IMG/VR virus record: IMGVR_UViG_3300028920_000034
Span: 1-64,000 of that record
DNA from: a virus
DNA length: 64,000 nucleotides
Reading direction: 5' to 3' (one strand)
Shown: positions 1 to 64,000 of the stretch, piece after piece
Position numbering within the stretch: the stretch's first letter is position 1
How the letters are laid out: each line of letters opens with the position of its first letter
Position numbers and translations under genes: made by a program
Notes under the pieces: model-generated
What the model was told of the DNA's origin: nothing
The model's database searches: none
What the model saw: the letters and a program-made list of their open reading frames with translations, nothing else

Positions 1-126
1 CTCCATCCCAGCCGGAAGAACCACATCGCCATCCTGGATCACCGGCTCCCGCTGGCGAAGCCAGTAGCACAGGTGGACCACCAGGCCGCCCAGCACCATA
101 CCGATGAACAGGCACGCCACGCTCAC
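1..126 (-). CDS. partial small membrane protein (runs off window edge)
   Basis: GTG at 126 overlaps the TGA of the upstream gene; translates VSVACLFIGMVLGGLVVHLCYWLRQREP..., with a hydrophobic N-terminus. Confidence 0.55.
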   Translation of the reverse strand, partial: MSVACLFIGMVLGGLVVHLCYWLRQREPVIQDGDVVLPAGME

Positions 127-410
127 CTGCCCATCCTCATCGCCGCATCGTCACGCGACCACAAAAGCCAGAGCATCACCATGATGGGGTCCGCCGGGAT
201 CGTGTCCATATCCGACAAGATCATCGCATTCATGCTGGTGTAGTGTGCCCCCTCGGAGCCGAACCTAGCGATGTACGTCCGGCCCGGACCGTTCGGGCAC
301 GTGTAGTAGTCGATCCACTTCCCAGGCGCCATCTCCACGGACCCGAGGAACGCACACGCCTCGCAGTCATGGCTGTGGTACGGAACCTCGCTGTGCTCGA
401 AGCCAAACAT
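123..410 (-). CDS. hypothetical phage protein with HDCxxCxFLGS motif
   Basis: GGAGG just upstream of ATG 410; tight packing with neighbours. Confidence 0.7.
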   Translation of the reverse strand: MFGFEHSEVPYHSHDCEACAFLGSVEMAPGKWIDYYTCPNGPGRTYIARFGSEGAHYTSMNAMILSDMDTIPADPIMVMLWLLWSRDDAAMRMGR

Positions 411-411
411 G

Positions 412-597
412 CTACGCCTCCACTTCATAGGTGGCCATGAACGCCGCCTCTTCCCACTCCGACTTGTAGTTCTGCTTGGACTTCACCCGGATGTGAACCC
501 TGTTCTTGTCCAGTGGAACCTCGCCCAAGCGGAGCCCGATGTGATCCAACACCAGCTTGCGGAGCTCGCGTTCATCGATCTCAATTTTCACCTTCAT
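412..597 (-). CDS. hypothetical protein
   Basis: 61-aa ORF with GGAGG RBS and protein-like composition. Confidence 0.7.
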   Translation of the reverse strand: MKVKIEIDERELRKLVLDHIGLRLGEVPLDKNRVHIRVKSKQNYKSEWEEAAFMATYEVEA

Positions 598-606
598 CGT
601 GCCCTC

Positions 607-1338
607 CTACTTGGGGAACATCTGGTTGGCCACGATGGTCCCGCTTGCCGTCATCTGGAGACAGCCTTCACCGCGCTGGGATTGAATCCACAGAAGCCCC
701 CGGCGCCTGAGCATCCGGATGGCCCGCTCGCAGGTATGGCGGCTCATGTAGTGCTCGAGCTCTGCCGTGAGCTGGCTCTGCTTCACCTCCATCCTGGCCG
801 GCGCCCCGGGCATCGACATGCGAAGCACGTTCCACAGCACAAGCCGCTCCCGGTTGGTGAGGTGCCCGAGGAGCTCGGCCCAGAACGGACTGTCCTCCGG
901 TGGGAGCTCGCCGGCCCTCCGCGCGCCTGGCGGGGGCCCCAGTTGCTCGGCCTTGATCCGCTCCCAGTCCCCGGGGCCCCTGGCGTCCTCATGGAATGCG
1001 TCTGGGTTGGCCTTTGCGAACTCGGCCTCCCACACCTTGTGATCATCTTCGGACAGCCGGAACAGCCGATCATTGTCCGGGGGCAACGGCTCAGGCGCCT
1101 GGCGCCCCATCAGCTCGCGGAGAGCCACCACCAGGTCGTCCAGCTCGAAGGCAGAGGTACAGCACCCCGCCTCGCAGAGCTGGGCCACCAGGGCCCGCTG
1201 GTCAGCCTGGTAGGTCACCGGATAGACGCACTCGCCCACGTCGTCCTCTTGCTCCCCTTCGGGGAACCGTGTCTCCTCGAGGTGGTCATCCCACCAGTTG
1301 AGGAACCGGGTGATCTGTCGCTCCAGATCATCCCTCAC
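607..1338 (-). CDS. protein with C-terminal winged-helix DNA-binding domain
   Basis: GTGA overlap start; C-terminal LTNRERLVLW...QSQLTAEL..MSRHTCERAIRMLRRRGLL wHTH pattern. Confidence 0.65.
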   Translation of the reverse strand: MRDDLERQITRFLNWWDDHLEETRFPEGEQEDDVGECVYPVTYQADQRALVAQLCEAGCCTSAFELDDLVVALRELMGRQAPEPLPPDNDRLFRLSEDDHKVWEAEFAKANPDAFHEDARGPGDWERIKAEQLGPPPGARRAGELPPEDSPFWAELLGHLTNRERLVLWNVLRMSMPGAPARMEVKQSQLTAELEHYMSRHTCERAIRMLRRRGLLWIQSQRGEGCLQMTASGTIVANQMFPK

Positions 1339-1676
1339 GCCATCACCTCCACCACAGCGGAGCGATCCCCGACGATGCGCCCCTCGTCCCACGCCGCCAC
1401 GAAGCGAATCGTCTGGCCGGTGGGGAGCTCCCACTCGAGCCGGCGCCGCCGGGTGGGTGAGCCGAGCCCGCGCTCCACCAAGATCCCCTCGAGCATCGGG
1501 GCCACGTGCTCCAGCCACTGGTAGCGAGGCACCGCCACCAGGACACCTGGCTCCCCGAGCTCCAATGCGCTCGCCACGGCGTGGCACTGGGCGAACGTCT
1601 TTCCGCACCCCCGGCGCCAGGTCTCGCCGCTCACCACCGCGTGCAGCCGTTCCAGGTCTGTTTTCGTTTCTTGCAT
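1335..1676 (-). CDS. small P-loop protein resembling the N-terminal half of a terminase large-subunit ATPase
   Basis: RRGCGKT Walker A, then VLVAVP strand and GQTIRFV...RIVG; ends before a complete Walker B. Confidence 0.55.
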   Translation of the reverse strand: MQETKTDLERLHAVVSGETWRRGCGKTFAQCHAVASALELGEPGVLVAVPRYQWLEHVAPMLEGILVERGLGSPTRRRRLEWELPTGQTIRFVAAWDEGRIVGDRSAVVEVMA

Positions 1677-1680
1677 CCGA

Positions 1681-1751
1681 ACACCCTCTTGACTCTTATT
1701 CCCCTACAGAGGGAGATAAGGTTAATTAAGAAGAAGCAACACCCGTGCCAA
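1681..1751 (-). promoter_or_regulatory. conserved ~70-bp element copy 1: sigma54-type promoter + hairpin (sense to genes)
   Basis: minus strand TTGGCACG-GGTG-TTGCT-TCTTCTTAATTAACCTTATCTCCC...GAATAAGAGTCAAGAGGGTGT; its GAGGG lies just upstream of ATG 1676. Confidence 0.75.
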
Positions 1752-1754
1752 GTC

Positions 1755-1979
1755 TCAACCGATGCGCCGGTAGAACTGGCGCAACGCGCTCCAGGGCACC
1801 TGGAGCTTCGGGCCGATCACGTCGTCCAGGTCTTCCCGGGCCACCGTGGTCTCGAGCCCGGAGAGCACCATCACGATCTGGATCCGCCGGGGCCACGCGC
1901 ACTGGTCGCTCGGCCAGCCCTCGAGGTACTGGGCACGGAGCTGCCACACCTGCCCGTGTCGAATCTGCGCTTGGGTCAT
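1755..1979 (-). CDS. hypothetical protein
   Basis: 74-aa ORF filling the gap in a co-oriented run. Confidence 0.55.
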   Translation of the reverse strand: MTQAQIRHGQVWQLRAQYLEGWPSDQCAWPRRIQIVMVLSGLETTVAREDLDDVIGPKLQVPWSALRQFYRRIG

Positions 1980-1988
1980 TGAAAGCCA

Positions 1989-2180
1989 TCACTTACGCAG
2001 CATCCAGGTGGACGGAACACCGTGAGACCAAGTGATTCTCTTGACGTGCCCCTGGGCAGGACGGTCCACCTTGACTCCCACCGCGCGGACTCGCTTGCCG
2101 TCCACCTCGTAGACCACGGCCAACCGCTGCCGCGTGGGATTCCAGTAGACCTGCCCAGGTTTGGCACCCCGCTCAGGCAT
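1989..2180 (-). CDS. hypothetical protein
   Basis: probable start MPERGAKPGQVYWN, overlapping the stop of the upstream gene. Confidence 0.55.
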   Translation of the reverse strand: MPERGAKPGQVYWNPTRQRLAVVYEVDGKRVRAVGVKVDRPAQGHVKRITWSHGVPSTWMLRK

Positions 2181-2364
2181 CCCTTCCGTTGGCCTCCGGG
2201 AAACGGTTGGACCACCAGCGATCACCTGCCTCTTCGGCCTTGTCCAGCCAATCCTGTAGGGCCTCATCGATCATCGCCTGAATCGACACGCGCCGCTTGA
2301 AGTTGAGCACCCGGAGCCGCTCATGCGTCTCACTGGTTACGTGTGTTGCCTTACGGTCAGCCAT
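2173..2364 (-). CDS. ribbon-helix-helix (CopG/Arc-like) DNA-binding protein
   Basis: KATHVTSETHERLRVLNFKRRVSIQAMIDEALQDWL strand-helix-helix pattern; GAGGAGG RBS. Confidence 0.7.
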   Translation of the reverse strand: MADRKATHVTSETHERLRVLNFKRRVSIQAMIDEALQDWLDKAEEAGDRWWSNRFPEANGRDA

Positions 2365-2385
2365 GTTGCCTCCTCTAGCCGTAGA

Positions 2386-2414
2386 ACGCTATACCGGTTT
2401 ACAGGTAGAGTCAA
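2386..2414 (-). promoter_or_regulatory. sigma70-type promoter
   Basis: TTGACT-17 nt-TAGCGT upstream of the RHH gene. Confidence 0.6.
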
Positions 2415-2562
2415 CCTGCTTCGGGCGCCACCAGGTCCACCTGGTACGCCCATGGATGCGCGTCCGGCTGCCAAAGGTCCAACCGTCCCGGACGAGCTCC
2501 ATCTGCTCATCGAAGTCCAGCTCACCCTCTACCGTCTTGATCTCTCGCTCACCATTACTCAT
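2389..2562 (-). CDS. small hypothetical protein immediately after the pentamer array
   Basis: AAGGAG (end of array tract 3) 6 nt before ATG; MSNGEREIKTVEGELDFDEQMELVRDGW... Confidence 0.6.
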   Translation of the reverse strand: MSNGEREIKTVEGELDFDEQMELVRDGWTFGSRTRIHGRTRWTWWRPKQVDSTCKPV

Positions 2563-2567
2563 TGATA

Positions 2568-3083
2568 GCTCCTTGCCTTGCCATGCCCTGCCTTGCCTGG
2601 CCGCGCCTAGCCTCGCCCAGCCGCGCCCCGCGTTGCCGGGCCACGCCACAACCCCGAGCCGGCGCCAGTGAGCCCGCACTCGGGATGCTACCTTTCCGCA
2701 GCTCCTTGCCTTGCCCAGCCACGCATCGCCGCGCCTTGCCGCGCCATGCAGCGCCTTGCCGCGCCCAGCTCTGCCGTGCCCTGCAAAGCCACGCTTCGCG
2801 CTGCTTTGCCGGTCCCTGCCCAGCCCGACCATGCCGCGCCCAGCCCTGCCGCACCTCGCAGAGCCTGTCCTCGCCACGCCGTGCTTGGCCACAACCCCGA
2901 GCCGGCGCCAGTGAGCCCGCACTCGGGATGCTACCTTTCCGCAGCTCCTTGCCTTGCCCAGCCACGCATCGCCGCGCCTTGCCGCGCCATGCAGCGCATC
3001 GCCGCGCCTTGCCGCGCTACGCCATGCCCAGCATCGCCCCGCTCGGCCACGCCCTACCATGCCCTGCCTGTCCCAGCCGTGCT
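2568..3083 (-). ncRNA. array of (G)G(C)-NN pentamer tracts with structured linkers; candidate guide RNAs of the adjacent RAMP/Cas7-like protein
   Basis: three tracts of 27 (3083-2949), 37 (2890-2706) and 15 (2647-2573) in-register pentamers, second base always G; each ends GGCAA GGCAA GGAGC; identical 58-nt linkers at 2948-2891 and 2705-2648. Confidence 0.8.
2645..2997. repeat. exact 110-bp direct repeat within the array (2645-2754 = 2888-2997)
   Basis: base-by-base identity at offset 243, covering the linker plus the 3' part of tracts 1 and 2. Confidence 0.9.
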
Positions 3084-3092
3084 GTAGGGCTG

Positions 3093-3710
3093 CTACTTCC
3101 ACTCGCTCACCCGAAACTTGCCGTAGACACCCCGGAAGGTCCCCAGGCCGATGGCCACACCACCCTCTTCAAATAGGTTCTTGATCTCCTGTTCCTTGAT
3201 CTCGCGGTTCTGGAAAATCCAGAGGGTAAAGCTCAGGCTCCACGGAAGCGGGAGCACCGGGCGCTCCTTGGGATTCGGAATACCTTTCTCGAGCCTGGCC
3301 ACCCGGCGATCCAGGTAGATTCCAGAGGTTGGGTCTCGCTCCTTGTCCTGGTCAATGTCACCCATCTGAATCGGGTCCCCGTTCCGGCAAAATGGGATCA
3401 TTTCCGGTGACTCCTCCGGCCCCTGAATCATCGTGAAGCTCAGGCACGCATTCGCAATCTTCTTGTACTTGCGAGCGTCCCTGAGCCTCTTGGGGGCAGA
3501 GTTGGTGTTGTGGCTGGACAAGAACGAAATGATGTTTGAAGTCGGAAGCGCCAGCGTCCCGGTGCCAGGGATGAGGTACACTTTCTGGTTCCACATCAGC
3601 TTCGTGTCGTTGTCCCCCGCGTAGCGGTCGAACATGATCGGGGCTATCCCCTCCAGTTTCACCCTCCGCGTTACTTCTGCCATCGCTGTCAGTGATTCTG
3701 TCGCCTGCAT
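3093..3710 (-). CDS. stand-alone RAMP/Cas7-like RNA-binding protein
   Basis: N-terminal VKLEGIAPIMF strand, LALPTSNIISFL, RPVLPLPWSLSFTL and C-terminal Gly-rich loop GGVAIGLGTFRGVYGKFRV, typical of RAMP (Cas7/Csm3-like) folds; no other cas gene nearby. Confidence 0.75.
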   Translation of the reverse strand: MQATESLTAMAEVTRRVKLEGIAPIMFDRYAGDNDTKLMWNQKVYLIPGTGTLALPTSNIISFLSSHNTNSAPKRLRDARKYKKIANACLSFTMIQGPEESPEMIPFCRNGDPIQMGDIDQDKERDPTSGIYLDRRVARLEKGIPNPKERPVLPLPWSLSFTLWIFQNREIKEQEIKNLFEEGGVAIGLGTFRGVYGKFRVSEWK

Positions 3711-3771
3711 TTCGTTTCTCCCTCATGGTTCCTTGCCTTGTTTGTTCGGCCAGCCCATCCAGCCGAATCGT

Positions 3772-4647
3772 CTACAGCCCCTCGGATGCGCTCCGAAGGG
3801 TCTCCTTGATCTCATTCTCCTGGTCGATGATCTCGTTCATGGTGTCCATGTCCAGCCGGGCCCAGATAGCGCCGTTGATGATGGCCCGGAGCTCACGCGG
3901 CGGAAGCGCGTCCACCTCCCAGCTCTCGCGGCCGTACCTGGCGATGAACGCGCTGGCGCGCGAGTCGGACAGCTTGGCCGGATTCGGTGGAAGCTGATGC
4001 TTCTGCACCTGGTCGATGTTGAGGGCCACCTTGACCACCTCCACCTGGGTGCCGAACAGGTCCATGCGGTCCTGAATGTCCCGCACCATATCCTCGCCGC
4101 TCGGGTCTAGGTCCCCGAGGTACAAGATAGTGGCGTCGTCGCACCCGAGGTTGTCCATCCGATAGCTGATGCGCTTGGCGCTCTCGTACATGGCGCTCTG
4201 GGAGCTGTAGCCCCGGTTGACCATCAGCACGATGTGGCACTCCTTGGAGATAGGCTCGAGCACCCCGGCCAGGGCGTCCTTTTCCACCCACAGCTCCACG
4301 TAGTGGCGCTGCCCCTGGAGCCGCGGAAGCCGGAATGATGCCAGGGCGGACTCCATCAGCGAGCTCGCGGAGTCCCACTCGGGCGCCCGCTTGGCCTGGC
4401 GCACGCGGTCCTCAATCGCATCCCAGTCGATCTGCCCCGCCAGGCGCGCCTTGCTCACCAGGTTGCCCAGGTTCTTGTAGGACCGCTCCTTGTTCGGGAT
4501 GATGTTGGCGCTCACAAGCTGGTAGTAGAGCTGCCGGAGTGTAAGCCGAAGGCCGTCCTCCATGTAGGCTTCCACCACCCGGTTGCAGTGCTCCATCAGC
4601 TCCATGGACTTCGGGGTGAACCCCGCTTCGATGAATCGCTCCATCAT
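3772..4647 (-). CDS. topoisomerase VI subunit A/Spo11-like TOPRIM protein
   Basis: LTLRQLYYQL (5Y-CAP-like Tyr), VELWVEKDAL, NRGYSS, ILYLGDLDPSGEDM TOPRIM motifs. Confidence 0.8.
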   Translation of the reverse strand: MMERFIEAGFTPKSMELMEHCNRVVEAYMEDGLRLTLRQLYYQLVSANIIPNKERSYKNLGNLVSKARLAGQIDWDAIEDRVRQAKRAPEWDSASSLMESALASFRLPRLQGQRHYVELWVEKDALAGVLEPISKECHIVLMVNRGYSSQSAMYESAKRISYRMDNLGCDDATILYLGDLDPSGEDMVRDIQDRMDLFGTQVEVVKVALNIDQVQKHQLPPNPAKLSDSRASAFIARYGRESWEVDALPPRELRAIINGAIWARLDMDTMNEIIDQENEIKETLRSASEGL

Positions 4648-5297
4648 GACTTGACTCCCATCATGGCCAGCTCGAGGGCCAGCCGCTGCATCAGCTCCTC
4701 CCGGTCGGTCGGGAGCACCACTCGAAGCCCACGGTGCTCGGCCTCGGTGAGCATGAGCCAGAAGATCGCCGGCACCTTGTCCTGCCAGGTGTAGTCCAGG
4801 ACCGCATCGAACTCACGGTCAAAGGCATCCTGGGCCATTTCCCCCCGAGGTGCTGGCCCCATCACGTAGCACGCCGTGAGGGCCGCCAGGTTCTTCGTGG
4901 CATGGCGCTGTAAGAACAAGATGGTGTTCACCAGGTGGTTGTCCCCCATTTCGCTCACACGCACGCGCTCGCCCATGCGAGTGACCCACACGTCATCCGC
5001 CTCCTGGAGCTGGCGCTCCTCGAGCTCGTTCCGGAGGTAGCACACCAGGTCTTCAAGATCCTCGAGCTCCCAGTTGCGCTTGTGCTGACTGGCGCCGTAG
5101 CTGAAACACGGGGAGAACGTCCGGAGCACCTTACGCCGGTTGAACCAGCACACGGACACGCTCCTAGCCGCTCCACGCACCACCAGATGGGGCACGCCGC
5201 GCCTGCTCACGCGACGGGTCACGCGCATCCTGGGCTCGGACGTGAGCCGCTCGGCCACCTGGGTGAGCTCTGGCCACCAGTCGGTGCCACTACTCAT
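4644..5297 (-). CDS. hypothetical protein
   Basis: GGAGG RBS; contains WVTRMGERVRVSEMGDNHLVN, a motif type seen in small phage proteins. Confidence 0.65.
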   Translation of the reverse strand: MSSGTDWWPELTQVAERLTSEPRMRVTRRVSRRGVPHLVVRGAARSVSVCWFNRRKVLRTFSPCFSYGASQHKRNWELEDLEDLVCYLRNELEERQLQEADDVWVTRMGERVRVSEMGDNHLVNTILFLQRHATKNLAALTACYVMGPAPRGEMAQDAFDREFDAVLDYTWQDKVPAIFWLMLTEAEHRGLRVVLPTDREELMQRLALELAMMGVKS

Positions 5298-5529
5298 AGG
5301 CCGCCTCCTCCTGGCGCTTGCGCTCCTGGTAAGCATCGTCGTCCACCACCACCTCCACGTGCTCCTCTGCCCACGCCGCCCCGGCCCGGAGGGTCATTGC
5401 CAGAGCGAGGTACTCGGGCTCCCGCATCGCCAGGGACCCGATGTTCGCCAGCGTGCCACCGGACCCGGCGAACAACACCGCGTGAACGTGAACGCCGTTG
5501 TAGCTGTTGACCTGGAGCTTGAACCTCAT
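5290..5529 (-). CDS. hypothetical protein
   Basis: ATGA overlap; MRFKLQVNSYNGVHVHAVLF. Confidence 0.65.
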   Translation of the reverse strand: MRFKLQVNSYNGVHVHAVLFAGSGGTLANIGSLAMREPEYLALAMTLRAGAAWAEEHVEVVVDDDAYQERKRQEEAAYE

Positions 5530-5858
5530 TGCGCGTCCCTCCGGGGCCACCCGGTGGCGATGGCCAGCCACTCCTCGAGCTCGGCCTCGGTGAGCCCCAC
5601 GGTCTCGCCCTCGCCGTCCACCGCGGAAATGAAGCACGGCCCATGGATCACGATGGGGCCGAGCTGGCCGGGGAGCACCCGGTTCGGGGCATGGGTGAAG
5701 CGCCCCTCTTCGTTGCACCACAGCACAATGTTCCGGTGTCCGGTGGCCAGCATCACCGATTCGATGTAGCCGTCCACGAAGGTCTGCATGGCCTTCAGGT
5801 TGTCGTCCAGGTCCTCCGCCTTGGCGTGCTCGCCAGGCCGCATTGCGATGATCTGCAT
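5526..5858 (-). CDS. DUF3846-like protein
   Basis: LKAMQTFVDGYIE...LWCNEEG...PNR...IHGPCFI...GETVGLTE signature. Confidence 0.75.
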   Translation of the reverse strand: MQIIAMRPGEHAKAEDLDDNLKAMQTFVDGYIESVMLATGHRNIVLWCNEEGRFTHAPNRVLPGQLGPIVIHGPCFISAVDGEGETVGLTEAELEEWLAIATGWPRRDAQ

Positions 5859-5859
5859 G

Positions 5860-6075
5860 TTACAGCTTCCCCTGTCGCTTGCGCTCCTGGAGACAATTCC
5901 AGCACAGGTCCTCCCCGTTGGCTCTGGACACACTCCACAGGAGCTTGGTTTTCAAATCGGTCCTCATCTGGTGAGCTTCTTTTCTCCCGCGCCCGCACGT
6001 CTGGCCGTAGGACGGGTGACTGAAGCCACAGCCGTCGCAAACGATCTTGACTTCGATGCTCACGCGCGCCTCCAT
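5860..6075 (-). CDS. small zinc-finger protein
   Basis: CDGCG ... DLCWNC. Confidence 0.65.
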   Translation of the reverse strand: MEARVSIEVKIVCDGCGFSHPSYGQTCGRGRKEAHQMRTDLKTKLLWSVSRANGEDLCWNCLQERKRQGKL

Positions 6076-6581
6076 CGCTCCACCAGGGCCTTCCCGGCCT
6101 CGGTGATGAAGTAAATGGTCCAGTCGCCGCTGTCGGTGATCGCGGTGTCGCCTTTTGCCACCAGCCCGAGCTCCTCGAGCTGGGTACACGCCCCGTGGTT
6201 CTCCGGGTCCATCAGGATTGCCACCCCGCTCCCCGAAGTCCGGTCCAGGCTTCGCAGGATGCGCTTCTGGAGCTCCGCGTACTCCCTGGTGAGGGCATCG
6301 GCCACCCGAGCCGCAAAGTGAGCCGGGCGCTCCCCGCGGACACCAGCCGCAAACGCCTCCTCCTCGGTGGGCACACGGTGGCGATGCTGCCACGCCTCGG
6401 GGAGAGCCTTCCCGGCGCACAACCACTCGTCCAGGGCCTCCCATGCGATGTAGAGATCGTCGCAGTGACAAGAGTAGTCGTCACCGCTGCACAGATCGTA
6501 GCCGCCTGCCTTCCCACCGCAATACGGGTGAAGCGGCTTCATCAGCTCGCGGATGGTTTCCAGTGCCTTGTCAGAGTCCAT
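6060..6581 (-). CDS. hypothetical protein with C-terminal winged-helix-like segment
   Basis: GGAGGAG RBS; ALDEWLCAGKALPEAW and LEELGLV...YFITEAGK motifs. Confidence 0.65.
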   Translation of the reverse strand: MDSDKALETIRELMKPLHPYCGGKAGGYDLCSGDDYSCHCDDLYIAWEALDEWLCAGKALPEAWQHRHRVPTEEEAFAAGVRGERPAHFAARVADALTREYAELQKRILRSLDRTSGSGVAILMDPENHGACTQLEELGLVAKGDTAITDSGDWTIYFITEAGKALVERWRRA

Positions 6582-6592
6582 TCTCTCCTCCC

Positions 6593-7924
6593 TTACTTGC
6601 TCACGTAGTAGTCCTTTGGAGGTGGCTCTGGGGCCCCCTCGTTGACCTTCGGAATCCCGCCGCGATAGTGAGGCTTAATGAACACCTGGCGCCTGAATTC
6701 GCGCCCTGGCCCGTAGGGCTGATTTCTCCAATGCCCTCTCACTACATGGCGAGCTCGCATCGAAACATCACCACCGGAGTCACCCAGGCGAGATTCGAAC
6801 TTGACACCAACGATGTAGATTGCACCCTTTTGCTTGCGCTCTATTGCGCGCTCGAGCTTACGGCGTTTCCTGGATCCATCCTGGTGCCTCTTCGCTCTGG
6901 CTGCCATCCTGTTGATTTCATCCTGGCAATCCAGTCGCACGTCATCCTGCATGTTGGTGGTGTAAAGGGCAAAATTGGCCACCAACGAAAGCAACCGCGC
7001 GTGCTTTTCATGAAACCCCTTTTTGCCACGATTCCGACCAGCAGCGCCCATGGACTCACTAACAACCGCACGGACGTGTTCGCTCACTGGGCTCCTATTG
7101 CGAGGCATGTGAAATGCGACTGGAAAAATTGGAGAGTCATACCCACAAACAATGCTTGTTGCAATGCTTGTTGCCGCCGCCTCCTCGCCAAACACCAGCC
7201 CTTCACTGACCACCATAGCCTCCAGAGACCCCATATTGCCAAAATGAACTTCATCGCCAGGAAACAAAATCACGCACTGTGGAAAAGGTAACCGCACATC
7301 GAACGAAGGCACATTCACATCCGTATGCCAAAACGATTCGATCAGCGATGACGAAATGTAGAACCTTGGGACAACACCGGCTTGAGCCTTGATCATTGCT
7401 TCATAATACGTTTTCCACCCAAAGGCAGAATCATGGATAGAAATACCAAGGGCGTCTTTTTCCCCATCCGCAACCATTTCCCTCGCGCGCCTAGACTCCC
7501 AGTGGTTCGCTATCCACGCCAATGAATAGGCAATCTTCATGAAACAGTCCGCCTCCATATCCGGAGTACCCTCAATCAAGGACGGATACTTCGCCGCAGC
7601 GGACTTGCAAAACCTGGTAGTCACTTTCAGGTTCGCGTGATTGTGCTTAATTCCACTCCACGCGCCAATTATGGTTTTTTTCCATTGTCTCCACGCACGC
7701 CGACGAATAGATGCTTCAACCTCAGTATCGCCCTCATACATAAGCTGGATAAACCTCAAAGCCACCTTGCCGGACAACAGTAGATCTTGCGCTCCATGTT
7801 CTTGCGCCCAAGCAATAAAAACACCCAGGTACGCAATGGGCTCTTGGTAATTGGAAACACCAGGAAGAGAAACAGCCGCCTCTTTGTAGGCCATTTCTTT
7901 GTACCTATCATTGTCACCCGCCAT
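6593..7924 (-). CDS. hypothetical protein, low-GC body, C-terminal HxVRGHWRxQ domain
   Basis: RARHVVRGHWRNQPYGPGREFRRQVFIKPHYRG; start coupled to upstream TGA. Confidence 0.75.
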   Translation of the reverse strand: MAGDNDRYKEMAYKEAAVSLPGVSNYQEPIAYLGVFIAWAQEHGAQDLLLSGKVALRFIQLMYEGDTEVEASIRRRAWRQWKKTIIGAWSGIKHNHANLKVTTRFCKSAAAKYPSLIEGTPDMEADCFMKIAYSLAWIANHWESRRAREMVADGEKDALGISIHDSAFGWKTYYEAMIKAQAGVVPRFYISSSLIESFWHTDVNVPSFDVRLPFPQCVILFPGDEVHFGNMGSLEAMVVSEGLVFGEEAAATSIATSIVCGYDSPIFPVAFHMPRNRSPVSEHVRAVVSESMGAAGRNRGKKGFHEKHARLLSLVANFALYTTNMQDDVRLDCQDEINRMAARAKRHQDGSRKRRKLERAIERKQKGAIYIVGVKFESRLGDSGGDVSMRARHVVRGHWRNQPYGPGREFRRQVFIKPHYRGGIPKVNEGAPEPPPKDYYVSK

Positions 7925-8100
7925 CAGTCCCTCCTCACCCACACCTGGTGGATCACAATGCCCGTCAGCGCCGCCATGATGCCAGTGACCGGATCGTCTG
8001 CAATGGCCCACCAGAGCCCAGCGCCAACACCCACCACCAACGCCACGGCCAGCGTGTCCACCACCTTCCTGGACCAGTCCATGAACAGCCTATTGAACAT
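7924..8100 (-). CDS. small two-TM membrane protein (58 aa, not in ORF track)
   Basis: MFNRLFMDWSRKVVDTLAVALVVGVGAGLWWAIADDPVTGIMAALTGIVIHQVWVRRD; GAGGA RBS. Confidence 0.6.
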   Translation of the reverse strand: MFNRLFMDWSRKVVDTLAVALVVGVGAGLWWAIADDPVTGIMAALTGIVIHQVWVRRD

Positions 8101-8344
8101 CGGTCCTCACTTTCGTGCCATCGTGGTTGCGCTCCGCCAGCTTCCTGGCCGCCCGGTGGGCGAAAGCGATGGCGCACCGCTTGATACAGAAGTAGCCCAT
8201 GCCGTCCACCCCCCGGGTCAAGGGCGGGGGCTCGCGGTCCGGATAGGCCCTGGCCCACCTCGCCTGGTCCGTGGGTCCGAGAAAGTAGGGCAACGGCTTG
8301 CCGCAGTGCAGACACCTGGGTGTCGGGGTTCTTCGCTTCGCCAT
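8090..8344 (-). CDS. zinc-finger protein
   Basis: CLHCGK ... FCIKRC. Confidence 0.65.
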   Translation of the reverse strand: MAKRRTPTPRCLHCGKPLPYFLGPTDQARWARAYPDREPPPLTRGVDGMGYFCIKRCAIAFAHRAARKLAERNHDGTKVRTDVQ

Positions 8345-8346
8345 GG

Positions 8347-11058
8347 TTACCACCTCATCTCCACCTGGTTCGCCGGCCGGGACAGCACTCCGCCGCCTCC
8401 ACCCGCCGAATTGGTGTCGCCTTGGCGCTCAGGGCGCCGCTGTGCGGACTTCTTGGCCTTGGCCGTCCGCTTGGCCTTGGGCTTGCGCTCGAGCCCGTGG
8501 TGGGCCAGCCAGGCGCCCAGAAGCTCGCTCCGAATGTCCAGGCTCTCCTTGGTGGGGGCCTCGCCGTCCAGGATGCGCTGCACCACCTCGCGCTTGGATT
8601 CGATCAGCTCGCTGATGTAGTTGTCGATGGTGCCGTCCGCCACCAGGTAGCGGATGGTGACCGCTCGCTCCTGGCCGATCCGGTGGGCCCGATCCTCCGC
8701 TTGCTCCTCGGAGCTCGGGGTCCAGGCGCGCTCCACGAACATCACGTTGCTCGCCCGGGTGAGGGTGATGCCCACGCCACCGGATTCGATCCCGAGGAGC
8801 ATCACGTCCAGGTCCCCCGCCTGGAACGCCTTGACCAGCGCGCCGCGCTTGTCCGCGGAGACGTTCAGGTCGATGCGCCCCACCCGGAGGGGCTCCTGGC
8901 CGCGCTTCGTGGCCTTGCAGCCGGCCTCGAGCTCGTCCAGCACGTCCTGGTGGTGAGCGAACACCAGCACCGGCTCGCCCTGGGCGTGGTACTCGCGGAC
9001 CCACTCCACGGCCGCCTGGGCCTTCAGGCGCCCGGTCTCGTGTCGCTCCCAGGTCATCGCCGCGAGCTGGGCACCAGGCTCGGGGCTGTCCACCATGGCC
9101 TTGACCGTCTTGCGGATGGCGTTGAGCTCCTTGCGGGGCACCTCCACCTTGGTGATGGTGCGCGTCTTGGCGGGGAGCTCCTTGAGCACCTGGTCCTTGG
9201 TGCGCCGGACCATGGTGTCGCGGAGCCGGGCGGAGAGCTCCTCGGTGTTGGTGGCTCCGCCGATCTGCCACCCGAAGCGGTCGCGGTAGGCGCCGCAGTA
9301 CCGGGTAACGTACTTTTTCCAGGAGGCGTAGTCCGCCGGGCGGAGCATCTTGAGCGTGGTGTAGAACTCGACCGGCCGGTTGAGGATGGGCGTCCCGGAG
9401 AGCCCGATCACGGCCTCGGGGTTCACCTGGCTCACCAAGTCCAGCATCGCCTTGGTACGCTGGGCCTTGTAGTTTTTCAGGTAGTGACACTCATCGAAGA
9501 TCAGCGCCTTCGGGGCGAGGGCCTTGAGCTCCTCCACGCGCCGCCGGGCCAGATCGTAGGTGACCACGTAGCAGCTCGCCTTGGGGTCCAGCTTCTGCTT
9601 CCCCGTCTTGATCCGCTGCACGGTCTCCCCGGGGGCCCACTTGTTGATCTCGTCCACCCAGTTGGTGGAGACCACCGCGGGGACCACCAGCACCGCGGGG
9701 CGCGCCTCGGGATGCAGGAGGAGCCACAGGATGGCCTGGATCGTCTTGCCGAGCCCCATCTGGTCACCGATGAGGGCCCGGCCACCGGCCGCGTCCACAA
9801 AAGCCGCTCCGGCGAGCTGGTAGGGGTACGGCTTGAGCCCCTCGGGGAGCATCCCCGCCAGGCGCTCGCCCACGTCCGTGTCCACGTTGGCGTCCTCGAG
9901 GCTCGCCGCGTTGCTCAGGGCCTCGCGCTCGAGGGCCTCCTCGAGCTTCTCCTGGGCGTCGTCGGTGATCGTCACCGTGGCCGGGTCGATGCCCGAGCCC
10001 TCGCCCCAGAGGTAATCGTAGTTGTTTGCCACCAGGGCGGCGCCGATCCACCAGGCGCCCGTGGCCTTGTCCCAGCTCGCGCCCACGCGCTTGAGCCGGT
10101 CCTTGAGGGCCCCATGGTCGGGGTTGTTCCAGGGGGCGTCCAGCTCCACCTTGAGCTCCACGCGGCCGTTGGTGGTCACCAGCACCTGGCCGGGCTTGCG
10201 GAGGGGGATGAGGCCCTCCTTGGCGTCCTTGGCCACCTCGGTGAGCTTCGCGCGGGCCTTGTCGCTCACGGCCACTTTGGCCTCGGTGAACACCTGGCCC
10301 CAGATGGCCGCCAGGGTGTCCGCGGAGATCAGCCACCCGCGGTTCTCGCCGTCCCACGTGGCGCCCACGGACTTGAGCTGGTCCTTGATCACGCCGTGGG
10401 TGGCGTTGTACTTGGGGTGGTCCATCGTGACCAGGAGCCCCGTCTGGCCACCGAAGGCGCTCTGGCCCTTGTAGATGGTGTCGATGCCCACGATGCCCTT
10501 CGGGCGCCGCTCCGGGAGCTTGGCCGCATCCTGGATACTCGACCCGCACGCGATTGCGGCCACCGCGTTGCGCTGGCGCCGGAGCCGGGCGAGGAGCCCC
10601 TTACGGGTCTTCTTGCCCTCCTCCACGGCCTCGAGGATCACCTTGTTGGCGTCCCGGTCCTGGCCGCCGAGCTGGGTGTCCATGTACTTCACCAGGCGCC
10701 TGGCCATCTCCCAGGTGCCTTCACGGGGGCACCCCAGGTCCAGGTAACGCCGCGCGAAGCCAGCGTCCCCAGCATTGAACCCCATGTGGTCCTTGGGCCA
10801 CTTCGGGTCGGTGAGCTCCATCAGGTGCGAGGTGGACTCTTCGATGGCCGGCCGGAACTGCGCCTCGTCCTCGAGGATGGGCGGAAGGCACTTGGTGTGG
10901 GCGCGGCGGAACACCTTGAGGCTCATGCCCAGGGCGTTGAGGGTGGCGAGCTGCGCCGGCTGGAGCCAGACGATCTCCTCGCCGGCCGTGATGGCCTTGC
11001 GGCAGAGCGTACACTTGCCGTCGCTGTGGGCCTCGGTGATCTGGTAGTCGGTTGTCAT
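8347..11058 (-). CDS. SNF2-family (SMARCAL1/HARP-like) helicase/annealing ATPase
   Basis: PYQ, DQMGLGKT, DECH, LSGTPILNRP, RRTK, GVGITLT, QAEDRAHRIGQ; N-terminal Zn ribbon and two KDxLKxVGAxWD repeats. Confidence 0.9.
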   Translation of the reverse strand: MTTDYQITEAHSDGKCTLCRKAITAGEEIVWLQPAQLATLNALGMSLKVFRRAHTKCLPPILEDEAQFRPAIEESTSHLMELTDPKWPKDHMGFNAGDAGFARRYLDLGCPREGTWEMARRLVKYMDTQLGGQDRDANKVILEAVEEGKKTRKGLLARLRRQRNAVAAIACGSSIQDAAKLPERRPKGIVGIDTIYKGQSAFGGQTGLLVTMDHPKYNATHGVIKDQLKSVGATWDGENRGWLISADTLAAIWGQVFTEAKVAVSDKARAKLTEVAKDAKEGLIPLRKPGQVLVTTNGRVELKVELDAPWNNPDHGALKDRLKRVGASWDKATGAWWIGAALVANNYDYLWGEGSGIDPATVTITDDAQEKLEEALEREALSNAASLEDANVDTDVGERLAGMLPEGLKPYPYQLAGAAFVDAAGGRALIGDQMGLGKTIQAILWLLLHPEARPAVLVVPAVVSTNWVDEINKWAPGETVQRIKTGKQKLDPKASCYVVTYDLARRRVEELKALAPKALIFDECHYLKNYKAQRTKAMLDLVSQVNPEAVIGLSGTPILNRPVEFYTTLKMLRPADYASWKKYVTRYCGAYRDRFGWQIGGATNTEELSARLRDTMVRRTKDQVLKELPAKTRTITKVEVPRKELNAIRKTVKAMVDSPEPGAQLAAMTWERHETGRLKAQAAVEWVREYHAQGEPVLVFAHHQDVLDELEAGCKATKRGQEPLRVGRIDLNVSADKRGALVKAFQAGDLDVMLLGIESGGVGITLTRASNVMFVERAWTPSSEEQAEDRAHRIGQERAVTIRYLVADGTIDNYISELIESKREVVQRILDGEAPTKESLDIRSELLGAWLAHHGLERKPKAKRTAKAKKSAQRRPERQGDTNSAGGGGGVLSRPANQVEMRW

Positions 11059-11070
11059 CCGGTCCTCCTG

Positions 11071-12231
11071 CTAGGCAGCCAGCGCCAGCGTGAGCTGGAC
11101 GGGCTTGGTGCGGGTAGTGGTGTTGAGGTTGAGCTCGCGCTCGGGGGCGGGCTGGCCGCGGAGCGCCAGGTTTATTGCATCGCGCTTGCGCCAGGCCACC
11201 GCGCCCGTCTCGAGCACCCAGGTGCGGTAGTAGCGGTCGAGCACCTGGTCCGTGTAGTCGTTGCCGTTGTCCTCGAGCCAGTCCACCAGGTTGCCCTCGG
11301 GGGTCTCGCCGGCCACCAGGGTGAGCTCCTCGGTGAGCTCGGTGCGCTGGGCCTCGGTGAGCTCGGCCACCCACTCGGAAGCATCAGCGAAGATCTGGTC
11401 CGTGTAGTCGTGGCCGCCGGAGGCGCTCCACATGCTCTCCTCGAGCTCGCTGTTCACGGCGTCGAAAGCAGCCGTGAGCACCCGGGGGCCCTTGGTGCCC
11501 GTGGCGGGCATCACGCGGCCGTTGGAGCGGCCCACCAGCGAGGCGATGAGCACCGAGTCACAGAAGATGGTGGTGGAGGGGCTGGCGGTCTGCACGGCCT
11601 TCACCAGCTTCTCCCAGCCGGGGCTCTGGGGGCCGCGCCCGAGGAGGTGGACGGCGTGGGGTTGCGCGGTCTCGAGGTAGTCCACCAGCTCCGCCTGGGT
11701 GGTGGCGTCCTTTTTCATCGGGATGGCGGGGAGCCAGTCCGAGAAGCCGAGCGCCTGGGCAGCCGCCTCACCGAACTGGGCCATGGTGAGCTCGCCTTTC
11801 TGGTGGGGCACCAGGACGTTCGCACCGAGCACCCGGCACGCCAGCATGTAGTGGCGGTAGCGGGCCATCCGCTCGAGGGTCTCGGACTGGAAGGCCACCT
11901 TGTCGGGAGCCACCACGTAGAGCTGCGAACCGAGGTGCGCGGCGAGCTCCACGTAGGTCTCGAGGCGCTCGATCCACTGGCTGTGGGTGATCGGCTTGGC
12001 AACGCGAGGAGGGGCATCCTTGGGGAACTCGATCTCGGAGAACGCGCCGGAGTCCACGAACACCTTGACGCCCGTTCCGGCGAGCGCCTGGAGGGCCGCC
12101 ATGGACGCGCCGTTCACGCGATCCACCGCCACGCCCACGTTCATGCCGCAGTCGGCCAGACCGGCAATCTCGCCCTCGTGATTCGAGCCGGAAGCGAAGT
12201 AGCTGATTTCGTTGCGCGTCGTGTTGTCCAT
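11071..12231 (-). CDS. tRNA-guanine transglycosylase/DpdA-like TIM-barrel protein
   Basis: VFVDSGAFSE, APDKV, VHLLG, FCDS motifs of the TGT/DpdA superfamily. Confidence 0.65.
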   Translation of the reverse strand: MDNTTRNEISYFASGSNHEGEIAGLADCGMNVGVAVDRVNGASMAALQALAGTGVKVFVDSGAFSEIEFPKDAPPRVAKPITHSQWIERLETYVELAAHLGSQLYVVAPDKVAFQSETLERMARYRHYMLACRVLGANVLVPHQKGELTMAQFGEAAAQALGFSDWLPAIPMKKDATTQAELVDYLETAQPHAVHLLGRGPQSPGWEKLVKAVQTASPSTTIFCDSVLIASLVGRSNGRVMPATGTKGPRVLTAAFDAVNSELEESMWSASGGHDYTDQIFADASEWVAELTEAQRTELTEELTLVAGETPEGNLVDWLEDNGNDYTDQVLDRYYRTWVLETGAVAWRKRDAINLALRGQPAPERELNLNTTTRTKPVQLTLALAA

Positions 12232-12248
12232 GTGATCCTCCTACCCCA

Positions 12249-12277
12249 GTGATACCCTACCCATGTAAACGTGTCAA
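12249..12277 (-). promoter_or_regulatory. sigma70-type promoter of the TGT-like/SNF2 operon
   Basis: TTGACA-17 nt-TATCAC followed by AGGAGG RBS. Confidence 0.6.
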
Positions 12278-12418
12278 CACGTCAACACGTCTACCGGTAC
12301 ACTGCTTTACTATTGCAGTGTCGCGCACTTGCGCCGCTGCGCCCACAAGTTGAGCCCTGTTTAGCCCCACAACTGAATATCAAAAACGTGAGTGATTACG
12401 GTCGAGTGATCTCACTCG

Positions 12419-12453
12419 GCCAAAAAAACGACATGGGCATGATTTTTTTTGGC
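12419..12453. terminator. inverted repeat with A/T runs, possible terminator
   Basis: GCCAAAAAAA...TTTTTTTGGC downstream of the HTH gene. Confidence 0.45.
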
Positions 12454-12501
12454 GAGTTGTAGTGGGCACCACAAGTCGCCGGAGGGCAAGTGTAGCGAAC
12501 C

Positions 12502-12915
12502 TTACTGGTCCTTTTGGAGCTCCCGGTCCACGAAGTTGCCGAGCTGCTCCTCGGTGGGAACAGCTCGAGGTGGCTTCGGCTTCGGCACCCTGGCCGGGGC
12601 CGGAGGTGCAGACGGCCGCATGTTGGCCGCTGGCATCGGGGCCGCCTTGGGCCCCTCGCGCCCCTCGAGCTTTCGCACGGGCGTGGGTGGCGGACTCACG
12701 CCGGCCGCTAGGGCCAGGCTGAATCCAGGGATGTTCTCCACCAGCTCGTCCAGAAGATCATCGTCAATCTCCTGGCCACCGATGCCCTGTTCGATGCCAC
12801 CCAAGATCTTGGGGTGAATCTCGAGCTTCTGGGCCAGCACCTGAAGGTTGATCCCGGCCGCCTTGCGCCGCCGCATCAGGTAGATTCCGAACTGGCGCGG
12901 ATTGTGAATTCGCAT
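12502..12915 (-). CDS. XRE-type helix-turn-helix protein with Pro-rich tail
   Basis: FGIYLMRRRKAAGINLQVLAQKLEIHPKILGGIEQG. Confidence 0.75.
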   Translation of the reverse strand: MRIHNPRQFGIYLMRRRKAAGINLQVLAQKLEIHPKILGGIEQGIGGQEIDDDLLDELVENIPGFSLALAAGVSPPPTPVRKLEGREGPKAAPMPAANMRPSAPPAPARVPKPKPPRAVPTEEQLGNFVDRELQKDQ

Positions 12916-12918
12916 CGT

Positions 12919-13944
12919 CTACTCCTCTGGCACCATCCGCCGCATGTACTCCGGCATGGGCTCGAGCTCCGCCTCGTCCCCCTCGCGATCCAGGCACCAA
13001 GGGGGCAGGTGATTCGAGAAGCCGCTGGCCGCCTTGTGGCCGCCGCCACCGAACTGCTCCGCGATCTTGGCCACGTCCACCTGGGCCGCCCCCTCCACGC
13101 CGCCCTCGCCCCGGGAACGCAGAGAGTAGTGGTACTGGGAGTCCGAGCCGCCATGCCACCACGCCATGCCGTAGTCGATGCCCGGCGCCGTGGCCAGGTG
13201 CCCGGCCACCTCGCTCTGGAAGATGGGAGCGTTCACCACAGCCACCCGGTGCCCATTGAGCTCCATCACCTGGGCCTTGCGCGCGAGGAAGCTCACATCC
13301 GAATCCAGCTTGCGGAGCATCGCTTCCCCGGCCACCACCATCGGGGGCTTCTCCATGTGGCTCCGCGCCAGGCCAGCCGCAACGGCCTCCCGGTGCTCCG
13401 CGTAGTGGCGCACCTGGCGCACCTGCCACGCCAGGTCCTGCCACGTCCGGAAGTCCTTGGTGGTGGTGGCGAGCACCTGGTTCACCTCCTTGGACAACGG
13501 GAGCTGCCAGCGCCACAGATCGCGATCCTCCACGTAGGACACCAGCGTCTCGAGGTGGTCCAGCACCCCCTCGTCCTCGGTGCCCAAGAGCATCGCCTGG
13601 AAGTGTTCCAGGGCCATCCGTGCCCCGCACTTGTCCATATTGAAGGAGGCGTAGGCGAGCCCCACCAGCTCCTCCTGGGCCGACTGGTGGTGATCGTACA
13701 CGGCGATGCTGTCCGCCCGCGCGGCGAACTCCTGCATGGCCTCACGCTTCATGCTGAAATCGAACATCAGCACCTGGCGCCCAGTCGGGTCCGGGGGCTC
13801 GCTCTGGTAGTGCATGGGCACGTACTCTGCCGTGTCTCCCAGCACGTGCCAGGCGATCAGCGCCGCCGTCCACCCATCGTTGCACGGGGGCGCGTGGTAG
13901 ATCACCAGGATGGGTTTGAAGTCCGACACCTCAATCGTAGGCAT
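12919..13944 (-). CDS. DHH/DHHA1 phosphoesterase (nanoRNase-like)
   Basis: IYHxxCNDG, MFDFS, YDHH, VEDRDLWRW, YSLRS, FGGGGHKAASGF. Confidence 0.9.
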   Translation of the reverse strand: MPTIEVSDFKPILVIYHAPPCNDGWTAALIAWHVLGDTAEYVPMHYQSEPPDPTGRQVLMFDFSMKREAMQEFAARADSIAVYDHHQSAQEELVGLAYASFNMDKCGARMALEHFQAMLLGTEDEGVLDHLETLVSYVEDRDLWRWQLPLSKEVNQVLATTTKDFRTWQDLAWQVRQVRHYAEHREAVAAGLARSHMEKPPMVVAGEAMLRKLDSDVSFLARKAQVMELNGHRVAVVNAPIFQSEVAGHLATAPGIDYGMAWWHGGSDSQYHYSLRSRGEGGVEGAAQVDVAKIAEQFGGGGHKAASGFSNHLPPWCLDREGDEAELEPMPEYMRRMVPEE

Positions 13945-14074
13945 TGCGCCCTCCAATCCGCGGAGCTCAGGGAAGGCATCCGCTCATCTTCGCCGCGTAC
14001 CACGCCATGAACATCAGGGCGAACACGCCGCTCGCGTTGCACAGAATACGGCTCACAGCTCATCGTCCATTTCA

Positions 14075-14374
14075 TCAGGAGAAACGTCCCGAGTCATGAT
14101 CCAGATCACCGGCGCCAAGGCCACCGCAATGGTCAACACCGTCAGCGTGAGCATCACACCTTGTTTCAACATTCACCACATCGCGGCCCCATCGGTTCCA
14201 CCTGGTGACCGCTCCCAGCTTGTTCGCCAGCTCCCTCACGCCCGCCAGCACCCGTCCAGCGAGTCTATCCGTGGAGAACCCCCACCCACGCCACCTGGGC
14301 GCCACGCGGTCCTCAGAGCCCAGGAACACACACGCTGGGCAATCGTGCTCAAATGTTGGCCAGCTCACCAGCAT
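14075..14374 (-). CDS. hypothetical protein with HDCxxCxFLGS motif (possibly degenerate)
   Basis: PTFEHDCPACVFLGSEDRVAP matches the N-terminus of 123..410. Confidence 0.45.
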   Translation of the reverse strand: MLVSWPTFEHDCPACVFLGSEDRVAPRWRGWGFSTDRLAGRVLAGVRELANKLGAVTRWNRWGRDVVNVETRCDAHADGVDHCGGLGAGDLDHDSGRFS

Positions 14375-14391
14375 CCGTAGATCCTACCGCA

Positions 14392-14862
14392 TCAGGCCGG
14401 AAAGTACACTGCGCCCCCGCGCTCGCCCTCTCTGCGGAGCTCGCCAGCATCGTGGAGCTTGCCCAGGAGCTTGCCTGTCCTGGTGCGATCCAGGCCAATC
14501 CGCTCGGCAATCTCCGAGCACGCGCACCCTGGCCTTTTCTTCACCGCAGCCACGATCTTCTTGGACGCCTTCGCGATCTCCGCTGGTTTCATCCGATGGG
14601 CTCGCCTCTGGCGCACCTTGCCGCGGTCGAGCTGCACCTTCACGCCATCGGATTGCGCCACCGCCACAGCGAGCTCACGGAGAGTCATCGGGAGAATATG
14701 CTGGTCCCAAACCTCGTCCGTGGAGTCCAGCCATAGGTCCTCCACGCGCCCCTCTCCAGCCCCATCCGTTGACAGGGCCTCGAGCACACCATGGGCGTCC
14801 GTGGCCTTGGCCAATCGCTTGCGAACGACCTTCCACCGCTTGGACGTGTTCGGGCCTGGCAT
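14392..14862 (-). CDS. winged-helix DNA-binding protein
   Basis: IVAAVKKRPGCACSEIAERIGLDRTRTGKLLGKLHDAGELRREG. Confidence 0.75.
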   Translation of the reverse strand: MPGPNTSKRWKVVRKRLAKATDAHGVLEALSTDGAGEGRVEDLWLDSTDEVWDQHILPMTLRELAVAVAQSDGVKVQLDRGKVRQRRAHRMKPAEIAKASKKIVAAVKKRPGCACSEIAERIGLDRTRTGKLLGKLHDAGELRREGERGGAVYFPA

Positions 14863-15749
14863 TACGGAATCACCAGGAGGCGCTCACCGTGGAGCTTTAC
14901 GATGAGGCGCCGCACCGCGTCCGCCGCCTTCGGGGAGAGCTTGCTCGCCCCCATCTCCTGGGCGAGCTCGGTCTCCATCCGCTGGGTGAGGGCCTCTATA
15001 CGTTCCTCGGTTGTGCCCTCCATGGCCATCCGTCCAGGCATGTCGCCCTTGCGGTCCGCGGCGGCGCGGCGCTCCGGCTTCTTGGCCTGGCGCGTGCTTT
15101 GTCGGACGGCCTTGCGCGTGGCTGCTTTGCGCTTGGACGTGCTCGGCTTGCGCGGGCTCGCGGGCTCGGGCGCGGAAGCATCCGCCTCGAGGGCCTTGCG
15201 GAACGCAGCGAGCTGGGCCTCCTCGCGGGTCCCGTCATCCGCCTTCACGCCGGACAAGTCTCGCAGGTCCGAAAACTGGATCTTGCCGTCGCGGAACGCC
15301 TCCTTGATCTCCTCTGGGAGCCGGTGAATGCTGATCCGCTGGGTGATATAGCTCTGTGAACGGCCGTACAGCTCCGCGAGCTCCTTGGCACCGAGCGTTC
15401 CAGAGTCCCGGATCCCAGCCAGGGCGCCGCACTCGTCCAGGAGGGAAAGCGGCTCACGGTCCACGTTTTCGATGAGCTGCACCACGGGCACCTGGCTCAC
15501 CGGGATGCGCTTCACCACGGCGGGGATCGTCGTGCGACCCAGGAGCTTGTGGGCCGCGTAGCGCCGAAAACCGCACACCAGGTAGTAGCGCCCATCGGAC
15601 GTGTTCCCTCCGCTCACCACGATGGGCTGGAGCTGGGAATGGCTGTCGATAGAAGCCGCCAGCTTGGCGATGCTGCCTGGGTCGAGCTGTCCCCGCGGAT
15701 TCGGGAATCGCTCGGTGTCGATCTTGTTGAGGGGGATGTTTTTGCTCAT
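14862..15749 (-). CDS. parB: ParB/RepB/Spo0J-family protein
   Basis: NPR, LAASI...QLQPIVV, LVCGFRRYAA, LIENVDREPLS and HTH. Confidence 0.85.
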   Translation of the reverse strand: MSKNIPLNKIDTERFPNPRGQLDPGSIAKLAASIDSHSQLQPIVVSGGNTSDGRYYLVCGFRRYAAHKLLGRTTIPAVVKRIPVSQVPVVQLIENVDREPLSLLDECGALAGIRDSGTLGAKELAELYGRSQSYITQRISIHRLPEEIKEAFRDGKIQFSDLRDLSGVKADDGTREEAQLAAFRKALEADASAPEPASPRKPSTSKRKAATRKAVRQSTRQAKKPERRAAADRKGDMPGRMAMEGTTEERIEALTQRMETELAQEMGASKLSPKAADAVRRLIVKLHGERLLVIP

Positions 15750-15782
15750 CGGGGCCTCCTTTCCAGAGGTTCAAATCAAAAA

Positions 15783-15856
15783 CTGGCACGGCCGTTGCTT
15801 CTGCTTACTTAACCTTATCTACCCTTACTGGGAAAGAAGAGTCAAGAGGGTGTTCG
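15783..15856 (+). promoter_or_regulatory. conserved element copy 2 (sigma54-type motif, antisense)
   Basis: CTGGCACG-GCCG-TTGCT-TCTGCTTACTTAACCTTATCT...GAAGAGTCAAGAGGGTGT. Confidence 0.75.
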
Positions 15857-16639
15857 CTAGGCGTCCGGCTCATCCGCCAACCGCTCGAGCACATCCAGGC
15901 CGTACTGGACCTTGCGGGATGCCTCGTCCACCACCACCAGGCGCACACCCATGATCTTCTCGATCTTGGCGATGTAGAGCTCGCTCATCTTCGTGCCCGG
16001 GCTCGAGGAGAACACGTGGTCCGCCTTGAACGTCGTGCAGATCAGATCGATCAGGTGGCCGCGCTTGTCGCTCTCCGCGATCTCCTTGGCGAGCTCCAAG
16101 GCGTCCTCCACGTTGGCCACCTGCTCGGGGTAGAGCTTGATCGAAAGCGTGGTGAGCTTCTCCGTCTCCTCGCCCGGCGTCTTGCCAGCCTTGAGCTCCT
16201 TGATAAACTCCTGGAGCGCCGCCAGGGTCATCTTCTCCGCCCTGGCCACCCACTCGTCCACGTTTGTCTCGTCCACCACGCCCACCAGGAGGCGCACCTT
16301 GGACCAGCCCAGGTGTTCCACGCGCTGGCGCACGTGCGGGTGATCCTTGAGCACCTTGTTGAACCACTTGTGAATAGACAGGAGGTACTGACAGCGGCGT
16401 TCGGACATGCCGAGCTCGCTCTCCACAAACTCCTTCCAGGTGGGGAACCCCCACGTCGTGTGGGCCCCGAGCTCATAGGCTCTCTGGAGCACCTCCCCGA
16501 ACTCGAAATAGGTCCGGGTGAAGCGCCCCTTGAGCTCCTGAAGGTGCTCACGGATCGCGTTGGTGTCGTCCTGGACAGGCGCTTGCCCGTCCACCACTTG
16601 CAGGTCATTCTCGGTTGCGGCTACCATCGGCTCCCTCAT
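15857..16639 (-). CDS. hypothetical protein (DUF3102-like helical domain)
   Basis: YFEFGEVL...WGFPTWKEFVESELGMSERRCQYL. Confidence 0.7.
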   Translation of the reverse strand: MREPMVAATENDLQVVDGQAPVQDDTNAIREHLQELKGRFTRTYFEFGEVLQRAYELGAHTTWGFPTWKEFVESELGMSERRCQYLLSIHKWFNKVLKDHPHVRQRVEHLGWSKVRLLVGVVDETNVDEWVARAEKMTLAALQEFIKELKAGKTPGEETEKLTTLSIKLYPEQVANVEDALELAKEIAESDKRGHLIDLICTTFKADHVFSSSPGTKMSELYIAKIEKIMGVRLVVVDEASRKVQYGLDVLERLADEPDA

Positions 16640-16943
16640 CGTCTATCGGTTCGATTGAAAAGGCCCTCACCTCGGTGAGCTGGGGACCATTGCGTCCGCC
16701 CTTGTTCCTGTTCATGAGCTCGCCCTCCACCTGAACCATCGTCCCCTTCACGATCTGGCGCTTGACGTACTTCACCAGCTCCTGATCGTAGACGTTGATC
16801 CGCACCCAGGTGAGCCGGTCTCCCCGGCTGGTGGTGGTCACCTGAAACGAGCACACACGCTGCCCCTCTCCGGTCCGGCCGTAGCGAATGTCCTGGGCCA
16901 CACGGCCGATACCGCTCCAGGTGTTGGCAGGGTTGGGCATCAT
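16605..16943 (-). CDS. short bacterial-type single-stranded DNA-binding (OB-fold) protein
   Basis: N..GIGRVAQDIRY..T..G..VCSF...TWVRINVY...KGTMVQVEGEL. Confidence 0.8.
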   Translation of the reverse strand: MMPNPANTWSGIGRVAQDIRYGRTGEGQRVCSFQVTTTSRGDRLTWVRINVYDQELVKYVKRQIVKGTMVQVEGELMNRNKGGRNGPQLTEVRAFSIEPIDDEGADGSRNRE

Positions 16944-16946
16944 GGT

Positions 16947-17531
16947 TCACAGCTTCACTACTTGCTCGCTCTCCAGAATCGGATCGAACATGCAATCCAG
17001 GCCATTCCGCTGGCAGTAGTGATAGTACCCCACCACGAAGGCATCGGACACGTCATCCGTGGGGAATGCGAATCCACGATTGGCCAGGAATGCGAGAATC
17101 TGGTCTTTCTTCTCGAGGGGCTTCACGCCGTTCTTCTTGTCCGCCTTGCGCTTGCCGCGGAGGGAGCCGCCAATCAGGAAGGATCTAGCCGTGCCCATCG
17201 GAACAAGGCCGGCCGCAATGCCGACAGCCAGGCGGAGCTGGGAACGGACTACTCCACCGATCTCCGCCTGGCGATGTACGGCGTTACCCTTGGCGCGGTA
17301 GGCGTACTCCTCCACCACAATCTCGTCTGGCTTCGTGCGCCTGGCGAGGTTCACGGCCGTCCTGGCCGCAGTGAGCATGATTTCGATGGCCGTGGAGTCT
17401 TCGATGCGCCCCTTGGCGCCGTACTCACAGAAGTCCGTCACCAGGGACTCGAAACGACCGTCCCACCCACCAGGGATGAAACAGAAGCCGCTGTGGCGTT
17501 GAGCCAGGTCTGCACCGAGTACCGAGATCAT
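16947..17531 (-). CDS. RuvC-like Holliday junction resolvase
   Basis: VLGADL...SGF, IVVEE, AEIGGVVR, DDVSDAF acidic catalytic set. Confidence 0.75.
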   Translation of the reverse strand: MISVLGADLAQRHSGFCFIPGGWDGRFESLVTDFCEYGAKGRIEDSTAIEIMLTAARTAVNLARRTKPDEIVVEEYAYRAKGNAVHRQAEIGGVVRSQLRLAVGIAAGLVPMGTARSFLIGGSLRGKRKADKKNGVKPLEKKDQILAFLANRGFAFPTDDVSDAFVVGYYHYCQRNGLDCMFDPILESEQVVKL

Positions 17532-17893
17532 CCTATGTCCAGCACCTTTGCCGCCTCCTCGGTGACGCCCTCCAGGACGCCTTCAATCTGATCCACGGAC
17601 AGCACGCGAATCTCCAGGTGCTCCACGTTCTTCCCATCGTACACCACCGCCCCGAAGATGTGGTCTGTAACCACAAAGTCCCCCACCTTGAGCTCATGTG
17701 GCGTCACCTTGTCGCCTTTCTTGGCCGGAATGCCATCGCCAATGGCGATCACCTTCCCGATGCGCCAGACGGCTTTCTGGTGCGGAGCTCTGGCCAGGTA
17801 CAGCCCGGAGCTTGGATCCAATGGGAACTCCTGATCCGGGTAGAACTTGAGCATCACGTAGCCGTGCAGCGGTTTCACGTTCGGGATGTTCAT
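17528..17893 (-). CDS. groES: co-chaperonin GroES-like protein
   Basis: VKPLHGYVML, SSGLYL, GKVIAIGDG, LKVGDFV, DQIEGVLE. Confidence 0.85.
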   Translation of the reverse strand: MNIPNVKPLHGYVMLKFYPDQEFPLDPSSGLYLARAPHQKAVWRIGKVIAIGDGIPAKKGDKVTPHELKVGDFVVTDHIFGAVVYDGKNVEHLEIRVLSVDQIEGVLEGVTEEAAKVLDIG

Positions 17894-18936
17894 CCGTTCG
17901 GCTCCTTGAAGCAAAGCTGGCACAGGTCGCAGTCCTTGGCCCGGGGCACTTCCGCGTTGACGCAGATCCGCTTCGTGACCGTGCCGACCTTGAGGGCTTC
18001 GCGCATCTCGGTGACCGGACCCCAGACCGTAGCCTCGAGGGTGCCCTCATCGTAACGCACCACCACCTGGTGAAAGAAGTCCTCCGGCTTCCAGCCGTCA
18101 GGGAACCGCCAGATCGGCGCCTTGCAGAAGTAGACGATCTCGCCCACGTCCCACCCGGAGAGCCAGAGGCCCGCCTGGGTCTGGACCACGTGCTCAGGCT
18201 TGGCCGCGCCACTGGACTTGATCTTCTTGTAGCCGTTCGGGGAGATACTTTTGAGCTCCTGGAATAGAATCTTCTCAGTGCTCAGGGACTGGCGCCACCC
18301 GTCAGGCATCACCCGTACCCGGTACTCCTCATTCGTGAGGAGCCACTCCTGGTACACAATGGCCCGCTGGTGGCCGTCCACCTCGCGCCCGCTGGCCGTC
18401 CAATCAGGAAATGCGCGCTTGCCGCCGCAGCTCGGGCACCGCTCTGGCATCTTCGCCAGGAGGATGTGCTCCTTGCTCGGGAAGTCGCCCTCCGGCATGT
18501 AGCTGGTGGGCTTGAGGGGCGCCTTGGCCGGCTGTGGGGTCCCGTGCTCGCCCCAGTCGAGCGGTTTCTCCACTCCCTGGTCAGTGTTCCAGCCGCACCG
18601 CAGACACCGCCAGCGCCCCAGGTAGGCGCCACGCGGGCCCATGTAGTGCTCCCGGTACATATCGTGGTAGGCGTTGCCCACGTCAAAGGTCCACTGCATC
18701 ACGCCGGTGGTGGTGTCCTGGATCGTGATCTCGTGAGCTGCCCGAAGAGTCTCGTACCGGGGGCACAGGCGCCCCAGCCCCGAAGCTGTCACCCAGGAGT
18801 CCGGCTCGAGGGGTGGCTTCTCCCGCACCGAGGTGAGCTCGCCCATGAGCCACTCTGGCACCCCTTGGTTCTTGTAAGCTGACCGGGCTTGCTCGAGCTC
18901 CGGTTTTTTCTTGGCGAATACCGCTGCTACCGACAT
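17890..18936 (-). CDS. Cas4-like PD-(D/E)XK exonuclease with Zn-ribbon insertion
   Basis: TASGLGRLCPR, GNAYH, PDG...ELKS, HVVQTQAGL, C-terminal C...CDLCQLC. Confidence 0.75.
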   Translation of the reverse strand: MSVAAVFAKKKPELEQARSAYKNQGVPEWLMGELTSVREKPPLEPDSWVTASGLGRLCPRYETLRAAHEITIQDTTTGVMQWTFDVGNAYHDMYREHYMGPRGAYLGRWRCLRCGWNTDQGVEKPLDWGEHGTPQPAKAPLKPTSYMPEGDFPSKEHILLAKMPERCPSCGGKRAFPDWTASGREVDGHQRAIVYQEWLLTNEEYRVRVMPDGWRQSLSTEKILFQELKSISPNGYKKIKSSGAAKPEHVVQTQAGLWLSGWDVGEIVYFCKAPIWRFPDGWKPEDFFHQVVVRYDEGTLEATVWGPVTEMREALKVGTVTKRICVNAEVPRAKDCDLCQLCFKEPNG

Positions 18937-18986
18937 TCCAATCCTCCAATCATTGCCGGTGGGCCACCTGGTGACCCGTGTTCCGT

Positions 18987-19457
18987 CTACTCCCCGGCCG
19001 CCGCGTCCCGCCCCCGGTCCGCGATAGCCTTCAGTCTCTCCTTGCGCTCCGCCTCTGCCGCTGCCAGCGCCTCGCGCTTCCACAGCTCCGCTGCGCTCAC
19101 CTGGGCGTCAAGCTCCCCCTCGAGGGGGGACAGCTTGGCCGTCTTGTCCAGGCGGAGCTCCGCGAGCTTGTTCTGGTGGTGAGCACCGAGGCTCTCGAGG
19201 GTGGCCTTGTGGTTCCGGTCGAGCTCTGCGCGGCGAGCTCCATGCTCCCGCTTGGCGTCCCCGATGCTCTCCCGGTGGACACGCTCGAGGAGCTTGCGTT
19301 GCTCCTGATACCACCCCTCCACCCGCTTCGCCTCCCCGGCCAGGACGGCTCGCGCCTCCCCGGCAAGTCGCTCCACCTCACGGTCGATTTCCTCGAGCCG
19401 CTTGGTGAACCACCCTTCGGTCTCTGCCACCTGGGCCTGTTGCCCGTCGTCGCTCAT
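18987..19457 (-). CDS. coiled-coil hypothetical protein
   Basis: helical E/A/R-rich ORF with GGAGG RBS. Confidence 0.7.
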   Translation of the reverse strand: MSDDGQQAQVAETEGWFTKRLEEIDREVERLAGEARAVLAGEAKRVEGWYQEQRKLLERVHRESIGDAKREHGARRAELDRNHKATLESLGAHHQNKLAELRLDKTAKLSPLEGELDAQVSAAELWKREALAAAEAERKERLKAIADRGRDAAAGE

Positions 19458-20392
19458 CGGCTACCTCCAATCTGTGACACCCGAACGGGTTTGTTTGTCG
19501 GGCGCGGGCGAGGGGGCTCGGGAAGGGGCTTCCAGGAGTACAGCTTCTGCATCCCCTTCCAGGTCCACACGCGCCTGCATGACGCACGGTGAAGGGACTT
19601 AACCTTCCAGCCGCTTCGCGTCCACCGGCGCCGCGCGTACTTCGGTGTCTTGTTCAGGCGGATCCCAGTCGCAAAGCACATGGTCCGGAGCCAGTACCGG
19701 TTCCGGCTCCTGCACTTCTTGGCGCGCTTGTCGAGCACCGCTTGAGACGGGTCCTCCCGGAACCGATGCTTCCACTTGCATGTGTTCCACCTATACGTGA
19801 CGAACCTGGGCCCTTGATTGTAGACGTTCAGGACACACATCCAGAATCGCTGGTCATCGTTGAGCCCGCGCCATTCCCCGGTCCCGCGCTGGTATCGCTT
19901 GATCCGTTTGAGCCACTTCGGTGTGCAGTAGCGCGCCTTCACCGTGTTGAGCTCCTTCATCGTCCACACCATGGACAGCTTGGTGTTCTTCCGCATGGAT
20001 CGGCAGAGCTTCCGCTTCTTGTAGATGGTCATGCGGAGGCGAGTGAGGTTCACCTGGGTGAGCCCGCAGTCTGCCACGGTGCCGTAGCCGCGCTTGAGCC
20101 AGCCGCGAAGATCGCTCTCGGTGACAGCAAGCCCGAGTAGGATGTGAGGCTTCATCCATCCGTTGCCGGGCATGGCGATCACCTCCTTGGCCTCACGCTC
20201 GAGGCGCCTCACCAGGGCCGGCTTCACGTGACGCTGGTGACCACGGACAGCCAGGAGCCCCTGGGCAAGAGGGGCCAGGGTAGGGATGGCCGCCTTCGTG
20301 GCGCTCGCCACCTTGCTGGCCTGAGCCGGCTCTCGGGCGCCAGCTTCGGGCATGATGGCGAACAGGGCAATGATGAAAACTAGGAAACGCAT
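19454..20392 (-). CDS. secreted lytic transglycosylase-like protein
   Basis: signal peptide MRFLVFIIALFAIMPEAGA; LAVTES, DCGLTQVN, VYNQG SLT motifs; very basic. Confidence 0.7.
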   Translation of the reverse strand: MRFLVFIIALFAIMPEAGAREPAQASKVASATKAAIPTLAPLAQGLLAVRGHQRHVKPALVRRLEREAKEVIAMPGNGWMKPHILLGLAVTESDLRGWLKRGYGTVADCGLTQVNLTRLRMTIYKKRKLCRSMRKNTKLSMVWTMKELNTVKARYCTPKWLKRIKRYQRGTGEWRGLNDDQRFWMCVLNVYNQGPRFVTYRWNTCKWKHRFREDPSQAVLDKRAKKCRSRNRYWLRTMCFATGIRLNKTPKYARRRWTRSGWKVKSLHRASCRRVWTWKGMQKLYSWKPLPEPPRPRPTNKPVRVSQIGGSR

Positions 20393-20415
20393 ACCGATCC
20401 TCCTTGCGTAACCCG

Positions 20416-21852
20416 TCAGCCGATCCCGAGCTTCTCCAGAATGTCCGCGTGGTGGTCCTTGAGATAGGTCTCCCGGATTGTTCTTCCCGGGCTTTTTTCA
20501 TCTGGGTCACGCTGGACACCAAGGCGATAGTCCGCCACCAGGTCGATGGTCGCACCGTTCACGACGCCATGGCCGGTTGCGTCCAGCATCCGGCGACACG
20601 CCACGGCGATGTACCACCACTTCGGTGAACTGGTACGCGCCCGCCACTGGGCAAGAAGCACCAGCTTGGACACGGGATCGTCTTCGGGGATGTTCTCCTC
20701 CATGATGCGCCGGCAAAGCTCTCGGTTCGCCGCGCGCTTGGCCGTTCGGGGCTTGCCCTCGCGGGCCGCCTCCTGGCGCTCGAGCTCCGCCCACCAGAGC
20801 TCCTTCAGGTCCTTGTAGGGGATGTACTTCCCCAGGAGCTCGTCCCAACAGGTGCCGGTGTAGAGCTCCATCAGCTTGTGCCTGGGCGGATAGGAGTCCA
20901 CGCCCACGGTGTCCTTCCAGAACGGTCTGGCGTAGGAGCTCCACATCCCGCCGTTCTGAATCACGGTGTCGCAGAACAGTAGCAGCGCCCGCTCCCAGTA
21001 CCGGTGCAGCTTCGGGTGACCTTCCCAGTCGCAGATCTCCGGTAGATCCTTCATCTGGCGCTTGGCCACCCTGAGCACCACCTCATCGAAGTACACGTCC
21101 TGGGCTTCGATCCCCTTCACCGAGCCGAACCAGCTCTGGATCGTTGGATTCGGAATATCCAGGTAGGCCCTGGGGAAGTCGCTGATGGCGTCCTTCCAAT
21201 ACTTCGCCAGGTCCGGACGTGCAGCCCACTCCTGAATGGGGGGCATATCGTCCTCTTCGATCTTGAGCTCCTCGCGCGCCCGGTTGGCGATCTTCCGGAT
21301 CGTCGGGCTGCGCTGGGCCACACCTGGCTGCACCAGCCACTCCTTGATCCAGGACGTGCGTTTTCCCTTGCCGAGATACACGTCTACCAGGTGCTCCGCG
21401 CCGGCCAGCTTGAGCACATGCTCCACGCTGCCCAAGCTGTTGCACTGCATGAACCCGTAGTTGGCCCCGGCACCGTCGCCAATGTCCGATTCGGACATGC
21501 CGTAGGCGTCCATGGTGGTGCTCGTCTCGAAGTAGGTGATCACGGATTGGATCTGAAGCCGTAGCCCCGGCTTCCACCCGGCCGCCTCCGCCTGGCGCAG
21601 TAGCAGCGTCTGGGTGATCTTCCCGGCCACGCCGTCCTGGTCCAGCCCGTGGTCTGCCTGGAACTTCACCAGTCCGTCCATGGCCTCCCCATCGGCGCCC
21701 TGGCGCCCCTGGGTGACCCGCCCGAACCAGTTGTCGATGGCGCCCTTGTAGTAGCCCAAGTGGGCCATGGCGCTCTGTAGGAGCCCAACCTCGGGGCGCT
21801 TGCACCCCTTTCGGAGCTGCACCAGACTCAATCGCTGGTAATCATGCTTCAT
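20416..21852 (-). CDS. endolysin: peptidoglycan-binding domain + lysozyme-like catalytic domain
   Basis: LRKG...VGLLQ..LGYY..DNWFG, FQADHGLDQDGVAGKIT (PG_binding_1); FETS...GDGAGANYGFMQ. Confidence 0.75.
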   Translation of the reverse strand: MKHDYQRLSLVQLRKGCKRPEVGLLQSAMAHLGYYKGAIDNWFGRVTQGRQGADGEAMDGLVKFQADHGLDQDGVAGKITQTLLLRQAEAAGWKPGLRLQIQSVITYFETSTTMDAYGMSESDIGDGAGANYGFMQCNSLGSVEHVLKLAGAEHLVDVYLGKGKRTSWIKEWLVQPGVAQRSPTIRKIANRAREELKIEEDDMPPIQEWAARPDLAKYWKDAISDFPRAYLDIPNPTIQSWFGSVKGIEAQDVYFDEVVLRVAKRQMKDLPEICDWEGHPKLHRYWERALLLFCDTVIQNGGMWSSYARPFWKDTVGVDSYPPRHKLMELYTGTCWDELLGKYIPYKDLKELWWAELERQEAAREGKPRTAKRAANRELCRRIMEENIPEDDPVSKLVLLAQWRARTSSPKWWYIAVACRRMLDATGHGVVNGATIDLVADYRLGVQRDPDEKSPGRTIRETYLKDHHADILEKLGIG

Positions 21853-22078
21853 CATCATCTCCGCCGAGCCGCTCGGCCAGCCCATCGGCACGGCTCCGCA
21901 GCTTCGATTTGGCTCCTGCACGGATCCTTGAACCCGAAATCAGAACAGAAACCAGGCTGATAGTCAATCCGCCCACCTCCTGGACCAGCTCGAGGAGCTG
22001 GACGATGGCCTTGTCCACCCGCTTCATGCCGGTCTCGAGCTTGGCGATCCGGCTCTCCAGGTCACCGGTCCCTGCCAT
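21842..22078 (-). CDS. small hypothetical protein
   Basis: TGATG coupling; coiled coil plus hydrophobic stretch. Confidence 0.55.
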   Translation of the reverse strand: MAGTGDLESRIAKLETGMKRVDKAIVQLLELVQEVGGLTISLVSVLISGSRIRAGAKSKLRSRADGLAERLGGDDDEA

Positions 22079-22797
22079 CAGCTCCCCCCCTCCCGGGACG
22101 CCAGCGCCACCGCCTCGGAGTCGGACAGCTTCTGGATCCGGTGAACCTGGGCGTAGATCGGCCCCCACTTCAGTATGTCACCGTTGTGAATGGCCTTTTC
22201 GGATGCGGAGAGGCGCCTGGTCATGGCCTTTTTGAAGGGCCACATGAAATAGTAGGCAGGCCCGGTGAACCGCTCCGCCATCCAGGTCTTCGTGTCCGCC
22301 GGGATGCTCCCGTCCCGCCAAGCGTACATGGCCATGCTCATGCTGTAGCCGCGGAGCTCCCACCACATCCGCCAGTAGGCAGGCAATGGCAGTAGAAACA
22401 CCAGGGCCACCAGGAACATCAGGAACCAGTTGCTCGCCCAGATGGCCGCCAGGGCCCCGAGCGCCAGCGGGGCCAGCACCGCCGGCAACAGGTAGGAGAA
22501 CGCAAACCAGCCACGGCGCCGGTGATCGTCCATGAGGTGGACAGCTTCGTGCGCCAGCGTCTTGAATGCCCCACGCGGATCGTCCCTGTAGTCCGCCTCG
22601 GTGGGCCAGTACACCCGAGGGTAGAACGTGCTGATGTAGCGGGTCATGTACTCCCGGTTGAATAACCAGATCAGCTTGGCGATCAGCTTCTGGCCGCCGG
22701 ACCCGGGCCCCTTGTCCTTGAAGCGCACCTCGAAGGATGGGATCTGCTTCCGGATCACATCCTCGAGGAGCTTCAGTCTCGCCTCATCTGGGGTCAT
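22078..22797 (-). CDS. membrane-associated HExxH metallopeptidase-like protein
   Basis: LAHEAVHL, two TM helices, WELRGY. Confidence 0.7.
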   Translation of the reverse strand: MTPDEARLKLLEDVIRKQIPSFEVRFKDKGPGSGGQKLIAKLIWLFNREYMTRYISTFYPRVYWPTEADYRDDPRGAFKTLAHEAVHLMDDHRRRGWFAFSYLLPAVLAPLALGALAAIWASNWFLMFLVALVFLLPLPAYWRMWWELRGYSMSMAMYAWRDGSIPADTKTWMAERFTGPAYYFMWPFKKAMTRRLSASEKAIHNGDILKWGPIYAQVHRIQKLSDSEAVALASREGGS

Positions 22798-23165
22798 TTC
22801 GGCACCTCGGGGCGCGTCGGGGGCTTCGGTGCCCCCATCCTGGTCCGGCCCTTCGTGCCGTTGCCGCCCTCTGGCTCCTCGGTGGTCTCGGCACCGCCGC
22901 TCTCGGCACCGCTGTCCACCTCGGTTTCGTTGTTGTGGCTGCGCTTGATCGGCCCGGCGTCCTTGAAGATCCGCGTGAGGGTCTTCTCGCACTTGGGGCA
23001 CAGATCTGCGTAGGCGTGCCCTTGGCCACCCAGGAAGATCTTGAACACCTCGAGCTCCACCTCGTCCTCCTGGGGCTCGGGCACCTGGCCGATCTCGAGC
23101 TGCACGGATTTCATGGTGCCGCCGCAACGGTCGCACGTCCGGTTCACGCTGTAGGTTCTCGCCAT
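22794..23165 (-). CDS. zinc-binding hypothetical protein
   Basis: CDRCG ... DLCPKC. Confidence 0.7.
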   Translation of the reverse strand: MARTYSVNRTCDRCGGTMKSVQLEIGQVPEPQEDEVELEVFKIFLGGQGHAYADLCPKCEKTLTRIFKDAGPIKRSHNNETEVDSGAESGGAETTEEPEGGNGTKGRTRMGAPKPPTRPEVPK

Positions 23166-23170
23166 CGCTG

Positions 23171-23614
23171 CTACCTCCGAATCAGGCCCCGCCGCTTCAT
23201 CTCCGCGGCGAGGGTCTTATCTCCGGGTGACTTGTTGTAAAGATGGACGAATCGCGCCGTGCTCTGCACCCGAACCATCGCCAGCACGATGGCGAGCTCC
23301 ACCTGGGGCGGAATCTCGCCAGCTTCAATCTCCATGGCCGCCGTCCACACGGCCACGTACAAGGGAACCAGTGGGCGCGCAATGTCCTTTTTCAGTCCGG
23401 ACAGCACCCGCACCACGGTCGCGTCCAGCCGGTCCGTGAGGTGACGGTTCTCCTCCTCTACCAGCCCGCGCACGCATTGGCCCTCCACCACGTGGCCCCA
23501 CGGTCGCACCTGATCTGCCCAGCTCGCGCACCACCGAAGGAGCTTCTGGGCCTCCTCGGTGGCGCGCTGGCGCTGGTGGTCATTCAGAGCCTTCCACGTC
23601 ACCATCTCCCGCAT
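23171..23614 (-). CDS. hypothetical protein
   Basis: GGAGG RBS; helical composition. Confidence 0.6.
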   Translation of the reverse strand: MREMVTWKALNDHQRQRATEEAQKLLRWCASWADQVRPWGHVVEGQCVRGLVEEENRHLTDRLDATVVRVLSGLKKDIARPLVPLYVAVWTAAMEIEAGEIPPQVELAIVLAMVRVQSTARFVHLYNKSPGDKTLAAEMKRRGLIRR

Positions 23615-24020
23615 GGTACGCCTCCATGAGCTTCGCCAGATACCAGTCCGGCACCATCGCCCAGCCGGGGGTCATGAACTTGCACTCCGGGTCCCCCTCG
23701 AAACCGATCCACTCGAGGTGGAACACGGGCACCCGGCCCTCCCCGGCCGCCTCGTTTTCGATCTGGGCCAGCCAGGCACGTTTGATACTGATGGACTTCG
23801 CCGCCGTCTGCTTTGCCTCCCCGAGCTCGAAGCGCCCCACTGCATCCCCGGGGGCGAGCTTGTTGCTCCCGGACCCTGGGCGGCGCCGCCCGCCCATCAG
23901 CTTGCCCAGGTGGCGCTCCTGGCGCTTCACGCTCCTCGGGGTGCTCCGGCCATCGGTCTCCTGGTCAAGCCACCGCCGCTTGAGGGTGGGCTGCTGGCCG
24001 CGCTGTCGCTTCGGTTTCAA
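23580..24020 (-). CDS. Hjc-like PD-(D/E)XK resolvase/endonuclease (start uncertain)
   Basis: QERHLGKLMGGRRRPGSGS, GDA, GEAK, SIKRAWLAQIENEA, PVF. Confidence 0.75.
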   Translation of the reverse strand: MKPKRQRGQQPTLKRRWLDQETDGRSTPRSVKRQERHLGKLMGGRRRPGSGSNKLAPGDAVGRFELGEAKQTAAKSISIKRAWLAQIENEAAGEGRVPVFHLEWIGFEGDPECKFMTPGWAMVPDWYLAKLMEAYHAGDGDVEGSE

Positions 24021-24021
24021 G

Positions 24022-24091
24022 TTGGCACGCTCATTGCTTCTGCTTAATTAACCTTATCTCCCCCTTATGAGGAGAAGAGTCAAGAGGGTGT
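24022..24091 (+). promoter_or_regulatory. conserved element copy 3 (sigma54-type motif, antisense to recA)
   Basis: TTGGCACG-CTCA-TTGCT-TCTGCTTAATTAACCTTATCTCC...GGAGAAGAGTCAAGAGGGTGT abutting the recA stop. Confidence 0.75.
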
Positions 24092-25279
24092 TCACTGGGC
24101 GGTGATCTGCGCCATGATGATCCGCTTCGCTTCCTCGTACTCATCCGGATGCGCTGCCCAGTGTTCGATCAGCCCCTTTTTGCCCAGGTACTCCTCGCCG
24201 TTGTAACCGAGCTTCTTGGCGGACACCTCGGTGACCAGCCCCACCTTGAGCCCCCAGTTGAGCACGTGTCCCTGGTCCATCACGTCCCCGAGCTGGAATG
24301 GCCCCTGGGGACTCATGCAGAGGGTGTAGACGCCCTTGCGCTTGGCCGGGGCCGTCTTGTTCTTGTTGACGGTGAACCCGAGCTGCACCTTGTAGGTCTC
24401 GTCCCCCTTGTCGTTCTGAGTGTACTTCACCGTCTTGGTGCGAACCTCGCAGCTCGTAGCGAACCCCTGGCCGCGCCCGCCGGTCACCACCTCGGGGTTC
24501 CCGAAGGCCACCCCGATCTTCAGGCGGAGCTGGTTCACCAGCCACAGGGTGGGCACCACCTGGGCCGGTTCGATGTTGTCCCGCATGGCGTCCCGCATCT
24601 TGGCGATGAGCTGGCTGATCCACTTGCGGATGGCGCTGTTCATGATGCGCGCCTGGAGCCCGGGGTTGTTGATGCTGTCCACCGCGCTGTCCTCGAGCTC
24701 CTTGGAGGGGGCCATCGCGCCGATGCTGTCCAGCACGATAATGTCCGCCGCCCCGAGCTCCATGATGGCGTCAATCACGTCCACCGTCTGCTCGGAGTAC
24801 AGGGGGCGCGACAAGATCACCCGCTCCTCGAATACCCCGAGGCGCCTGGCCCACTCCCCATCCCAGGTGCCCTCCTGGTCCACCCAGGCCGTCCGAATGG
24901 ACTTGGGCTTCCCGCACGCGCACTCGCCCACGATCATGGACTCCTTGATCTCCACCTCGCCGGTGTTGGGGTTGATCGTCTCCACCTCCCCCTTCACCAG
25001 CTTCGCCGGCTGGAAGCACGTGCCACAGATACGCTGGGCATTCGCCACGGCACGGACGAACAGGCTGGTCTTCCCGGTGGACTCCCACCCGTAGACCATG
25101 GACACGCGCCCGGCTGGCCAGCCACCGCCCAGCGCCTTGTCCAGCTCGAAGATCCCGGAGCTCACCCGGGGGAGTACCACGTGTGCCACACGGTCCGCCG
25201 TCATCAGTGTTCCGACACCGTGGTTTTTGACGATGCTCTGGGCGAGCGTGGCCAGGGCGCTGGGCTTCTTGGCTGCCAT
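24092..25279 (-). CDS. recA: RecA/UvsX recombinase with Cys4 insertion
   Basis: SSGIFELDKALGGGWPAGR, GWESTGKTS, VDQE, IVLDSIGAM, NQLRLKIGVAFGNPEVVTGG, KNKTAP. Confidence 0.92.
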   Translation of the reverse strand: MAAKKPSALATLAQSIVKNHGVGTLMTADRVAHVVLPRVSSGIFELDKALGGGWPAGRVSMVYGWESTGKTSLFVRAVANAQRICGTCFQPAKLVKGEVETINPNTGEVEIKESMIVGECACGKPKSIRTAWVDQEGTWDGEWARRLGVFEERVILSRPLYSEQTVDVIDAIMELGAADIIVLDSIGAMAPSKELEDSAVDSINNPGLQARIMNSAIRKWISQLIAKMRDAMRDNIEPAQVVPTLWLVNQLRLKIGVAFGNPEVVTGGRGQGFATSCEVRTKTVKYTQNDKGDETYKVQLGFTVNKNKTAPAKRKGVYTLCMSPQGPFQLGDVMDQGHVLNWGLKVGLVTEVSAKKLGYNGEEYLGKKGLIEHWAAHPDEYEEAKRIIMAQITAQ

Positions 25280-25280
25280 G

Positions 25281-25607
25281 TTACTTCCCCTTACTCAGAG
25301 CTTCCTTCGTGGCATCGATCTCTTCCCCGAGGCGCTCGTCCACCCACCTGGTGGCCTGCTCAAAGGTCTCGTCCACGTGCTCCGCGTAGCAGGGCATCTT
25401 GAGGCTCACGTCCACCCGCACGAACTCGAATCGCGCCGGGCTGATGGTGACGCCCTTGCTGATGTTGATCACGGCCGGCTCGGTGATGAAGTCGTGAATC
25501 GCCACGGGCTCCATTACCTCCTTGGCCCAGATCTGATTCTTGTTGATCTCCACCGAGCTGGCGACTGTCACCTCGCTCGCTACCTCGTTCTTTTCCTTGC
25601 CTGCCAT
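25281..25607 (-). CDS. hypothetical protein
   Basis: MAGKEKNEV start with AAGGGAG RBS; FEFVRVDVSLKMPC. Confidence 0.7.
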   Translation of the reverse strand: MAGKEKNEVASEVTVASSVEINKNQIWAKEVMEPVAIHDFITEPAVINISKGVTISPARFEFVRVDVSLKMPCYAEHVDETFEQATRWVDERLGEEIDATKEALSKGK

Positions 25608-26383
25608 GTTGCTCCCTTCATGCGGCGCCTGTACGCCTTGATTTCCGGCCGCCATGCCTCCCGTAGCTCCCGGCGCAACGTGGCATCCTGCCACGGCACC
25701 ACGCCCCCGCGGGCCTGCACGGCCGCAGATAGAGCCCGGATCATCCCGGGCGTGAACACTTCCTCCTCGCCATAGCGAAGCGGGGTCCTTGGGATCAGCC
25801 CACATCGCTGCCAATCCACCACGGTCTGCACCTGGCGCCCGAGCTCCTCGGATGCGCCCAGCACCGTGTAGGCCACCAGCTCGCCGTCCTGGTACACGCG
25901 GCGGAGCTCCTTGAGCTCCACGTCCACATGCTCCTCGAGGTGCGCCAGGTCCCCCTGGAGCCACTGGAGCAACACGCGGTAGTACCAAAGGGCATCATCG
26001 TCTCGCACGCGCCCGCCTGCCCGAATGAGGGCATCTTGGATCGCCTTGATCATGCCCTCGCTGTAGTAGCGCACTCCACCCCGCCGAAACGGGGTATCTG
26101 GAAGGGCGCCGCGGGCCTGCCATGAATCCACGGTTCGAACGGTGCGACCGATCCACTTCGCCAACACGCCCACGCTCCACAGCACGATCACGCGCCCACC
26201 GGCCTCGAGCTCGAGGGGCGCCACATGCTCTCGCCCCTTTGCGCGCCTCCGCCCGCGTGGCCTGTTTCGCACCTGGCGCCTTCGGTATGCTGGGTCCTCG
26301 CGCCACCGCTTGCGGCGCCTGGCGTTCCGTTTCGCCCGGTTCTCCGCGTACCACTGGGCGTAGTAATCGTCCCGATTGCCCAT
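25580..26383 (-). CDS. tandem MerR-like HTH DNA-binding protein
   Basis: two repeats: SVGVLAKWIGRTVRTVDSWQARGALP and TVLGASEELGRQVQTVVDWQRCGLIP. Confidence 0.75.
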   Translation of the reverse strand: MGNRDDYYAQWYAENRAKRNARRRKRWREDPAYRRRQVRNRPRGRRRAKGREHVAPLELEAGGRVIVLWSVGVLAKWIGRTVRTVDSWQARGALPDTPFRRGGVRYYSEGMIKAIQDALIRAGGRVRDDDALWYYRVLLQWLQGDLAHLEEHVDVELKELRRVYQDGELVAYTVLGASEELGRQVQTVVDWQRCGLIPRTPLRYGEEEVFTPGMIRALSAAVQARGGVVPWQDATLRRELREAWRPEIKAYRRRMKGATWQARKRTR

Positions 26384-27708
26384 CAGTAGGGTAGTGCCTT
26401 CATGCGGCGGTAGAACCGCTCACGGCTTCGCCAGAGGTGCTGGTAGAGGGACACCTCCGGGCTGTCAATGAAGTCCACCACCACCGGCTGCTTCTTGCCC
26501 TCCACCTTGCGGGTCACCCGGTAGTACGCCTGTTCAATGTCCCCGATGGGGCTGCCGACAAACATGCAGTCCAAGTCCGGAATGTCCAGGGCCTCCTTGG
26601 CCATCTTGTAGGTGGCGAAGATCACCTGGGCGAGCTCGGCCTTGTCGAGCTCCTCCTGCTTCCTGCCCCCGACGTAGAAGTCCGCATCCGCATCCGGCTG
26701 GGCCTCGAGGAGCATCGCGTGGAGGGTGTCCAGGTGCTTTCGCTGGGCAGAGAACACGATCACCTTTCGGCCGGCCGCCACGGCCTTCAGGAGCTGCTCC
26801 AGGACCATCTGGTTCCGGTAGGAGCTCGCCACCAGCTTCCGCATAATCACGAAGTCCGGGAGCTCGCTGTTGTCGCCCTGGCGACGGATCGGTGCCCAGT
26901 CGGTCCACACCCGCCGCACCACCCCCTGCATCGTCCCACGCTTGCCGACGTGGAGCACCTTCCCGATGTGCAGACGGAACACCTTGTCCGCGCCGTCCTT
27001 GCGGCGAGGTGTGGCGCTCAGGCCGAGCCGCCACCTGGCGGGGAAGCGGGGGGCCACCGGGGCCCAGGTGTCCGCTCCCAGAATGTGAACCTCATCGGTG
27101 ATCAGGAGCCCGGGCCAGGTATAGAGCTCCTCGGGGTACTGGCGGTCTCCGGCCAGGCTGTGGATCATGGCGATCACCACGTCCACGTCCTGAATCTCGC
27201 ACCGCTCCTGTTGCACGATGCCAATCCGCACCCCAGGCAGGAACGCCTCGAGGCGCTTGCGCCACTGGTTCACCAGGTAGCCCCGGTGGACCATCACCAG
27301 GGTGGTGACGCCCAGGGTCGCAATCACGTTCGCCGCCCAGACCGTCTTGCCCCAACCGCCGATGGCCTGCATGATTCCACCGGCGGCCGGGGCAGAGCGG
27401 AGGTAGTTGACCACGGCCTCTGTGGCCTCCGGCTGGTCATCCCGGAGCCGGCCGTTGAACGTGAGATTGATGGGGCTCCCCTCTGACACCTGGTAGTCGA
27501 TGGGGCCCCCGTACTTGGTGATCTCCTTGTGCTCCCTGGGAATACCCAGGAGGCCATCACGTTCAGTGTAAAGGCGGATGGGTCGTGACCCTCGCTTGTC
27601 ACGCTCGTCCCTTCGGGGGGTCACGTGCAAGCTGCGCCGGAGCGAATCCAGGCCCCGCGGCGTCCAATCTTCCGGCGCGAGCCACGCCCATCCGCCAACC
27701 GAAATCAT
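26383..27708 (-). CDS. superfamily 2 (UvsW/XPB-like) helicase
   Basis: LRDDQ, GGWGKT, DEVH, LGLSATPRRKDG, EALDIPDLD. Confidence 0.88.
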   Translation of the reverse strand: MISVGGWAWLAPEDWTPRGLDSLRRSLHVTPRRDERDKRGSRPIRLYTERDGLLGIPREHKEITKYGGPIDYQVSEGSPINLTFNGRLRDDQPEATEAVVNYLRSAPAAGGIMQAIGGWGKTVWAANVIATLGVTTLVMVHRGYLVNQWRKRLEAFLPGVRIGIVQQERCEIQDVDVVIAMIHSLAGDRQYPEELYTWPGLLITDEVHILGADTWAPVAPRFPARWRLGLSATPRRKDGADKVFRLHIGKVLHVGKRGTMQGVVRRVWTDWAPIRRQGDNSELPDFVIMRKLVASSYRNQMVLEQLLKAVAAGRKVIVFSAQRKHLDTLHAMLLEAQPDADADFYVGGRKQEELDKAELAQVIFATYKMAKEALDIPDLDCMFVGSPIGDIEQAYYRVTRKVEGKKQPVVVDFIDSPEVSLYQHLWRSRERFYRRMKALPY

Positions 27709-28532
27709 CAGAACGGAATCTCCTCATCGGCCCCGGGACCATCGTTGTCGTGCATCTCAGTCTGCGTGGACTCCTTGGGCTGGCTCGTCTGGCGTCCGCC
27801 TTCACGCAGGGCCCGCCGGAGCTCATCGTTGCTCATGGGGGCGAGGATCTTCTTCAGGTCATAGGGCATCGGGGGATGGATTCCACCCTCCCGATCCTTC
27901 CACCAGTATTGCTTGTCCGACAGGAGGAACAGGCCGTCACCGGTGTATCCGCAGCCGCCGCAGAAGTGCTCGGTGACACCGCCCTCGCCCTCGCGGTCAT
28001 GGAGCTCCATACGGCACTCGGGGCACGCGCGGAAGGTGTCCTCCTGGCCCATGGGCTCCCAGTCGTTTCCGACGTTGGGCGACTTCGCGCTGGTACGGGC
28101 GAAGAGGAACCGGCGCCCGACCAGGCCGCCCACGCGGTCCTTTTTGATCTTGATCTTCTTGAGTCCCTCGAGCCGCAGCGCGAGGAGCCGCCGAAGGTTC
28201 TTGTAGGACTTCCCCTTGTAGGTGAACTCGGTGGTGTCCAGGATGGTGTAGAAGCCCATCTTGTAACGCGAGATCCCCGCCTGGCACATGGCGCACGTGG
28301 GGTCCTCGCGGAACACTCCCTGGCGACACGTGTACCAGTTGTCCGGCTTCCACTCGCCGTTGACGAGCGGGTTGTGCTCCCAGATCCGCACCGCGTCGTT
28401 GGAAAGGAAGATGATCTCCCGCTCGGTGTTCTCCCGAAGGAAGAACCGCTTTGCGCCCTTGGATTGGTTCTCTTCCTTTTCCTGGCGCTCGTCCTCGTCC
28501 AGGTTGTCTTCGCCTGTTGTGTACCAGCTCAT
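27708..28532 (-). CDS. phage-type single-stranded DNA-binding protein
   Basis: HN...C...DPTCAMC Zn site as in gp32-like SSBs; acidic tail DEEIPF; position next to primase. Confidence 0.7.
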   Translation of the reverse strand: MSWYTTGEDNLDEDERQEKEENQSKGAKRFFLRENTEREIIFLSNDAVRIWEHNPLVNGEWKPDNWYTCRQGVFREDPTCAMCQAGISRYKMGFYTILDTTEFTYKGKSYKNLRRLLALRLEGLKKIKIKKDRVGGLVGRRFLFARTSAKSPNVGNDWEPMGQEDTFRACPECRMELHDREGEGGVTEHFCGGCGYTGDGLFLLSDKQYWWKDREGGIHPPMPYDLKKILAPMSNDELRRALREGGRQTSQPKESTQTEMHDNDGPGADEEIPF

Positions 28533-28572
28533 CGTTGTTCTCCTTGTTGTTCTCTTTCATCCAGGTATTGCG

Positions 28573-28616
28573 AAAAAACGGACACTCCAAAATACAGTGT
28601 CCACCAGCTTTGTCAA
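28573..28616 (-). promoter_or_regulatory. overlapping terminator-like hairpin and sigma70-type promoter before the SSB gene
   Basis: TTGACA-16-TATTTT; GGACACT/AGTGTCC stem followed by GTTTTTT. Confidence 0.55.
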
Positions 28617-29611
28617 CATTGAATCACCCGCGCTGATGCCACCAGCTCGCAGTAGGCACCTGGGTCCTCGAGCACCAGGTCCGCCGGGTCCTTGCCCTCG
28701 GGAAACCTGGGGTCAAACAGGGGGACCCGTCCGTCCAGCTTCGCGATCAGCTCGTCCCTACCTTCCCGGCCGTACTGGTCCTGGTCCAACCCCACCACCA
28801 ACTCGCCGTCACGGTCCAGGAGCTCGAGGATCGTCGCCACCTGCTCATCGCTCGGCTTGCTCCCCTGGAGCCCCACCGCCGGCACCCCCGCCTGGTCACT
28901 CAGCACCACGTCCAGGTGCCCCTCGGTGACCAGGAGCCGCTTCACCGGCGCCTGCACCATGTTCTCGCCGTAGCAGATCAGGCGCTTCTCCACTCGCAAG
29001 AATTCCTTGTGCCGGTTGTAGTCCACCCACGGCACCAACTTCTCCTCCCTGGTGTCCCATGAGTAGTGGCAATACTTCGGCTTCTGTTGCTTGAACAGCG
29101 CACGCCCGCACACGCCACGAAAGCGCCCCAGGCGATCCCGAATCGTGAACATCGCCCGCTTGAACTCCCGGTCGAATCCGAGCTCCCACCGCTTCGCCGT
29201 CTCGAGCTCCACACCACGCTCCACCAGGTAGCGCGGAATGCCACCCTGGAACCGCCGGAGGAGCTCCTCCGGGGGCATCAGGATGCAAGTCTCCTCATCG
29301 CCGCCCCACAGTTTCCTGTTCTCCGCTGGGAACCAATCCTCCGGATCGTACTTGCGCCCTTTCTCAGGCATGTACTGAGGCATCCCGTGTTCCAGCGCAA
29401 GGTACTCCACTGTGCCCTTGAGTCCACACGCCTGGCAGAAGTAGGGGCTGTAGCCGTCCGGATTGATGCGCGCGGAGAACGATGGGTTCCTGTCCATGCC
29501 ACGGCTGTGGTTCGCCTCCTCTGGACACGTCGAGCGCACCTCATCGCCGTAGGCTCTCACGCGCCGGCACCCGCATTGCTCGAGTACCGAGATCAGGTCC
29601 AGCTCGCGCAT
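28613..29611 (-). CDS. DNA primase (Zn finger + TOPRIM)
   Basis: CP...H...DRNPSFS...FCQACG; VTEGHLD, LDQDQYG, GKDPAD. Confidence 0.88.
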   Translation of the reverse strand: MRELDLISVLEQCGCRRVRAYGDEVRSTCPEEANHSRGMDRNPSFSARINPDGYSPYFCQACGLKGTVEYLALEHGMPQYMPEKGRKYDPEDWFPAENRKLWGGDEETCILMPPEELLRRFQGGIPRYLVERGVELETAKRWELGFDREFKRAMFTIRDRLGRFRGVCGRALFKQQKPKYCHYSWDTREEKLVPWVDYNRHKEFLRVEKRLICYGENMVQAPVKRLLVTEGHLDVVLSDQAGVPAVGLQGSKPSDEQVATILELLDRDGELVVGLDQDQYGREGRDELIAKLDGRVPLFDPRFPEGKDPADLVLEDPGAYCELVASARVIQC

Positions 29612-30885
29612 CAGAACGGCACCTCCTGGCCTGCTACACCCGGCTCGCCGGCCTCGAGCTCCGCCTCCCCGCCGAGCTCTCCGAAGCTCATCCTGGACAG
29701 ATCCCAGTCAATCACCACATCGTCCATGGCGCCAGACTCGCGGAGGGCCATCGGCCGGATGATCATCTGCTTGTCCTCACGCATGTCGTCGGTCTGGAGT
29801 AGGGCGAACGCAGCCGACACGTTCCAGCCGATCACATCCGAGCCGCCCAGGTTCTCCAGGCGCCCGGTGGACAGATCGTTGGGGTCCACATCCCGGTTGA
29901 ACTGGTGCGTACCGATGATCGGCACGCTGTGGAGCTGCGCCGTCTCCACCAGATCGTTGGCCACATTTGAGAGCTTCTCCTGGCGCGTGCCGCCCTGGGC
30001 CTTCAGGAGATACATGCCGTCCACCACCACCAGGTCCGGTTTGGTGATGGCGATGGCGTCCTCCACGTTCACCGTCGTGTAGTGCCACCCAGCTCCGATC
30101 ACCTCGAGCCCGGGCTGGCCGATCAGCTTGCGCGTCTCCTCGAGGAACCGCTCCTCCTCGTACATATCCAGCTCGCCGCGGACCAGATCGTTGTAGGGGA
30201 GCTTGAGCTCGAGGGCCACGAAGCGCCGGAGAAGCCGCGCCCGGCTCATCTCAGTGGAAATCACCAGGACGTTGGAACCGTCTTTCCACGCCTGGTGGGC
30301 CATCATGAGCAAGACCCAGGTTTTGCCGGTCTTGGGCCGAGCCGCGATCACCACGAAGTCCTCCGGCCACCACCCACGGGTCGAATCGTCCAGGGTAGAC
30401 CAGTAGGTTCTGATGCCCAGCTTGCCGTCCTTGGCGTCCAGGTAGGCTTGAATCACTCCTTCGGCATAGTCGAAAAGGGACTCCACCTTGCTGCCAACCA
30501 TCTGGGCCTGGCGCACCTGGCGCTGGTACTCCTCCACCGCCGCGTGGGCCTCGTGAGGGGTGCGACCGTTCACCAGCTTCTCGAAGTCCCCCAGGAATGT
30601 CCCCTGGAGCTGCCACAGGTGGCGGTCGCGGATCTCGCTAACCAGCACCGGGAGCGAATCTTTCACCTCGGGCAGCTTCACCCCGAACTTGGACACCACC
30701 AGGTCCTCGCTCGGGAGCTCCCGGTGTTCACGGGTGTGGGCTTCGATGAAATCGAACACCTGCTTCGCGTTTGAACCGCTCAGAAGCTCGGCAGTGATTC
30801 CGGAGTCGCGCGCAACCTTCAGGGCGCTTCGGCCCCCCATCAGGAGAGACGACACCAGGGCCATGTCCAGATCAAGCGCCGGCAT
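29611..30885 (-). CDS. dnaB: DnaB-like replicative helicase
   Basis: IAARPKTGKT, ISTEM, VVVDGMYL, HQFNR, LGGSD. Confidence 0.9.
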   Translation of the reverse strand: MPALDLDMALVSSLLMGGRSALKVARDSGITAELLSGSNAKQVFDFIEAHTREHRELPSEDLVVSKFGVKLPEVKDSLPVLVSEIRDRHLWQLQGTFLGDFEKLVNGRTPHEAHAAVEEYQRQVRQAQMVGSKVESLFDYAEGVIQAYLDAKDGKLGIRTYWSTLDDSTRGWWPEDFVVIAARPKTGKTWVLLMMAHQAWKDGSNVLVISTEMSRARLLRRFVALELKLPYNDLVRGELDMYEEERFLEETRKLIGQPGLEVIGAGWHYTTVNVEDAIAITKPDLVVVDGMYLLKAQGGTRQEKLSNVANDLVETAQLHSVPIIGTHQFNRDVDPNDLSTGRLENLGGSDVIGWNVSAAFALLQTDDMREDKQMIIRPMALRESGAMDDVVIDWDLSRMSFGELGGEAELEAGEPGVAGQEVPF

Positions 30886-31549
30886 TCTCGCCTCCATCTA
30901 GCATGGCCTTGAGCTCGGCACCGAGCTCCACCCCGTAATCGTGACCGGCCACTGGCACGGGCACCAGCACCTCACGCATGAGGCGCACCATGGACTCCGG
31001 ATAGATGCGCTCGAGCTGACTGGGCTTGCCGTCCACCTGGTGGGGATTGATGTTGCTTGTCACGATGGTGACCAGCCGGTCCTCCGCGCGGGCCCGTAGT
31101 AGGTTCTCGGTGATCCGCTCATTGTAGGCGTGGGCCTTGGTTCGGTGCTCCTTGCCAAGATCGTCCAGGCCCAGAGCATCCACCACCTTTGCTCGCTGCA
31201 TCATCGTGGTGGATTCATCGTACCGGGTACGGTTGTTCACCAGCTCCATCAGGTCCGAGCTCCGCACGTACAGCCCCGAGGCGCGAAGCCGCCGCACCGC
31301 CTTCAGGATGATCCCCAGCAAAGCCGTCTTGCCGGACCGGTTCGGCCCCCACAGGTACAAACCGCCACCGCGGCGCACCATCGCCGGGAGCACGTCCAGG
31401 TAGCGTTGCACCTGGCGCCGGTGAATGCTGTCCGCGGGGAGCACCTTGTCCATGCTGGCCGTCCAGTACAGGCGTGGTAGCTTCATCCGCTGGAGCTGCT
31501 TCGCAGTGAGCTCAGATTTACCAGCCGACTTTTCCAAGGGAACCCCCAT
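30872..31549 (-). CDS. DnaC/IstB-like helicase loader ATPase
   Basis: GLYLWGPNRSGKT, LGLDDLGKE, TIVTSN. Confidence 0.85.
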   Translation of the reverse strand: MGVPLEKSAGKSELTAKQLQRMKLPRLYWTASMDKVLPADSIHRRQVQRYLDVLPAMVRRGGGLYLWGPNRSGKTALLGIILKAVRRLRASGLYVRSSDLMELVNNRTRYDESTTMMQRAKVVDALGLDDLGKEHRTKAHAYNERITENLLRARAEDRLVTIVTSNINPHQVDGKPSQLERIYPESMVRLMREVLVPVPVAGHDYGVELGAELKAMLDGGENAGA

Positions 31550-32450
31550 CGTCCTGGAATTCATCCGCGCGCAACGCCTCTCCCTTTGAGCCACCAGGTG
31601 GTAGCCCCTGGGCAGCTTCGGCAAAAAGACCTTCGCGGTAACCCCACACCAGCTTGATCGTCGGCACGCCGTCCAGGCTCCATCGGCGCGCATAGTCCTC
31701 CCAGTATTCGATCACTCGCTCGCACACCTCGAGGGCCAGCTCGGGGTAATTGGTCACGATCCGCTTCGCCAGGCTGCGCTCTGCCTTGCCCCACGTTGGC
31801 ATGGGCAGATTCGGCCACTTCTCGCGGTAAAGCTCCATCCATCTGAGCCGGAACTTCTCCCCTGTCAGCCCGGTCTCTCGCTCCACCTTGGCCGCGCGCT
31901 TGTCCGCCTTGGCCGCCTGGCGCGTGGCCTCCTTGGCGCCCCGGGCGGCGCGGGCCTCCTCGGTGCGTTGCGATGCTGCACCTACTACCAGGGCCACGGT
32001 GCCCATGTCCACTGGCGGAGGTGGCTCGCTTGGCACCTCCTTGGACACCTTTACATCCTTTCGCTTGGGGATGCGACCGTCATCGTCCAGGCTGCACACG
32101 GCAATGGCCTCTTCGGTGAACCGGTGTGGCTCATCAGCACGCCCGTACACGTTCCACATGGGAATAATCCAGTACACCTGGCTCGTGCCAACGCGCCTGG
32201 TGGTGCTCACCAGGCCCACCCGGCGGAGCTCCTGTAGGTGGGCCGTGATCCGCCGCGGAGACTTGCCGCGGTCCCTGGCGATCCGATCCAGCCCAGGCCA
32301 ACACCGCTGCTCCTGGCGAGCAAAGGACACCAGGGTCGCGTAGGTGCGGAGAGCACCATCGGACAGCCGGGAATCCCGTAGCACCGCTACCGGGAGCTGC
32401 ACAAAGCCCAGCGCGGAAACCTGGTCAACAAATTGCACCTGTTCTGTCAT
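31518..32450 (-). CDS. replication initiator-like protein (N-terminal winged HTH)
   Basis: GFVQLP..VLRDSRLSDGALRTYATL..FA....CWPGLDRIA...L.EL...GLV; directly upstream of loader and helicase. Confidence 0.75.
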   Translation of the reverse strand: MTEQVQFVDQVSALGFVQLPVAVLRDSRLSDGALRTYATLVSFARQEQRCWPGLDRIARDRGKSPRRITAHLQELRRVGLVSTTRRVGTSQVYWIIPMWNVYGRADEPHRFTEEAIAVCSLDDDGRIPKRKDVKVSKEVPSEPPPPVDMGTVALVVGAASQRTEEARAARGAKEATRQAAKADKRAAKVERETGLTGEKFRLRWMELYREKWPNLPMPTWGKAERSLAKRIVTNYPELALEVCERVIEYWEDYARRWSLDGVPTIKLVWGYREGLFAEAAQGLPPGGSKGEALRADEFQDDGGSLGKVGW

Positions 32451-32806
32451 CGGCCTTCCCCCCGCTTTCCGTACATATCGTGCATGAGCTGTTTCTGGGT
32501 CTTCTGGGCCCGCTCGAATTCAGTGTTCTGCCGATCTGCGTTCGCCCGAACCTTGGCGCGCACGGCCACCGCGCACCTGACGCAGTAGCGCACCTGGAAC
32601 TTCTTGGAGCCCTTTTTCCCTGGGTTCACGATGAACGTCACCAGCTCGGCCCGACGCAGCGACACCTGGGATTCGCACAGGCCGCACGTGATGGACGCGC
32701 CGCGGAGCGCCTGGGCGCACTCTCCGCACCGATGCTTCCAGCTCTCCTTGTCGCCGTGGATCTGGAACTTGTGGCCGCACGTATCGCACTTGCGATACTG
32801 CTTCAC
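32447..32806 (-). CDS. multi-zinc-finger protein
   Basis: four CxxC pairs; GTG start with GGGGAAG RBS. Confidence 0.6.
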   Translation of the reverse strand: MKQYRKCDTCGHKFQIHGDKESWKHRCGECAQALRGASITCGLCESQVSLRRAELVTFIVNPGKKGSKKFQVRYCVRCAVAVRAKVRANADRQNTEFERAQKTQKQLMHDMYGKRGEGR

Positions 32807-32826
32807 CTTCCCCCTACCACTGGAGC

Positions 32827-33018
32827 CTACCCCTCGAGTAGCAGCTCCTTGCCGTTCATCTGATGCGCGTCCGCCTGGCGCTCCAGAACCGGCTCCTCCA
32901 CGCACACCTGACACACCCAGTTGACTTTCTGGGCTTCCGTCAGCATCCCCGCCTTGATCGTCTTGGCGCTGTGGCACTTGGAACAGATCACCGTTTCGGT
33001 CTTGGACTCGAGCATCAT
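32827..33018 (-). CDS. small zinc-ribbon protein
   Basis: CSKC ... CQVC; GAGG RBS. Confidence 0.65.
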   Translation of the reverse strand: MMLESKTETVICSKCHSAKTIKAGMLTEAQKVNWVCQVCVEEPVLERQADAHQMNGKELLLEG

Positions 33019-33039
33019 TGCTTCCTCTCTTGGGGGCCA

Positions 33040-33522
33040 TCAGTGTGCCCCCGTGGTCTGAATCAGTTGTCCGCACACCGAGCACCGAGCACCAGCCCAT
33101 CTCTCAGGCCAATGCAGTGGCCGGGGCTCACCGTCCGGTCCGCGTACATACGCTATCCCGTCCGCCGCCTCGAAGTCATCACGGTACGCCCTGAGACCAG
33201 CGAGCCAGACGCGGTATTCGTCCCGATTGTACCGCATCTCAGGGCACCCACAATGGTAGTACCCCTGGAGCCGTGGCATAGGGGGCTCGGGCTCCTCTGG
33301 CTGGCGCTCCACGGGTGGACGCGGAGCGTACAGTGCGTCCGCGTCAGCCAGATCACGATCCAGCACCTGGGTTCCCCGGTGGGGGTAATCGATCAGGAAG
33401 CCATCATCCGGCGCCTCCATCCTCACTGTCCGTCCCTCCACCGTCACCGGAACCATCTCCCCCTTGGAGAATCTCAGCACCTTCGATCTCATCTTCGGCC
33501 ACTTCTCCCATGCGTCCGTCAT
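33040..33522 (-). CDS. hypothetical protein
   Basis: 160-aa ORF with HCGC and CSVCG. Confidence 0.55.
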   Translation of the reverse strand: MTDAWEKWPKMRSKVLRFSKGEMVPVTVEGRTVRMEAPDDGFLIDYPHRGTQVLDRDLADADALYAPRPPVERQPEEPEPPMPRLQGYYHCGCPEMRYNRDEYRVWLAGLRAYRDDFEAADGIAYVRGPDGEPRPLHWPERWAGARCSVCGQLIQTTGAH

Positions 33523-33865
33523 GCTCGAACTCCATTGTCCCGCCGGCCTCGGTGTACTGGCGTTGCCACTCCTCGAGGGCTTGCCCTATGGTGGTGAGGA
33601 TCAGCCCGCTCAGATGGTCAAATTGCTTCGCTCGCGCCCGCGCGCTTCGCGCCCGCTTGCGATAGGTTTCGATCCCCTGGCCTTCGGTGGCCACCTCGTC
33701 CAGGATCACCTGGGCGAGCTCAGGCCACTGGTAGGAGCACGATCCGCAGTTGTCCCCCACGCCGAAGTACATGCAACGGATCGGCTTCCCCTTAGCTTTC
33801 CACGCTGCCACTATCGGGCAGTCCCGCATCAGGAGCTGCACCACTCTTTCCCTGGTCTCGCTCAC
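33404..33865 (-). CDS. hypothetical protein
   Basis: GTG start after GAGGGAG; Cys cluster then helical region. Confidence 0.55.
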   Translation of the reverse strand: MSETRERVVQLLMRDCPIVAAWKAKGKPIRCMYFGVGDNCGSCSYQWPELAQVILDEVATEGQGIETYRKRARSARARAKQFDHLSGLILTTIGQALEEWQRQYTEAGGTMEFEHDGRMGEVAEDEIEGAEILQGGDGSGDGGGTDSEDGGAG

Positions 33866-34151
33866 GTCTCCCTCGCTTGCGCGCCGCAGCCCTGTCCAGC
33901 ACCCCCAGCATTGCCTGGCGCGTCTTTTCAGGCACCCCATCCGTCTGGACGGGGAACAGATCATCCTGGTGGTCAAAGCACGGGGTCATCTGCACGGTCA
34001 CCCCGTCGAATGACACCCCCTCGCATCCGCAGATCCACCGGTACTCCCTCGGTGAACCCTTGGGTGGCCATCTGGTCCCCAAGGTCGCATCCGCGTAGCA
34101 GCCATCCCAGAATCCCAGGATGGCGTTCACATCACTCAGCCGGTGCGCCAC
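33792..34151 (-). CDS. hypothetical protein
   Basis: GGAGGGG RBS; CGC...PCFDH. Confidence 0.55.
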   Translation of the reverse strand: MAHRLSDVNAILGFWDGCYADATLGTRWPPKGSPREYRWICGCEGVSFDGVTVQMTPCFDHQDDLFPVQTDGVPEKTRQAMLGVLDRAAARKRGRRERDQGKSGAAPDAGLPDSGSVES

Positions 34152-35115
34152 CGTCCCCTCCGTCTGGCGGAGGCTGCATCATCCCCATGATCGCCATCTT
34201 CGCCGCCATGATCAGGTGCTCTGGCTTATCGGGGCGCTTGGCGAGGATCTCCTCCTCTGGCACCCCCGCGTCCTTGAGCATCCCATCGAAATCGAACATC
34301 GTGGCCGCCAGGCGCTTCCGCACTATGTCCGGGAGCTGGAACGCCTTGATCGCGTACAGCACCTCCTGGTGCTCCTGGCTCATCCGGAGGTACTCGCGCA
34401 CCACGTGATTGCGAAGCCACTTCTGCACCGTGAAGCCGGCCGGCTTGATCGCCTCCGGCATACACTCCTCGCAGGTCTCCAGTGGACACGAAAAGCGCCA
34501 CGTGGCTGGCTGCCCCTCCTTGGCTGGGCTGCCCACCCGCGCCATCGGGAAGAACTGGCACAGAATGGGCGCCACCTCTCCCAGACCACACGTGAACCTG
34601 GGCTTTCCGTTCACCGTCCAGAAGCCTGGCCCGGGGAGCTTGCCGGCGAGGAGGGCTTGCGCCTCGAGCTCGCCCACCTGGTCGTCATCCCACTGGACAA
34701 AGGGGCAATGCTCTGCCGCCCCCTCCTGGCCACGATACGGCTGGGGCATGATCATGCAGAGGGGCATCCGCTTCTGCTCGCCCACCCCCATGGTCACCAG
34801 CCCTTTTTCCCAGAGCTCCCAGGTAAATCGCACGCCCCACTTGCGGAGCGGACTCTTGCGGGCGGAGACCATCCGCCACACATCGAACGGCGTGAGGTTC
34901 ACCCAGCCGTTCCAACAGCACCTCCCGGCCAGGTTGCACTGGTGAGGCACTTCAGTCTTGGGCCCAAGGAACCCCTTGGGCCGCTTGTCCACAGGACCGA
35001 TCTTGCGGCGCTTCAAACGGAACGGCCGCTTCGCTTTCTTCTTACCTGTGGCCGCCTTTGCCGCGGGCCTCACGGGCTTCTTTCTGGGCTTGCGTTGCTT
35101 CGCCATCTTGCTCAT
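34132..35115 (-). CDS. YkgJ-family Cys-cluster (Fe-S/Zn) protein
   Basis: CNLAGRCC, LTPFD, CPF, C....P..CQFFP. Confidence 0.75.
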   Translation of the reverse strand: MSKMAKQRKPRKKPVRPAAKAATGKKKAKRPFRLKRRKIGPVDKRPKGFLGPKTEVPHQCNLAGRCCWNGWVNLTPFDVWRMVSARKSPLRKWGVRFTWELWEKGLVTMGVGEQKRMPLCMIMPQPYRGQEGAAEHCPFVQWDDDQVGELEAQALLAGKLPGPGFWTVNGKPRFTCGLGEVAPILCQFFPMARVGSPAKEGQPATWRFSCPLETCEECMPEAIKPAGFTVQKWLRNHVVREYLRMSQEHQEVLYAIKAFQLPDIVRKRLAATMFDFDGMLKDAGVPEEEILAKRPDKPEHLIMAAKMAIMGMMQPPPDGGDGGAPAE

Positions 35116-35263
35116 CCAGGTAGCATTCCATGTGGTAGTACATCGAACCGAGCGGAGTCTCTGACCGGCCACGGTGGGCGATCACGATCACCTCCACGCA
35201 GTCGTCCATGCTAACCGCCTTGTCGCAGATCCCGCACTTCGGCCCCATCGTCTGCACGCTCAT
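35042..35263 (-). CDS. small zinc-finger protein
   Basis: CGICDK ... YHMEC. Confidence 0.6.
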   Translation of the reverse strand: MSVQTMGPKCGICDKAVSMDDCVEVIVIAHRGRSETPLGSMYYHMECYLDEQDGEATQAQKEAREARGKGGHR

Positions 35264-36620
35264 CCAGCCACTCCATCCCGAAGCGTTCCAGCACCACCCT
35301 CATGCAGCGCACCCACAGGTGCTCCGCCACGCTGATGTGCGCGTGGGTGCCGTCTCCGGCTTCGGTCAAATCATGGGCCAGCTCATGGAGGTAGGTCCCC
35401 AGGAACTCTGGCACGTCCGTGAGCACGCGGCGTGAAACACCAACGCGGCGCGTCTTGCGCTCCCACGTACCCAGTATCTGATCGTCCGTGTACTCCACCA
35501 CGTCCAGCCCGGCGAGGAGCTCCTGGTAGCCCCGGCTCCACCCGAGCCCGTCCATGGCGAGCTCCACCAGGCGCACTCCCCTGAGCACCACCTGGCGCTC
35601 GAGCTCGGTGAGCTCGGCTGTGGCCACCACAACCTTGTCCGCCTTGGCCACGTTGTTGAGCATCGCGTAGAACGGCCCGTAGTGGGCCTCGAGTACCTGG
35701 GCCGCGGACTTGGACACCCGCACGGGCTTGCGACCCAGGTGTTCGATCTTCTGCATCTGGTGGTCATCGGCCGCCGGAAGGGCATCTTCGCCATGCTCCG
35801 CCTGGAACACATCTGCCACGGCCTTGGCCACCCGCGGGTTGGGGTGGCGCTGTAGGTGGCTCCCGAGTCCGGCCACGTCCGGCTTCTCGGACTTGAGCAT
35901 CTCCCACGCGGCGCGCCCGTTGCGACCGGGCGACTGGCTGATGGCGGTTTCCCACAGGATGGCCGCTTCCCAGCGCACGTCAAAGCTGTTCACGAGCATC
36001 CGGTCCAGGTCCACCCGCGCGTCTTGGAAATCGTAGCCGTGCTGTAGGTCCTCCACCTTGGACACGAAGATCCCCTTGACGTACACGCACCCGCGCCTGT
36101 CCGCATCGAAGATGATTCGACCGGACTCGCCCGGGGTGGTCTCGTCCGCCGGCTGGAGCTCAAGGAAGCGCCACTGGAGCTCGGCCCATTGATCCTCGGT
36201 GATCCGAAGGTGGACTTCCGTGCCGGCGCGGTCCCGCACCTGGCGCGTGAACACCGCGAGAACCTCGTCTGCGAATGATGCGCTCTGGACCAGCTTCGGG
36301 GTCCACCGCTCCGCGCCCGTGTAGACCACCACGTCCAGCCCGGCCCGGGTGGCCACCAGGAGCCCCATGTCGAGCCCCTCGCCCCACTGGCCGCGTGCGT
36401 CCGCGTCCGTCGCCTTCGTGGTGAACCCGAGGAGGAGCGCCTCGCGCGGGAGAGCCACCTCTTCGTTGCGAAGCACCAGCCAGTCGCCGTCCCGGCGCAT
36501 GGACTTCGTGAACCCCTTGTCGTCCCCGTCCAGCCAGTTTTGAATGAACTCCCGGACTGCCTCCGGAATCCCCCAGTGGGGTCGGTATGTCCGCTTTAAC
36601 GTCAGCTCAATCTTCGCCAT
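35211..36620 (-). CDS. GHKL (Hsp90/MORC-like) ATPase fused to HExxH metallopeptidase-like domain
   Basis: EAVREFIQNWLD, LLGFTTK, GQWGEGL, GTEV; C-terminal YLHELAH. Confidence 0.8.
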   Translation of the reverse strand: MAKIELTLKRTYRPHWGIPEAVREFIQNWLDGDDKGFTKSMRRDGDWLVLRNEEVALPREALLLGFTTKATDADARGQWGEGLDMGLLVATRAGLDVVVYTGAERWTPKLVQSASFADEVLAVFTRQVRDRAGTEVHLRITEDQWAELQWRFLELQPADETTPGESGRIIFDADRRGCVYVKGIFVSKVEDLQHGYDFQDARVDLDRMLVNSFDVRWEAAILWETAISQSPGRNGRAAWEMLKSEKPDVAGLGSHLQRHPNPRVAKAVADVFQAEHGEDALPAADDHQMQKIEHLGRKPVRVSKSAAQVLEAHYGPFYAMLNNVAKADKVVVATAELTELERQVVLRGVRLVELAMDGLGWSRGYQELLAGLDVVEYTDDQILGTWERKTRRVGVSRRVLTDVPEFLGTYLHELAHDLTEAGDGTHAHISVAEHLWVRCMRVVLERFGMEWLDERADDGAEVRDLRQGG

Positions 36621-36663
36621 TTGACTCTCCTCGTGAGTTAGAAAGGCTTGCCAGGAGTCCAGA

Positions 36664-36732
36664 AGTATCACAGGGCAAAACGGCCGGTCAACTTCTTTCA
36701 GCCCAAAACTCGGTGGTCAATTTTCGTGCCAG
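36664..36732 (-). promoter_or_regulatory. promoter region of the replication block
   Basis: TTGACC-16-GATACT with TG extension (36691-36664); near-consensus sigma54 motif CTGGCACG-AAAA-TTGA (36732-36717). Confidence 0.5.
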
Positions 36733-36794
36733 GTGAGCCGCCGTCAGAGAGCTGCCTTCGGAACACCTGGCAGCCGGGGCGCCCGAGCCCCGCT

Positions 36795-36929
36795 CTGCTT
36801 CTCTGCATCTTTTTCTCTGCATATACTTCTATATAGGTCAGGACGTTTTCGTCCTGACCATGTAGACGTTTTCGTCCTGACCATGTAGACGAAAACGTCC
36901 TGACCATGTAGACGAAAACGTCCACATGG
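36795..36929. repeat. four 23-bp-period iteron-like repeats next to an AT-rich tract; candidate replication origin
   Basis: cores GACGTTTTCGTC at 36842 and 36865, GACGAAAACGTC at 36888 and 36911, joined by CTGACCATGTA. Confidence 0.7.
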
Positions 36930-36975
36930 GCAAAAACGGACCACCAGATGTAGTGGTTTCAGTCCACCAGGGACA

Positions 36976-37689
36976 CTACATGGGGATGGCGGAAGCGCCG
37001 CAGATCCGACTTGTGGATTCTTGCACTAATTCTGGATTCAGGTCAGATCCAAGGAACCGGCGCCCGAGCTTCACGGCTGCCTGGCCCGATGCCCCAGAGC
37101 CCAGGAAGGGGTCCACCACCAGCTCGCCGGGCCTGGTGCTTTGTCGGACCAGCACCTCCATGAGCTCCACGGGCTTTTCCGCGGGGATCCCCCGCCAGAC
37201 CCGTTTCACCCGGAGTACATCCGGGACCCCCAGGTCATTCAGCTTGCGCTTGCCCAGCTCGAGGAAGGCGATCAGCTCATGGGTGGCGCGGTAGTGGTAG
37301 CCCATCCCGATGGCCACCTTGTCCCACACCAGCGCCTTCCACCACGTGAACCCGGCCGCCTCTGCCGCGGGGCGCAAGGCGAACATGGTCTCCTGGTCCA
37401 CGAAGATGTAGCAGTGCCGGTTGCGCTTCAAGACGCGCCTGAGCTCCGCCAGGAGCTCTGGGAACCGTGCGTTGGGGAACGTCTTGAACCAGGCGTTGGA
37501 GCTCGCCTTGGACACCTTCAGGCGCGTGGTGGTGCCTTTCTTGCGATGCTTCTCAAGGGACTCGTATGGCGGGTCCGTGATCACCAGGTCCACCGAGGCG
37601 TCCGGGAGCTGGCGGAGGAACGTCACGGCGTCACTGCACACCACGTCCCACGCGCACCAGAGGGGGGAGGATTCCAATCGTTCAATCAT
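36976..37689 (-). CDS. DNA N4-cytosine/N6-adenine methyltransferase (beta class)
   Basis: VDLVITDPPY, EKPVEL, VVDPFLGSG in beta-class order. Confidence 0.9.
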   Translation of the reverse strand: MIERLESSPLWCAWDVVCSDAVTFLRQLPDASVDLVITDPPYESLEKHRKKGTTTRLKVSKASSNAWFKTFPNARFPELLAELRRVLKRNRHCYIFVDQETMFALRPAAEAAGFTWWKALVWDKVAIGMGYHYRATHELIAFLELGKRKLNDLGVPDVLRVKRVWRGIPAEKPVELMEVLVRQSTRPGELVVDPFLGSGASGQAAVKLGRRFLGSDLNPELVQESTSRICGASAIPM

Positions 37690-37838
37690 CGTGGCCTCCA
37701 AAAAGTCGAATCCCCGCTGCTATTGCAGACGGGGATTCATGCCTGGCCGGGGAGCTTCTCGCAGAGGAGACTGGAGAGCCTGGCAAGCCTTCCAGCGCCC
37801 CTCCAGGCGCGCACCCGTCAACGTAGCAGACAAAGGGC

Positions 37839-38585
37839 TCACAGGTCAAACAGGCTGGGTTGGTTGCCAGCTTGCTCGGGGAGCTCCTGGATTTTCTTGC
37901 CCCCGAGGAGCTGGTCCTTGTAGCCCATGATCCCGGCTGCATCGCCGTGCTGCTTGAAAAAGAACGGCACGCCAGCCGCACGGGCTTGGCGTAGCAGGTC
38001 CAGGGCCCATGCCTCGTCCATGGGGCGCACCCTGTTCCCTCGCTCCCCGCCCACGATCACCCAGTCGATGCCCGTGAAATCGAAGGGGCCGATTTCGGCC
38101 ACCAGGGGCTCGAAGGAGACGAATCGGAGCCGCGCCTCGGTGTCCAGGAGCTCAGGGATGCGCCGCTTCACGTACCGGGGATGCTCCACGGTCACGCCAG
38201 CCCAGATGTTGCTCGGCCAGCCGATCTTGTTGCCGAGCTCGCGCATCCGCTCCGCTCGCTTCGTGAGCACCTGGTAGGTGTGCCGCGGAGTCCGCCGCAT
38301 GATGGCGAACACGCGCTCCAGGTACTCGAATGGCACCTCCTCGTGGAACAGATCGCTCATGCTGCACACGAAGATCAACCGGCTCGTTTTCCACCCCAGG
38401 GGCTCCTCGAGCACATCCGGGTGGATCGTCGGCTTGAACCCGTACCTGTAGCGCGCCTTGCCGTCCCGCTGGAACTGCTCGGCCATCCGCTTCGCGTAGC
38501 AGTTTCGGCACCCCGTGGAGACCATCGAACACCCGGTCACAGGGGACCAGGTGTAGTCCGTCCACTCAATCGCAGAGCGACCCAT
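37839..38585 (-). CDS. DUF5131 (phage Gp37/Gp68) family protein
   Basis: IEWTDYTWSPVTGC..VS.GC.NCYA, FVCSMSDLFHE, YQVLTKR, SFEPL, WVIVGGE, PFFFKQ. Confidence 0.9.
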   Translation of the reverse strand: MGRSAIEWTDYTWSPVTGCSMVSTGCRNCYAKRMAEQFQRDGKARYRYGFKPTIHPDVLEEPLGWKTSRLIFVCSMSDLFHEEVPFEYLERVFAIMRRTPRHTYQVLTKRAERMRELGNKIGWPSNIWAGVTVEHPRYVKRRIPELLDTEARLRFVSFEPLVAEIGPFDFTGIDWVIVGGERGNRVRPMDEAWALDLLRQARAAGVPFFFKQHGDAAGIMGYKDQLLGGKKIQELPEQAGNQPSLFDL

Positions 38586-38612
38586 CACGTACCTCCAATC
38601 GTGTCGCTGGAC

Positions 38613-38690
38613 AAAAAAAAGGACTGGCCAGGGGGGGGTGTTGGGGGGCTGCCCGACCAGTCCGAGGGAGCCGTGACGAAACACAGCGTT
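38613..38690 (-). ncRNA. short leader transcript/sRNA ending in an intrinsic terminator
   Basis: hairpin GCTGTG/CACGGC, then a 12-bp stem with C-rich loop and T8, between a promoter and the DUF5131 RBS. Confidence 0.55.
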
Positions 38691-38696
38691 GCGGAC

Positions 38697-38725
38697 AGGG
38701 TACTTTGGCCAGATCTGACTGTCAA
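38697..38725 (-). promoter_or_regulatory. sigma70-type promoter
   Basis: TTGACA-17 nt-TACCCT. Confidence 0.65.
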
Positions 38726-38743
38726 CACTATCTCCTCCCGGGC

Positions 38744-38771
38744 AAAAGGTGGCGGATTCAATGCCTCCGCC
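38744..38771 (-). terminator. possible terminator of the late operon
   Basis: GGCGGA-9 nt-TCCGCC then ACCTTTT. Confidence 0.4.
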
Positions 38772-39009
38772 GGGGCCGGTTTCTCAAGCTGCCCTCCGGC
38801 CCAGCCTTGCAGCCATCACAGGGGAGCGAGCTACCTCGCGGCTTGGACCCGGGGATGGGGGAGGGCCATGGCAACCGAACTGACCACCGAGGCATCGCAG
38901 GAACCGCCCCCGCGTCCGCTGTCGGGCAGCCGCTACCACCCGAGCTTCTACAGTTACCCTACCAGGGCACCCGACACAAGAGGGATAAGGGAAAGTAAGG
39001 GAAAGGCTG

Positions 39010-39513
39010 CTACTTCTTGAGCTCGTTGACGCCCCACACCGCGAGGCCCCCGAGCCCGAGCGTGAGGATGGTGCCGATCACGATGCCCACGGTGAGCTTG
39101 TGCCGGTTCCACCAGGAGTCTTGGGCCTTGCGAAGCCTGGCGATCTCCTTGTCGGCCGCCGCGAGCTGCTCATCTGCCGCCCGAAGGGCCACACCGGTGA
39201 AGCGCCGGTTGATCGTCGCAATATCGTACAGCTCATCGTAGGAGATTCGGAGCCGGGCCGCTTTCTTCGCCCGGTCCTCGGTGAGGAGGATGCCATCGAA
39301 GGGCACCTGGTCCCCCTTGCGGACAGCCACCACCGTGCCGGTCTTTTTGGCCGGCTTCTCCACCCGGGCCGGGAGCTTGGACAGCTCCTGGGCTTTCTCG
39401 AAGATGGGCGCCCGCTTGGCCGTCTGCACCTGGGGGGCGCACGCCCAGGTGGTCATCGTGAGCATCGTGGTCACCAGGATCAAGGCAATCCCGCGCCGTT
39501 CAGTCCCTGTCAT
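39010..39513 (-). CDS. lipoprotein with C-terminal TM helix; unimolecular-spanin-like topology
   Basis: basic-hydrophobic signal ending TWAC, coiled coil, then TVGIVIGTILTLGLGGLAVWGV. Confidence 0.55.
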   Translation of the reverse strand: MTGTERRGIALILVTTMLTMTTWACAPQVQTAKRAPIFEKAQELSKLPARVEKPAKKTGTVVAVRKGDQVPFDGILLTEDRAKKAARLRISYDELYDIATINRRFTGVALRAADEQLAAADKEIARLRKAQDSWWNRHKLTVGIVIGTILTLGLGGLAVWGVNELKK

Positions 39514-39922
39514 CGTGGCCTCCGTTTCCCGGCCGCGTGAGGCGCACTGCCGCCACCGCGCCCCCGCGCCCGCGCTCGAGCTCCTCCTCGGAACTCAGGG
39601 GTCGAAAGGGCCGATCTTGGCCCTGTTCCAGTAGCACCTCGCCCAGGCCGCCCAGGAGCCCCGTGGACGGCGCCCCAGAGGGCTCCACCTCCTGCGTGGC
39701 GACGTTGATCGTCCACTCGCGGGGGTCGAGCCCACGGGCCTGTAGGATGGCCGCTATGGCGTGCTGGCGCGCCTCGGTGGTGGCCTTCACCCGGGCCACC
39801 AGCTCGGCCCTGGTGCCCTGGTAGGCCACCTCGTGGTCCGCGAGGGCCACCTTTGCCTCGAGCTGGGCCTGTTGGGCCGCCAGGGCGAGCTCAAGCTCCG
39901 CTTCGGTGAGGGTCTGGTTCAT
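39500..39922 (-). CDS. coiled-coil hypothetical protein
   Basis: ATGA overlap; helical composition. Confidence 0.6.
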   Translation of the reverse strand: MNQTLTEAELELALAAQQAQLEAKVALADHEVAYQGTRAELVARVKATTEARQHAIAAILQARGLDPREWTINVATQEVEPSGAPSTGLLGGLGEVLLEQGQDRPFRPLSSEEELERGRGGAVAAVRLTRPGNGGHDDRD

Positions 39923-40332
39923 GGGGTCTCCGCGAGGGTGGCCGGTTGCTGGACGTTGAACCGGAACGGGTCCTTGAGCTGGAGCTTCCGCCCGGTGGGG
40001 AGCTGGATCACTGCATCCGACACGTAGCCGCCAGCGTCCAGGTCCACGGTGTCCGCGGGCAGGACGTAGACTTCGATGATCCTGGCCACGCCGTCCACCA
40101 CCTTGGCCTGGGAATCGTCGCCCCCGGTGATGCCAGTGGACTTCTTGGTGATCACCGCTTCGCTGTCGGTATCGGTCACCTCTTTTTTCACAGAGAACCA
40201 GATCAAGGCGCCCGTAATGTCACCCACGTCCTCATTGGTGATGGTGAACCGAATGGTGCGGTCCCGGTTCTTGTAGAGGTTGACCACATCCGAGCACACG
40301 CAATCGGGCTGGAAAAACGGGGAGTCAGCCAT
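39919..40332 (-). CDS. BppU-like Ig-fold structural protein
   Basis: DITGALIWFSVKK...IEVYVLPADT..L.AGGYVSD. Confidence 0.6.
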   Translation of the reverse strand: MADSPFFQPDCVCSDVVNLYKNRDRTIRFTITNEDVGDITGALIWFSVKKEVTDTDSEAVITKKSTGITGGDDSQAKVVDGVARIIEVYVLPADTVDLDAGGYVSDAVIQLPTGRKLQLKDPFRFNVQQPATLAETP

Positions 40333-40643
40333 CAGTCACACTCCATTTTCACGGTGATGCCAGAGTCCTCTACCACCACGCCGGTCTCGGTGTCGAGCAC
40401 CTCCACCTCCACGGTGATCTCACCAATGTCCTCGAGCTGCACCTGCATGGTCTCCGGCTCCACTTCCACCATTTCCACCAGGAGCTCGCTCACCCCTTCC
40501 ACGTCCGTGTCGAGCTCGGTGAACTGCTCCCTGGTGATGGCCGCCTGGGGCCAGATCTTCCCGAGGGTGGACAGGGAAATCCCGACCACCACGCACACGG
40601 CGAGGAGCTCGAGGAGACCGGTCTGGGCGATGAAGGCGATCAT
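40332..40643 (-). CDS. hypothetical structural-region protein
   Basis: ATGA overlap; acidic beta-rich C-terminus. Confidence 0.6.
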   Translation of the reverse strand: MIAFIAQTGLLELLAVCVVVGISLSTLGKIWPQAAITREQFTELDTDVEGVSELLVEMVEVEPETMQVQLEDIGEITVEVEVLDTETGVVVEDSGITVKMECD

Positions 40644-41200
40644 GGCTCGAGCACCTGTTTGAACACCTTGTACCGGTTGGTGCCCTCCCAGGTGATCCCG
40701 ATGGTGTACTCCGCCAGGTGCTCCGGGTCCGTGCCGGCCGGAGGGGGCTGGCCGCCATCGGTGGCAAGCTCCACGTCCGCCTTGGACTCGAAGAGGCGCA
40801 CGCGGGCCGCTACAAGCTGGCCATCTGCATCGTAGCTGGTGGTGTCGATGAAGATGTTTTCGTGGACCAGGCCCAGGGCGCGAGCCACCATCTGGTAGAT
40901 CTCGCTCTGCGAAGCGTCCACCACATCGTACTCCTCGTACCAGACCTGGAGATTGTAGTCGATCAACACCTCCACCAGCCAGAAGCCGGTGGCGTTGGGC
41001 GTCCAAGAGATTCGGTACTCGCCAAGATTATCAATCTCCGCGATTCCGTAGACGTAGCCGGTCTGCTCAACACCATCGTGGAAGATGGTGACAGTGAAGT
41101 CCCCGATGGTGAGCCCGCTGTGCTTCTGGCCGGAGCCGTCCGGTTCCCAGACTGGGAACTGGTCAATGACTCCTACGTTGACAGGTAGCTCTCTGCTCAT
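40640..41200 (-). CDS. hypothetical virion-associated protein
   Basis: acidic beta-rich 186-aa ORF in tail region. Confidence 0.65.
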   Translation of the reverse strand: MSRELPVNVGVIDQFPVWEPDGSGQKHSGLTIGDFTVTIFHDGVEQTGYVYGIAEIDNLGEYRISWTPNATGFWLVEVLIDYNLQVWYEEYDVVDASQSEIYQMVARALGLVHENIFIDTTSYDADGQLVAARVRLFESKADVELATDGGQPPPAGTDPEHLAEYTIGITWEGTNRYKVFKQVLEP

Positions 41201-41203
41201 GGT

Positions 41204-42211
41204 TCATGCCACCGCGCCATCGGACTTCCGTAGCCCGCGGAACTCGCTCACGTCCTTGAGAATGCTCGGCCACAGGAACCCATTGTACGATGCGAGGAGC
41301 ACGTTTTGGAAGGTAGCCGTTTCATAGCCCACGCCCATGGCCTTGGACATGAGAAGATGAACGGCCACGCCGATGAAAAAGCCCACCACCAGATTCATGA
41401 AATCGAACCGCTCGGTGGCAAGCCCGGCCGCCTGGCACCGGCGGCGCTCGAGGCTGTGGTCCCACACGAATCGGAGCACCACCCCGAGGAACGTGGTGAG
41501 GAAGTAGACGATCTCCGCGTACTTCTGCCAGATGCCCTTGCCCTTTCGATTCGCCACGTCCTTGCCCACGTTCCCAACGCCTGGCGCGAAGCCCTGACGC
41601 ATCACCTGGGGCCGCATGGGGGCAACACGCATCACGTCCTCGCGGAGCTTCACCACGTCCGTGATCGGCTTCTTGTCTGCCTCGAGCACCGCCCGGGCCT
41701 CCTTGGACCCGAGCTCGAGGCACCTCACACCGTCCTTTGTGACGTGTACGATCCTCCCCGGGTCACACCGGTCCATGGGGTTGTCGATGGGATCCACCCC
41801 GTCATCAGTGACCACGATCACCACCTGCATCCGGCGCCCGCGCCGCCGCCTCGATGGCCCCATGGCACTCATGGCTTCGGGCCGCATGGCGTCCATGTCG
41901 GCGCTCACCCCAGAGGTGCGTTTGGGTTTCGTCTTGGTGGCGCCATCTGACTCTCCGGCCATCAGTCTGATGGCAAGCGCCCCCAGGGCCGTGGCCACCA
42001 CCACACCGGTCGCCATCAGGCCCATCATCCAGCCCCTGGAAACGGCGTGTGAGCCCCTGAAGGCGTCCACCATAGCCTCGAGCTCCTGGGTCTCCCGGCC
42101 CGAGCCCGTGGCCACCTGGCGCCGCTTGCGCCGATTGAAGTAGGCGCGGTAGCCGGCAATGATTCCCCACATCGTGCCGATCATCGCCAGGAGGATCACA
42201 GTGGAAGTCAC
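41204..42211 (-). CDS. multi-pass membrane protein
   Basis: two N-terminal and about three C-terminal hydrophobic helices. Confidence 0.7.
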   Translation of the reverse strand: MTSTVILLAMIGTMWGIIAGYRAYFNRRKRRQVATGSGRETQELEAMVDAFRGSHAVSRGWMMGLMATGVVVATALGALAIRLMAGESDGATKTKPKRTSGVSADMDAMRPEAMSAMGPSRRRRGRRMQVVIVVTDDGVDPIDNPMDRCDPGRIVHVTKDGVRCLELGSKEARAVLEADKKPITDVVKLREDVMRVAPMRPQVMRQGFAPGVGNVGKDVANRKGKGIWQKYAEIVYFLTTFLGVVLRFVWDHSLERRRCQAAGLATERFDFMNLVVGFFIGVAVHLLMSKAMGVGYETATFQNVLLASYNGFLWPSILKDVSEFRGLRKSDGAVA

Positions 42212-42747
42212 AGGGGCACCTCAATCTGCTCGAGCTCCGGGCAGCCGGACAGCCACACGCGAAGCTGGTCTGGTGTGGTGGCCTCGGGGTCAATGCGAAA
42301 CGAGCCGCCCACCCCGGCCGCCTGGAGCATGATGATCGCCGCCTCCTGGCACGCCCACCGGTTGGGGTTGCGCCATGGGCGCCTGAGCCAGCGTCCGAAC
42401 CAGCGCCGAAGGGCGTGCCAGAGCATCAGCCGGTAATCGTAGGGACGCCCGAGCTCGGCCGCCACGTGCTGGAGCCCCTTCAGGAGACTGATGCGCGCTT
42501 CCGCGTACACCCACACCCGCTTGCCCGGGTCCATGCGCTTCCACTTGGCCCAGGGGAGTACCCGGTATCCGGAGGCGCTGGCCTCGAGCACCAGGCGCTG
42601 CCCCAGCTTGCCGGAGTAGTAGCTCACCGAGGCGTGGCTTGCGCCCGCGGGGGCGCGCGTGAACCACCGGATGGCCCTCCCCAGGAAGGTCTCGGTGGTG
42701 CTCAAGATCACCCAGGTCCGCTGGTCTTCCGAAATTGGCACGCTCAT
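42208..42747 (-). CDS. permuted papain-like (YiiX/YaeF, NlpC/P60) amidase
   Basis: IRWFT...SHASV, LEAS, LGRPYDY, WACQE, TTPDQL (His before Cys). Confidence 0.8.
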   Translation of the reverse strand: MSVPISEDQRTWVILSTTETFLGRAIRWFTRAPAGASHASVSYYSGKLGQRLVLEASASGYRVLPWAKWKRMDPGKRVWVYAEARISLLKGLQHVAAELGRPYDYRLMLWHALRRWFGRWLRRPWRNPNRWACQEAAIIMLQAAGVGGSFRIDPEATTPDQLRVWLSGCPELEQIEVPL

Positions 42748-42804
42748 TGCTTCTGCTTAATTAACCTTATCTCCCCTCTTAGAAGAGAAGAGTCTTGAGG
42801 GTGT
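42735..42804 (+). promoter_or_regulatory. conserved element copy 4 (sigma54-type motif, antisense)
   Basis: TTGGCACG-CTCA-TTGCT-TCTGCTTAATTAACCTTATCTCCCCTCTTAGAAGAGAAGAGTCTTGAGGGTGT. Confidence 0.75.
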
Positions 42805-43410
42805 CTACTCGCCGTTCCCCTTCTCGACCGGGCTGATGGACAGGCGAGCTCGCCGGATCAGGGCCTCATCGCTGCCACCCAGACGACGCCAGTTGATGGC
42901 CAGCACCGGCTCACCTCCGGCGGGGAACGGGGCGATGGCCGAACCACTGAACGCGCGCCACTGGTTCAGGTCGGTCACGTCCGTGCCGCGCTCCGTACCG
43001 TTGAGGGTCATCTGGGCGAACGCCCCGGTGTTGGGCGTACCGCTCAGGAGCTTGATCTCGCAGTACCACGTGACCAGGTACTCGCCCCCACTCAGCGGAG
43101 CGGACTGAAGCTCCAGCTTCTCCATCCAGGTCTGCCCAGTGGTGCCTTGCTCGTTCTCCGAGTAGGCATACTGCACATCGCTGGTCGTCTGCTCTCCGGT
43201 GTGGTTCGCAACCAGGTTGTCCAGTGCCGTCTTCTCGGCGGGTGAAAGCGGCCCCTCGAAGACGATGCTGCACACATCGCCGTCCACGTTGATCGCCTCC
43301 AGGGGGACGGTGATGGCCGATTCGGCGTTGATCTCTGCGTACAGCACAGAGGGGTTCACCTGGCCGTTCGGAAAGTCGTCTGCGATGCTGTAATCGTAGC
43401 TGGTGCTCAT
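42805..43410 (-). CDS. tail fibre/accessory structural protein
   Basis: N-terminus paralogous to 43458..44483, C-terminus paralogous to 44483..45562. Confidence 0.7.
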   Translation of the reverse strand: MSTSYDYSIADDFPNGQVNPSVLYAEINAESAITVPLEAINVDGDVCSIVFEGPLSPAEKTALDNLVANHTGEQTTSDVQYAYSENEQGTTGQTWMEKLELQSAPLSGGEYLVTWYCEIKLLSGTPNTGAFAQMTLNGTERGTDVTDLNQWRAFSGSAIAPFPAGGEPVLAINWRRLGGSDEALIRRARLSISPVEKGNGE

Positions 43411-43457
43411 GAGAAACCTCCATAGAGCGTCAAGCAGCCAGTCGGCTGCGCCTGGGA

Positions 43458-44483
43458 TCACTTGTCATATTCCATGCAGTAGAACGTGACCGACACCACC
43501 TCGCCATCGAAGGCGTTGTGCTCCTCCAACCAAATGCGGATCTCGATGCCCTGCCCATCGATCAGCTCCCGCACCGGGCCAAAGTCGAACGGGATGTTCA
43601 CCACGTCGTACTCCAGGCCGCGCTTCGCTCCGCCCAGCGCCGGAGTGATCGGGAACACGCCGTTGGCCTCCTGAACCAAGTCGAACCACTTCTTGTAGAT
43701 GTGGCCCATGCTGACCGTGGGGCCGCCGATCACAGCCGGCTGGTACTGGAAGGTGTCGTTCATCGTAATGTCGGTGGTGAATTGCGCCTCCGACTTCTCA
43801 ATCCAGAGTTTTTTGCCTTCGTTCGGCCGCATGTAGAACGTGGACCCGTTCTCGTAGCTGTAGTCCGCCGTGACCGTCTTGCCCGCCTGCGACTCAGCGA
43901 ACGTCACCGTGCCGCTCTCGTAGTCGATGGTGTAGTCGCCGCCCTCGTCCTTGAACGCCGGCCGCTCGGCTTTCTCCACGCCGTCCACGTAGACCTTGGC
44001 CAGATACGGTGCGCTCACCCGGTCCTCGCGGAACACCCGGCCGTGAGCCAGATCGATCCAGTTGTCGTGCGGGCTATTGAACGTGAGCCCGTCACCGGAA
44101 TCGGTGAGCGATCCGCCTTCCACGCGCTCGCTGTCACCATACCAGGTACATGGGTCGGTCCACAGGTGCGTCACGATCAGTCGCGCCTCTCCATCGTGCT
44201 GTGGCTCCTTCACCGTGACCAGGCGGTTCTGTGAATCCAGTTGCGCCGTGGGATTCGGAAGCGGCTCGCCACTGTGGGCTGCCACCACACCATCCAGCGT
44301 CGTCTGCTCCCCGGCCGAAAGCTCTGCCTTGAACCAAATATCGCAGTCGTCACCGTTGACGTTGATGTAGTCTAGGGCCACCGTGATGGTGCTCGCTTGG
44401 ATCTCCTGGGTGAGCCGGTCGGACGCGACCTTGCCGCTCGGGAAATCCTCGCTGACGCTGTAGCTGTACTTGGTGTCCGCCAT
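43458..44483 (-). CDS. tail fibre/accessory structural protein
   Basis: YSVSEDFPSGKV...LDGVVAAHSG domain; DYTIDYESGTVTF. Confidence 0.7.
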   Translation of the reverse strand: MADTKYSYSVSEDFPSGKVASDRLTQEIQASTITVALDYINVNGDDCDIWFKAELSAGEQTTLDGVVAAHSGEPLPNPTAQLDSQNRLVTVKEPQHDGEARLIVTHLWTDPCTWYGDSERVEGGSLTDSGDGLTFNSPHDNWIDLAHGRVFREDRVSAPYLAKVYVDGVEKAERPAFKDEGGDYTIDYESGTVTFAESQAGKTVTADYSYENGSTFYMRPNEGKKLWIEKSEAQFTTDITMNDTFQYQPAVIGGPTVSMGHIYKKWFDLVQEANGVFPITPALGGAKRGLEYDVVNIPFDFGPVRELIDGQGIEIRIWLEEHNAFDGEVVSVTFYCMEYDK

Positions 44484-45562
44484 TAGATCACTCTCCAGAT
44501 TTCCAAACGAGCACGCTTGATTGATGCCGTGTTTCCGCCACTGCTCGCGCAGTAGTCAATGTCAATTTCATGCGACCCGGCCCCCAGGGTCACGTGGCCG
44601 AAGCCAGAGGCCGGATGCGACTGGTTGCCTCCTGGGTCCTTGGGCTCCTGGCGCTGCTCTGCCAGGGTAGTGGTGTCGTCCACTTGGACCCGGCCACGGA
44701 AGTCCTGGCTGGCCAGGCTGTACCGCCACTCATAGGACCAGCCAATCCGGTACGTGCCAGCCGGGAGCGACGGCGTGGTCAGCTTCAGCTTTTGCTGCCA
44801 AGCCGTACTGGTGGTACTTGATTCGCTGTCGCTGGCCGACTCCTGAAACTCGGAACCGAACACGACGGACAGTGGCGTTGGAGCCCACGCGGAACCACTC
44901 CAGGCAAGCACCTCGTCTGCCGATGGTTCCGTCGCAGATACGTTCCGGCCCTGTAGCTTGTCTGCGTCCTGTTTGTCGGCCAGAACGCCGTTCAGACCAG
45001 CTACGCTGATCTCGTCTGCTCCGCCGTCCTGGTGAGTCGATGCGTGATTGGAAGGTGTCTGCGGGTCTGCCAGCGTCCCAGATAGGCCGGTCACGCTGAT
45101 TTCGTCGCTGCCTCCATCCTCATGCGTCGAGCCGTGGCCCGATGGTGTCTGCGGGTCGGCCAGGGTGCCAGATAGGCCAGCCACGCTGATCTCGTCGCTG
45201 CCGCCGTTCTGGTGACTTGCTGCGTGCGCGTTGGGATCACGGGGACTGCTCGCATCGTCCAACGTGGCATCGGAGATCTTGGTGTTCAGGTTGGCCAGCG
45301 TGTCGGCCAGGTGCTCGGAGCCACCGATCAGGTGAGCCTCCACCGCAGCCGTGAGCGTATCCCACGCCGTGTTGCCATCGTTGCGGCGATACAGCTTGGA
45401 GTCCGTGGTGCGCCAGAACAGCTCCTTCGGCTCAGGGCTCGCAGGCAGGGTGCTCCCAGACGGAACAATGAGAATACCACCATCGTCCCGGTCGAATTCA
45501 TACACCCCGGCGATGACCTTGCTGGTGGAGTCGTCAATGACGACAATCGTTGCTCCGCTCAT
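44483..45562 (-). CDS. tail fibre protein with His-containing 30-aa repeats
   Basis: three HxxxHxxGGxDEISVxGLxGxLAD repeats; DADKLQG; VLAWSGSAWAP. Confidence 0.75.
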   Translation of the reverse strand: MSGATIVVIDDSTSKVIAGVYEFDRDDGGILIVPSGSTLPASPEPKELFWRTTDSKLYRRNDGNTAWDTLTAAVEAHLIGGSEHLADTLANLNTKISDATLDDASSPRDPNAHAASHQNGGSDEISVAGLSGTLADPQTPSGHGSTHEDGGSDEISVTGLSGTLADPQTPSNHASTHQDGGADEISVAGLNGVLADKQDADKLQGRNVSATEPSADEVLAWSGSAWAPTPLSVVFGSEFQESASDSESSTTSTAWQQKLKLTTPSLPAGTYRIGWSYEWRYSLASQDFRGRVQVDDTTTLAEQRQEPKDPGGNQSHPASGFGHVTLGAGSHEIDIDYCASSGGNTASIKRARLEIWRVI

Positions 45563-46113
45563 GTAAGCACCGCCGTCTGGCTGGCCAGCTTTCCGCCGCT
45601 CCAGGTGTACGTGATCGTCAGTGTCTCCACAGCGACACCGCTCCCATCGTACTGAATGATCACTTCGGTGGCCACCCGGCTCCCGCTGTAGGTGTACTGG
45701 TACTCGCGCACCTTCAACGTCTTGGTAACGTCGGTCCAGTAGGTCATGTTGGTGAGCCTGGCACCGCTCCAGGTGTTCTCCAGGTAGTAGCTCTCGGCCA
45801 CATCGTGTACGAGCTGGTCCAGCACCCTGTGGGTTGCCGGCGTGAGCCCGCCACCACCTGTAGCTAGATCGGTAAGGGTCAGAGGCGTGGTGTTCTCCAC
45901 GTCCTCGAAGGTCATGCGGTCCGCGCCGTCCTGGGACAGCTTGACCGTCTTGCGGATGGTGGTGTCCGGAGATGGGCGCTGGGGGTAGATTCCACGGGCA
46001 GCGAGCACATCTTCCCAGGGATTCACCTCCCCTGGGGTGTAGTCGGTCTCGGTGCCTCCGCTGCTAGGACTTTCCCACTTTACAGGGAGTACCGCATCGC
46101 CATCGGTGCCCAT
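45559..46113 (-). CDS. structural protein with YD-like beta repeats
   Basis: YTYSGSRVAT / YTWSGGKLAS. Confidence 0.65.
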   Translation of the reverse strand: MGTDGDAVLPVKWESPSSGGTETDYTPGEVNPWEDVLAARGIYPQRPSPDTTIRKTVKLSQDGADRMTFEDVENTTPLTLTDLATGGGGLTPATHRVLDQLVHDVAESYYLENTWSGARLTNMTYWTDVTKTLKVREYQYTYSGSRVATEVIIQYDGSGVAVETLTITYTWSGGKLASQTAVLT

Positions 46114-46171
46114 CTGCGGCCTCCAATCTGGAAGGCCGGGCAGCCCTATCGCTGCCCGGCTCCAGGTTGCG

Positions 46172-47572
46172 CTACACGCGCTTGGTGCCCAGGTCCATCA
46201 CCTGCACGTCCAGGTCGGATCCGTTGGCGGCATAGCCCATGCGGACCACGCGGCCCGGGGTGGGGATGCTGCCGAAGGTCACCAGGGCGCCAGCCGTGCC
46301 CAGGAAGTAGGGCGTGTTGACCGTGGCGCCACTCAGGCACCCGGTACAGATCCCATGCTTCACCACGTCGCTGGTACCGGGGTTGGCCCCGCCGCCCGTC
46401 TGGGCCACACCGATGGTCCGGGAGTTGGCCGGGGTGGCGATGGGCGCGTTGTCCGCGTGCTGGATCTCGTTGTTGACCGCGCTCCACCGGACCGCACGGC
46501 CACTGGTGACGGCCGCGTTGTTCAAGTGCGTGTCGAGCACCTTTTTGGCGCTGGACACCGCGGAAATGGTGTGGGTGTGCAGCGAGTCCGCGTTGGACGT
46601 GGGGCCCGCCGTGAGGGTGTTCAGGTTGGCCGCCGTCACGTTGGCGCTCACGGCCACGTCGTTGATCTTGAACAGGCTCGGCACACCGACCACCTTGAGC
46701 CCGTCGCCGTCCACGTCCAGGGTGTCCGGAGTGTCGTCCAGCTCGAGCTCCACGCCGCTGGTGCCAAGCACCAGGCCGTGGGCGCCGTCCACCAGGACGC
46801 GGAGCTGCTTGTCCGGCGAGGTGCCGGTGAGCTCGAGGCCCGGCGTGGTGGCCAGGTCGATGCCCACGCTGTCCGTGGGGAGCTCGGTGATACCGTCACC
46901 GAAGTTGACGGACAGCACGTTGCCGGTCAGGTCCAGGCCGGCGCCCGCGGTGAAGTTGCCGCCGGAGAACTGGATCCAGGTGTTGGTATCGTAGACGAAC
47001 GCCTTGTTCTCGTAGATGGACTGCTCACCGTTGATCAGGATGGCCCAGCCGTCCGTGGTGGTATCGAAGCTCCAGGAGTCCCCGGTGGCATCGTAGGTGC
47101 CGATGTTGTTCTCTTCGCTGGCGAACGATCCGGCGGCGCCGGTGCCGATCACCACCACCCGGGTGCCGTCCGGGGGCTCGCCGCCGGAGTTGGCCACCAC
47201 CACGTTCCACTGGGAGCCGTCCCACTCCACAATGTCCCCGTCCGTCTGGGTGCTCCAGTTGTTTACCAGGTAAGCGTCACCGGCCGCCGGCGCCGCGGGG
47301 TCGGATCCGCCCTGGTCTGCGTCGGACACGATCTTGAGCACAGCCGCCGGATCCTTCCATGCCAGACCCGAGGCCACGCTATCCACGTAGGCTTTCGATG
47401 CCGCCGCCGTGTCGCCGCTGGGTGTACCCGGTAGACCGGTCACCTCGTTCGATCCCATGGCAATGTCGCCATTCATCACGATGCCAGCGAGGGTGAGCTC
47501 GTCCGCCGTGGGGTCGTGCTGATCGTGGAATCCGTTGCTCGGATCCAGCTTGAAAAATCTGACTTGGGCCAT
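46172..47572 (-). CDS. tail fibre/decoration protein
   Basis: DTAAASKAYVD, AGAGLDLTGNVLSV fibre motifs; C-terminal cement-like domain. Confidence 0.75.
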   Translation of the reverse strand: MAQVRFFKLDPSNGFHDQHDPTADELTLAGIVMNGDIAMGSNEVTGLPGTPSGDTAAASKAYVDSVASGLAWKDPAAVLKIVSDADQGGSDPAAPAAGDAYLVNNWSTQTDGDIVEWDGSQWNVVVANSGGEPPDGTRVVVIGTGAAGSFASEENNIGTYDATGDSWSFDTTTDGWAILINGEQSIYENKAFVYDTNTWIQFSGGNFTAGAGLDLTGNVLSVNFGDGITELPTDSVGIDLATTPGLELTGTSPDKQLRVLVDGAHGLVLGTSGVELELDDTPDTLDVDGDGLKVVGVPSLFKINDVAVSANVTAANLNTLTAGPTSNADSLHTHTISAVSSAKKVLDTHLNNAAVTSGRAVRWSAVNNEIQHADNAPIATPANSRTIGVAQTGGGANPGTSDVVKHGICTGCLSGATVNTPYFLGTAGALVTFGSIPTPGRVVRMGYAANGSDLDVQVMDLGTKRV

Positions 47573-47599
47573 GTCTCGGTGCTCCTGTCCAGAAGATGG

Positions 47600-48160
47600 T
47601 TAGACCACCCGACTGTTCAGGAATTCGGCTTCCGCCTCGTCCTCAGATCCAGATTCGGGTGATTCGGTTTTCTTGGGCTGGCTGGCCTGTTGAGACGGCT
47701 TCTGATTGCCGATCTCGTTCAGGTCACCCATGTAGATGATCTTGCCGTCCGACTGCCAGGTGTAGTTCTGAAGGTTGATCCCGAGCTTGTTCTCGAGCTC
47801 CCCCAAAAACACCTTCATCTCGTTGTCCGCCTGGCGAACCTCCGCCTCCGCGGAGTTGATCTCGGCCCGCTTGGCTGCCTTTTGTGCGATGTGATCCCGC
47901 ATGAGGATCTCGAGCCCTTGCCTGGCGTTCAGGAGCTTCGCCTGGGTGCCGTTCACCCGCTCCACCATGAACTTGCTCATGAGCCAGTCGCGCTCCTCGA
48001 GGGTAATCTCAGCGAGCGGATGGAGCTCGTCCTTGTCCGCAGGCTCTGGCACAGACTTGGCCTTGGCCGGCTTCTTCTTGGAAGCCGCCTTGCGCTTCGT
48101 GGTGCGCTTCTTGGCCGGAGCCTTTTTTGAACGGGTGGATTTCGATGCCTTCGTTGTCAT
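47600..48160 (-). CDS. protein with Lys-rich N-tail, coiled coil and acidic C-tail
   Basis: GGAGG RBS; same architecture as 59465..59959. Confidence 0.7.
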   Translation of the reverse strand: MTTKASKSTRSKKAPAKKRTTKRKAASKKKPAKAKSVPEPADKDELHPLAEITLEERDWLMSKFMVERVNGTQAKLLNARQGLEILMRDHIAQKAAKRAEINSAEAEVRQADNEMKVFLGELENKLGINLQNYTWQSDGKIIYMGDLNEIGNQKPSQQASQPKKTESPESGSEDEAEAEFLNSRVV

Positions 48161-48256
48161 CTTCGCCTCCAATCGGGTTTCCCTTTGGTGGGATTCGAAT
48201 CTTGATTTGGATCTCGGGCATCATTGTACCCGTAACCCATGGCCGAGACAACAGTA

Positions 48257-48673
48257 TCAGGAACGTCTGATGGTGATGAGAGTGTCGGGTCTCACGTGGA
48301 ACCGGTCATCGCCTAGGGACCGGCCCATGAATTGGATCCAAGAGTAGCCGTTGGGGCCCACCACGGGCGGAGCTGCCTCGAGGCCCCCGGTGCCCCCCAC
48401 CATGTAGCCGTGGCCGCGCTGGAGTCCGGACAGGATCCCATGCGGTAGGATCCCATCTGTTTGTACTAGGCATGAAGTAGGAGATAGCTTGCGGATCACA
48501 ATGCCAAACGCTGGCATCTTGTCCTCGTCCCACGCCTCCGCCTTTTCGACTGGGTACACGTAGCCGGAGGGGTCACCTGTGAGGTAGACCGGATCCCCGA
48601 CCGATTCCGCCGCGGTGCAGGAGCCGCGGACGATGGAGCCGGCCGTTGACGCTACGGTGTTTCGTTGGCGCAT
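48257..48673 (-). CDS. DUF2190/cement-like structural protein
   Basis: VGDPVYL...KA.A....MPAFGIV...VQTDG...GL..G..Y.VG..GGL. Confidence 0.65.
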   Translation of the reverse strand: MRQRNTVASTAGSIVRGSCTAAESVGDPVYLTGDPSGYVYPVEKAEAWDEDKMPAFGIVIRKLSPTSCLVQTDGILPHGILSGLQRGHGYMVGGTGGLEAAPPVVGPNGYSWIQFMGRSLGDDRFHVRPDTLITIRRS

Positions 48674-48825
48674 CGGGCCGCATCATACCGTGAGTGCGTG
48701 GAGTTTCGCCAGGAGCGTGTCCATGCGCTCCACGAACGCCTGGCGCCGCTTGGTGGTCTCGCGGTCCTGACGGATCTGCTTTGCCACCACCGGTGAGACC
48801 GATTCAGCCAGATCGATCACACCGG

Positions 48826-49293
48826 TTATCTCCTGCTCATCCCATTCCGCTGGAGGAGGAAGTTCAGGGTCTGAATCACATTCTCCACCTTCGCATCCAG
48901 CCGGGCATCCGTGATCGCCTTCGCGTCCTCCACCTTGTCCCGGAGGGCTTCCAGGCGGTCGTGTTCCACCTGAGTCATGTAGACGCTCCGGCACGATCTC
49001 TGATGCTCCGAGATGGTAGTAGCCTGGGCCGAGATCTGCGCCACCAGCCTGTTGGCCTTGCTCCAGAGCTGCTCCTCCACCGTTCTCCTCTCGTTCCGTT
49101 CTCGCTCGAAGGATTTTTCTAAGTTCTCCAGTATCACGACTATTTTGAGGAGCTCCTCCATGTCCGTCTGGAGATCCTCTATCTCCTTGTCCTTCCGGCG
49201 GATCTCCCTCAGAGCCACCCAGCCTATGATTGCGAAGATAGCTGAGAGCAGTGCTCCGGCGGTTGTCACTATCGGTCCGATCCACTGGTTCAT
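48826..49293 (-). CDS. single-TM coiled-coil protein (lysis-accessory/holin-like)
   Basis: TM TTAGALLSAIFAIIGWVAL followed by coiled coil. Confidence 0.6.
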   Translation of the reverse strand: MNQWIGPIVTTAGALLSAIFAIIGWVALREIRRKDKEIEDLQTDMEELLKIVVILENLEKSFERERNERRTVEEQLWSKANRLVAQISAQATTISEHQRSCRSVYMTQVEHDRLEALRDKVEDAKAITDARLDAKVENVIQTLNFLLQRNGMSRR

Positions 49294-49324
49294 GGTGCTT
49301 ACCGTTTGCCATCGCGTCCCCTCG

Positions 49325-49627
49325 CTACAGCACCTCGTCCAGGTAATCGGCCAGCCGTTTGCGGCGGGCAAAATCGTCCTCGACTTTGCCGATCTCCTCG
49401 AGCTTGGCTCGCTCCACGGAGCTCTTGGCCTCTACCTTGGCGCGTTCGATGGTGGCGTCGGTTTCGGCCTTGAGGATCTCCTTGCGGGCCTTCACGGTGA
49501 AGGTCTCGGCCGGAGCCGGTTTGGGGCTTTTTCGTAAGAGTAGATACAAAACAAGTCCGCCCACTGTCACCAGCACCAACACCAGGACCCACCACCACTT
49601 TCGGATCCACGCTTTGAAGCGGGCCAT
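49325..49627 (-). CDS. N-terminal TM coiled-coil protein (inner-membrane spanin-like)
   Basis: WWWVLVLVLVTVGGLVLYLLL + helical domain. Confidence 0.6.
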   Translation of the reverse strand: MARFKAWIRKWWWVLVLVLVTVGGLVLYLLLRKSPKPAPAETFTVKARKEILKAETDATIERAKVEAKSSVERAKLEEIGKVEDDFARRKRLADYLDEVL

Positions 49628-49631
49628 GGTG

Positions 49632-50360
49632 TTACCCGTTCCGGGTCACGGCTTTGGCGTCCACCTTGTCCGCCGCGCCGTTGTCCGTTTTGAGCTTCGC
49701 CGCCTTGTCGGCTGCCTCCCGCTTCACCAGGACCATTTCCTCCGCAGAGAGCTCCTGGGTGCCCTCGCCCTTGAGCCAGTCGTTCACCCGCTTGAGGAGC
49801 TCCACCAGCTTGTCATCGCCCTTCCAGGAGGTGCCCTTGGCCAGCGACTCCACCACGGGGAACGCCTGGTCCACGTAGCCCAAGATCTTCTGCCAGCGTT
49901 CCGTCTTGAGCTTGGCGCGCCAATCCTGGCCCTTCACCACGCCCAAGATGGCCCCGATGATGCTCAGGAGCCCGATCAGAATCTTGACGATCAGCCCGAT
50001 CCACTTGTCCGCCTTGTCCCACCCGCTCGCCTTGGGCGCGGATGGGGCCGCCATGGCCGCTGGCTGGCCGCTGGCTGGCACTGTGGCCATGGCAGGAGTC
50101 TCGGTGGCCGGAGCTGCCGTCATGGCCGCCACAGGGGCGCTGACGGGCGCCGTGGCCATCGCGGGGGCCTCGGTGGCCGGAGCTGCCACCACGGGCGCCA
50201 TGGCAGCCATCGCAGGCGCGGGCGCGGGCGCGGCCATGGGCGCGGCGGTCATGGCCGTGGCCGGGGTCATGGCCGGCTGGGTGGCCGGCTGGGAGCTCGA
50301 GGGGGTGACGCCCACCAGGAGGAGGGCCAGGAAGGCCAGGGTCATCATGGATCGTCGCAT
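49632..50360 (-). CDS. membrane protein with signal peptide, Ala/Pro/Met linker and LL-H holin-like C-terminus
   Basis: LIGLLSIIGAILGVV TM, then VDQAFPVVE...KGDDKL. Confidence 0.6.
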   Translation of the reverse strand: MRRSMMTLAFLALLLVGVTPSSSQPATQPAMTPATAMTAAPMAAPAPAPAMAAMAPVVAAPATEAPAMATAPVSAPVAAMTAAPATETPAMATVPASGQPAAMAAPSAPKASGWDKADKWIGLIVKILIGLLSIIGAILGVVKGQDWRAKLKTERWQKILGYVDQAFPVVESLAKGTSWKGDDKLVELLKRVNDWLKGEGTQELSAEEMVLVKREAADKAAKLKTDNGAADKVDAKAVTRNG

Positions 50361-50364
50361 CGTT

Positions 50365-50580
50365 TCACGTCCTTTCCCATGGCCGGCGCCCTTCGGCTAC
50401 GGCCTGTACTGCGCTCTCGAGGGTGTGTCCCACGAAGTCCTGGACACTCATCCCGAGGCGAATCGCTGCGTCGGAGAGCTGCCTATATCTTACAGGAGTT
50501 GTCACCAGAACGAAATTGTCCTCGCCCTGGACGGTCTCCACGGGGACCGCGCTCGCATCATCATCCGGTTGGCTTCTCAT
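50365..50580 (-). CDS. small RHH-like DNA-binding protein
   Basis: VLVTTPVRYRQLSDAAIRLGMSVQDFVGHTLESAV. Confidence 0.55.
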   Translation of the reverse strand: MRSQPDDDASAVPVETVQGEDNFVLVTTPVRYRQLSDAAIRLGMSVQDFVGHTLESAVQAVAEGRRPWERT

Positions 50581-50581
50581 C

Positions 50582-50652
50582 TTGGCACGCCTGTTGCTTC
50601 TGTTTCTCTATACCCTATCTCCCCTCTTAGAAGAGAAGAGTCTTGAGGGTGT
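50582..50652 (+). promoter_or_regulatory. conserved element copy 5 (sigma54-type motif, antisense)
   Basis: TTGGCACG-CCTG-TTGCT-TCTG...CTATCTCCCCTCTTAGAAGAGAAGAGTCTTGAGGGTGT. Confidence 0.75.
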
Positions 50653-50669
50653 CCGCCTGGCACCCGTGA

Positions 50670-51353
50670 CTAATAGCCCGTGTTGTTTCCTCGCCACCTG
50701 TAATTCTTGGCCACCGTTTGCCATGCAGACCGGCCGCTCCACTTGATCGACTTCGGCTTCTGCACCGTTTCATTGAACTGGAGCGACACCTCCGCCAGGC
50801 GCGTGGTGCCGTCCGGGAACCACCGCTTCCGGGTCACGTCGCACTGGGCCATGATGCAGAGCATCTGGTCCGGCACACTGGTCCTGCTCGCGCTTGGCGA
50901 GATGGCGTTCTTGGGGATCACCAAATAGATCAGCGGCGGAGGCAGAACAAACTGCTTTTTGGTGTCATAGGTCGGGGTGCTCAGGCTTCGCAGGTAGGCG
51001 ATGGCCGCTTCAATGTCCACGTCGTGCTTGCTCTCGGTGAGCTGGCCAGGAGCTGGCCCGAACTCCCCCGCCAGGTCTCGGGCGAACGTAGCCGTGAAGC
51101 TAATGGTGTGCTCCCCCATGGCGATGAACTGGTACAGGGGCACCGAGCCGCCCGGGATGGTCTTGTTGGACCAGTTGGGGCTGTAGTTGTCAGAGATCTC
51201 CGGGGGCCAGAACTGAAAAGCCCTCGTCTGATCCTTATCGACGTTGCCCTCTGGGTCGCATGGGATCAAAAAAACATTCGATGGGCTGTCCTGCATGAAG
51301 CCAGACTTCTGGCCACCTACCCAGCTCCCCACAAGTGAAAGCAGACCAGCCAT
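50670..51353 (-). CDS. contractile-tail tube-initiator/CIS tube-like protein
   Basis: FQFWPPEISD...W....IPGGSVPLYQF..G...ISF; WFPDGTTRLAEVSLQFNE. Confidence 0.7.
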   Translation of the reverse strand: MAGLLSLVGSWVGGQKSGFMQDSPSNVFLIPCDPEGNVDKDQTRAFQFWPPEISDNYSPNWSNKTIPGGSVPLYQFIAMGEHTISFTATFARDLAGEFGPAPGQLTESKHDVDIEAAIAYLRSLSTPTYDTKKQFVLPPPLIYLVIPKNAISPSASRTSVPDQMLCIMAQCDVTRKRWFPDGTTRLAEVSLQFNETVQKPKSIKWSGRSAWQTVAKNYRWRGNNTGY

Positions 51354-51356
51354 GCC

Positions 51357-54300
51357 CTACACCTCCTCCAGGTCCCAGGTGTTGAAATTGAAGGTGGTGC
51401 TCCTGGTGAGATTGTTCCCACTCAGGCCCACGATCCGATTCGTGCCCCCTCCGCCCGGATACCGAGCTCGCCCCTGGCCGGAGTTACTCATGACACAGGC
51501 GTCCGGGAAGCCCACCACCATCGTGTTGACCCAGAACGCCCGGCCGAAGTTGGGCGACGTTCCAATCATGGCCACCGAATTCCCGGTTACGCTCACCCCA
51601 TAGGGGCCGCCGCTGGGGTAGTCGCTCAGGTAATCGATCCCCAGCCACACCCGCTGGTCTGCCCCCGAGGCCCCCATCTGGTCCTCGTAGACGCAGTTGG
51701 CCACCACCAGGCTCAGAATGTCGTCCACGCGGATCCGCGCGTTCAGTTGGCCGGCCTTGTGCCGGTCAGACCCTGTACTGACATGGTGCATCCCATCGAT
51801 CACCAAGCGGCAAAACGCATCGCAGTGAACGTCATTCGTCTGCCAGTTTTTGATAGAGCCGCCGATGATGTTCACCGAGCCGTAGGTGGCACTGTTGGTG
51901 ATATAGACCCCCTTATAGGACTCGGTGGCCACTTGCGGGTCTGGGCCGGAGAGGTTCGCCGCCACAATGTCCACCTGGCCACGCTGTTCCACGTTTCGCA
52001 GCCGGATAGCCGTGAGCCCGAACACGGTGCCCCCCACCGTGGAACTGTAGTTGACAATGGCCGGCCGGATGATCTTGACGCTGGCCTCCGCGCTCACGTC
52101 GCTCACGATCAGCAAATTGTTGTCATCGTGATCAAAGGTGCGACCGTAGCCAACATTCTTGAACACAATGTCCTCCAGGACGTGCTCCTGGGGACCAGCC
52201 GTACAGTCCAAGGCAAACACCCCTCGCAGAGAATTGCTCCCAGCGATGAAGTTGGGCTCGCCCTCGCCCATGTCGATCTCGAGGCCGTGAATGTCCACCA
52301 GCATTTTCTGGCCGGCTTGATAGATGGCAAACAGGGACACCCCGATGTTGGTGTTGACGGGATGATCGTACTTGAGCTTGCAGTCTCGCACCGTGAGCCG
52401 GCCGTAACCGCCACCGCTTCCACGCTGGCCGATGAACACGCCGTAGTTGGTTCCACGGTGGACAAAGGAAACCCGGTTCAGAGTAAGGAAGATCCCCTCC
52501 GCCAAATTCGTGTCCACGTACAGACACGACGGGTAGGCCGCCCCGTCTTTTTGGCCAATCCGGCAATCCTCGAAGAGAATGTCTCCGGTCTCTGCGTCCT
52601 CATCGATCCACACCCCGCCGCCTTCGTTTCCACTGTTGACGGTTGGGTCAATGTCACAGTCCCGGAACACCACGTAGGCGTAATTGACGATGCTACCCGT
52701 GATCACCAGGCAATACTCGTCCGTGAGCCCAGTCACGCTGTAGGGAATGAAGCTGCACGTCTGGAACACCAGGCGCATTGACCATTCGTTGCTATCCGTG
52801 AGCGTGCGCCCCACGTCGTCGCAGATCACTTGGCCGTCAAACTTCACGTTTTCCACGATGCCCCAAGCGTACTGGAACGTGGTGGCCCCAGAGCTGGCAA
52901 AGTGACACTGCCGCATGTCTAGGTCACCACTGGTCACCGTGGAGTCCTCATTGAACACGCAGTTGCGAACCGCGACCATGATGCCCCGCAAGGTCACCGC
53001 ACCGTCAAAATTGCACCGCCTTAGAACCGTGCGGTCCTGGACACCGAGGCGCCCGAAGGTACACGGTCCGGCAATGTCACAGCCGTCCAGAATGACGGTG
53101 CCCCCGTTGGTTCCGCTGTCGATGGCAACGTCCCCGGAGGTGCTCGAGATATAGAGCCCGTCGCACTCCAGAACCGCACTGGAGCTTGCAAGCTGGATCA
53201 TCGGAACGGCATCGGCCCCGAGTCGCTTCACAACAATGTTGGGCCGCTCGCAAACGATCTTGATCTTCGTGGAAATGGACAGCGTGCCGAGCCAATACTG
53301 ACCAGTGGTAGCGATCCCTGGAGCGCCCTTCAGATAGATCGTGCCGCTCAAATTGTTGCTGGTGAGATACTGGATAGCGTTTGCCAAAGCACTGGCACCA
53401 GCGAAGTCCACACTGGCATCTGAGTCATCAGACGACACCACAGTGGCCGCGCAGTGATCCCGGATGGTCTGGCTGGTGACGGCGCTCATGCCCTCCCGCA
53501 CGCCCAGGACGCCCTTCGTGTACTCCTGAACGTCCAGGGAGCCGAAGGTGGACTTGGCTCCGGCCTTCACCGCTACCTCAGCCCACACCTGGAAGGGATC
53601 CGTCAGCCGGATGAACGGGTTTTCGTAGAACCCATCAGCATCCGCGTCCGAGCTCGGGGTAAGCTGCGATGTGTTGGTGCTGTCATAGATCCCATCGATC
53701 TGAATCGCCTTCCAGGTGTAATAGTCCCGGAGCCCTTCCTCGAGCGCCTCCCCGCCGCTGGCGCAGAACAGCTCAAACCACTTCTTGGCCGTCCCGACCG
53801 CGCCCTTCCCGATGTACCAGGTGCCCAGGAGCTGGAAACTGGCCACCGGAGGAGTCACGCTCACCACCTGGGTGGTCTTCTTGGCGAACACCCGGGCCTC
53901 GGTGGCGCTGATCGTGGCGAACGGATTGCTCGAGCTCGGGGAACTCGCCCCGTCCATCGCATCTTTCTGGTCCTGGTTCGGGAGTCGATCCCAAGCATCC
54001 TGGTTCATGAACCCGTAGGGATTCTTGTAGGTGGTGCTCGGCACCGGCTCGAGTGTGTTGGCCAAACTGTCGAGCTGCTTCACGTAGGACGTGAGGATCG
54101 TGGTGGCCCCCAGGGGGATCTCAACCTTGGCGAACGGGATGGAGTTGGCTCCCAGGTCCCCGATCTCGCCCACGCGCACGTAGCCCGTGACCGTGGAGCT
54201 CACTTGGTAGGTGGCGTCCAGCCACAGGTACAGGTCCAGCGAGGCCGCGCTGGCATCGAACTCGAACTCGAAGTCAAAGGCCGCATCGAAGCGGATCGCC

Positions 54301-54536
54301 AGCTTGTAGCCGCTGGCCAGATCTTCGTGCAGCGCATAGCTATCACGCCCGCTCGCGGGAGAGATCTTCACCCCGGCCCCAGGGGTATCCATTTCCTCCA
54401 CGGTGAACCCGCGGTAGATCCCTCGAGGAAGCCCGGAGCCCATGCGGTTGATCGCCGCGCTCACGTAGGGCTCCTCGAATCGGGCCTTGAGGTTGTCTGC
54501 TACGATGCTCAGGGACTGCGGAAACGCCATGGTCAC
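51357..54536 (-). CDS. tail spike/fibre with parallel beta-helix
   Basis: 1059 aa; repeated xxNCxF/xxDCxI beta-helix rungs after GTIYLK. Confidence 0.75.
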   Translation of the reverse strand: MTMAFPQSLSIVADNLKARFEEPYVSAAINRMGSGLPRGIYRGFTVEEMDTPGAGVKISPASGRDSYALHEDLASGYKLAIRFDAAFDFEFEFDASAASLDLYLWLDATYQVSSTVTGYVRVGEIGDLGANSIPFAKVEIPLGATTILTSYVKQLDSLANTLEPVPSTTYKNPYGFMNQDAWDRLPNQDQKDAMDGASSPSSSNPFATISATEARVFAKKTTQVVSVTPPVASFQLLGTWYIGKGAVGTAKKWFELFCASGGEALEEGLRDYYTWKAIQIDGIYDSTNTSQLTPSSDADADGFYENPFIRLTDPFQVWAEVAVKAGAKSTFGSLDVQEYTKGVLGVREGMSAVTSQTIRDHCAATVVSSDDSDASVDFAGASALANAIQYLTSNNLSGTIYLKGAPGIATTGQYWLGTLSISTKIKIVCERPNIVVKRLGADAVPMIQLASSSAVLECDGLYISSTSGDVAIDSGTNGGTVILDGCDIAGPCTFGRLGVQDRTVLRRCNFDGAVTLRGIMVAVRNCVFNEDSTVTSGDLDMRQCHFASSGATTFQYAWGIVENVKFDGQVICDDVGRTLTDSNEWSMRLVFQTCSFIPYSVTGLTDEYCLVITGSIVNYAYVVFRDCDIDPTVNSGNEGGGVWIDEDAETGDILFEDCRIGQKDGAAYPSCLYVDTNLAEGIFLTLNRVSFVHRGTNYGVFIGQRGSGGGYGRLTVRDCKLKYDHPVNTNIGVSLFAIYQAGQKMLVDIHGLEIDMGEGEPNFIAGSNSLRGVFALDCTAGPQEHVLEDIVFKNVGYGRTFDHDDNNLLIVSDVSAEASVKIIRPAIVNYSSTVGGTVFGLTAIRLRNVEQRGQVDIVAANLSGPDPQVATESYKGVYITNSATYGSVNIIGGSIKNWQTNDVHCDAFCRLVIDGMHHVSTGSDRHKAGQLNARIRVDDILSLVVANCVYEDQMGASGADQRVWLGIDYLSDYPSGGPYGVSVTGNSVAMIGTSPNFGRAFWVNTMVVGFPDACVMSNSGQGRARYPGGGGTNRIVGLSGNNLTRSTTFNFNTWDLEEV

Positions 54537-55567
54537 ACCACCAAGTCAATCACGCGGGTCAAGGACGCCGCGCTGGTCTTTTTGATCCCGGGCCAGGTGA
54601 AGTACATCACCAGCACGTCGTCGGACGTGTAGATCCCACCCTCATAGTACACCGGAGCGGCTCCAGATCCGTCATCGTTCCCTTCGGCCGCCTCGAGCTC
54701 ACAGGTGACGCGCACGGTGCGCGTCCCGGCCCCCTGATACACCGTGTCCGCGAGCTCCAGGTCCTTGCGGATCGTGAACAGCCCCTTATCCACCGCGTCC
54801 AGGTCCGTCTGGCCTGCGTTTGGCTGCCACGGGCGCCGCCAGTAGCGATGGGTGACGCGGATCGGACACAGGTTCTCCACGATGGATCCAAACGTCACCG
54901 AGAAATCGCCGGTCTCGTAGTCGATGGTGCCAGAACCACCACCTCCAGACGGGTCCACCAGGACACCAGAGCCGTTGTCCACCAGGTACTGGGAGAAGCA
55001 ATCCCAGAACACCGCGGAGCCGGGCACCACGGGCACACCGATCAGCGTCCCGGTGTAGGGGCCCGCTGCCCCTGTACCGGTGGCCCCGTCTTGCATCAGG
55101 TAGTCCGATTCGGTGCCCCCGGTCCGGTAGGTGGCCATCACCGGCTGGGCCCCCGCCGGAGGCGTCGTGAATGTGATGTTGAAGGCACCGCTCAGGTAGT
55201 TGATCGTGCCGCTGGCACCGGTCCCCACCAGGTTCCCAGCTCCATCATCGGTCACAGTCTGGCCGTCCACCGTCACGGACACCGTGCCGGGGGCCACCAC
55301 GTACTTCGTGGTCTGGCCGAGCACCGTGGCACCCCCAGAGCTGGTACCAGCTTGCTCGGTGAGCTCTGCGCCTGGAGCCCAGCCACCGCACCCGAACTTG
55401 AAGTAGCCCACCTGGGAGCCACCGAGGCCCCCGCGGAGCTTGATCAGCTCGTCCCGGCCCACATCGCAGACCACCACGTTGATCACAGTCGGGTCCGGAA
55501 TCGGGTCCGGAGGGATGAACGGATCGTAGAACCCAGGGGCGAACGGCGTAGCAGTGTAATCAGCCAT
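54533..55567 (-). CDS. baseplate/tail-collar structural protein
   Basis: YFKFG.GG...EGGIY collar-like frame; two TDDGAGNL..SGTINY repeats; paralog of 57436..58398. Confidence 0.7.
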   Translation of the reverse strand: MADYTATPFAPGFYDPFIPPDPIPDPTVINVVVCDVGRDELIKLRGGLGGSQVGYFKFGCGGWAPGAELTEQAGTSSGGATVLGQTTKYVVAPGTVSVTVDGQTVTDDGAGNLVGTGASGTINYLSGAFNITFTTPPAGAQPVMATYRTGGTESDYLMQDGATGTGAAGPYTGTLIGVPVVPGSAVFWDCFSQYLVDNGSGVLVDPSGGGGSGTIDYETGDFSVTFGSIVENLCPIRVTHRYWRRPWQPNAGQTDLDAVDKGLFTIRKDLELADTVYQGAGTRTVRVTCELEAAEGNDDGSGAAPVYYEGGIYTSDDVLVMYFTWPGIKKTSAASLTRVIDLVV

Positions 55568-55570
55568 GTC

Positions 55571-56485
55571 CTACGTCCCCCACAGGGTGTCCGTGGACTC
55601 CCACGGAAAGCAGTAGTCCGAGCACACCACAAACGCATCATCATGCAGGTGCGCCCCGTCTGCCTTGAGCTCGCTCACACGATACACGTCTGGGATCTTC
55701 CCGCGCACGTGCTGGTTGTCATAGCAGCACACCCACACATTGTGCATCACCGGGTCCCCAGTGACCGGATCGTCTGGCATCGAATCCATCATGTTTGAAT
55801 TCGGGCACTGGTACTTCGCCGCACTGTACTGGTACACGTTCCCGCCAGGGTGGCGCCCCCTGTTGTTTGCTCGCGTGTCCTCCATCCGCACCGCAAGCCA
55901 CGCCTTGTAGCTGGTGCCGTAGCTGTTGTACCCCCACACGCGGAACCAATACGGATACGGGTCCGTCTGGTCTCGCACGTCCAGCTTCACGAAGCACATG
56001 GACGGCACACCACGATAGGCGCTCCCTGTGCGCCCAAAAGTCAGGAACGAAGTCTCGTTCACCAACAGGGTGGCGTAGCAATCCACGTAGGGCGAAAGAT
56101 CGTTGTTTCCATCGGCCCCTGGGTTGCACAGGTCTGCCGGTGGACTCGAATTTCCGGGCGGGCTCGAGGCGCTCACGCCAGTGGTGTTGAACCCGTCAAA
56201 GCTGGCCCACAGCCACCAGTTGTAAGTGTCCTGAAACCAGAGCACGCACTCCACGTCCTCGACGTTCTTGATCCAGAGCCAGCACCCCTGGGACATTGCG
56301 CCGGCCGAAGTCCAAAGATCTGCTCCGGCCACATCGAAGCTCGAGCTGCCGTTCCCGGTGCCGAGAATGGTCCACCCGTTCTCCACCAGGCGCTCCTTGA
56401 TCTGATACCAGGCATTCCGCCCACGGGGATCGTAGCTACCGCCGGTGTACGGAATGTCATTCCGGTAGATGTTCCACACGGTCAT
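55571..56485 (-). CDS. tail-associated protein
   Basis: paralog of 56482..57426 (W.IYRN, L..NGWT, DPVTG.P, HV.G..PD, PW). Confidence 0.7.
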   Translation of the reverse strand: MTVWNIYRNDIPYTGGSYDPRGRNAWYQIKERLVENGWTILGTGNGSSSFDVAGADLWTSAGAMSQGCWLWIKNVEDVECVLWFQDTYNWWLWASFDGFNTTGVSASSPPGNSSPPADLCNPGADGNNDLSPYVDCYATLLVNETSFLTFGRTGSAYRGVPSMCFVKLDVRDQTDPYPYWFRVWGYNSYGTSYKAWLAVRMEDTRANNRGRHPGGNVYQYSAAKYQCPNSNMMDSMPDDPVTGDPVMHNVWVCCYDNQHVRGKIPDVYRVSELKADGAHLHDDAFVVCSDYCFPWESTDTLWGT

Positions 56486-57426
56486 GGGACCACAACCTCC
56501 GAATCAGATCCCCAGGGCAGCATCAGGTGGCCGCACTGGATATACTCGCCGCTGTTCACCCGGTCGTTGTTAGGCATCCCAGAGTAGAACATATCCGGAA
56601 GTCGCCCCTTCACGTGCCCGTTGGTGTTCCAGCTCATGACGTGCATTCCGTACATCGTCGGCTCGCCGGTTACCGGGTCCAGTCCGGGCCGAATGTCACC
56701 TCCACCGCATTGCAGCTTGGCGATCCCGTATCCGTCCGCACTGGCCCCGTTGTTGCCCCAAATGTCCCCCGCTGTCGGGTGGTACGCCATGATGCTCGCG
56801 TTGCCATTCTGGTAGCTGAACTGCCACATATCGATCATCTGGTAGTTGTAGGAGCTCCGGTGGAAGCAAGCGTAGGGGTACAGGTCCAGCTCCTCCACGT
56901 CCATGCAACGCACGAAGCAAGACATGGCAGATGCGTTGTTCCTGGTGGAGCTGTAGGCGATGTAGGATCCATCGCTGGCAAAACAGAACGTCCACCGGCT
57001 CGCCGCGGTTCCAGAGTTGGACTCCAGATCGGTGGACGTGCGTCCCATCTCACCACCGAGTCCAGCCGTGGGGCGAACATTCGAGTCGATCCCGGCGTCA
57101 GTGTAACCACCCTCGTGCCGCACCCACATCATCAGACTGTTGGTGGACCACGGCTCCTGCCACACGATCTCAGGGCGCGTCTTGCCGTCACCGTTGTCCG
57201 GCGCCTGGAGACATGCCCAGCAATTCGTCTGGCTGGTGGAGAAAGGTGTGGTGACCCCGTTACGATCCCAGTAGTAGGCGCCCCCACCACTGAACCCGCC
57301 CTCGCCCCAGCCGATCAGCGTCCAGCCATTGGACTCCAAGATCGGGATCAGGAACGCCATCCAATCGTAGAACCAGAAGCTGGGAGTAAAAAGCTGATTC
57401 CGGTACACGGTCCAAGTCTTATCCAT
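56482..57426 (-). CDS. tail-associated protein
   Basis: paralog of 55571..56485. Confidence 0.7.
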   Translation of the reverse strand: MDKTWTVYRNQLFTPSFWFYDWMAFLIPILESNGWTLIGWGEGGFSGGGAYYWDRNGVTTPFSTSQTNCWACLQAPDNGDGKTRPEIVWQEPWSTNSLMMWVRHEGGYTDAGIDSNVRPTAGLGGEMGRTSTDLESNSGTAASRWTFCFASDGSYIAYSSTRNNASAMSCFVRCMDVEELDLYPYACFHRSSYNYQMIDMWQFSYQNGNASIMAYHPTAGDIWGNNGASADGYGIAKLQCGGGDIRPGLDPVTGEPTMYGMHVMSWNTNGHVKGRLPDMFYSGMPNNDRVNSGEYIQCGHLMLPWGSDSEVVVP

Positions 57427-57435
57427 GGCGAACTC

Positions 57436-58398
57436 CTACAGCACCGTGTCCACATCGAAGTCGATGCGCGTGGAGCCGGTCTTCCTGATCTTCGCGTAGG
57501 TGAAGTAGACAGCCATCTCATCGTTGGAGCTGAATAGTCCTCCTTCAAACAGGTACGGCGTGTAGCCGTTCCCATCATCGATCCCTTCCCACAGGTCCAG
57601 GTAGATGGTGCAGCGAATCCGCCCACGTGTGGTCTCCACGAACGTGATTTCGCCTTCCTCGAAATCGCGCTGGAACGTGTAGAGGTTCGGGTCTCCCTCG
57701 GATTCCAGATCCGTGAGGGTCGGGTCTGGTGCCTTCGGGGCTCCATCGTACTTGTAGGTGGCCGTGATTCGGCTGTGGAGCGCCACCACCCCAGAGAACA
57801 AGGCGAACACTTCACCGGTCTCGTAATTGACCGTGCCGCTGCCGTCGCCCACCAGGTTGCCGTTGCCGTCATCAGTGAGGCTCAGGCCCCCCTCCTCGTT
57901 CACCGTGAGCGTGCCCTCCGCCACGGGGAGGCTCTCCAGGTCATGGTAGTAGGGACCAGTGGTGCCGTCACCCAGCCCGAAGTCACTGGACTGCTCGGAG
58001 CTCAAGGCGCCGTGGTACTGGTAGTCCGCCTGGATAGGGTCCCCGGCGCTCACCGCGACGTTGAACATCACCTCCCACTCGCCCGTTTTATAATTGATCG
58101 TCCCGCTTCCGCCAGCGCCGGACAGGTTCCCCGCACCATCGTCTGTGACCACCTGTGCAGAACCAAGCGGATCCGCAGTGATGGTGACGGCATTGCGACC
58201 CACGGGGAGCCGCTCGAGGGTGCCGCTGTAGGCGGTAGCCCCAGAGCCGTACCCGGCGATCTCGGTGCGGACCGCGGACAGATCGAAGCCACCCTCGCCC
58301 AGCTTGAAGTAGGCAATGTCCGCATCCGAAAGCAACCGGAAGATGTACTGGACGAATTCGTCGTCTCCGCCGTTGCAGCTCACCGCAGTCAGATCCAT
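57436..58398 (-). CDS. baseplate/tail-collar structural protein
   Basis: YFKLGEGG, TDDG.GNL.G.GSGT.NY.TG x2, EGGLF, YFTY..I.KT. Confidence 0.7.
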   Translation of the reverse strand: MDLTAVSCNGGDDEFVQYIFRLLSDADIAYFKLGEGGFDLSAVRTEIAGYGSGATAYSGTLERLPVGRNAVTITADPLGSAQVVTDDGAGNLSGAGGSGTINYKTGEWEVMFNVAVSAGDPIQADYQYHGALSSEQSSDFGLGDGTTGPYYHDLESLPVAEGTLTVNEEGGLSLTDDGNGNLVGDGSGTVNYETGEVFALFSGVVALHSRITATYKYDGAPKAPDPTLTDLESEGDPNLYTFQRDFEEGEITFVETTRGRIRCTIYLDLWEGIDDGNGYTPYLFEGGLFSSNDEMAVYFTYAKIRKTGSTRIDFDVDTVL

Positions 58399-59390
58399 CA
58401 GGACACCACCTCTGCCCGGAAGCCGGAGTCAGCGGACACATCGCTGTCCGCCAGAATGTCATAGCGATGCCCGATGCTGGCCACGGCCGTGTCCTCCGCC
58501 ATGATGTACTCGAGCTCCACGTGGATCGGCACCACGCCATCGCCAGTGTCCAGCCCGATCTTGCGCCACATGCGCTTGAAAGCATCCGCGATGGTGAGCT
58601 CGCTCTGGCCACCGATGGCGCCAGTGGTAATCTCCAACCGAATGCGATGCGTCTTGCACTTCCGACACGTCTCCACGCACCCGCCCACCACGCTCTGGTA
58701 GGTGGCCTTCGGTGCCCCGGCCACCACCCCGGTCAGCGTCAAGTCTGCATAGCCCCACCCGTAGTCGATGGTGCCCACCTCGGTGAGCCCCACCAGGAGC
58801 TTGCCGTCACCGTCATCGGTGATCGTGTTACCGGCGATGGTGATCACCACCGAGCTCGGTTCCGCGGGCGCGCACTTGAGCCAGATCTTGTACCGGGTAT
58901 CCGTGGACACCGTGCGCTGGTAGGTCGGGCTTTCCCCGCCCACCACCGGAGGCGTCGTGAGGTACTTGATCCCATCCCACCAGAGCGGATGAACGTCCAC
59001 CTCGAAGCCGTGAACCCTGCACAGCACCACGTAGGACTCGAGGATGCCTTTGATGATGTTCCACCTGGCCGCCAGGCCCGCGCGCATCCGCTGGTAGCCG
59101 AGCGGCTCCGCCAGGTCCACTTCGATCCCGAAATTCTCCCCCAGGTACAGGAGGAGATCCTCGCGGATCTCCCTCGGATTGGTGATGTACTTGAACCGGT
59201 CCAGGTGCCGCTTGAGCCAGGTGAAGCTGGGGCACATCGCCTCCACGAACTTCAGGTACGGGCCCCCGGCGTCCACGTCCTGCTGACGCACATCACCCGG
59301 GAGCTCATCGTACAGGACGATCTTGCACCAGTCGCTCTCCCCGAATGGGGTCGTCCCGAAAGCACGATTTCCGAATCCATACCGAGCCAT
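58398..59390 (-). CDS. baseplate wedge protein (P2 gpI-like)
   Basis: LLLYLGENFG...R......WNIIKG...SY...VVPIHVEL; position in baseplate cluster. Confidence 0.65.
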   Translation of the reverse strand: MARYGFGNRAFGTTPFGESDWCKIVLYDELPGDVRQQDVDAGGPYLKFVEAMCPSFTWLKRHLDRFKYITNPREIREDLLLYLGENFGIEVDLAEPLGYQRMRAGLAARWNIIKGILESYVVLCRVHGFEVDVHPLWWDGIKYLTTPPVVGGESPTYQRTVSTDTRYKIWLKCAPAEPSSVVITIAGNTITDDGDGKLLVGLTEVGTIDYGWGYADLTLTGVVAGAPKATYQSVVGGCVETCRKCKTHRIRLEITTGAIGGQSELTIADAFKRMWRKIGLDTGDGVVPIHVELEYIMAEDTAVASIGHRYDILADSDVSADSGFRAEVVS

Positions 59391-59394
59391 GATG

Positions 59395-59463
59395 TTGGCA
59401 CGTCCTTTGCTTCTGCTTAATTAACCTTATCTCCCCCTTATGGAGATAAGAGTCTTGAGGGTC
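59395..59463 (+). promoter_or_regulatory. conserved element copy 6 (sigma54-type motif, antisense)
   Basis: TTGGCACG-TCCT-TTGCT-TCTGCTTAATTAAC-CTTATCTCC-CCCTTAT-GGAGATAAG-AGTCTTGAGGGT (perfect 9-bp stem). Confidence 0.75.
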
Positions 59464-59464
59464 C

Positions 59465-59959
59465 TCAGTCGCCTGATGCCTCCTCCGCGGCCGGAGCCGG
59501 TTCCTCCTGGGGCTCCTCGGGTGCCTCGGTGTCCTTGTCGCCCTCGGGTTCGCTCTCCTTGCTCGCCGCGTCCTGGGCCGCCTCGAGCTGCTTCTTGAGC
59601 TGCGTGTTCTCGGTGACCAGGCCGCCGCTCTCCTCGTCCGACAGATCGATACTGAACCACTCCTCGAAGCCGTGGGCTTTGAACACCCGGTCCACCTCTG
59701 CCTGGAAGCGGGCGCTGGCCGTCTGGGCCTTAACCTGGAGCTCGGCCAGCTTCTCCTGGGCCGCCTGGAGCTTCGTGCCGATGGCCTCGCCTTGGTACTT
59801 GAGCTTCTGGAGCTTGAGGAGCTCCACCTCGCTCACGCGGTACTTGCGCTCCCGCACCTGTGCGAGCACCGCCTCTCGCTTCAGGTCGTCCTTGGACTTC
59901 GCTTTCCCGGCGCGCTTCGCCGTCCGCTTCGCTCTGGTCTTCTTGCTGTCCCGGGCCAT
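59465..59959 (-). CDS. coiled-coil protein, possible fibre-assembly chaperone
   Basis: follows the long fibre gene; basic N-tail, coiled coil, acidic C-tail. Confidence 0.65.
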   Translation of the reverse strand: MARDSKKTRAKRTAKRAGKAKSKDDLKREAVLAQVRERKYRVSEVELLKLQKLKYQGEAIGTKLQAAQEKLAELQVKAQTASARFQAEVDRVFKAHGFEEWFSIDLSDEESGGLVTENTQLKKQLEAAQDAASKESEPEGDKDTEAPEEPQEEPAPAAEEASGD

Positions 59960-59988
59960 TCCAATCCTCCTTGTTCAATCGTGTTGGC

Positions 59989-62900
59989 CTACTGCCACAC
60001 GGCCAGCCATCCGGCCGTTCCGCCCAAGTCAATCTTGAGCATCCGCCACAGCGTCCAGGTCCCGCTGGCCGGCGCGTTGCCGTCCGGGGTTCCTACGCCA
60101 CTCGAGATGTTGTTTGTCTTGTCCGCAGCCGTGGAGCCGATGAAGTCCATGAAGGATACATCGTTGTCCGCCTGGTCCACAGTGAGGGCCACCACGGCGC
60201 CAGTGGCGCTATTCTGCTTCACATAGCCGGGGCTCAGGGTGTAAAGGCCGTACTCCCAGCTCGAGTCCGCGTAGAACCCGCGCTTGGTGGTGGCTGCACT
60301 TCCACCGGTGAGCTCCACGAACACACCGTAGATCTGAGAAGTCGCATCGTCCGTAGCCCCGGCCAGCGACACCTTGTGTCCGACCAGGCCCTGCCCGCTG
60401 CCCAAGTTGCCGGACTGGCCTTCGGTCCGGAGCACCTCGGTGGCAGTGGTGATCCCGGTAACCTGTTGCGTGATGCGCCCGTTGTTCTTGACGGCGAACT
60501 TGGACGTGCCGCTCAGGCGAGCATCGAAAATGTCACCAGCCCCATCCTGGTCAACGGTCAGGCCGGGGTTAGCGGAATTCGCGCTCATGTCCACCGCGCC
60601 ATTTTCTGCAATAGCCCAGCGTTCGGTGGTGCCGTCCAGTAGGCGGAGAATGTCCCCGGTGCTGTCCTGGCGCACTGTGAGCACCCCGATGCTCCCGCTG
60701 GTGGACGCAGTAATGTCGGTCCGCACGTTCACGTCCAGGAGCGTACCGGTGATCTTCGTGGAAGCCGCCACATCCGCGCCCACCTCGATCGCCTGACCGT
60801 TGCCTTGAATCTTGACCGAATGACCGGCCGCGCTGTTGTAGTCGATCTGGGCGCAGCGGAGTCGGCTGTACCCAGTCAGGTCCAGGTAGCGCCCGCTTGC
60901 TTGCTGGATCTCCACCTTGCCATGCGTGCTCACCTGGAGGTAGCCGTTGCCGTACTGGCCCTTGCACTGGAAAAGCGGGATCTCATTGAACCCGTCATCC
61001 GCTTCAACCTTCACCACGTACTCGGTGTGAGTACCGTTGTTGAGTTGCTTAAACCAAGCAATCGGAGCCGTCTCGTCTCCGCTCGCCTTGCTTCTGTGGA
61101 CGTAGAATGCGTTGCCGCTGTTGGAAGTCTGGTTGATCTCGAATGGGTCGCCCGCACCGGACACCGTGAGCACATTGCTGTTCGGGTCCGCGGCGTACAT
61201 CCCATCCCAACTCGAGACACCTCCACCTGGCAACGTGGTGGAACTGTAGGCTGGGATCCACCTGGTGCTTCCGCCCACCACCATGCGAAGCATGTCGGCC
61301 GTGGCACCGCTATCGGTGCTGATGTTACCAGCGGACCCAGCTTGCGGATTCCCTGCGTACTCGGCAAAAGGTGTAGTCCCGGTCAGGGACCAATAGGACG
61401 GTGCGTAGGCCCACAGAGACCAATCCCACGAATTCTGCACGTACATCGCCTTCGTGAGAGCTGTGACCGAACCGGCTTCGGTGTACCCGAAATTGACACC
61501 GATGAAATCGTAGTCATCGTTGGCGCCCCCATTGGCTTGGCCCTGGGCAGACACGGTGAGGATCTCGAAGGTCTTACCGGTATGGGTTGCCACGGTGTTC
61601 TGTCCGGAAACGGAAAGAACTGGCTGCGTTGCCGTTGCCAAGCCACTAGACGAAAACACGCCGGCCTTCACGTCACCGGTGTGACTCGCCTGGAATGCGG
61701 GATTGCTCGCAGACGATTCGATGTTCAGTGCGGACTTGAGGTACATGCCCAGGGTCCACGTGTCGTCCGCGTAGTAGCCCACGCCAACACCAGACCCGAG
61801 CGAGGTAGCCGTGGCCCTGTACCCGAACACGGCAGAGTCCGCCTCGGTGAGATTCGAGCCATCCGCTTCCACTGCCATGCCATAGGCCCAGGTGGCCGCT
61901 GCGAGAGCCCCCGACTGGTATGACAGCAAATAGCCGTCAAACGTGGCCGTTCCAGAATCCGAAACACTGTGATCAATTTTGCCACCGTGCCAAATATCGA
62001 ACCTCGGTGTCTGGGAAAGGAAGTTGCCATCAGCCACAGAGAAACTGGCTCCAGCTCCACTTCCGTTATTCAGAACACCGAGGGCAGATCGGCCAGTCGG
62101 AACATCGTCCACCACTACAATGGCGATGGCCTCTGAAATCATCCCGAAGTCCAAGGAGCTCGCTGCGTAGTACCCAACGTAGTCAGGACCAGGGAAAGAT
62201 GGGGCCGGCTTGGTGCCCGATGCGCTTGCCTCGAATGCACGGAAGGAATTGAAGCCAGCCGTGGAGTCGCCAGGGTTGGCCACCACCTGGGAGTGAATGT
62301 TTCGCTGGACCCTGGCCGCTTGGGTGATCGCCGCAGAACGGGTGGGCGAAATAAACACCAGGTCAACATCGCCAGCCACATCGGTGAGCGTTCCGGTCAG
62401 GTTCAGTGCCGTAGAATCGCTGGCCCCCACAAAGCTGGCCAGGCCCGTGGACAGGAGCGCCGTGGAACCGGCCACGCTCAGGGCCGCCTGCGTGTCTGCC
62501 GCGTTGACAGTCTCCACGGACATGAGCGGAGCATCGCTGGTGGACTGGTCTCGGAACACCCGGAAGCCGGAGCCAGTGGCAATGTCCTGCTCCCACTGGA
62601 GCACCGCCCCGTCGATGGTCATCGTCTTGCTGGCAGAGTACAACGCATTCCAGCTCGAGACGCCCCCGCCGCCAGCGCCGGGCTGCCACCTCGAATTGCC
62701 CGTAGACCAGACCAGCGCCTCGCCGTCCGCGGGCGCCGTGTTGGCCACATCGCGCCCCTGGAGCCCAACCACCGTGGCCGCGCCGATCTTGCCGCTCAGG
62801 TCCCCACCAGGGCTCACATAGCCCCACTCGGAGCCACCGTCATCCCATTCCATGAGATTGCCGTCTGCACGGGCACCCGTGGTCACTCCGCCGCCCCTGA

Positions 62901-63159
62901 TGGCCACCACCGTCGCAGACGCAATGGTGCCGCTCAGGTCTCCTCCAACCGCCGGGTCGAGCTGCCCTGGCTGGTACTCGCTGGCGGAACTGTTCCACTG
63001 GAGCACATCGCCGTCCGAGCTCGGCGCACCGGTGCCGATGGCATAGCCGCGGAGCTTCGCCACCACGGCCGCCGTGTTGTCCCCGGACAGATCGCCCGCC
63101 AGGTTGGCGATGGGTTCCGTCTGGCTGAATTGTGCCGCTCTGGGGAGTCCGTCGCTCAT
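59989..63159 (-). CDS. long tail fibre protein
   Basis: 1056 aa, G/S/T/A-rich; GDLSG and DGxxLxW repeats; two GGGVSSW junctions. Confidence 0.8.
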   Translation of the reverse strand: MSDGLPRAAQFSQTEPIANLAGDLSGDNTAAVVAKLRGYAIGTGAPSSDGDVLQWNSSASEYQPGQLDPAVGGDLSGTIASATVVAIRGGGVTTGARADGNLMEWDDGGSEWGYVSPGGDLSGKIGAATVVGLQGRDVANTAPADGEALVWSTGNSRWQPGAGGGGVSSWNALYSASKTMTIDGAVLQWEQDIATGSGFRVFRDQSTSDAPLMSVETVNAADTQAALSVAGSTALLSTGLASFVGASDSTALNLTGTLTDVAGDVDLVFISPTRSAAITQAARVQRNIHSQVVANPGDSTAGFNSFRAFEASASGTKPAPSFPGPDYVGYYAASSLDFGMISEAIAIVVVDDVPTGRSALGVLNNGSGAGASFSVADGNFLSQTPRFDIWHGGKIDHSVSDSGTATFDGYLLSYQSGALAAATWAYGMAVEADGSNLTEADSAVFGYRATATSLGSGVGVGYYADDTWTLGMYLKSALNIESSASNPAFQASHTGDVKAGVFSSSGLATATQPVLSVSGQNTVATHTGKTFEILTVSAQGQANGGANDDYDFIGVNFGYTEAGSVTALTKAMYVQNSWDWSLWAYAPSYWSLTGTTPFAEYAGNPQAGSAGNISTDSGATADMLRMVVGGSTRWIPAYSSTTLPGGGVSSWDGMYAADPNSNVLTVSGAGDPFEINQTSNSGNAFYVHRSKASGDETAPIAWFKQLNNGTHTEYVVKVEADDGFNEIPLFQCKGQYGNGYLQVSTHGKVEIQQASGRYLDLTGYSRLRCAQIDYNSAAGHSVKIQGNGQAIEVGADVAASTKITGTLLDVNVRTDITASTSGSIGVLTVRQDSTGDILRLLDGTTERWAIAENGAVDMSANSANPGLTVDQDGAGDIFDARLSGTSKFAVKNNGRITQQVTGITTATEVLRTEGQSGNLGSGQGLVGHKVSLAGATDDATSQIYGVFVELTGGSAATTKRGFYADSSWEYGLYTLSPGYVKQNSATGAVVALTVDQADNDVSFMDFIGSTAADKTNNISSGVGTPDGNAPASGTWTLWRMLKIDLGGTAGWLAVWQ

Positions 63160-63168
63160 GGTCTGCTC

Positions 63169-63957
63169 CTAGTAGGGGAACTTGATTTCCACTACGTCTC
63201 CGGCCGTAAGGCCGGCGCCGAATTGGATCACTGGGGCCGGCGAACCGGTGGTCACCCAGGTCCATTCGTTGATCCCAGACGGGGCCGCAGCCCACCGCAC
63301 CAGGATGTTGTTCAGGTGAACGTCCACGCCATCGGGTGGATATAGCGGCGCCGTGGCGCCAGGGCCCTGGATTGGCCCGGCCAGGCTTCCCTGGGCATTG
63401 GCCGTATCGGTGCCCCCTCCTCCGCCAACCCACGCATCGCCAGTTGTCGCCACTGCCACGGTCTGCCGGTCGAATCCGGAGATCCCACCGCCGCCACCAC
63501 CACCACCAGCCGGGTACAGTGGCCCCGAGTAGGTGTCCTCCATGCGGAGCCCGTTGCGCCACCACAGCGAGGTGCCGTAGCGGTAGCACAGGAGGAGCCC
63601 GTCATCAGTGTTGGGCACCGTGGCGGCGCGCCTGGCTGTGAGAGCGATGTTGCTCCCCGGATTGCGCGACACGTCCACGTAGAGCACCTGGCTCTCCGCG
63701 ATTTCAATGTTCCCCGCCGCCACGCTTTCCTGGAAACCCTTTTGGGGGCTGTTGAGCACGATGGGCGCGTTCCAGCTCAGGGTGTTGGAGGTGGCATCCC
63801 AGGAGAGCGTTCCGCCCCCCACGATGAGGATGTTGCGGTCCTCACGGTGGGCGTACAGCATGGCGTCGAGCTGGTTGAGCATCGCTTCAAACAGATCGAA
63901 CCACGGCTCCTGGCCGCGCGCCGGGTACTTCAGGCTGGTGCGGCTGGTGGTGGGCAT
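63169..63957 (-). CDS. tail/baseplate structural protein
   Basis: T.RTSL.YP..GQ.PW start typical of fibre attachment; poly-Gly hinge. Confidence 0.7.
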   Translation of the reverse strand: MPTTSRTSLKYPARGQEPWFDLFEAMLNQLDAMLYAHREDRNILIVGGGTLSWDATSNTLSWNAPIVLNSPQKGFQESVAAGNIEIAESQVLYVDVSRNPGSNIALTARRAATVPNTDDGLLLCYRYGTSLWWRNGLRMEDTYSGPLYPAGGGGGGGGISGFDRQTVAVATTGDAWVGGGGGTDTANAQGSLAGPIQGPGATAPLYPPDGVDVHLNNILVRWAAAPSGINEWTWVTTGSPAPVIQFGAGLTAGDVVEIKFPY

Positions 63958-64000
63958 TTAGACGATCTCCTCATACGTGATTGTTCCCCTGGTGATGATC
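63958..64000 (-). CDS. C-terminal end of upstream structural gene (partial)
   Basis: ...IITRGTITYEEIV-TAA coupled to the next ATG. Confidence 0.5.
   Translation of the reverse strand, partial: IITRGTITYEEIV

Follow-up and report, generated by a model that had tools for sequence, protein, structure and literature searches.

An uncultured tailed phage carries 12 copies of a 70-bp cassette with consensus sigma-54 boxes in its 153,114-bp genome. All 199 callable genes of this genome lie on the minus strand, so 4 of the copies are sense (S) and 8 are antisense (A). The reading preferred here, with a probability of about 0.45, is that the element is a host sigma-54 promoter/leader cassette, in which the S copies are predicted to drive operons and the A copies to be promoters that face backward or sites of interference.

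A profile hidden Markov model of the cassette retrieved exactly 12 copies from the whole 153-kb genome, with E values of 1e-24 to 1e-19, and the best remaining match had an E value of only 0.38. In the window, the 64,000-nt stretch of DNA that was analysed, the pattern TGGCACG-N4-TTGC occurs six times without mismatch, at 1736-1750 on the minus strand and at 15784-15798, 24023-24037, 42736-42750, 50583-50597, and 59396-59410 on the plus strand. Each of the six copies located by a first-pass annotation was thereby recovered, and the sigma-54 motif that it had recognized in them holds. A seventh match, at 36717 on the minus strand, has one mismatch (TTGA) and is unrelated to the cassette. None of 100 shuffled sequences gave seven matches, and the shuffle mean was 1.8. 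The same annotation had copy 1 running with the genes and copies 2 to 6 against them, with no plus-strand gene for these to serve, and the gene calls agree on both points; no open reading frame (ORF) lies downstream of the 8 A copies among the 12, and the neighboring genes are all on the opposite strand. The orientations in the window are as described, but genome-wide it is not copy 1 alone that is sense, as 4 of 12 copies are, beginning at 1736, 88401, 103622, and 140103. A split of 4 sense to 8 antisense is consistent with random orientation. The copies had been described as filling intergenic gaps next to the upstream stop codon, and all 12 do occupy such gaps, at a measured 0 to 20 nt from that stop codon; A copies have the stop codon on one side and the next start codon on the other.

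The S copies at 103622 and 88401 are directly upstream of the head module (portal/protease/capsid block) and the tail module (sheath/tape-measure block), respectively. The head, portal, protease, and sheath genes of the phage are of the T4 type. In the S copies (4 of 12), the start codon follows the predicted transcription start by no more than about 50 nt; its position behind 103622 is uncertain. Copies 1736 and 140103 supply GAGGG with an ATG 6 to 7 nt on, while the gene behind 88401 has its own GGAGGA and ATG downstream. Copy 1 (1681-1751, minus strand; boxes 1750-1736) has a predicted sigma-54 start near 1724, and its GAGGG stands 7 nt before the ATG, at 1676, of the 113-amino-acid gene behind it (1335-1676, minus strand). 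The S copies found across the genome and their placement therefore suggest a cassette that is, above all, a complete promoter/leader unit.

When the copies are aligned, TGGCACG and the TTGCTTCT block are invariant, the N4 between them varies, and AAGAGTC(AA/TT)GAGGGT follows, which reproduces the earlier consensus of fixed boxes around a variable spacer. Variation from copy to copy is confined to the hairpin apex and the N4 spacer, of which there are 7 types among 12 copies. GG-N10-GC is present in all 24 instances (12 copies in each of two genomes), and the full TGGCACG-N4-TTGC is present in 19 of them. The 21-nt block that follows the -12 box is invariant and contains the AT-rich TTAATTAA.

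The five A copies of the window have the following settings. Copy 2 (15783-15856, plus strand; boxes 15784-15798) lies between the stop codon of gene 15857-16639 (minus) and a ParB-like gene (14862-15749, minus) that has its own AAGGAGG Shine-Dalgarno sequence. Copy 3 (24022-24091, plus strand; boxes 24023-24037) has a predicted sigma-54 start near 24049 and faces the 3' end of recA (24092-25279, minus); the TTG start of a minus-strand Holliday-junction resolvase gene, at 24020, is 1 nt past it. Copy 4 (42735-42804, plus strand; boxes 42736-42750), located at the border of the tail-fiber and replication modules, contains in its N4 spacer the minus-strand ATG (42747) of gene 42208-42747, in which its -24 box is translated as Val-Pro. 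Copy 5 (50582-50652, plus strand; boxes 50583-50597) has a variant AT-rich core, with TCTCTATA replacing TTAATTAA, and the ATG of a 71-codon minus-strand ORF, at 50580, is 2 nt past the copy. Copy 6 (59395-59463, plus strand; boxes 59396-59410) contains a perfect 9-bp stem, CTTATCTCC/GGAGATAAG, and the whole copy is identical in a sister genome; the ATG of gene 58398-59390 (minus), at 59390, is 5 nt past it.

The hairpin proposed in the first-pass annotation stands in part. Every copy can fold, with core energies of -4 to -16 kcal/mol, but z-scores for whole-element folding range only from +1.4 to -1.9, the consensus fold is weak (-2.6 and -3.7), and clear compensatory pairs (CC/GG, CU/AG, and CCC/GGG) are limited to a few copies. 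The left arm of the hairpin is constant, and the right arm changes register. The RNA that sigma-54 would direct forms only a poor stem in 6 of 16 A instances (4 in this genome) and in copy 24023 (-4.7 versus -10.9 kcal/mol). One hairpin variant is restricted to A copies and folds well only as sense RNA, and the A-copy spacer is purine-rich on the sense mRNA, where it provides one start codon. An intrinsic terminator was considered and rejected: the stems are weak or mixed and are followed by AAGAGUC one way or AUAAGGUUAAUUAA the other way, with no U tract. The phage does have classical terminators at other places, one of them behind the gene ending at 28613.

Comparison with the sister genome, which is about 92% identical and in which all 12 sites are orthologous, bears on whether the A copies matter. 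The A copies form 8 orthologous pairs, in which 1 of 80 positions has changed in the TGGCAC and TTGC boxes and 2 of 168 in the 21-nt block that follows, as against 7 of 32 in the spacer (Fisher P = 6e-4). Third codon positions diverge by 14.2%, against which P is 7e-5 for the boxes and 3e-9 for the 21-nt block. The block differs at 2 of 84 positions in the S pairs, and box conservation is equal in the S and A orientations. The A-copy boxes are thus nearly unchanged relative to both the spacer and third codon positions, which indicates that the backward copies are under selection.

The same comparison reveals exchange between copies. Copy 42736 in its hairpin apex and copy 92053 in its entire right half are unlike their orthologues and match other copies, and the sister orthologue of 50583 has GAGGGTCTCCGATGGCAG, with which the gene that S copy 140103 precedes also begins. 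Alignment breaks or indels adjoin A copies 15784 (about 430 bp, on its GAGGG side) and 92053, and the other copies are within colinear blocks. The mobile cassette suggested in the first-pass annotation therefore survives as recombination of the kind seen in promoter-early stem-loop (PeSL) cassettes, with apex swaps, a copied start-codon remnant in one A copy, and two indel junctions at A copies, but not as a transposon. A MITE-like element was rejected: TTGGCACG at one end and GAGGGTGT at the other do not form inverted repeats, no duplications flank the copies, and 12 of 12 sites are orthologous. These exchanges, the two indel junctions, and a possible decayed A-oriented relic at 103937-103966 (the E = 0.38 match) would also be accommodated if only the 4 S copies were functional and the 8 A copies were tolerated PeSL-like recombination by-products kept intact by gene conversion. 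This explanation is rather improbable: conversion that repaired the boxes would homogenize the spacers too, and these still differ; box change in the A copies is far below the neutral expectation; and the A-specific adaptations, namely, the purine-rich spacer and the A-only apex type, imply long residence under selection.

Could the likeness to sigma-54 promoters be coincidental? The cassette would then serve a phage-specific factor or act as an RNA element within sense transcripts, for instance in their processing or stability, and the palindromic TTAATTAA might be a two-way start signal. Consistent with this, the 21-nt block is conserved in both orientations beyond the need of a sigma-54 promoter, all 9 genome occurrences of the TTAATTAA palindrome are inside cassettes (0.2 expected), and genes after A copies lack a normal Shine-Dalgarno sequence. 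Yet 10 invariant positions fit GG-N10-GC and TGGCACG-N4-TTGCT exactly, with free positions only at the known spacer, a fit whose chance in an arbitrary 70-bp repeat is by our own estimate roughly 1e-4. The sense RNAs of S and A copies differ, so a shared function in sense mRNA cannot explain equal conservation, and copy 5 is conserved though it has no TTAATTAA. In addition, no sigma-70-type promoter is legible on the cassette reverse strand by direct inspection, and no Rfam family matches the cassette. Coincidence is very unlikely on these grounds.

The phage genome encodes neither sigma-54 nor a sigma-70-family factor, and sigma-70-type promoters are present elsewhere in it, which indicates that the phage relies on host polymerase. 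A phage-encoded enhancer-binding protein, which the first-pass annotation had proposed looking for, was not found in the form of a canonical activator gene. A PF00158 search gave one weak match, the sole AAA+ match, to a ComM/Mg-chelatase-like protein that has no GAFTGA and whose Walker A motif reads GSGR, with Arg replacing lysine; no HTH_8 domain was found in the phage. No motif or dyad is shared within 300 bp upstream of the copies, and hence no common enhancer was found there. Possibly a host activator, or one needing no enhancer, could serve the cassettes.

The lack of both a shared enhancer and a phage activator gene would also suit orientation-independent docking of sigma-54 holoenzyme without productive transcription. 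The replicated phage DNA would then be a decoy that titrates host sigma-54 polymerase and silences host sigma-54 regulons, or the sites would be gates or insulators holding stable closed complexes that are freed only once an activator appears. The random-like 8:4 orientation, boxes equally conserved in both orientations, 12 of 12 sites at or near full consensus (which favors tight closed-complex binding), and the location of A copies at module borders are consistent with such docking, which nonetheless seems unlikely. A decoy has no need of conserved stem-loop and GAGGG blocks, nor would it call for S copies precisely positioned ahead of start codons and of the head and tail modules. Five A copies are 0 to 5 nt from the next start codon, which leaves no room for another promoter, and the genes beginning there require read-through; sense transcription must therefore cross these copies, and their blocking strength is limited. 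In a genome-wide test in E. coli, genes overlapping intragenic sigma-54 sites were unaffected (PMC4591121), and these published data argue against the roadblock idea at intragenic sites.

If the element is instead a host sigma-54 promoter/leader cassette, it would comprise the consensus -24/-12 boxes, the 21-nt block with TTAATTAA as a putative AT-rich melting or start region, a stem-loop that varies at its apex and lies at the predicted RNA 5' end, and the invariant AAGAGTC(AA/TT)GAGGGT. Recombination between copies may have raised its number in the phage lineage. Host RNA polymerase carrying sigma-54 would dock on all 12 copies, assuming that the host has rpoN, and the four S copies, judging from their positions, would serve as promoters of the head and tail operons and of two further gene blocks. 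The activator would have to work without a shared upstream enhancer because none was found. The eight inverted copies would not be relics, having probably been selected as backward sigma-54 promoters or binding sites within polycistronic sense transcripts. Most likely they would counter or adjust read-through from one module to the next, through transcriptional interference or antisense RNA, and their other strand may have been domesticated as an intercistronic spacer that places a hairpin behind the stop codon and, in the N4, either a Shine-Dalgarno-like signal or a start codon. Against this explanation, a ratio of 4 S to 8 A is odd for a promoter, and simultaneous firing of S and A copies would put head-on transcription on the late operons. 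The missing activator gene and shared upstream site, the poor stem of some A instances, and the limited blocking strength of the five A copies beside start codons also count against it. A bolder version, doubtful when taken as a whole, would make the backward cassettes purpose-built controls in which parked sigma-54 closed complexes gate or insulate read-through between modules, A copies perhaps drain host sigma-54, and one enhancer-independent phage signal fires the 4 S copies and clears the 8 gates. If true, this would be a late-gene timer built wholly on host sigma-54.

Phages are known to redirect host transcription by way of sigma-70 or of sigma factors or polymerases of their own, and sigma-54 polymerase is enhancer-dependent and cannot initiate by itself. 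Phage use of sigma-54 is barely documented, with Pseudomonas phage YuA the sole case found in the literature searched. A layout of eight intact backward and four sense sigma-54 cassettes was not found described for phages in that literature. Judged from sequence, consensus sigma-54 promoters appear to govern the head and tail operons, and with no visible activator gene, it is a question how the virus would trigger a polymerase form unable to start alone. The role of a sigma-54 site without a gene to serve is a question that dates from the mapping of intragenic sigma-54 sites in E. coli. The eight backward copies under selection provide a clean natural setting for it, and the cassette is small enough for direct reporter constructs.

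The cassette agrees with bacterial sigma-54 (RpoN) promoters in its sequence, which is exactly TGGCACG-N4-TTGC(T), in the ten-base distance of GG from GC, and in the position of its S copies about 48 nt ahead of start codons; it differs from them in the additional 21 invariant nt that follow the -12 box and in that neither an activator gene nor an enhancer site is visible. Stoperators of mycobacteriophage L5 and cluster A, which Brown and colleagues reportedly described in 1997, are said to be 13-bp repressor sites in a single orientation in temperate phages. They reportedly share with the cassette many asymmetric sites in short gaps beside stop or start codons and use of the same site at a true promoter, and they differ in that the presumed binder here would be sigma-54 polymerase. 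Phage YuA uses host sigma-54, and a single sigma-54-like promoter is reported for it (Ceyssens et al. 2008, cited in PMC10914365); the present phage has 12 near-identical copies, two-thirds of them backward. PeSL cassettes of T4-type phages are sigma-70 early promoters with a stem-loop upstream that acts as a terminator (Arbiol 2010, PMC2839356; Comeau 2014, PMC4122927). Both elements are repeated intergenic composites of promoter, stem-loop, Shine-Dalgarno sequence, and start codon whose copies recombine; PeSLs occur at indel or replacement junctions between close relatives, and two of the present cassettes are at indel junctions. Unlike PeSLs, the present cassette is of the sigma-54 type, has its stem-loop downstream of the transcription start, and flanks late and replication modules, and 8 of 12 copies are inverted, unlike the same-orientation layout expected from the PeSL order of stem-loop, promoter, Shine-Dalgarno sequence, and start codon. 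In the one-way genome of LUZ19, antisense RNA arises from a conserved promoter of the phage's own class that faces backward, and a backward copy of the phage-specific promoter also occurs in other Phikmvvirus; the authors of that study propose that it stops read-through in LUZ19 (PMC10914365). Both phages have a one-way genome in which the promoter consensus of the phage also points against all genes, with one such backward copy for a phage RNA polymerase in LUZ19 and eight of a putative host sigma-54 type here. Intragenic and antisense sigma-54 sites in E. coli and Salmonella, some of them conserved, are mostly bound but inactive (Bonocora 2015, PMC4591121; Samuels 2013, PMC3844500), and occupancy of the intragenic sites is below that of intergenic sites (PMC4591121). 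The phage A copies are likewise antisense sites of sigma-54 type without a gene to serve; however, the bacterial sites are not repeats, whereas the phage cassette is a repeated element whose copies match the full consensus and lie between genes.

The IMG/VR virus record is 153,114 bp long with a G+C content of 64% and is rated complete by CheckV, and the window is its first 64 kb. The motif TGGCACG-N4-TTGC occurs six times in the window without mismatch, a count matched in 0 of 100 shuffles. It marks the ~70-bp intergenic cassettes, with sigma-54-type -24 and -12 boxes and a hairpin, where the first-pass annotation had placed them, with box starts at 1736 (minus strand) and at 15784, 24023, 42736, 50583, and 59396 (plus strand), and the six are alignable across about 70 bp. 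A looser motif scan and a profile HMM built from the cassettes revealed exactly 12 copies in the whole genome (E values of 1e-24 to 1e-19), including plus-strand copies at 67707, 92053 (with a degenerate -12 box, GTGC), and 112574 and minus-strand copies at 88401, 103622, and 140103. Essentially all genes lie on the minus strand, as codon-position base composition and a codon-usage model agree (199 of 199 in the model), and AGGAGG-type Shine-Dalgarno sequences are clear at most gene starts. Relative to the genes, the four copies on the minus strand thus face in the sense direction (S) and the eight on the plus strand face antisense (A); following transcription, their order is S A S A S A A A A A A S. 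Two further statements of the annotation held: copy 1736 is the only sense copy in the window, and the antisense copies have no plus-strand gene to serve, with no ORF downstream of any of them in the sigma-54 direction. The sole signal besides the 12 copies was a weak nhmmer match (E = 0.38) at 103937-103966 (plus), which may be a decayed antisense-oriented relic without a -24 box; it adjoins a sigma-70-type promoter and lies one gene upstream of sense copy 103622. A sigma-54-like match with one mismatch (TGGCACGAAAATTGA) at window positions 36717-36731 (minus) has nothing else in common with the cassette and probably arose by chance; its gap also contains a good sigma-70-type promoter (36691).

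The phage, a myovirus, encodes a capsid, protease, portal, and sheath of the T4 type. Its capsid protein is only about 30% identical to the best matches among cultured phages (Bacillus phage SP-15, Listeria phage LIS04, and cyanophages) and therefore gives no clue to the host. Of the sense copies, 103622 precedes the genes for portal, protease, and major capsid protein, 88401 those for sheath and tape measure, and 140103 and 1736 blocks of small genes; judging by these positions, the sense copies are likely to be working promoters. The antisense copies are found past the head genes (92053), past the tape-measure and hub genes (67707), inside the baseplate/fibre region (59396 and 50583), at the fibre/replication border (42736), past recA (24023), and ahead of a ParB-like gene (15784). 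Sigma-70-type promoters are present elsewhere in the phage, for example, TTGACC-N18-GATAAT past the portal gene (genome position 99124); the form TTGAC(A/C)-N17/18-(T)GATAAT is kept just past the portal gene in three distant relatives, over a G+C range of 39 to 64%. The portal genes of two of these relatives (L085:3398-5953 and L089:3156-6005) contain an intein with Intein_splicing and LAGLIDADG matches, which is absent from that of the present phage. A 782-bp stretch of the window (2311-3092) is without a callable gene.

Read in the sigma-54 direction, every copy starts with (C/T)TGGCAC(G), a variable 4-nt spacer, and TTGC; next comes a 21-nt block that hardly varies, TTCT(G/T)CTTA(A/C)TTAACCTTATC. 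Between this block and the invariant AAGAGTC(AA/TT)GAGGGT lie about 14 variable nt that form the top and right arm of the hairpin. By the usual rule, transcription would start 11 to 13 nt past the GC, within TTAATTAA (about 24049 for copy 24023 and about 1724, minus strand, for copy 1736), and the predicted RNA would carry a stem-loop at its 5' end with GAGGG about 40 nt later. GAGGG is conserved in nearly all copies and is followed by ATG after 6 to 7 nt at sense copies 1736 and 140103, whereas at 88401 the gene's own GGAGGA and ATG come next and at 103622 the start codon of the gene behind the cassette is uncertain; no more than two or three copies therefore use GAGGG for ribosome binding. 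The hairpin that had been proposed stands for some copies, with perfect 8- to 10-bp stems and compensating versions (CC/GG, CU/AG, and CCC/GGG), but other copies have only a weak one; the consensus folds poorly, and z-scores of the whole element are not significant. TCAAGA and TCTTGA, the two forms of the AA/TT dimorphism, are reverse complements of each other, and no significant association of the dimorphism with cassette orientation was found. A sigma-70 promoter on the reverse strand was rejected on inspection, with TTGACT present only in AA variants and no usable -10 hexamer 16 to 18 bp away. CcrM-type methylation of the invariant GAGTC was also set aside, with GANTC neither depleted nor enriched (471 sites versus 497 expected). 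Rfam gave no match across the window, and a tRNA scan of the genome beyond it (64,001-153,114) found no tRNA genes. Genome-wide, TTAA is far rarer than expected (33 sites versus 154), with 18 of the 33 sites contained in the nine TTAATTAA octamers, all within cassettes; CTAG is also depleted (53 versus 497), and GATC and AGCT are twice as frequent as expected.

The sister genome IMGVR_UViG_3300029258_001212 (153,540 bp, with 137 kb aligned at about 92% identity) has all 12 cassettes at orthologous sites. A 144-bp terminal repeat of its contig was treated as an assembly overlap and not as physical genome ends. The two genomes diverge by 14.2% at third codon positions and by 6.8% in uncalled DNA. 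Between the eight antisense pairs, the TGGCAC and TTGC boxes differ at 1 of 80 positions and the 21-nt block at 2 of 168, versus 7 of 32 in the N4 spacer; in the four sense pairs, the corresponding counts are 1/40, 2/84, and 0/16. The difference between boxes and spacer in the antisense pairs is significant (Fisher p = 6e-4), as are those of the boxes (p = 7e-5) and the 21-nt block (p = 3e-9) from the third-position rate. Box repair via gene conversion is unlikely, since the spacers are still copy specific. This substitution pattern suggests that purifying selection acts on the sigma-54 boxes of the backward copies, and it speaks against the explanation that these copies are inert by-products. 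Sigma-54 polymerase is predicted, with a probability of about 80%, to dock on the cassettes: no other reading accounts for the exact consensus, the location of the free positions in the known spacer, and the equal conservation in both orientations.

The backward copies also lie in the path of sense transcription. They start 0 to 20 nt past the upstream stop codon, some overlapping it, and in five of them (24023, 42736, 50583, 59396, and 67707) the following start codon is inside the cassette or 0 to 5 nt from it. From those start codons onward, the two genomes differ at third codon positions, which indicates that the starts are real and that sense transcripts must cross the cassette. In copy 42736, the N4 spacer holds the start ATG, and the -24 box translates as Val-Pro. 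On the sense strand, antisense-copy spacers are purine rich and Shine-Dalgarno-like (TGAG, CAGG, and AGGA), whereas sense-copy spacers read GGGT or GCTG on the corresponding strand. One hairpin-apex type, in 6 of 16 instances, is found only in antisense copies, and its folding energy is -10.9 kcal/mol as sense RNA but only -4.7 as sigma-54-directed RNA; copy 24023 has the same bias. In these features the backward copies show adaptation to the sense mRNA as well. Directly after copy 67707, a 13-codon mini-ORF, MVD[L/I]GTATQAASK (67661-67702, minus), may be translated, since four of its five sister-genome differences are at third codon positions. The need for sense read-through weakens the idea that the antisense copies act as closed-complex roadblocks or decoys, as does an E. 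coli test (PMC4591121). That idea nevertheless fits the random-looking orientation of the copies and the missing enhancer, with no common motif or dyad found upstream of the copies.

No sigma-70-family factor, sigma-54, or HTH_8 domain was detectable in the phage. The search for a phage-encoded enhancer-binding protein, advised in the first-pass annotation, returned a sole weak PF00158 (Sigma54_activat) match, a short ComM/Mg-chelatase-like AAA+ protein (108457-109368, minus) without GAFTGA. Its N-terminal half is of unknown kind, its Walker A motif is GQPGSGR, with Arg replacing Lys, and the stretch linking Walker A to PxRAPH is missing. An exact 20-nt motif, CAGGTGTCCG-NN-ATGTAGGA, occurs twice on the minus strand (112540 and 120039), in both cases intergenic and about 40 to 60 nt ahead of a start codon, once directly after antisense copy 112574; it may represent a second promoter or operator class. 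The antisense copies may be active backward promoters, a reading for which LUZ19 offers a published precedent (PMC10914365); terminators for backward RNA showed no excess over chance expectation.

Scans of the viral collection, GTDB genomes, and metagenomes found the cassette in the sister genome only; the metagenome match Ga0180432_10000065 apparently represents the sister phage itself, and other TGGCACG-N4-TTGCTTCT matches were rejected as unrelated sigma-54 promoters. A RecA-based protein search for relatives likewise returned only the sister genome, and the head regions of capsid relatives (about 70% identity; 39 to 58% GC) contain no sigma-54 motifs. The cassette is a real, statistically solid feature and a lineage-specific acquisition.

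Exchange between copies is evident. Copy 42736 in its apex and copy 92053 in its right half are unlike their own orthologues and match other copies, and the orthologue of 50583 bears GAGGGTCTCCGATGGCAG, the junction of sense copy 140103 with its gene's first codons. In addition, breaks in the two-genome alignment adjoin antisense copies 15784 and 92053 on the GAGGG side. Of the mobile regulatory cassette proposed earlier, segment exchange is therefore retained, but transposition is unsupported because there are no terminal inverted repeats, target duplications, or presence/absence differences. Copy exchange and the alignment breaks at two of the cassettes are reminiscent of the promoter-early stem-loop (PeSL) cassettes of T4-type phages (PMC2839356; PMC4122927), and phage use of sigma-54 has a precedent in YuA (PMC10914365). 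The cassette combines a sigma-54 promoter with a phage regulatory cassette of the recombining type, both of them kinds already known.

What the first reader, a model, noticed from the sequence alone, without database searches (positions are those of the whole stretch)
2568..3710. Stand-alone RAMP/Cas7-like gene followed by a (G)G(C)-NN pentamer array: candidate CRISPR-independent RNA-guided system
Seen: 9 nt after the stop of a 205-aa gene, the minus strand runs in strict 5-nt register for 79 units in three tracts (27, 37, 15). Positions 1-3 are nearly constant (mostly GGC; also GGT, GGA, AGC, TGC, CGC; middle G invariant) and positions 4-5 vary freely. Tract 3 NN series: GT CC AA GG GC TG GA TA GC CA AA AG AT AA AA. 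Tract 1 starts AC TG CA AG AT AG GT CG GG GA TG AT GT GC. Tract 2 starts CA AC GT GA CA TC GA GC AG TG GC AT CG TG AG CC AA AG GA GT TT AG AC AG TG GC. Known: the protein has the N-terminal strand and C-terminal Gly-rich loop (GLGTFRGVYGKF) of RAMP/Cas7 proteins, which polymerise along guide RNA at a fixed number of nucleotides per subunit. Inference: each subunit grips one constant triplet and displays the NN pair, so the guide is a discontinuous code read from the dinucleotides. A likely use is against competing phages or host genes. There is no cas1/cas2/cas5/cas6 or canonical CRISPR in the window. From memory, this matches an architecture recently termed VIPR (GGY/NN repeat RNAs); that should be checked before claiming novelty.
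Basis: partly seen in the sequence, partly recalled or inferred. Interest (0 to 1): 0.97.

Follow-up and report, generated by a model that had tools for sequence, protein, structure and literature searches.

The report
Phage VIPR system: Vipr plus guide arrays
An uncultured 153-kb phage carries a small Cas7-like gene followed by three tracts of five-base GGC-NN repeats, which is a new example of the VIPR RNA-guided DNA-silencing systems described in 2026 preprints; its targets could not be found.

Summary
Nine bases after the stop of the 205-aa gene (3093-3710, minus), the minus strand runs in strict 5-nt register for 28, 38 and 16 units. Position 2 is G in 82/82 units, position 1 is G in 65/82 and position 3 is C in 73/82. 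Shuffles of the contig give runs of at most 10.

The protein folds as a RAMP: its best structural matches are all Csm3/Cmr4/Cas7-11, up to Z 9.7. A family profile hits the solved SUSP1 Vipr protein at E 2.8e-9. All 99 homologous loci I fetched carry same-strand GGY-NN arrays beside the gene, and no other neighbouring gene is conserved.

This is therefore a VIPR system (bioRxiv 10.64898/2026.04.26.720920), most likely the type without an accessory gene. This scan has already noted VIPR loci in about 149 other genomes.

Local details:
- A 110-nt exact repeat (11 terminal units plus a two-hairpin tail) ends tracts 1 and 2.
- A (GGCAA)2-GG cap is conserved across the clade.
- A sibling phage 93% identical lacks the whole 1.2-kb cassette.

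No target was found in the phage itself, the sibling, IMG/VR or JGI metagenomes.

The parts
3093..3710 (-). vipr gene, 205 aa: a single-RRM RAMP protein with a C-terminal glycine-rich loop (G184-F199) and a thumb arginine (R150)
   Evidence: The AlphaFold2 model has pLDDT 82 and pTM 0.81. The top Foldseek and VIA-align matches are all CRISPR RAMPs, with Csm3 9g9a_D at Z 9.7. The family profile A2 hits SUSP1 Vipr 36pp at E 2.8e-9. It is the only copy in the contig.
3711..3771 (-). vipr leader. It holds a cap-like GGCAAGGAAC at 3737-3728, 20 nt before the ATG, and a GGAG ribosome-binding site.
   Evidence: Read directly. In 67 of 96 homologous loci a GGC[AG]AGG cap lies within 70 nt upstream of the vipr start, against 0 of 96 in a control stretch inside the gene.
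2944..3083 (-). vrRNA tract 1: 28 GGY-NN pentamers. About 17 are variable; 11 are shared with tract 2, ending GGCAA GGCAA GGAGC.
2891..2943 (-). tail 1: 53 nt, predicted to form two hairpins (a 5-bp stem with a GGAAAG loop, then a long CCCGAG/CUCGGG stem)
   Evidence: The fold is -29.3 kcal/mol with z -2.2. It is identical to tail 2. It matches no Rfam family at E up to 10 and is not found in 99 other vipr loci.
2701..2890 (-). vrRNA tract 2: 38 pentamers, about 27 variable and 11 shared with tract 1
2648..2700 (-). tail 2, identical to tail 1
2568..2647 (-). vrRNA tract 3: 16 pentamers with the same cap but no structured tail. Its cap AAGGAG serves as the ribosome-binding site of the next ORF (ATG at 2562).
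2645..2754 (.). copy A of a 110-nt exact direct repeat (copy B is 2888-2997). Each copy holds the terminal 11 units, the tail and the first GGC of the next tract, so it acts like a repeat that bounds the variable guide segments.
2549..3771 (.). extent of the VIPR cassette as an accessory module. In the sibling phage this 1,223-bp stretch is replaced by 296 bp holding an unrelated small ORF.

Best explanation
This is a VIPR (Viral Interference Programmable Repeat) system carried as a 1.2-kb accessory cassette by an uncultured 153-kb phage.

Shown here:
- The 205-aa protein is a RAMP-fold homologue of the solved SUSP1 Vipr protein.
- Three same-strand GGY-NN pentamer tracts follow it directly.
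- This gene-plus-array linkage holds in every homologous locus examined.

Inferred from the published type II work:
- vipr and the tracts are transcribed together and processed at or near the tails into vrRNAs.
- One Vipr protomer binds each pentamer. The thumb Arg (R150) and the G-loop (F192, R193) flip out and hold the G-G-Y bases, and the NN pairs are displayed.
- The filament reads double-stranded DNA by pairing NN with NN and skipping one target base per unit. It then blocks transcription of the bound gene, presumably in a competing mobile element or phage in the same host.

No accessory vap gene belongs to this clade, so repression rather than cleavage is expected. The last 2-3 units (GGCAA GGCAA GG) are a constant cap rather than free guide letters.
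For: Arrays: 28, 38 and 16 units, position 2 G in 82/82, and runs far beyond shuffles.

Fold: the model has pLDDT 82. Every Foldseek match listed down to E 1.1e-3 and the top 27 VIA-align matches are CRISPR RAMP subunits (Csm3, Cmr4, Cas7-11, type VII Cas7), with Z 6.2-9.7 over 130-160 residues.

Homology: SUSP1 Vipr (PDB 36pp) is the best PDB sequence hit with the single protein (E 0.21), with a close-family profile (E 0.048) and with a broad 79-sequence profile (E 2.8e-9, next hit 0.6). In these alignments the SUSP1 functional residues R138, W178 and R179 (10.64898/2026.04.26.720927) correspond to R150, F192 and R193. R150 is invariant and R193 is at least 90% conserved in the family.

Linkage: all 15 GTDB loci, all 4 ENA/NCBI loci and all 80 IMG/VR loci have same-strand arrays of at least 8 units beside the gene. 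None of the 80 IMG/VR loci has one on the opposite strand.

No other conserved neighbour gene was found.

No CRISPR array or Cas1 is present in the contig.

Phage context: it is an IMG/VR record with 100% CheckV completeness, and the neighbours hit PHROG families.

Published definition and mechanism of VIPR.
Against: No target was found under the 1-nt-skip rule. I searched the phage itself, its sibling phage, 99 vipr loci, six seed scans of IMG/VR and two of JGI metagenomes.

Nothing here shows expression, processing or RNA binding.

Tracts of 28 and 38 units are longer than the 9-16 repeats described for type II, so the mature RNA boundaries are unknown.

The Asp that reads G1 in SUSP1 (D177) is Thr here (T191). 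The skip rule has not been demonstrated for this clade.

Tract 3 has no structured tail.
Confidence: 0.9

Rival explanations
1. It is a VIPR system, but its natural role is not inter-phage warfare. The guides would silence host genes (for example defence or metabolism) or regulate the phage's own genes, including vipr itself through the cap-like site in its leader.
For: No phage target was found in IMG/VR. A cap-like GGCAAGG sits 20 nt before the vipr start, and 67/96 homologous loci have such a cap within 70 nt upstream. The cap of tract 3 overlaps the ribosome-binding site of the next ORF.
Against: There are no self-matches above noise anywhere in the 153-kb genome under skip rules 0-3. In most homologues the upstream cap is simply the end of an upstream vrRNA. 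The host is unknown, so host targeting could not be tested. Published natural targets are satellites and prophages.
Confidence: 0.15
2. The protein is a stray Cas7 subunit of a decayed or minimal CRISPR-Cas system, and the pentamer tracts are unrelated simple repeats.
For: The closest solved folds are type III Cas7 proteins such as Csm3 and Cmr4.
Against: The contig has no CRISPR-type repeat-spacer array and no Cas1. The protein hits no Cas model in Pfam, NCBIfam or PADLOC. The pentamer arrays accompany the gene in 99/99 loci from many phyla, always on the same strand. The only PDB sequence homologue is Vipr.
Confidence: 0.02
3. The tracts are coding. They would form part of the 237-aa open frame 2389-3102, or of one of the plus-strand frames, and encode a Gly/Ala/Arg-rich repeat protein.
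For: Several long ORFs run through the region on both strands.
Against: A 5-nt period cannot keep a reading frame. GC-rich G/C repeats lack stop codons by composition. The sibling phage has the downstream 57-aa ORF with its own start and no tracts. Arrays in homologues vary in number, length and side of the gene.
Confidence: 0.02

Closest known systems
VIPR systems (Vipr protein plus vrRNA), bioRxiv 10.64898/2026.04.26.720920, 10.64898/2026.04.26.720927 and 10.64898/2026.10.15.759431. The experimental exemplars are the type II systems of Escherichia phage SUSP1 and a Pseudomonas fulva prophage.
   Same: Both have a small single-RRM RAMP protein with a G-loop and thumb, and alternating GGY/NN pentamer RNA genes on the same strand next to the gene, each followed by a constant 3' tail. 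Both are phage-borne and lack a CRISPR array and adaptation genes. There is profile-level sequence homology to SUSP1 Vipr, and the thumb Arg and the G-loop aromatic and Arg residues are conserved.
   Different: There is no vap gene here or in 99 homologous loci. The tracts have 28 and 38 units against the published 9-16. Position 1 of the triplet is relaxed (G in 79% of units), and the G1-reading Asp is replaced by Thr. The tail is a pair of hairpins specific to this phage rather than the SUSP1 pseudoknot. The clade shares a constant (GGCAA)2-GG cap. The targets are unknown.
VIPR type I, inferred by elimination from the preprint text: seven types and six vap genes, with the vap genes assigned to types II-VII
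   Same: It is a stand-alone vipr with arrays on one or both sides and no conserved accessory gene.
   Different: The type tables and trees (data S4, fig. S16-S17) are not held here, so the assignment is unverified. The hammerhead ribozymes shown in the preprint for some type I arrays are absent here and in 20 related loci.
Class 1 CRISPR-Cas backbone subunits (Cas7 family: Csm3, Cmr4, Cas7-11 domains)
   Same: They share the RAMP fold and presumably the way of gripping RNA at a fixed number of nucleotides per subunit with a thumb that flips bases out.
   Different: The period is 5 nt rather than 6 nt. The guide is made of dinucleotides rather than a contiguous spacer. There are no CRISPR repeats, no Cas5/Cas6/large subunit and no adaptation module.

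Membership tests
VIPR | Vipr protein with RAMP architecture (RRM core, glycine-rich loop, thumb) and no second RRM | tested here: met
   The AlphaFold2 model has pLDDT 82. Csm3, Cmr4 and Cas7-11 are the top matches, with Z up to 9.7 over residues 9-205. It is 205 aa with a single domain.
VIPR | Sequence homology to an experimentally characterised Vipr | tested here: met
   The 79-sequence family profile hits SUSP1 Vipr (PDB 36pp) at E 2.8e-9 and 40 bits; the next PDB hit is at E 0.6. The single sequence gives only E 0.21.
VIPR | Adjacent tandem pentamers with conserved GGY alternating with hypervariable NN, on the gene's strand | tested here: met
   There are 82 units; G2 is 82/82, G1 is 65/82, and position 3 is Y in 76/82. 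NN uses 15 of 16 dinucleotides. Arrays are present in 99/99 homologous loci, and 0/80 have them on the opposite strand.
VIPR | Invariable structured 3' tail after the repeat tract | tested here: inconclusive
   Tracts 1 and 2 end in an identical 53-nt tail predicted to form two hairpins (z -2.2). Tract 3 has only the cap. With two identical copies and no homologous tails elsewhere, covariation cannot be tested.
VIPR | GGY-binding residues: thumb Arg, and G-loop Asp, aromatic and Arg (SUSP1 R138, D177, W178, R179) | tested here: inconclusive
   In the HMMER alignments R138 = R150, W178 = F192 and R179 = R193 are kept. D177 = T191 is not (residues). The Thr goes with a relaxed G1 in the repeats, but this is only a correlation.
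VIPR | Minimal locus without CRISPR array or adaptation genes, mostly viral or proviral | tested here: met
   No CRISPR-like repeats and no Cas1 in the 153-kb phage record. Homologues sit in IMG/VR contigs and in prophage-like contexts with integrase, Bro-N and similar genes.
VIPR | Accessory vap gene next to vipr (typical of types II-VII) | tested here: not met
   No neighbour of this vipr recurs beside any homologue. The downstream ORFs are also present in the sibling phage that lacks vipr. Absence of vap fits the one type without a vap gene, so it does not exclude membership.
VIPR | vrRNAs are expressed, co-purify with Vipr and direct binding to DNA by the 1-nt-skip rule | not testable with these tools
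   This needs small-RNA sequencing, pull-down and reporter assays.
VIPR | Natural targets recoverable as NNx matches in competing mobile elements | tested here: inconclusive
   No match above the skip-0/2/3 controls in the phage itself, the sibling or 99 loci. Eight seed scans of IMG/VR and JGI metagenomes gave only chance-level extensions. The host and its mobilome are not available.
Class 1 CRISPR-Cas (Cas7) | Operon with other cas genes and a CRISPR repeat-spacer array | tested here: not met

The most novel reading that the evidence does not exclude
The vap-less clade to which this locus belongs may work with a modified code. It would have guides of up to 40-48 units, a constant (GGCAA)n cap that nucleates the filament and also sits on ribosome-binding sites (of vipr itself in most loci and of the next ORF here), and a relaxed first G read by Thr instead of Asp. 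Its arrays would be organised like repeat-spacer units (the 110-nt constant block here), which would let guides turn over by recombination. If so, this clade would show features of guide biogenesis, autoregulation and guide exchange not described in the text of the preprints held here; their figures and supplementary data were not readable.
Probability: 0.2. Interest if true: 0.55.

Novelty: new member of a known kind. Interest (0 to 1): 0.3.

Why it matters
It adds a well-formed VIPR locus from a large uncultured phage, and it places that locus in a broad clade. The clade has 297 clusters at 50% identity and at least 148 IMG/VR contigs. Within it, the protein travels with nothing but its guide arrays. 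Comparison with the sibling phage shows that the whole system behaves as a 1.2-kb swappable cassette. The long tracts, the conserved cap and the Asp-to-Thr change give concrete, testable variants of the published recognition mechanism. It does not open a new category.

Tried and rejected
1. Self-targeting. Best 12-unit windows scored 17-18 of 24 bases under all four skip rules, which is noise.

2. Targeting of the VIPR-less sibling phage (whole 153.5 kb fetched). Noise under all skip rules.

3. Cross-targeting among 233 guides and 99 vipr loci, and foreign guides against this phage. The skip-1 rule showed no excess over the controls.

4. IMG/VR seed scans.
   - T3[1-9], T3[4-11] and T1[1-9] gave 0 hits.
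   - T1[6-13] gave 11 hits. The best was 12 of the first 17 units, in frame, in an AT-rich 165-aa ORF found on six IMG/VR contigs. I judged this chance (p about 0.01 after selection, and the base composition is wrong for a 64% GC phage).
   - T2[9-16] gave 34 hits and T2[17-24] gave 17; none extended.

5. JGI metagenome scans. T2[3-12] gave 0 hits. T3[2-10] gave 13 hits. The best was 11 consecutive units inside a seryl-tRNA synthetase gene, with the skipped base at codon position 2. The expected number of such hits is about 0.05-0.15, so I judged it chance.

6. Guessed peptides decoded from tract 2 (sense and antisense), searched by tblastn against 50,697 phage records. No match at E up to 10.

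7. A guide from the Paraburkholderia phenoliruptrix homologue against 213 genomes of its genus, with up to 3 mismatches. No match.

8. Rfam families, including hammerhead ribozymes, in the window and in 20 related loci. None.

9. The neighbouring genes (291-aa phrog_6247 'topoisomerase'-type, 57-aa ORF, 63-aa weak RHH hit) as vap candidates. Rejected: none recurs beside homologues, and all are present in the sibling without vipr.

Full report
**Observation**

On the minus strand the 205-aa ORF ends at 3093. After 9 nt, three tracts run in strict 5-nt register:
- tract 1: 3083-2944, 28 units
- tract 2: 2890-2701, 38 units
- tract 3: 2647-2568, 16 units

Over 82 units the middle G is invariant. 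The first base is G in 65 and the third is C in 73. The last two positions use 15 of the 16 dinucleotides.

Applying one rule to the whole 153-kb contig finds only these three tracts, plus two 7-unit runs. Twenty shuffles of the contig give longest runs of 7-10 units.

**Anatomy**

- Tracts 1 and 2 are each followed by the same 53-nt tail. It is predicted to form a 5-bp hairpin and a long CCCGAG/CUCGGG hairpin (-29.3 kcal/mol, z -2.2).
- The identity extends back into the tracts. Positions 2645-2754 and 2888-2997 are a 110-nt exact repeat that holds the last 11 pentamers, the tail and the first GGC of the next tract. The locus therefore reads as variable segment, constant block, variable segment, constant block, and then a short third tract.
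- All three tracts end GGCAA GGCAA GGAGC.
- Tract 3 has no tail. Its cap AAGGAG lies 5 nt before the ATG of a 57-aa ORF at 2562.
- A cap-like GGCAAGGAAC also sits 20 nt before the vipr ATG, at 3737-3728.
- No Rfam family matches the region at E up to 10.

**The protein**

Pfam, NCBIfam and PADLOC give nothing. PHROGs gives one family of unknown function on the C-terminal 50 residues.

An AlphaFold2 model built on 26 homologues has pLDDT 82 and pTM 0.81. Every Foldseek match listed down to E 1.1e-3 is a CRISPR RAMP backbone subunit. An independent all-against-representatives structural search puts 27 RAMP chains on top, led by Csm3 9g9a_D at Z 9.7 with 154 aligned residues.

By sequence, the best PDB match is 'SUSP1 Vipr protein' (36pp):
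- E 0.21 with the single sequence
- E 0.048 with a close-family profile
- E 2.8e-9 with a profile of 79 diverse members, where the next hit is at 0.6

The alignment covers the thumb base and the G-loop. Three SUSP1 residues shown to hold the GGY bases are kept: R138, W178 and R179 correspond to R150, F192 and R193. D177, which reads G1, is T191 here. T191 is nearly invariant among close homologues, and G1 is the least constant of the three fixed bases. That link is only a correlation.

**Linkage to arrays**

The family is large:
- 2,201 clusters at 90% identity among the word-sharing candidates
- 297 clusters at 50% identity in an exhaustive profile search
- 148 IMG/VR contigs

I fetched 15 loci from GTDB genomes, 4 from NCBI/ENA assemblies and 80 from IMG/VR. 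The GTDB loci include Planctomycetota, Paraburkholderia, Desulfovibrio, Ignavibacteriaceae and Methylococcaceae. Every locus has GGY-NN arrays of at least 8 units beside the gene on the gene's strand, and none of the 80 IMG/VR loci has one on the opposite strand.

Arrays lie upstream, downstream or on both sides. Their length runs from 8 to 48 units with a mode of 11-14, and about 12% have 25 units or more. The long tracts here are therefore a feature of the clade.

- 175 of 221 arrays end in GGC[AG]AGG.
- In 67 of 96 loci such a cap lies within 70 nt upstream of the vipr start.
- The 53-nt tail is found in no other locus.
- No other gene is conserved next to vipr.

**What it is**

These are the defining features of VIPR systems, which I read in the three 2026 preprints:
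- A phage-borne ancestral RAMP (Vipr) oligomerises with one protomer per YNNGG repeat.
- It sequesters the GGY bases and presents the NN pairs.
- It binds double-stranded DNA with one skipped base per unit and silences transcription.

The published work covers type II systems that have vap1. The text lists seven types and six vap genes assigned to types II-VII. A vap-less clade would therefore fit type I, but I could not see the type tables. The hammerhead ribozymes mentioned for some type I arrays are absent here and in 20 related loci.

The contig has no CRISPR-like array and no Cas1. It has one vipr copy.

**Genome context**

The window is the first 64 kb of a 153,114-bp IMG/VR record that CheckV rates as 100% complete. 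Its first 147 nt recur at the end with one mismatch. Its GC content is 64%.

A sibling record, IMGVR_UViG_3300029258_001212, is 153,540 bp with terminal repeats and 100% completeness. It aligns to 88.5% of this genome at 92.8% identity. In the sibling, window 2549-3771 is replaced by 296 bp encoding an unrelated small ORF. The flanking 291-aa gene and the 57-aa and 63-aa ORFs are kept. The sibling has no vipr and no arrays anywhere.

The VIPR unit is thus one of 21 variable segments of 300 bp or more, a swappable accessory cassette. Its neighbours are not vap genes.

**Targets**

I decoded the tracts under the 1-nt-skip rule and compared the results with skip 0, 2 and 3 as controls. There is no signal in any of the following:
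- the phage itself
- the sibling
- the 99 vipr loci
- foreign guides tested against this phage

Six exact seed scans of IMG/VR and two of JGI metagenomes gave either nothing or hits that did not extend. The two best were an in-frame 12-of-17-unit match in an AT-rich 165-aa ORF found on six IMG/VR contigs, and 11 consecutive units in a serS gene with the skipped base at codon position 2. Both are at the level expected after selecting among seeds.

Guessed decoded peptides found nothing in 50,697 phage records. A guide from a Paraburkholderia homologue found nothing in 213 genomes of its genus.

The host is unknown, and no cultured phage is close. The biological target therefore remains open.

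**Verdict**

The locus is a real, intact VIPR system and a new member of a known kind.

This scan has already recorded VIPR-type loci in about 149 other genomes, and several close homologues were judged the same way.

The points worth keeping are:
- the cassette polymorphism between sibling phages
- the repeat-spacer-like 110-nt block
- the clade-wide cap that coincides with ribosome-binding sites
- the Asp-to-Thr change that goes with a relaxed first G

Noticed in passing
window 3728-3737 (minus): A cap-like GGCAAGGAAC lies 20 nt before the vipr ATG, although no array lies upstream here. In 67/96 homologous loci a GGC[AG]AGG cap lies within 70 nt upstream of the vipr start (0/96 in a control stretch). 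It may be a vestige of a lost upstream vrRNA or a Vipr binding site on its own leader.
   Followed up: partly
window 2562-2579 (minus): The cap of tract 3 (AAGGAGC) lies 5 nt upstream of the ATG of the 57-aa ORF 2389-2562, so it doubles as that ORF's Shine-Dalgarno sequence. The sibling phage has the same ORF with a different N-terminus and no cap.
   Followed up: partly
whole contig G000 against G216 (L176-L183): The sibling phage IMGVR_UViG_3300029258_001212 covers 88.5% of this genome at 92.8% identity. Twenty-one segments of 300 bp or more are unaligned. They include window 411-825, 2549-3771 (VIPR), 6996-8114, 52776-53453 and 61954-62477, and a cluster between 109 and 143 kb.
   Followed up: partly
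G000 1-147 and 152968-153114: The contig ends repeat its first 147 nt with one mismatch (146/147). This suggests a complete, circularly closed or terminally redundant genome, although IMG/VR lists it as linear.
   Followed up: yes
window 2568-3083 (minus), and 80 IMG/VR loci: The first variable base (N4) is purine-rich: 77% here and 69% in the clade. CT is never used among the 82 dinucleotides here. This may reflect codon position 1 of targets read in the sense orientation, or a constraint from the protein.
   Followed up: no
window 2173-2364 (minus): A 63-aa ORF with a weak ribbon-helix-helix antitoxin-like Pfam hit (PF20605, E 5e-4, below the cut-off). It is conserved in the sibling phage that lacks VIPR, so it is not an accessory of the system.
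   Followed up: partly
L166 5487-5518 (minus), JGI contig Ga0209633_10000068: Eleven consecutive units of tract 3 match inside a seryl-tRNA synthetase gene of an unrelated 50% GC contig, with the skipped base at codon position 2. I judged this chance.
   Followed up: yes
L007 6618-6730, L013 1962-2075: In some homologous loci the vrRNA cap is followed by a clear GC hairpin plus a T-run (an intrinsic terminator). In others it is followed by a short A/T-rich TTTTGAT-type tail. Tails differ widely within the clade.
   Followed up: no

What the first reader, a model, noticed from the sequence alone, without database searches (positions are those of the whole stretch)
2648..2948. Identical 58-nt structured linker and fixed GGCAA-GGCAA-GGAGC cap divide the array into three units
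Seen: all three tracts end GGCAA GGCAA GGAGC. Tracts 1 and 2 continue into the same linker, with two hairpins: GCTGC-GGAAAG-GTAGC and ATCCCGAG...CTCGGGGT. Inference: the linker plays the role of a CRISPR repeat (processing site or filament cap), releasing three separate RNAs of different guide length.
Basis: partly seen in the sequence, partly recalled or inferred. Interest (0 to 1): 0.8.

Follow-up and report, generated by a model that had tools for sequence, protein, structure and literature searches.

The report
Phage VIPR guide-RNA array with linkers
The five-base repeats and the two identical 58-base linkers belong to the guide-RNA array of a phage VIPR system, a CRISPR-like RNA-guided DNA silencer first described in 2026 preprints, so the feature is real but of a known kind.

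Summary
On the minus strand, just after a 205-aa gene (3093-3710), lie three tracts of GGY-NN pentamers: 3078-2944, 2890-2701 and 2647-2568. Each ends GGCAAGGCAAGGAGC.

The locus is a VIPR system (bioRxiv 10.64898/2026.04.26.720920 and .720927). The 205-aa protein has a Cas7/Csm3-like RAMP fold, and its only sequence relative in the PDB is the SUSP1 Vipr protein. In 81 related viral loci, GGYNN tracts lie on the gene's strand 168 times and on the other strand 3 times.

It is not shown for this locus, because no RNA data could be obtained.

The locus differs from the published type II systems in five ways:
- The tail is two hairpins, not a pseudoknot.
- The last tract has no tail; its cap serves as the ribosome-binding site of a 57-aa ORF.
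- Two tracts have 27 and 38 units, against the published 9-16.
- No accessory gene is conserved next to vipr.
- No target was found.

Across relatives the cap is the conserved element; linker sequences are specific to each locus. This scan has already found VIPR loci in at least nine other genomes.

The parts
3093..3710 (-). vipr gene: a 205-aa protein with a single-RRM RAMP (Cas7-like) fold, a G-rich loop (GGVAIGLGTFRGVYGKF) and a thumb-like beta-hairpin (about residues 132-153, carrying invariant R139, K148, R150)
   Evidence: AlphaFold model pLDDT 82.8, pTM 0.80. The listed Foldseek matches are all CRISPR RAMP-complex chains, e.g. Csm chains, Cmr1 and Cas7-11. VIA-align gives Z 10.0 to an Enterococcus italicus Csm-complex chain (9g9a_D), with CRISPR effector-complex subunits filling the top 34 rows. 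The profile's only PDB sequence hit is 36pp 'SUSP1 Vipr protein', E 4.6e-6. hhalign to SUSP1 Vipr gives 95.5% probability over the G-loop region. No Pfam or PADLOC hit; phrog_4652, function unknown.
3727..3743 (-). Cap-like remnant AACAAGGCAAGGAACC in the vipr leader, with no pentamer tract in front of it
   Evidence: Read directly from the sequence. In most relatives a full vrRNA tract ending GGCAAGGCAAGG occupies this position upstream of vipr.
2944..3078 (-). vrRNA tract 1: 27 GGY-NN units, the last being the cap unit GGAGC; contains an internal duplication of about 30 nt
2891..2943 (-). Linker copy 1 (53 nt; 58 nt with the GGAGC cap unit at 2948-2944). Hairpin 1, GCUGC-GGAAAG-GUAGC, starts inside the cap. 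Hairpin 2, AUCCCGAG...CUCGGGGU, follows.
2701..2890 (-). vrRNA tract 2: 38 units, made of 17 units, 3 degenerate units, 17 units and the GGAGC cap unit. Its last 10 units are identical to those of tract 1.
2648..2700 (-). Linker copy 2, identical to copy 1
2568..2647 (-). vrRNA tract 3: 16 units, the cleanest GGY tract (88%). It ends in the same cap but has no linker.
2389..2562 (-). 57-aa ORF. Its ATG (2562-2560) lies 5 nt after the cap of tract 3, so the AAGGAG of the cap is placed as its ribosome-binding site. The ORF has no homologue in 82 related loci.

Best explanation
The region is the downstream guide-RNA (vrRNA) array of a phage-borne VIPR system.

Shown here:
- The 205-aa gene at 3093-3710 encodes a Vipr-family RAMP protein.
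- The GGY-NN pentamer tracts that follow it on the same strand are a conserved companion of this gene family.
- The tracts are separated by a locus-specific structured linker of about 58 nt.
- No promoter- or terminator-like site was detected inside the array.

Taken from the published work on SUSP1 and P. fulva VIPR:
- One Vipr protomer binds each pentamer. It buries the GGY and presents the NN dinucleotide.
- The NN dinucleotides pair with double-stranded DNA while skipping every third target base.
- A structured 3' tail caps the filament.
- Binding silences genes of competing mobile elements.

Inferred for this locus:
- vipr and the array are transcribed as one RNA.
- The conserved GGCAAGGCAAGG(A)GC cap marks the 3' end of each guide tract.
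- The two-hairpin linker is the 3' tail or processing module that separates vrRNA 1 from vrRNA 2 and vrRNA 2 from vrRNA 3.
- The last vrRNA ends without a tail at the ribosome-binding site of the next ORF.
For: - Fold: the protein has a RAMP fold.
- Homology: SUSP1 Vipr is its only PDB sequence relative, and hhalign gives 95.5% probability. The G-loop aromatic-Arg pair, F192/R193, aligns with W/R of SUSP1.
- Tracts: the pentamer tracts are the only ones on the 153-kb viral contig.
- Association: in 81 loci holding a homologue (35-70% identity), tracts of 8 or more units number 168 on the gene's strand and 3 on the other. Every locus has at least one.
- Cap: tract 3' ends across the family read GGC(A/G)AGGC(A/G)AGG. 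Other viral arrays carry the same GGAGC/GGAAC cap.
- Linkers: inter-tract linkers cluster at 55-67 nt, and 55% have fold z below -2.
- Hairpin 1: it is kept with compensatory pairs in 8 variants.
- Transcription: no promoter or terminator consensus was found inside the array.
- Self-targeting: no self-target on the phage's own contig under the 1-nt-skip rule, as the preprint reports for real systems.
- Literature.
Against: - No RNA evidence exists for this locus.
- No target was found for any guide. Six exact-pattern guide queries were run (eight collection scans: six of viral contigs, one of genomes, one of metagenomes). They gave one sequence, found in two collections, which is probably a chance match.
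- Tracts of 27 and 38 units exceed the published 9-16.
- Tract 3 lacks a tail.
- No conserved accessory (vap) gene lies beside vipr.
- The two linker copies are identical because of a recent 110-nt duplication, so their identity says little about constraint.
- The linker sequence has no homologue in the relatives examined. Only the hairpin-1 motif and the overall size and structure recur.
- The nearest Vipr homologue is only 73% identical, so no within-lineage comparison was possible.
Confidence: 0.85

Rival explanations
1. The linker is only a processing or insulating spacer and is not part of the mature ribonucleoprotein. It would be cut out by host RNases or by Vipr, or it would act as a 5' leader of the downstream vrRNA. 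On this reading the real 3' handle is the GGCAAGGCAAGG cap. This rival concerns the linker's role only and sits inside the VIPR assignment.
For: - Terminal tracts, here and in many relatives, end at the cap with no structured tail, directly before a ribosome-binding site and start codon.
- Some arrays have linkers of only 5-25 nt after the same cap.
- Linker sequences differ between loci while the cap is conserved.
- Other clades place a tRNA-like acceptor/T-arm minihelix between tracts, which suggests cutting by host tRNA-processing enzymes. The preprint reports hammerhead ribozymes in this position for some types.
Against: - In SUSP1 the structured 3' tail stays on the mature vrRNA and is seen capping the filament by cryo-EM (10.64898/2026.04.26.720927).
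- Hairpin 1 begins inside the cap unit (GGAGC), so it is physically continuous with the last bound repeat.
- With three tracts and two linkers, the layout cannot tell a 3' tail from a 5' leader.
Confidence: 0.3
2. There are no separate units. The roughly 510-nt region gives one long RNA coated by Vipr, or the array is decaying. The repeated linker would then be a by-product of a recent 110-nt duplication and have no function of its own.
For: - The exact 110-nt duplication includes 10 guide units.
- A further duplication of about 30 nt lies inside tract 1.
- Many units are degenerate: 30% of units in tracts 1 and 2 are not strict GGY.
- No targets were found.
- Relatives hold uninterrupted tracts of up to 53 units.
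Against: - Structured linkers of about 60 nt between tracts are the rule in related loci, and they fold better than shuffled sequence.
- Hairpin 1 shows compensatory substitutions.
- The conserved cap precedes each linker.
Confidence: 0.1
3. The tracts are not RNA guides. They would instead be protein-coding repeats (ORFs of 237 and 136 aa run through the region) or a DNA-level element such as iterons, a G-quadruplex-forming stretch or a packaging site.
For: - Long ORFs are open through the region in several frames on both strands.
- The region lies next to a replication-type TOPRIM gene.
Against: - A strict 5-nt period cannot be a codon period. Frames are open only because the tracts are GC-rich.
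- Tract lengths in relatives vary by amounts that are not multiples of 3, and TAG-containing units occur.
- The strict strand bias relative to vipr (168 against 3) fits a transcript.
- None of the window's neighbouring genes, the TOPRIM gene included, has a homologue in the related vipr loci, and 78 phage records carry a TOPRIM homologue against a single record with a Vipr match.
- Published small-RNA sequencing and cryo-EM show that such tracts are RNA bound by Vipr.
Confidence: 0.02

Closest known systems
Type II VIPR systems of Escherichia phage SUSP1 and a Pseudomonas fulva prophage (bioRxiv 10.64898/2026.04.26.720920; structures in 10.64898/2026.04.26.720927; PDB 36pp)
   Same: - A small single-RRM RAMP protein with a G-loop.
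- GGY-NN pentamer tracts flanking the gene on its own strand.
- Several vrRNAs in tandem downstream, each tract followed by a conserved structured element of 40-60 nt.
- Carried by a phage.
- No self-target on the phage's own contig.
   Different: - Protein similarity is detectable only over the C-terminal 52 residues or so.
- The repeat is GGC, against mostly GGT in SUSP1.
- The tail is two hairpins, not an H-type pseudoknot.
- The last tract has no tail.
- Tracts have 27 and 38 units against 9-16.
- No vap1-like neighbour gene.
- No conserved leader repeated before each vrRNA, unlike the SUSP1 array.
- Targets are unknown.
Other VIPR array architectures named in the same preprint: staggered arrays, hammerhead-ribozyme-interspersed arrays and single-vrRNA systems (figs S18-S20, types I, III, V)
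   Same: - Tandem vrRNAs that must be separated from a common transcript.
- Relatives fetched here show very short linkers after the same GGAGC/GGAAC cap (L204, L205), which resemble the staggered layout.
   Different: - No Rfam ribozyme, or any other Rfam family, matches the window's linker at E up to 1.
- The linker is 58 nt, not a 1-nt overlap.
- The VIPR type of this locus could not be assigned, because the type definitions are in figures and data files not held as text.
Class 1 CRISPR crRNAs and their repeats (Cas7 backbone filaments; Cas6 cutting at repeat hairpins)
   Same: - A RAMP protein polymerises on a guide RNA.
- A conserved structured element separates variable guide segments in a multi-guide transcript.
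   Different: - No CRISPR repeat-spacer array and no cas1, cas2 or other cas genes.
- The guide is a 5-nt periodic scaffold in which only 2 of 5 bases carry information.
- No acquisition machinery. The array seems to have grown here by plain duplication (110 nt and about 30 nt).

Membership tests
VIPR (Viral Interference Programmable Repeat) system | Vipr protein: a small (about 20 kDa) RAMP with a single RRM core, a glycine-rich loop and a thumb | tested here: met
   205 aa; model pLDDT 82.8. The listed Foldseek and VIA-align matches are almost all CRISPR RAMP-complex chains, best Z 10.0 to an Enterococcus italicus Csm-complex chain. The G-loop GLGTFRGxxGKF is invariant or nearly so in 20 homologues.
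VIPR (Viral Interference Programmable Repeat) system | Sequence homology to an experimentally characterised Vipr (SUSP1) | tested here: met
   The profile of 20 homologues against the PDB gives a single hit, 36pp 'SUSP1 Vipr protein', E 4.6e-6. hhalign gives 95.5% probability, E 1.4e-8. Both alignments cover only the C-terminal beta-alpha-G-loop-beta region of about 52 residues.
VIPR (Viral Interference Programmable Repeat) system | vrRNA genes: tandem YNNGG (GGY/NN) pentamers next to vipr, with GGY conserved and NN variable | tested here: met
   81 units in three tracts, 68-88% strict GGY against 5.8% background. They are the only such tracts on the 153-kb contig. In 81 related loci there are 168 tracts on the gene's strand and 3 on the other.
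VIPR (Viral Interference Programmable Repeat) system | 9-16 repeats per vrRNA (as published for type II) | tested here: inconclusive
   Tract 3 has 16 units; tracts 1 and 2 have 27 and 38. Mature RNA ends are unknown, so long tracts could be trimmed or could hold more than one vrRNA. Relatives also have tracts of up to 53 units.
VIPR (Viral Interference Programmable Repeat) system | An invariable structured 3' tail after each repeat tract | tested here: inconclusive
   Two of the three tracts are followed by the identical two-hairpin linker. Tract 3 is followed directly by a start codon. Related loci show the same mix of tailed and untailed tracts. No pseudoknot was identified.
VIPR (Viral Interference Programmable Repeat) system | An accessory gene (vap) in an operon with vipr; typical, though stand-alone vipr genes are also reported | tested here: inconclusive
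   None of 11 neighbouring ORFs of the window has a homologue in 81 related loci. The commonest real neighbour family occurs in 13 of 82 loci. The upstream TOPRIM-like gene has homologues in 78 phage records, against a single record with a Vipr match.
VIPR (Viral Interference Programmable Repeat) system | Guides match DNA of competing mobile elements under the 1-nt-skip (xNN) rule, with no self-target | tested here: inconclusive
   No self-target on the phage's own contig. Six exact sub-guide patterns were scanned against viral contigs and one of them also against genomes and metagenomes. The only result was one sequence inside a Dehalococcoidia seryl-tRNA synthetase gene, with the skip at codon position 2 and no match in the flanking units. 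The collection scans allow no mismatches, so real targets at 80-95% match would be missed.
VIPR (Viral Interference Programmable Repeat) system | vrRNAs are expressed and bound by Vipr | not testable with these tools
Hammerhead-ribozyme-interspersed vrRNA arrays (VIPR types I and V) | A self-cleaving ribozyme between adjacent vrRNAs | tested here: not met
   Rfam cmscan of window 1-12000 at E up to 1 gave no match of any family. The linker lacks the CUGANGA/GAAA hammerhead core, read directly from the sequence.
CRISPR-Cas | A repeat-spacer array with repeats of 23-50 nt and spacers of similar length, together with cas genes | tested here: not met
   No PADLOC or Pfam Cas family matched any of the 10 neighbouring proteins. 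The array consists of 5-nt units with two 58-nt linkers.

The most novel reading that the evidence does not exclude
In this vap-less VIPR clade the conserved GGCAAGGCAAGG(A)GC cap would be the true 3' handle. Because it contains AAGGAG, it would also serve as the ribosome-binding site of whatever gene follows: here the 57-aa ORF, in relatives often vipr itself. Vipr filament assembly on a terminal, tail-less vrRNA would then occlude that site and couple guide loading to translational control, including autoregulation of vipr. The roughly 60-nt hairpin linkers would be dispensable processing modules, cut by Vipr in a Cas6-like way or by host RNases. Tracts of 27-38 units would give filaments that read 80-115 bp of target.
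Probability: 0.15. Interest if true: 0.5.

Novelty: new member of a known kind. Interest (0 to 1): 0.28.

Why it matters
VIPR is a very recently described class of RNA-guided DNA recognition, known from 2026 preprints. This locus adds a divergent, high-GC member carried by a 153-kb phage, from a large branch of the family (at least 2,199 protein clusters, all annotated 'hypothetical').

It shows array features that the characterised type II systems lack:
- two-hairpin linkers in place of pseudoknot tails;
- terminal vrRNAs with no tail, whose cap doubles as a ribosome-binding site;
- very long tracts;
- no accessory gene;
- visible growth of the array by duplication.

How multi-vrRNA transcripts with such linkers are matured did not turn up in term searches of the discovery and SUSP1-satellite preprints. 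A set of natural linker variants (hairpin, tRNA-like, very short) would help answer that. The basic nature of the element is already explained.

Tried and rejected
- Pfam, PADLOC and Rfam gave nothing for the RAMP gene or the array. PHROGs gave only a family of unknown function.
- Target search on held sequence. Under skip rules 0-3, the phage's own contig gave nothing above shuffled guides, apart from the trivial self-match at skip 3. The same test with 141 guides from all loci against 0.85 Mb of held sequence showed no enrichment for skip 1. The database is too small to be informative.
- Target search in collections. Exact xNN patterns for tract 3 (13 and 10 units), tract 2b/1 (10 units), tract 2a (10 units) and the 5' part of tract 1 (10 units) found nothing in viral contigs. 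An 11-unit pattern found one identical sequence in a Dehalococcoidia MAG and in a metagenome contig. I reject it as a target for these reasons:
  - it lies in a housekeeping serS gene;
  - the genome is 49% GC, against 64% for the phage;
  - the skipped base falls at codon position 2;
  - the next four units do not match;
  - by my own estimate from collection size, roughly 0.07-0.2 chance hits are expected per collection.
- One viral scan was wasted. The pattern AAGGCAAGGAGCT-N6-16-AGC returned 118 coding or ribosome-binding-site chance matches and no vrRNA.
- The TOPRIM-like gene, the 57-aa ORF and the RHH gene were considered as accessory (vap) genes. None has a homologue in the related vipr loci.
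- Close relatives for a conserved-linker, variable-guide comparison do not exist in the collections. The best is 73% protein identity, and relatives at 69-71% identity carry different linkers.
- The protein-coding and DNA-iteron readings were rejected on period, strand bias and the literature.
- The VIPR type (I-VII) could not be assigned, because the defining figures and data files are not held as text.

Full report
**1. What is in the sequence**

All features are on the minus strand. A 205-aa ORF (3710-3093) is followed, 14 nt after its stop codon, by about 510 nt with a strict 5-nt period. In the register GGY-NN there are three tracts:
- T1, 3078-2944, 27 units;
- T2, 2890-2701, 38 units, interrupted by three degenerate units;
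- T3, 2647-2568, 16 units.

Strict GGY units make up 70%, 68% and 88% of these tracts, against 5.8% per position in the background. Each tract ends GGCAA GGCAA GGAGC. This 15-mer occurs three times in the window, and no shuffle of the window gave a match.

After T1 and T2 comes an identical stretch, 58 nt when counted with GGAGC (2948-2891 and 2705-2648). It is part of an exact 110-nt duplication, 2645-2754 = 2888-2997, which also copies the last ten guide units.

The energy is -29.3 kcal/mol and z is -2.44, but z is only -0.65 once flanking repeat units are included.

T3 has no linker. Its cap is followed after 5 nt by the ATG of a 57-aa ORF, so the AAGGAG inside the cap sits where a ribosome-binding site would be.

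No sigma-70-like promoter or intrinsic terminator was detected inside the array. The caveat is that the identity of the two linker copies reflects a recent duplication.

**2. What it is**

The 205-aa protein has no Pfam or PADLOC match and only a PHROG of unknown function.

A protein-based scan of viral contigs returned 80 loci whose homologues are 34-70% identical. In these loci, together with the window, tracts of 8 or more GGYNN units occur 168 times on the gene's strand and 3 times on the opposite strand. Every locus has at least one, directly upstream or downstream of the gene. On the window's own 153-kb viral contig the four tract segments here are the only ones.

An AlphaFold model built from 20 homologues is confident (pLDDT 82.8, pTM 0.80). 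Its structural neighbours are almost all chains of CRISPR RAMP effector complexes. The best Foldseek hits are Csm-complex chains. VIA-align gives Z 10.0 to an Enterococcus italicus Csm-complex chain, and CRISPR effector-complex subunits fill the top 34 rows.

A literature search for pentanucleotide repeats, phage and RAMP led to the VIPR preprints. They describe a small phage-encoded RAMP, Vipr, that polymerises on vrRNAs made of GGY/NN repeats followed by a structured 3' tail. The complex reads double-stranded DNA through the NN dinucleotides with a one-base skip and silences competing mobile elements.

Homology is direct. The profile of the 20 homologues has a single hit in the PDB sequence set, 36pp 'SUSP1 Vipr protein' (E 4.6e-6). 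hhalign against the SUSP1 gene read from KT454805 gives 95.5% probability. The aligned part is the G-loop region. There the aromatic-Arg pair aligns with F192/R193 of the window protein, which are nearly invariant and invariant in the family. In the structure paper's figure legend an aromatic residue and the adjacent arginine of the G-loop contact G2 and Y3 of the repeat; equating them with this pair is my reading, since the numbering is offset by two. SUSP1's own array shows the same grammar with GGT units and pseudoknot tails.

**3. The linker and the cap in relatives**

*The cap.* Tract 3' ends across the family read GGC(A/G)A GGC(A/G)A GG. A scan for the exact cap found further viral arrays with GGAGC or GGAAC caps. 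The cap is thus the conserved element.

*Linker size and fold.* The 44 unique inter-tract linkers in the 82 loci cluster at 55-67 nt. Of the 38 that are at least 30 nt long, 55% fold with z below -2 against mononucleotide shuffles (median -2.3). A minority are only 15-39 nt.

*Linker sequence.* It is nearly identical within an array (for example four copies in L062 and two in L022) but unrelated between loci.

*Hairpin 1.* A subset shares the window's first hairpin, which starts in the cap unit. GCU...AGC is invariant in 8 variants. Pair 4 is G-U, A-U or G-C; pair 5 is C-G or G-C; pair 6 is A-U or G-C. These are compensatory changes. Many of these linkers add a third small hairpin (GGUGG-loop-CCACC) that the window lacks.

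*Tail-less tracts.* Terminal tracts, especially those just upstream of vipr or of another gene, usually have no structured tail and run from the cap into a ribosome-binding site and start codon.

A structured linker of about 60 nt is a family habit and hairpin 1 covaries. But the linker is not obligatory for every vrRNA.

**4. Mechanism**

Shown here:
- the protein family and fold;
- the repeat grammar and its strand-specific linkage to the gene;
- the linker's size class and predicted structure;
- no promoter- or terminator-like site detected inside the array.

Taken from the preprints, for SUSP1 and P. fulva:
- one protomer binds per pentamer;
- GGY is sequestered and NN is presented;
- target DNA is read with a 1-nt skip;
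- the 3' structure caps the filament;
- binding represses transcription of rival elements.

Inferred for this locus:
- vipr and the array are co-transcribed;
- three or four vrRNAs are released, delimited by the cap and linker;
- the linker serves as 3' tail, as processing module, or as both.

Whether the linker stays on the mature RNA, and what cuts the precursor, is unknown. Term searches of the discovery and SUSP1-satellite preprints found no account of maturation for linker-type arrays. The discovery preprint mentions only hammerhead-interspersed and staggered arrays, and Rfam finds no ribozyme in the window's linker.

**5. Differences from the characterised systems**

- The tracts of 27 and 38 units exceed the published 9-16. 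Relatives reach 53.
- No accessory gene is conserved. None of the window's neighbours recurs in 81 loci, and the commonest real neighbour family is in 13 of 82 loci.
- The TOPRIM-like gene upstream is a common phage replication-module gene: 78 phage records carry a homologue, against a single record with a Vipr match.
- The array bears marks of growth by plain duplication, of 110 nt and about 30 nt.
- The vipr leader keeps only a cap-like remnant (AACAAGGCAAGGAACC, 3743-3727), where relatives have a full upstream vrRNA.

**6. Targets**

No self-target exists on the contig. Exact xNN sub-guide scans of the public collections found nothing credible. The single hit lies in a Dehalococcoidia serS gene, has the wrong codon phase, and its flanking units do not match. 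The collection scans cannot tolerate mismatches, so this says little either way.

**7. Verdict**

This is a genuine VIPR vrRNA array.

It is a new member of a known kind. This scan had already met VIPR loci in at least nine other genomes. The residual interest lies in four things: the diversity of linkers, the tail-less terminal vrRNAs whose cap overlaps a ribosome-binding site, the very long tracts, and the unanswered question of how such arrays are matured.

Noticed in passing
L062:4662-5203; L064:4607-4811; L066:1236-1440; L078:4648-4706; L061:4718-4764: In a more distant Vipr clade (about 37-41% identity) the linkers between vrRNA tracts look like a tRNA acceptor/T-arm minihelix. A 6-7-bp outer stem encloses a GGGGCG-UUCGAGC-CGCCCC or GGGUGGG-UUCGAUU-CCCGCCC hairpin with a T-loop-like 7-nt loop; in L062 the element ends ...UUGCCCA. 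This would suit cutting by host RNase P or RNase Z. ARAGORN and Rfam do not call them tRNAs.
   Followed up: partly
L025:4699-4770: A complete tRNA-Gly(TCC) gene starts 10 nt after the end of a vrRNA tract (tract end 4689). It could be a prophage attachment site next to the VIPR cassette, or a natural vrRNA-tRNA processing junction.
   Followed up: partly
window 3727-3743 (minus strand): The vipr leader carries AACAAGGCAAGGAACC, which resembles the end of a vrRNA tract but has no tract before it. Relatives have a full upstream vrRNA at this place, so it looks like the remnant of a lost upstream guide.
   Followed up: partly
window 3772-4647 (minus strand): The 291-aa TOPRIM-like protein upstream of vipr (phrog_6247, annotated 'DNA topoisomerase') has homologues of about 40% identity in 78 phage records (Pseudomonas NP1/PaMx25-like, Brevundimonas, Xanthomonas, Listeria LWP01), whereas the Vipr query matched only one phage record. 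It belongs to the replication module and is not a VIPR accessory gene.
   Followed up: yes
L054:3841-3905 and L054:4650-4765: One vrRNA tract is followed by four 15-bp direct repeats (CTAAATRACACGYAY). Another ends in 12 identical GGCAA units that decay into GACAA/AACAA pentamers. These are low-complexity expansions of the cap unit.
   Followed up: no
L204 (plus strand, about 2345-2628) and L205 (minus-strand offsets about 1742-2056 as printed): Other viral arrays use the same GGAGC/GGAAC cap but have linkers of only about 5-25 nt. They may be the 'staggered' vrRNA arrays mentioned in the preprint.
   Followed up: no
L083:2131-2162 and L084:5490-5521: An 11-unit exact xNN match to guide T3 lies inside the seryl-tRNA synthetase gene of a Dehalococcoidia MAG (UBA3088); the same sequence is in a metagenome contig. 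I judge it a chance match: the codon phase is wrong, the flanking units do not match and the GC content is unrelated.
   Followed up: yes
window 2173-2364 (minus strand): A 63-aa ribbon-helix-helix, antitoxin-like protein (PF20605, E 5e-4, below the curated cut-off) lies two genes downstream of the array. It is not conserved beside vipr elsewhere.
   Followed up: partly
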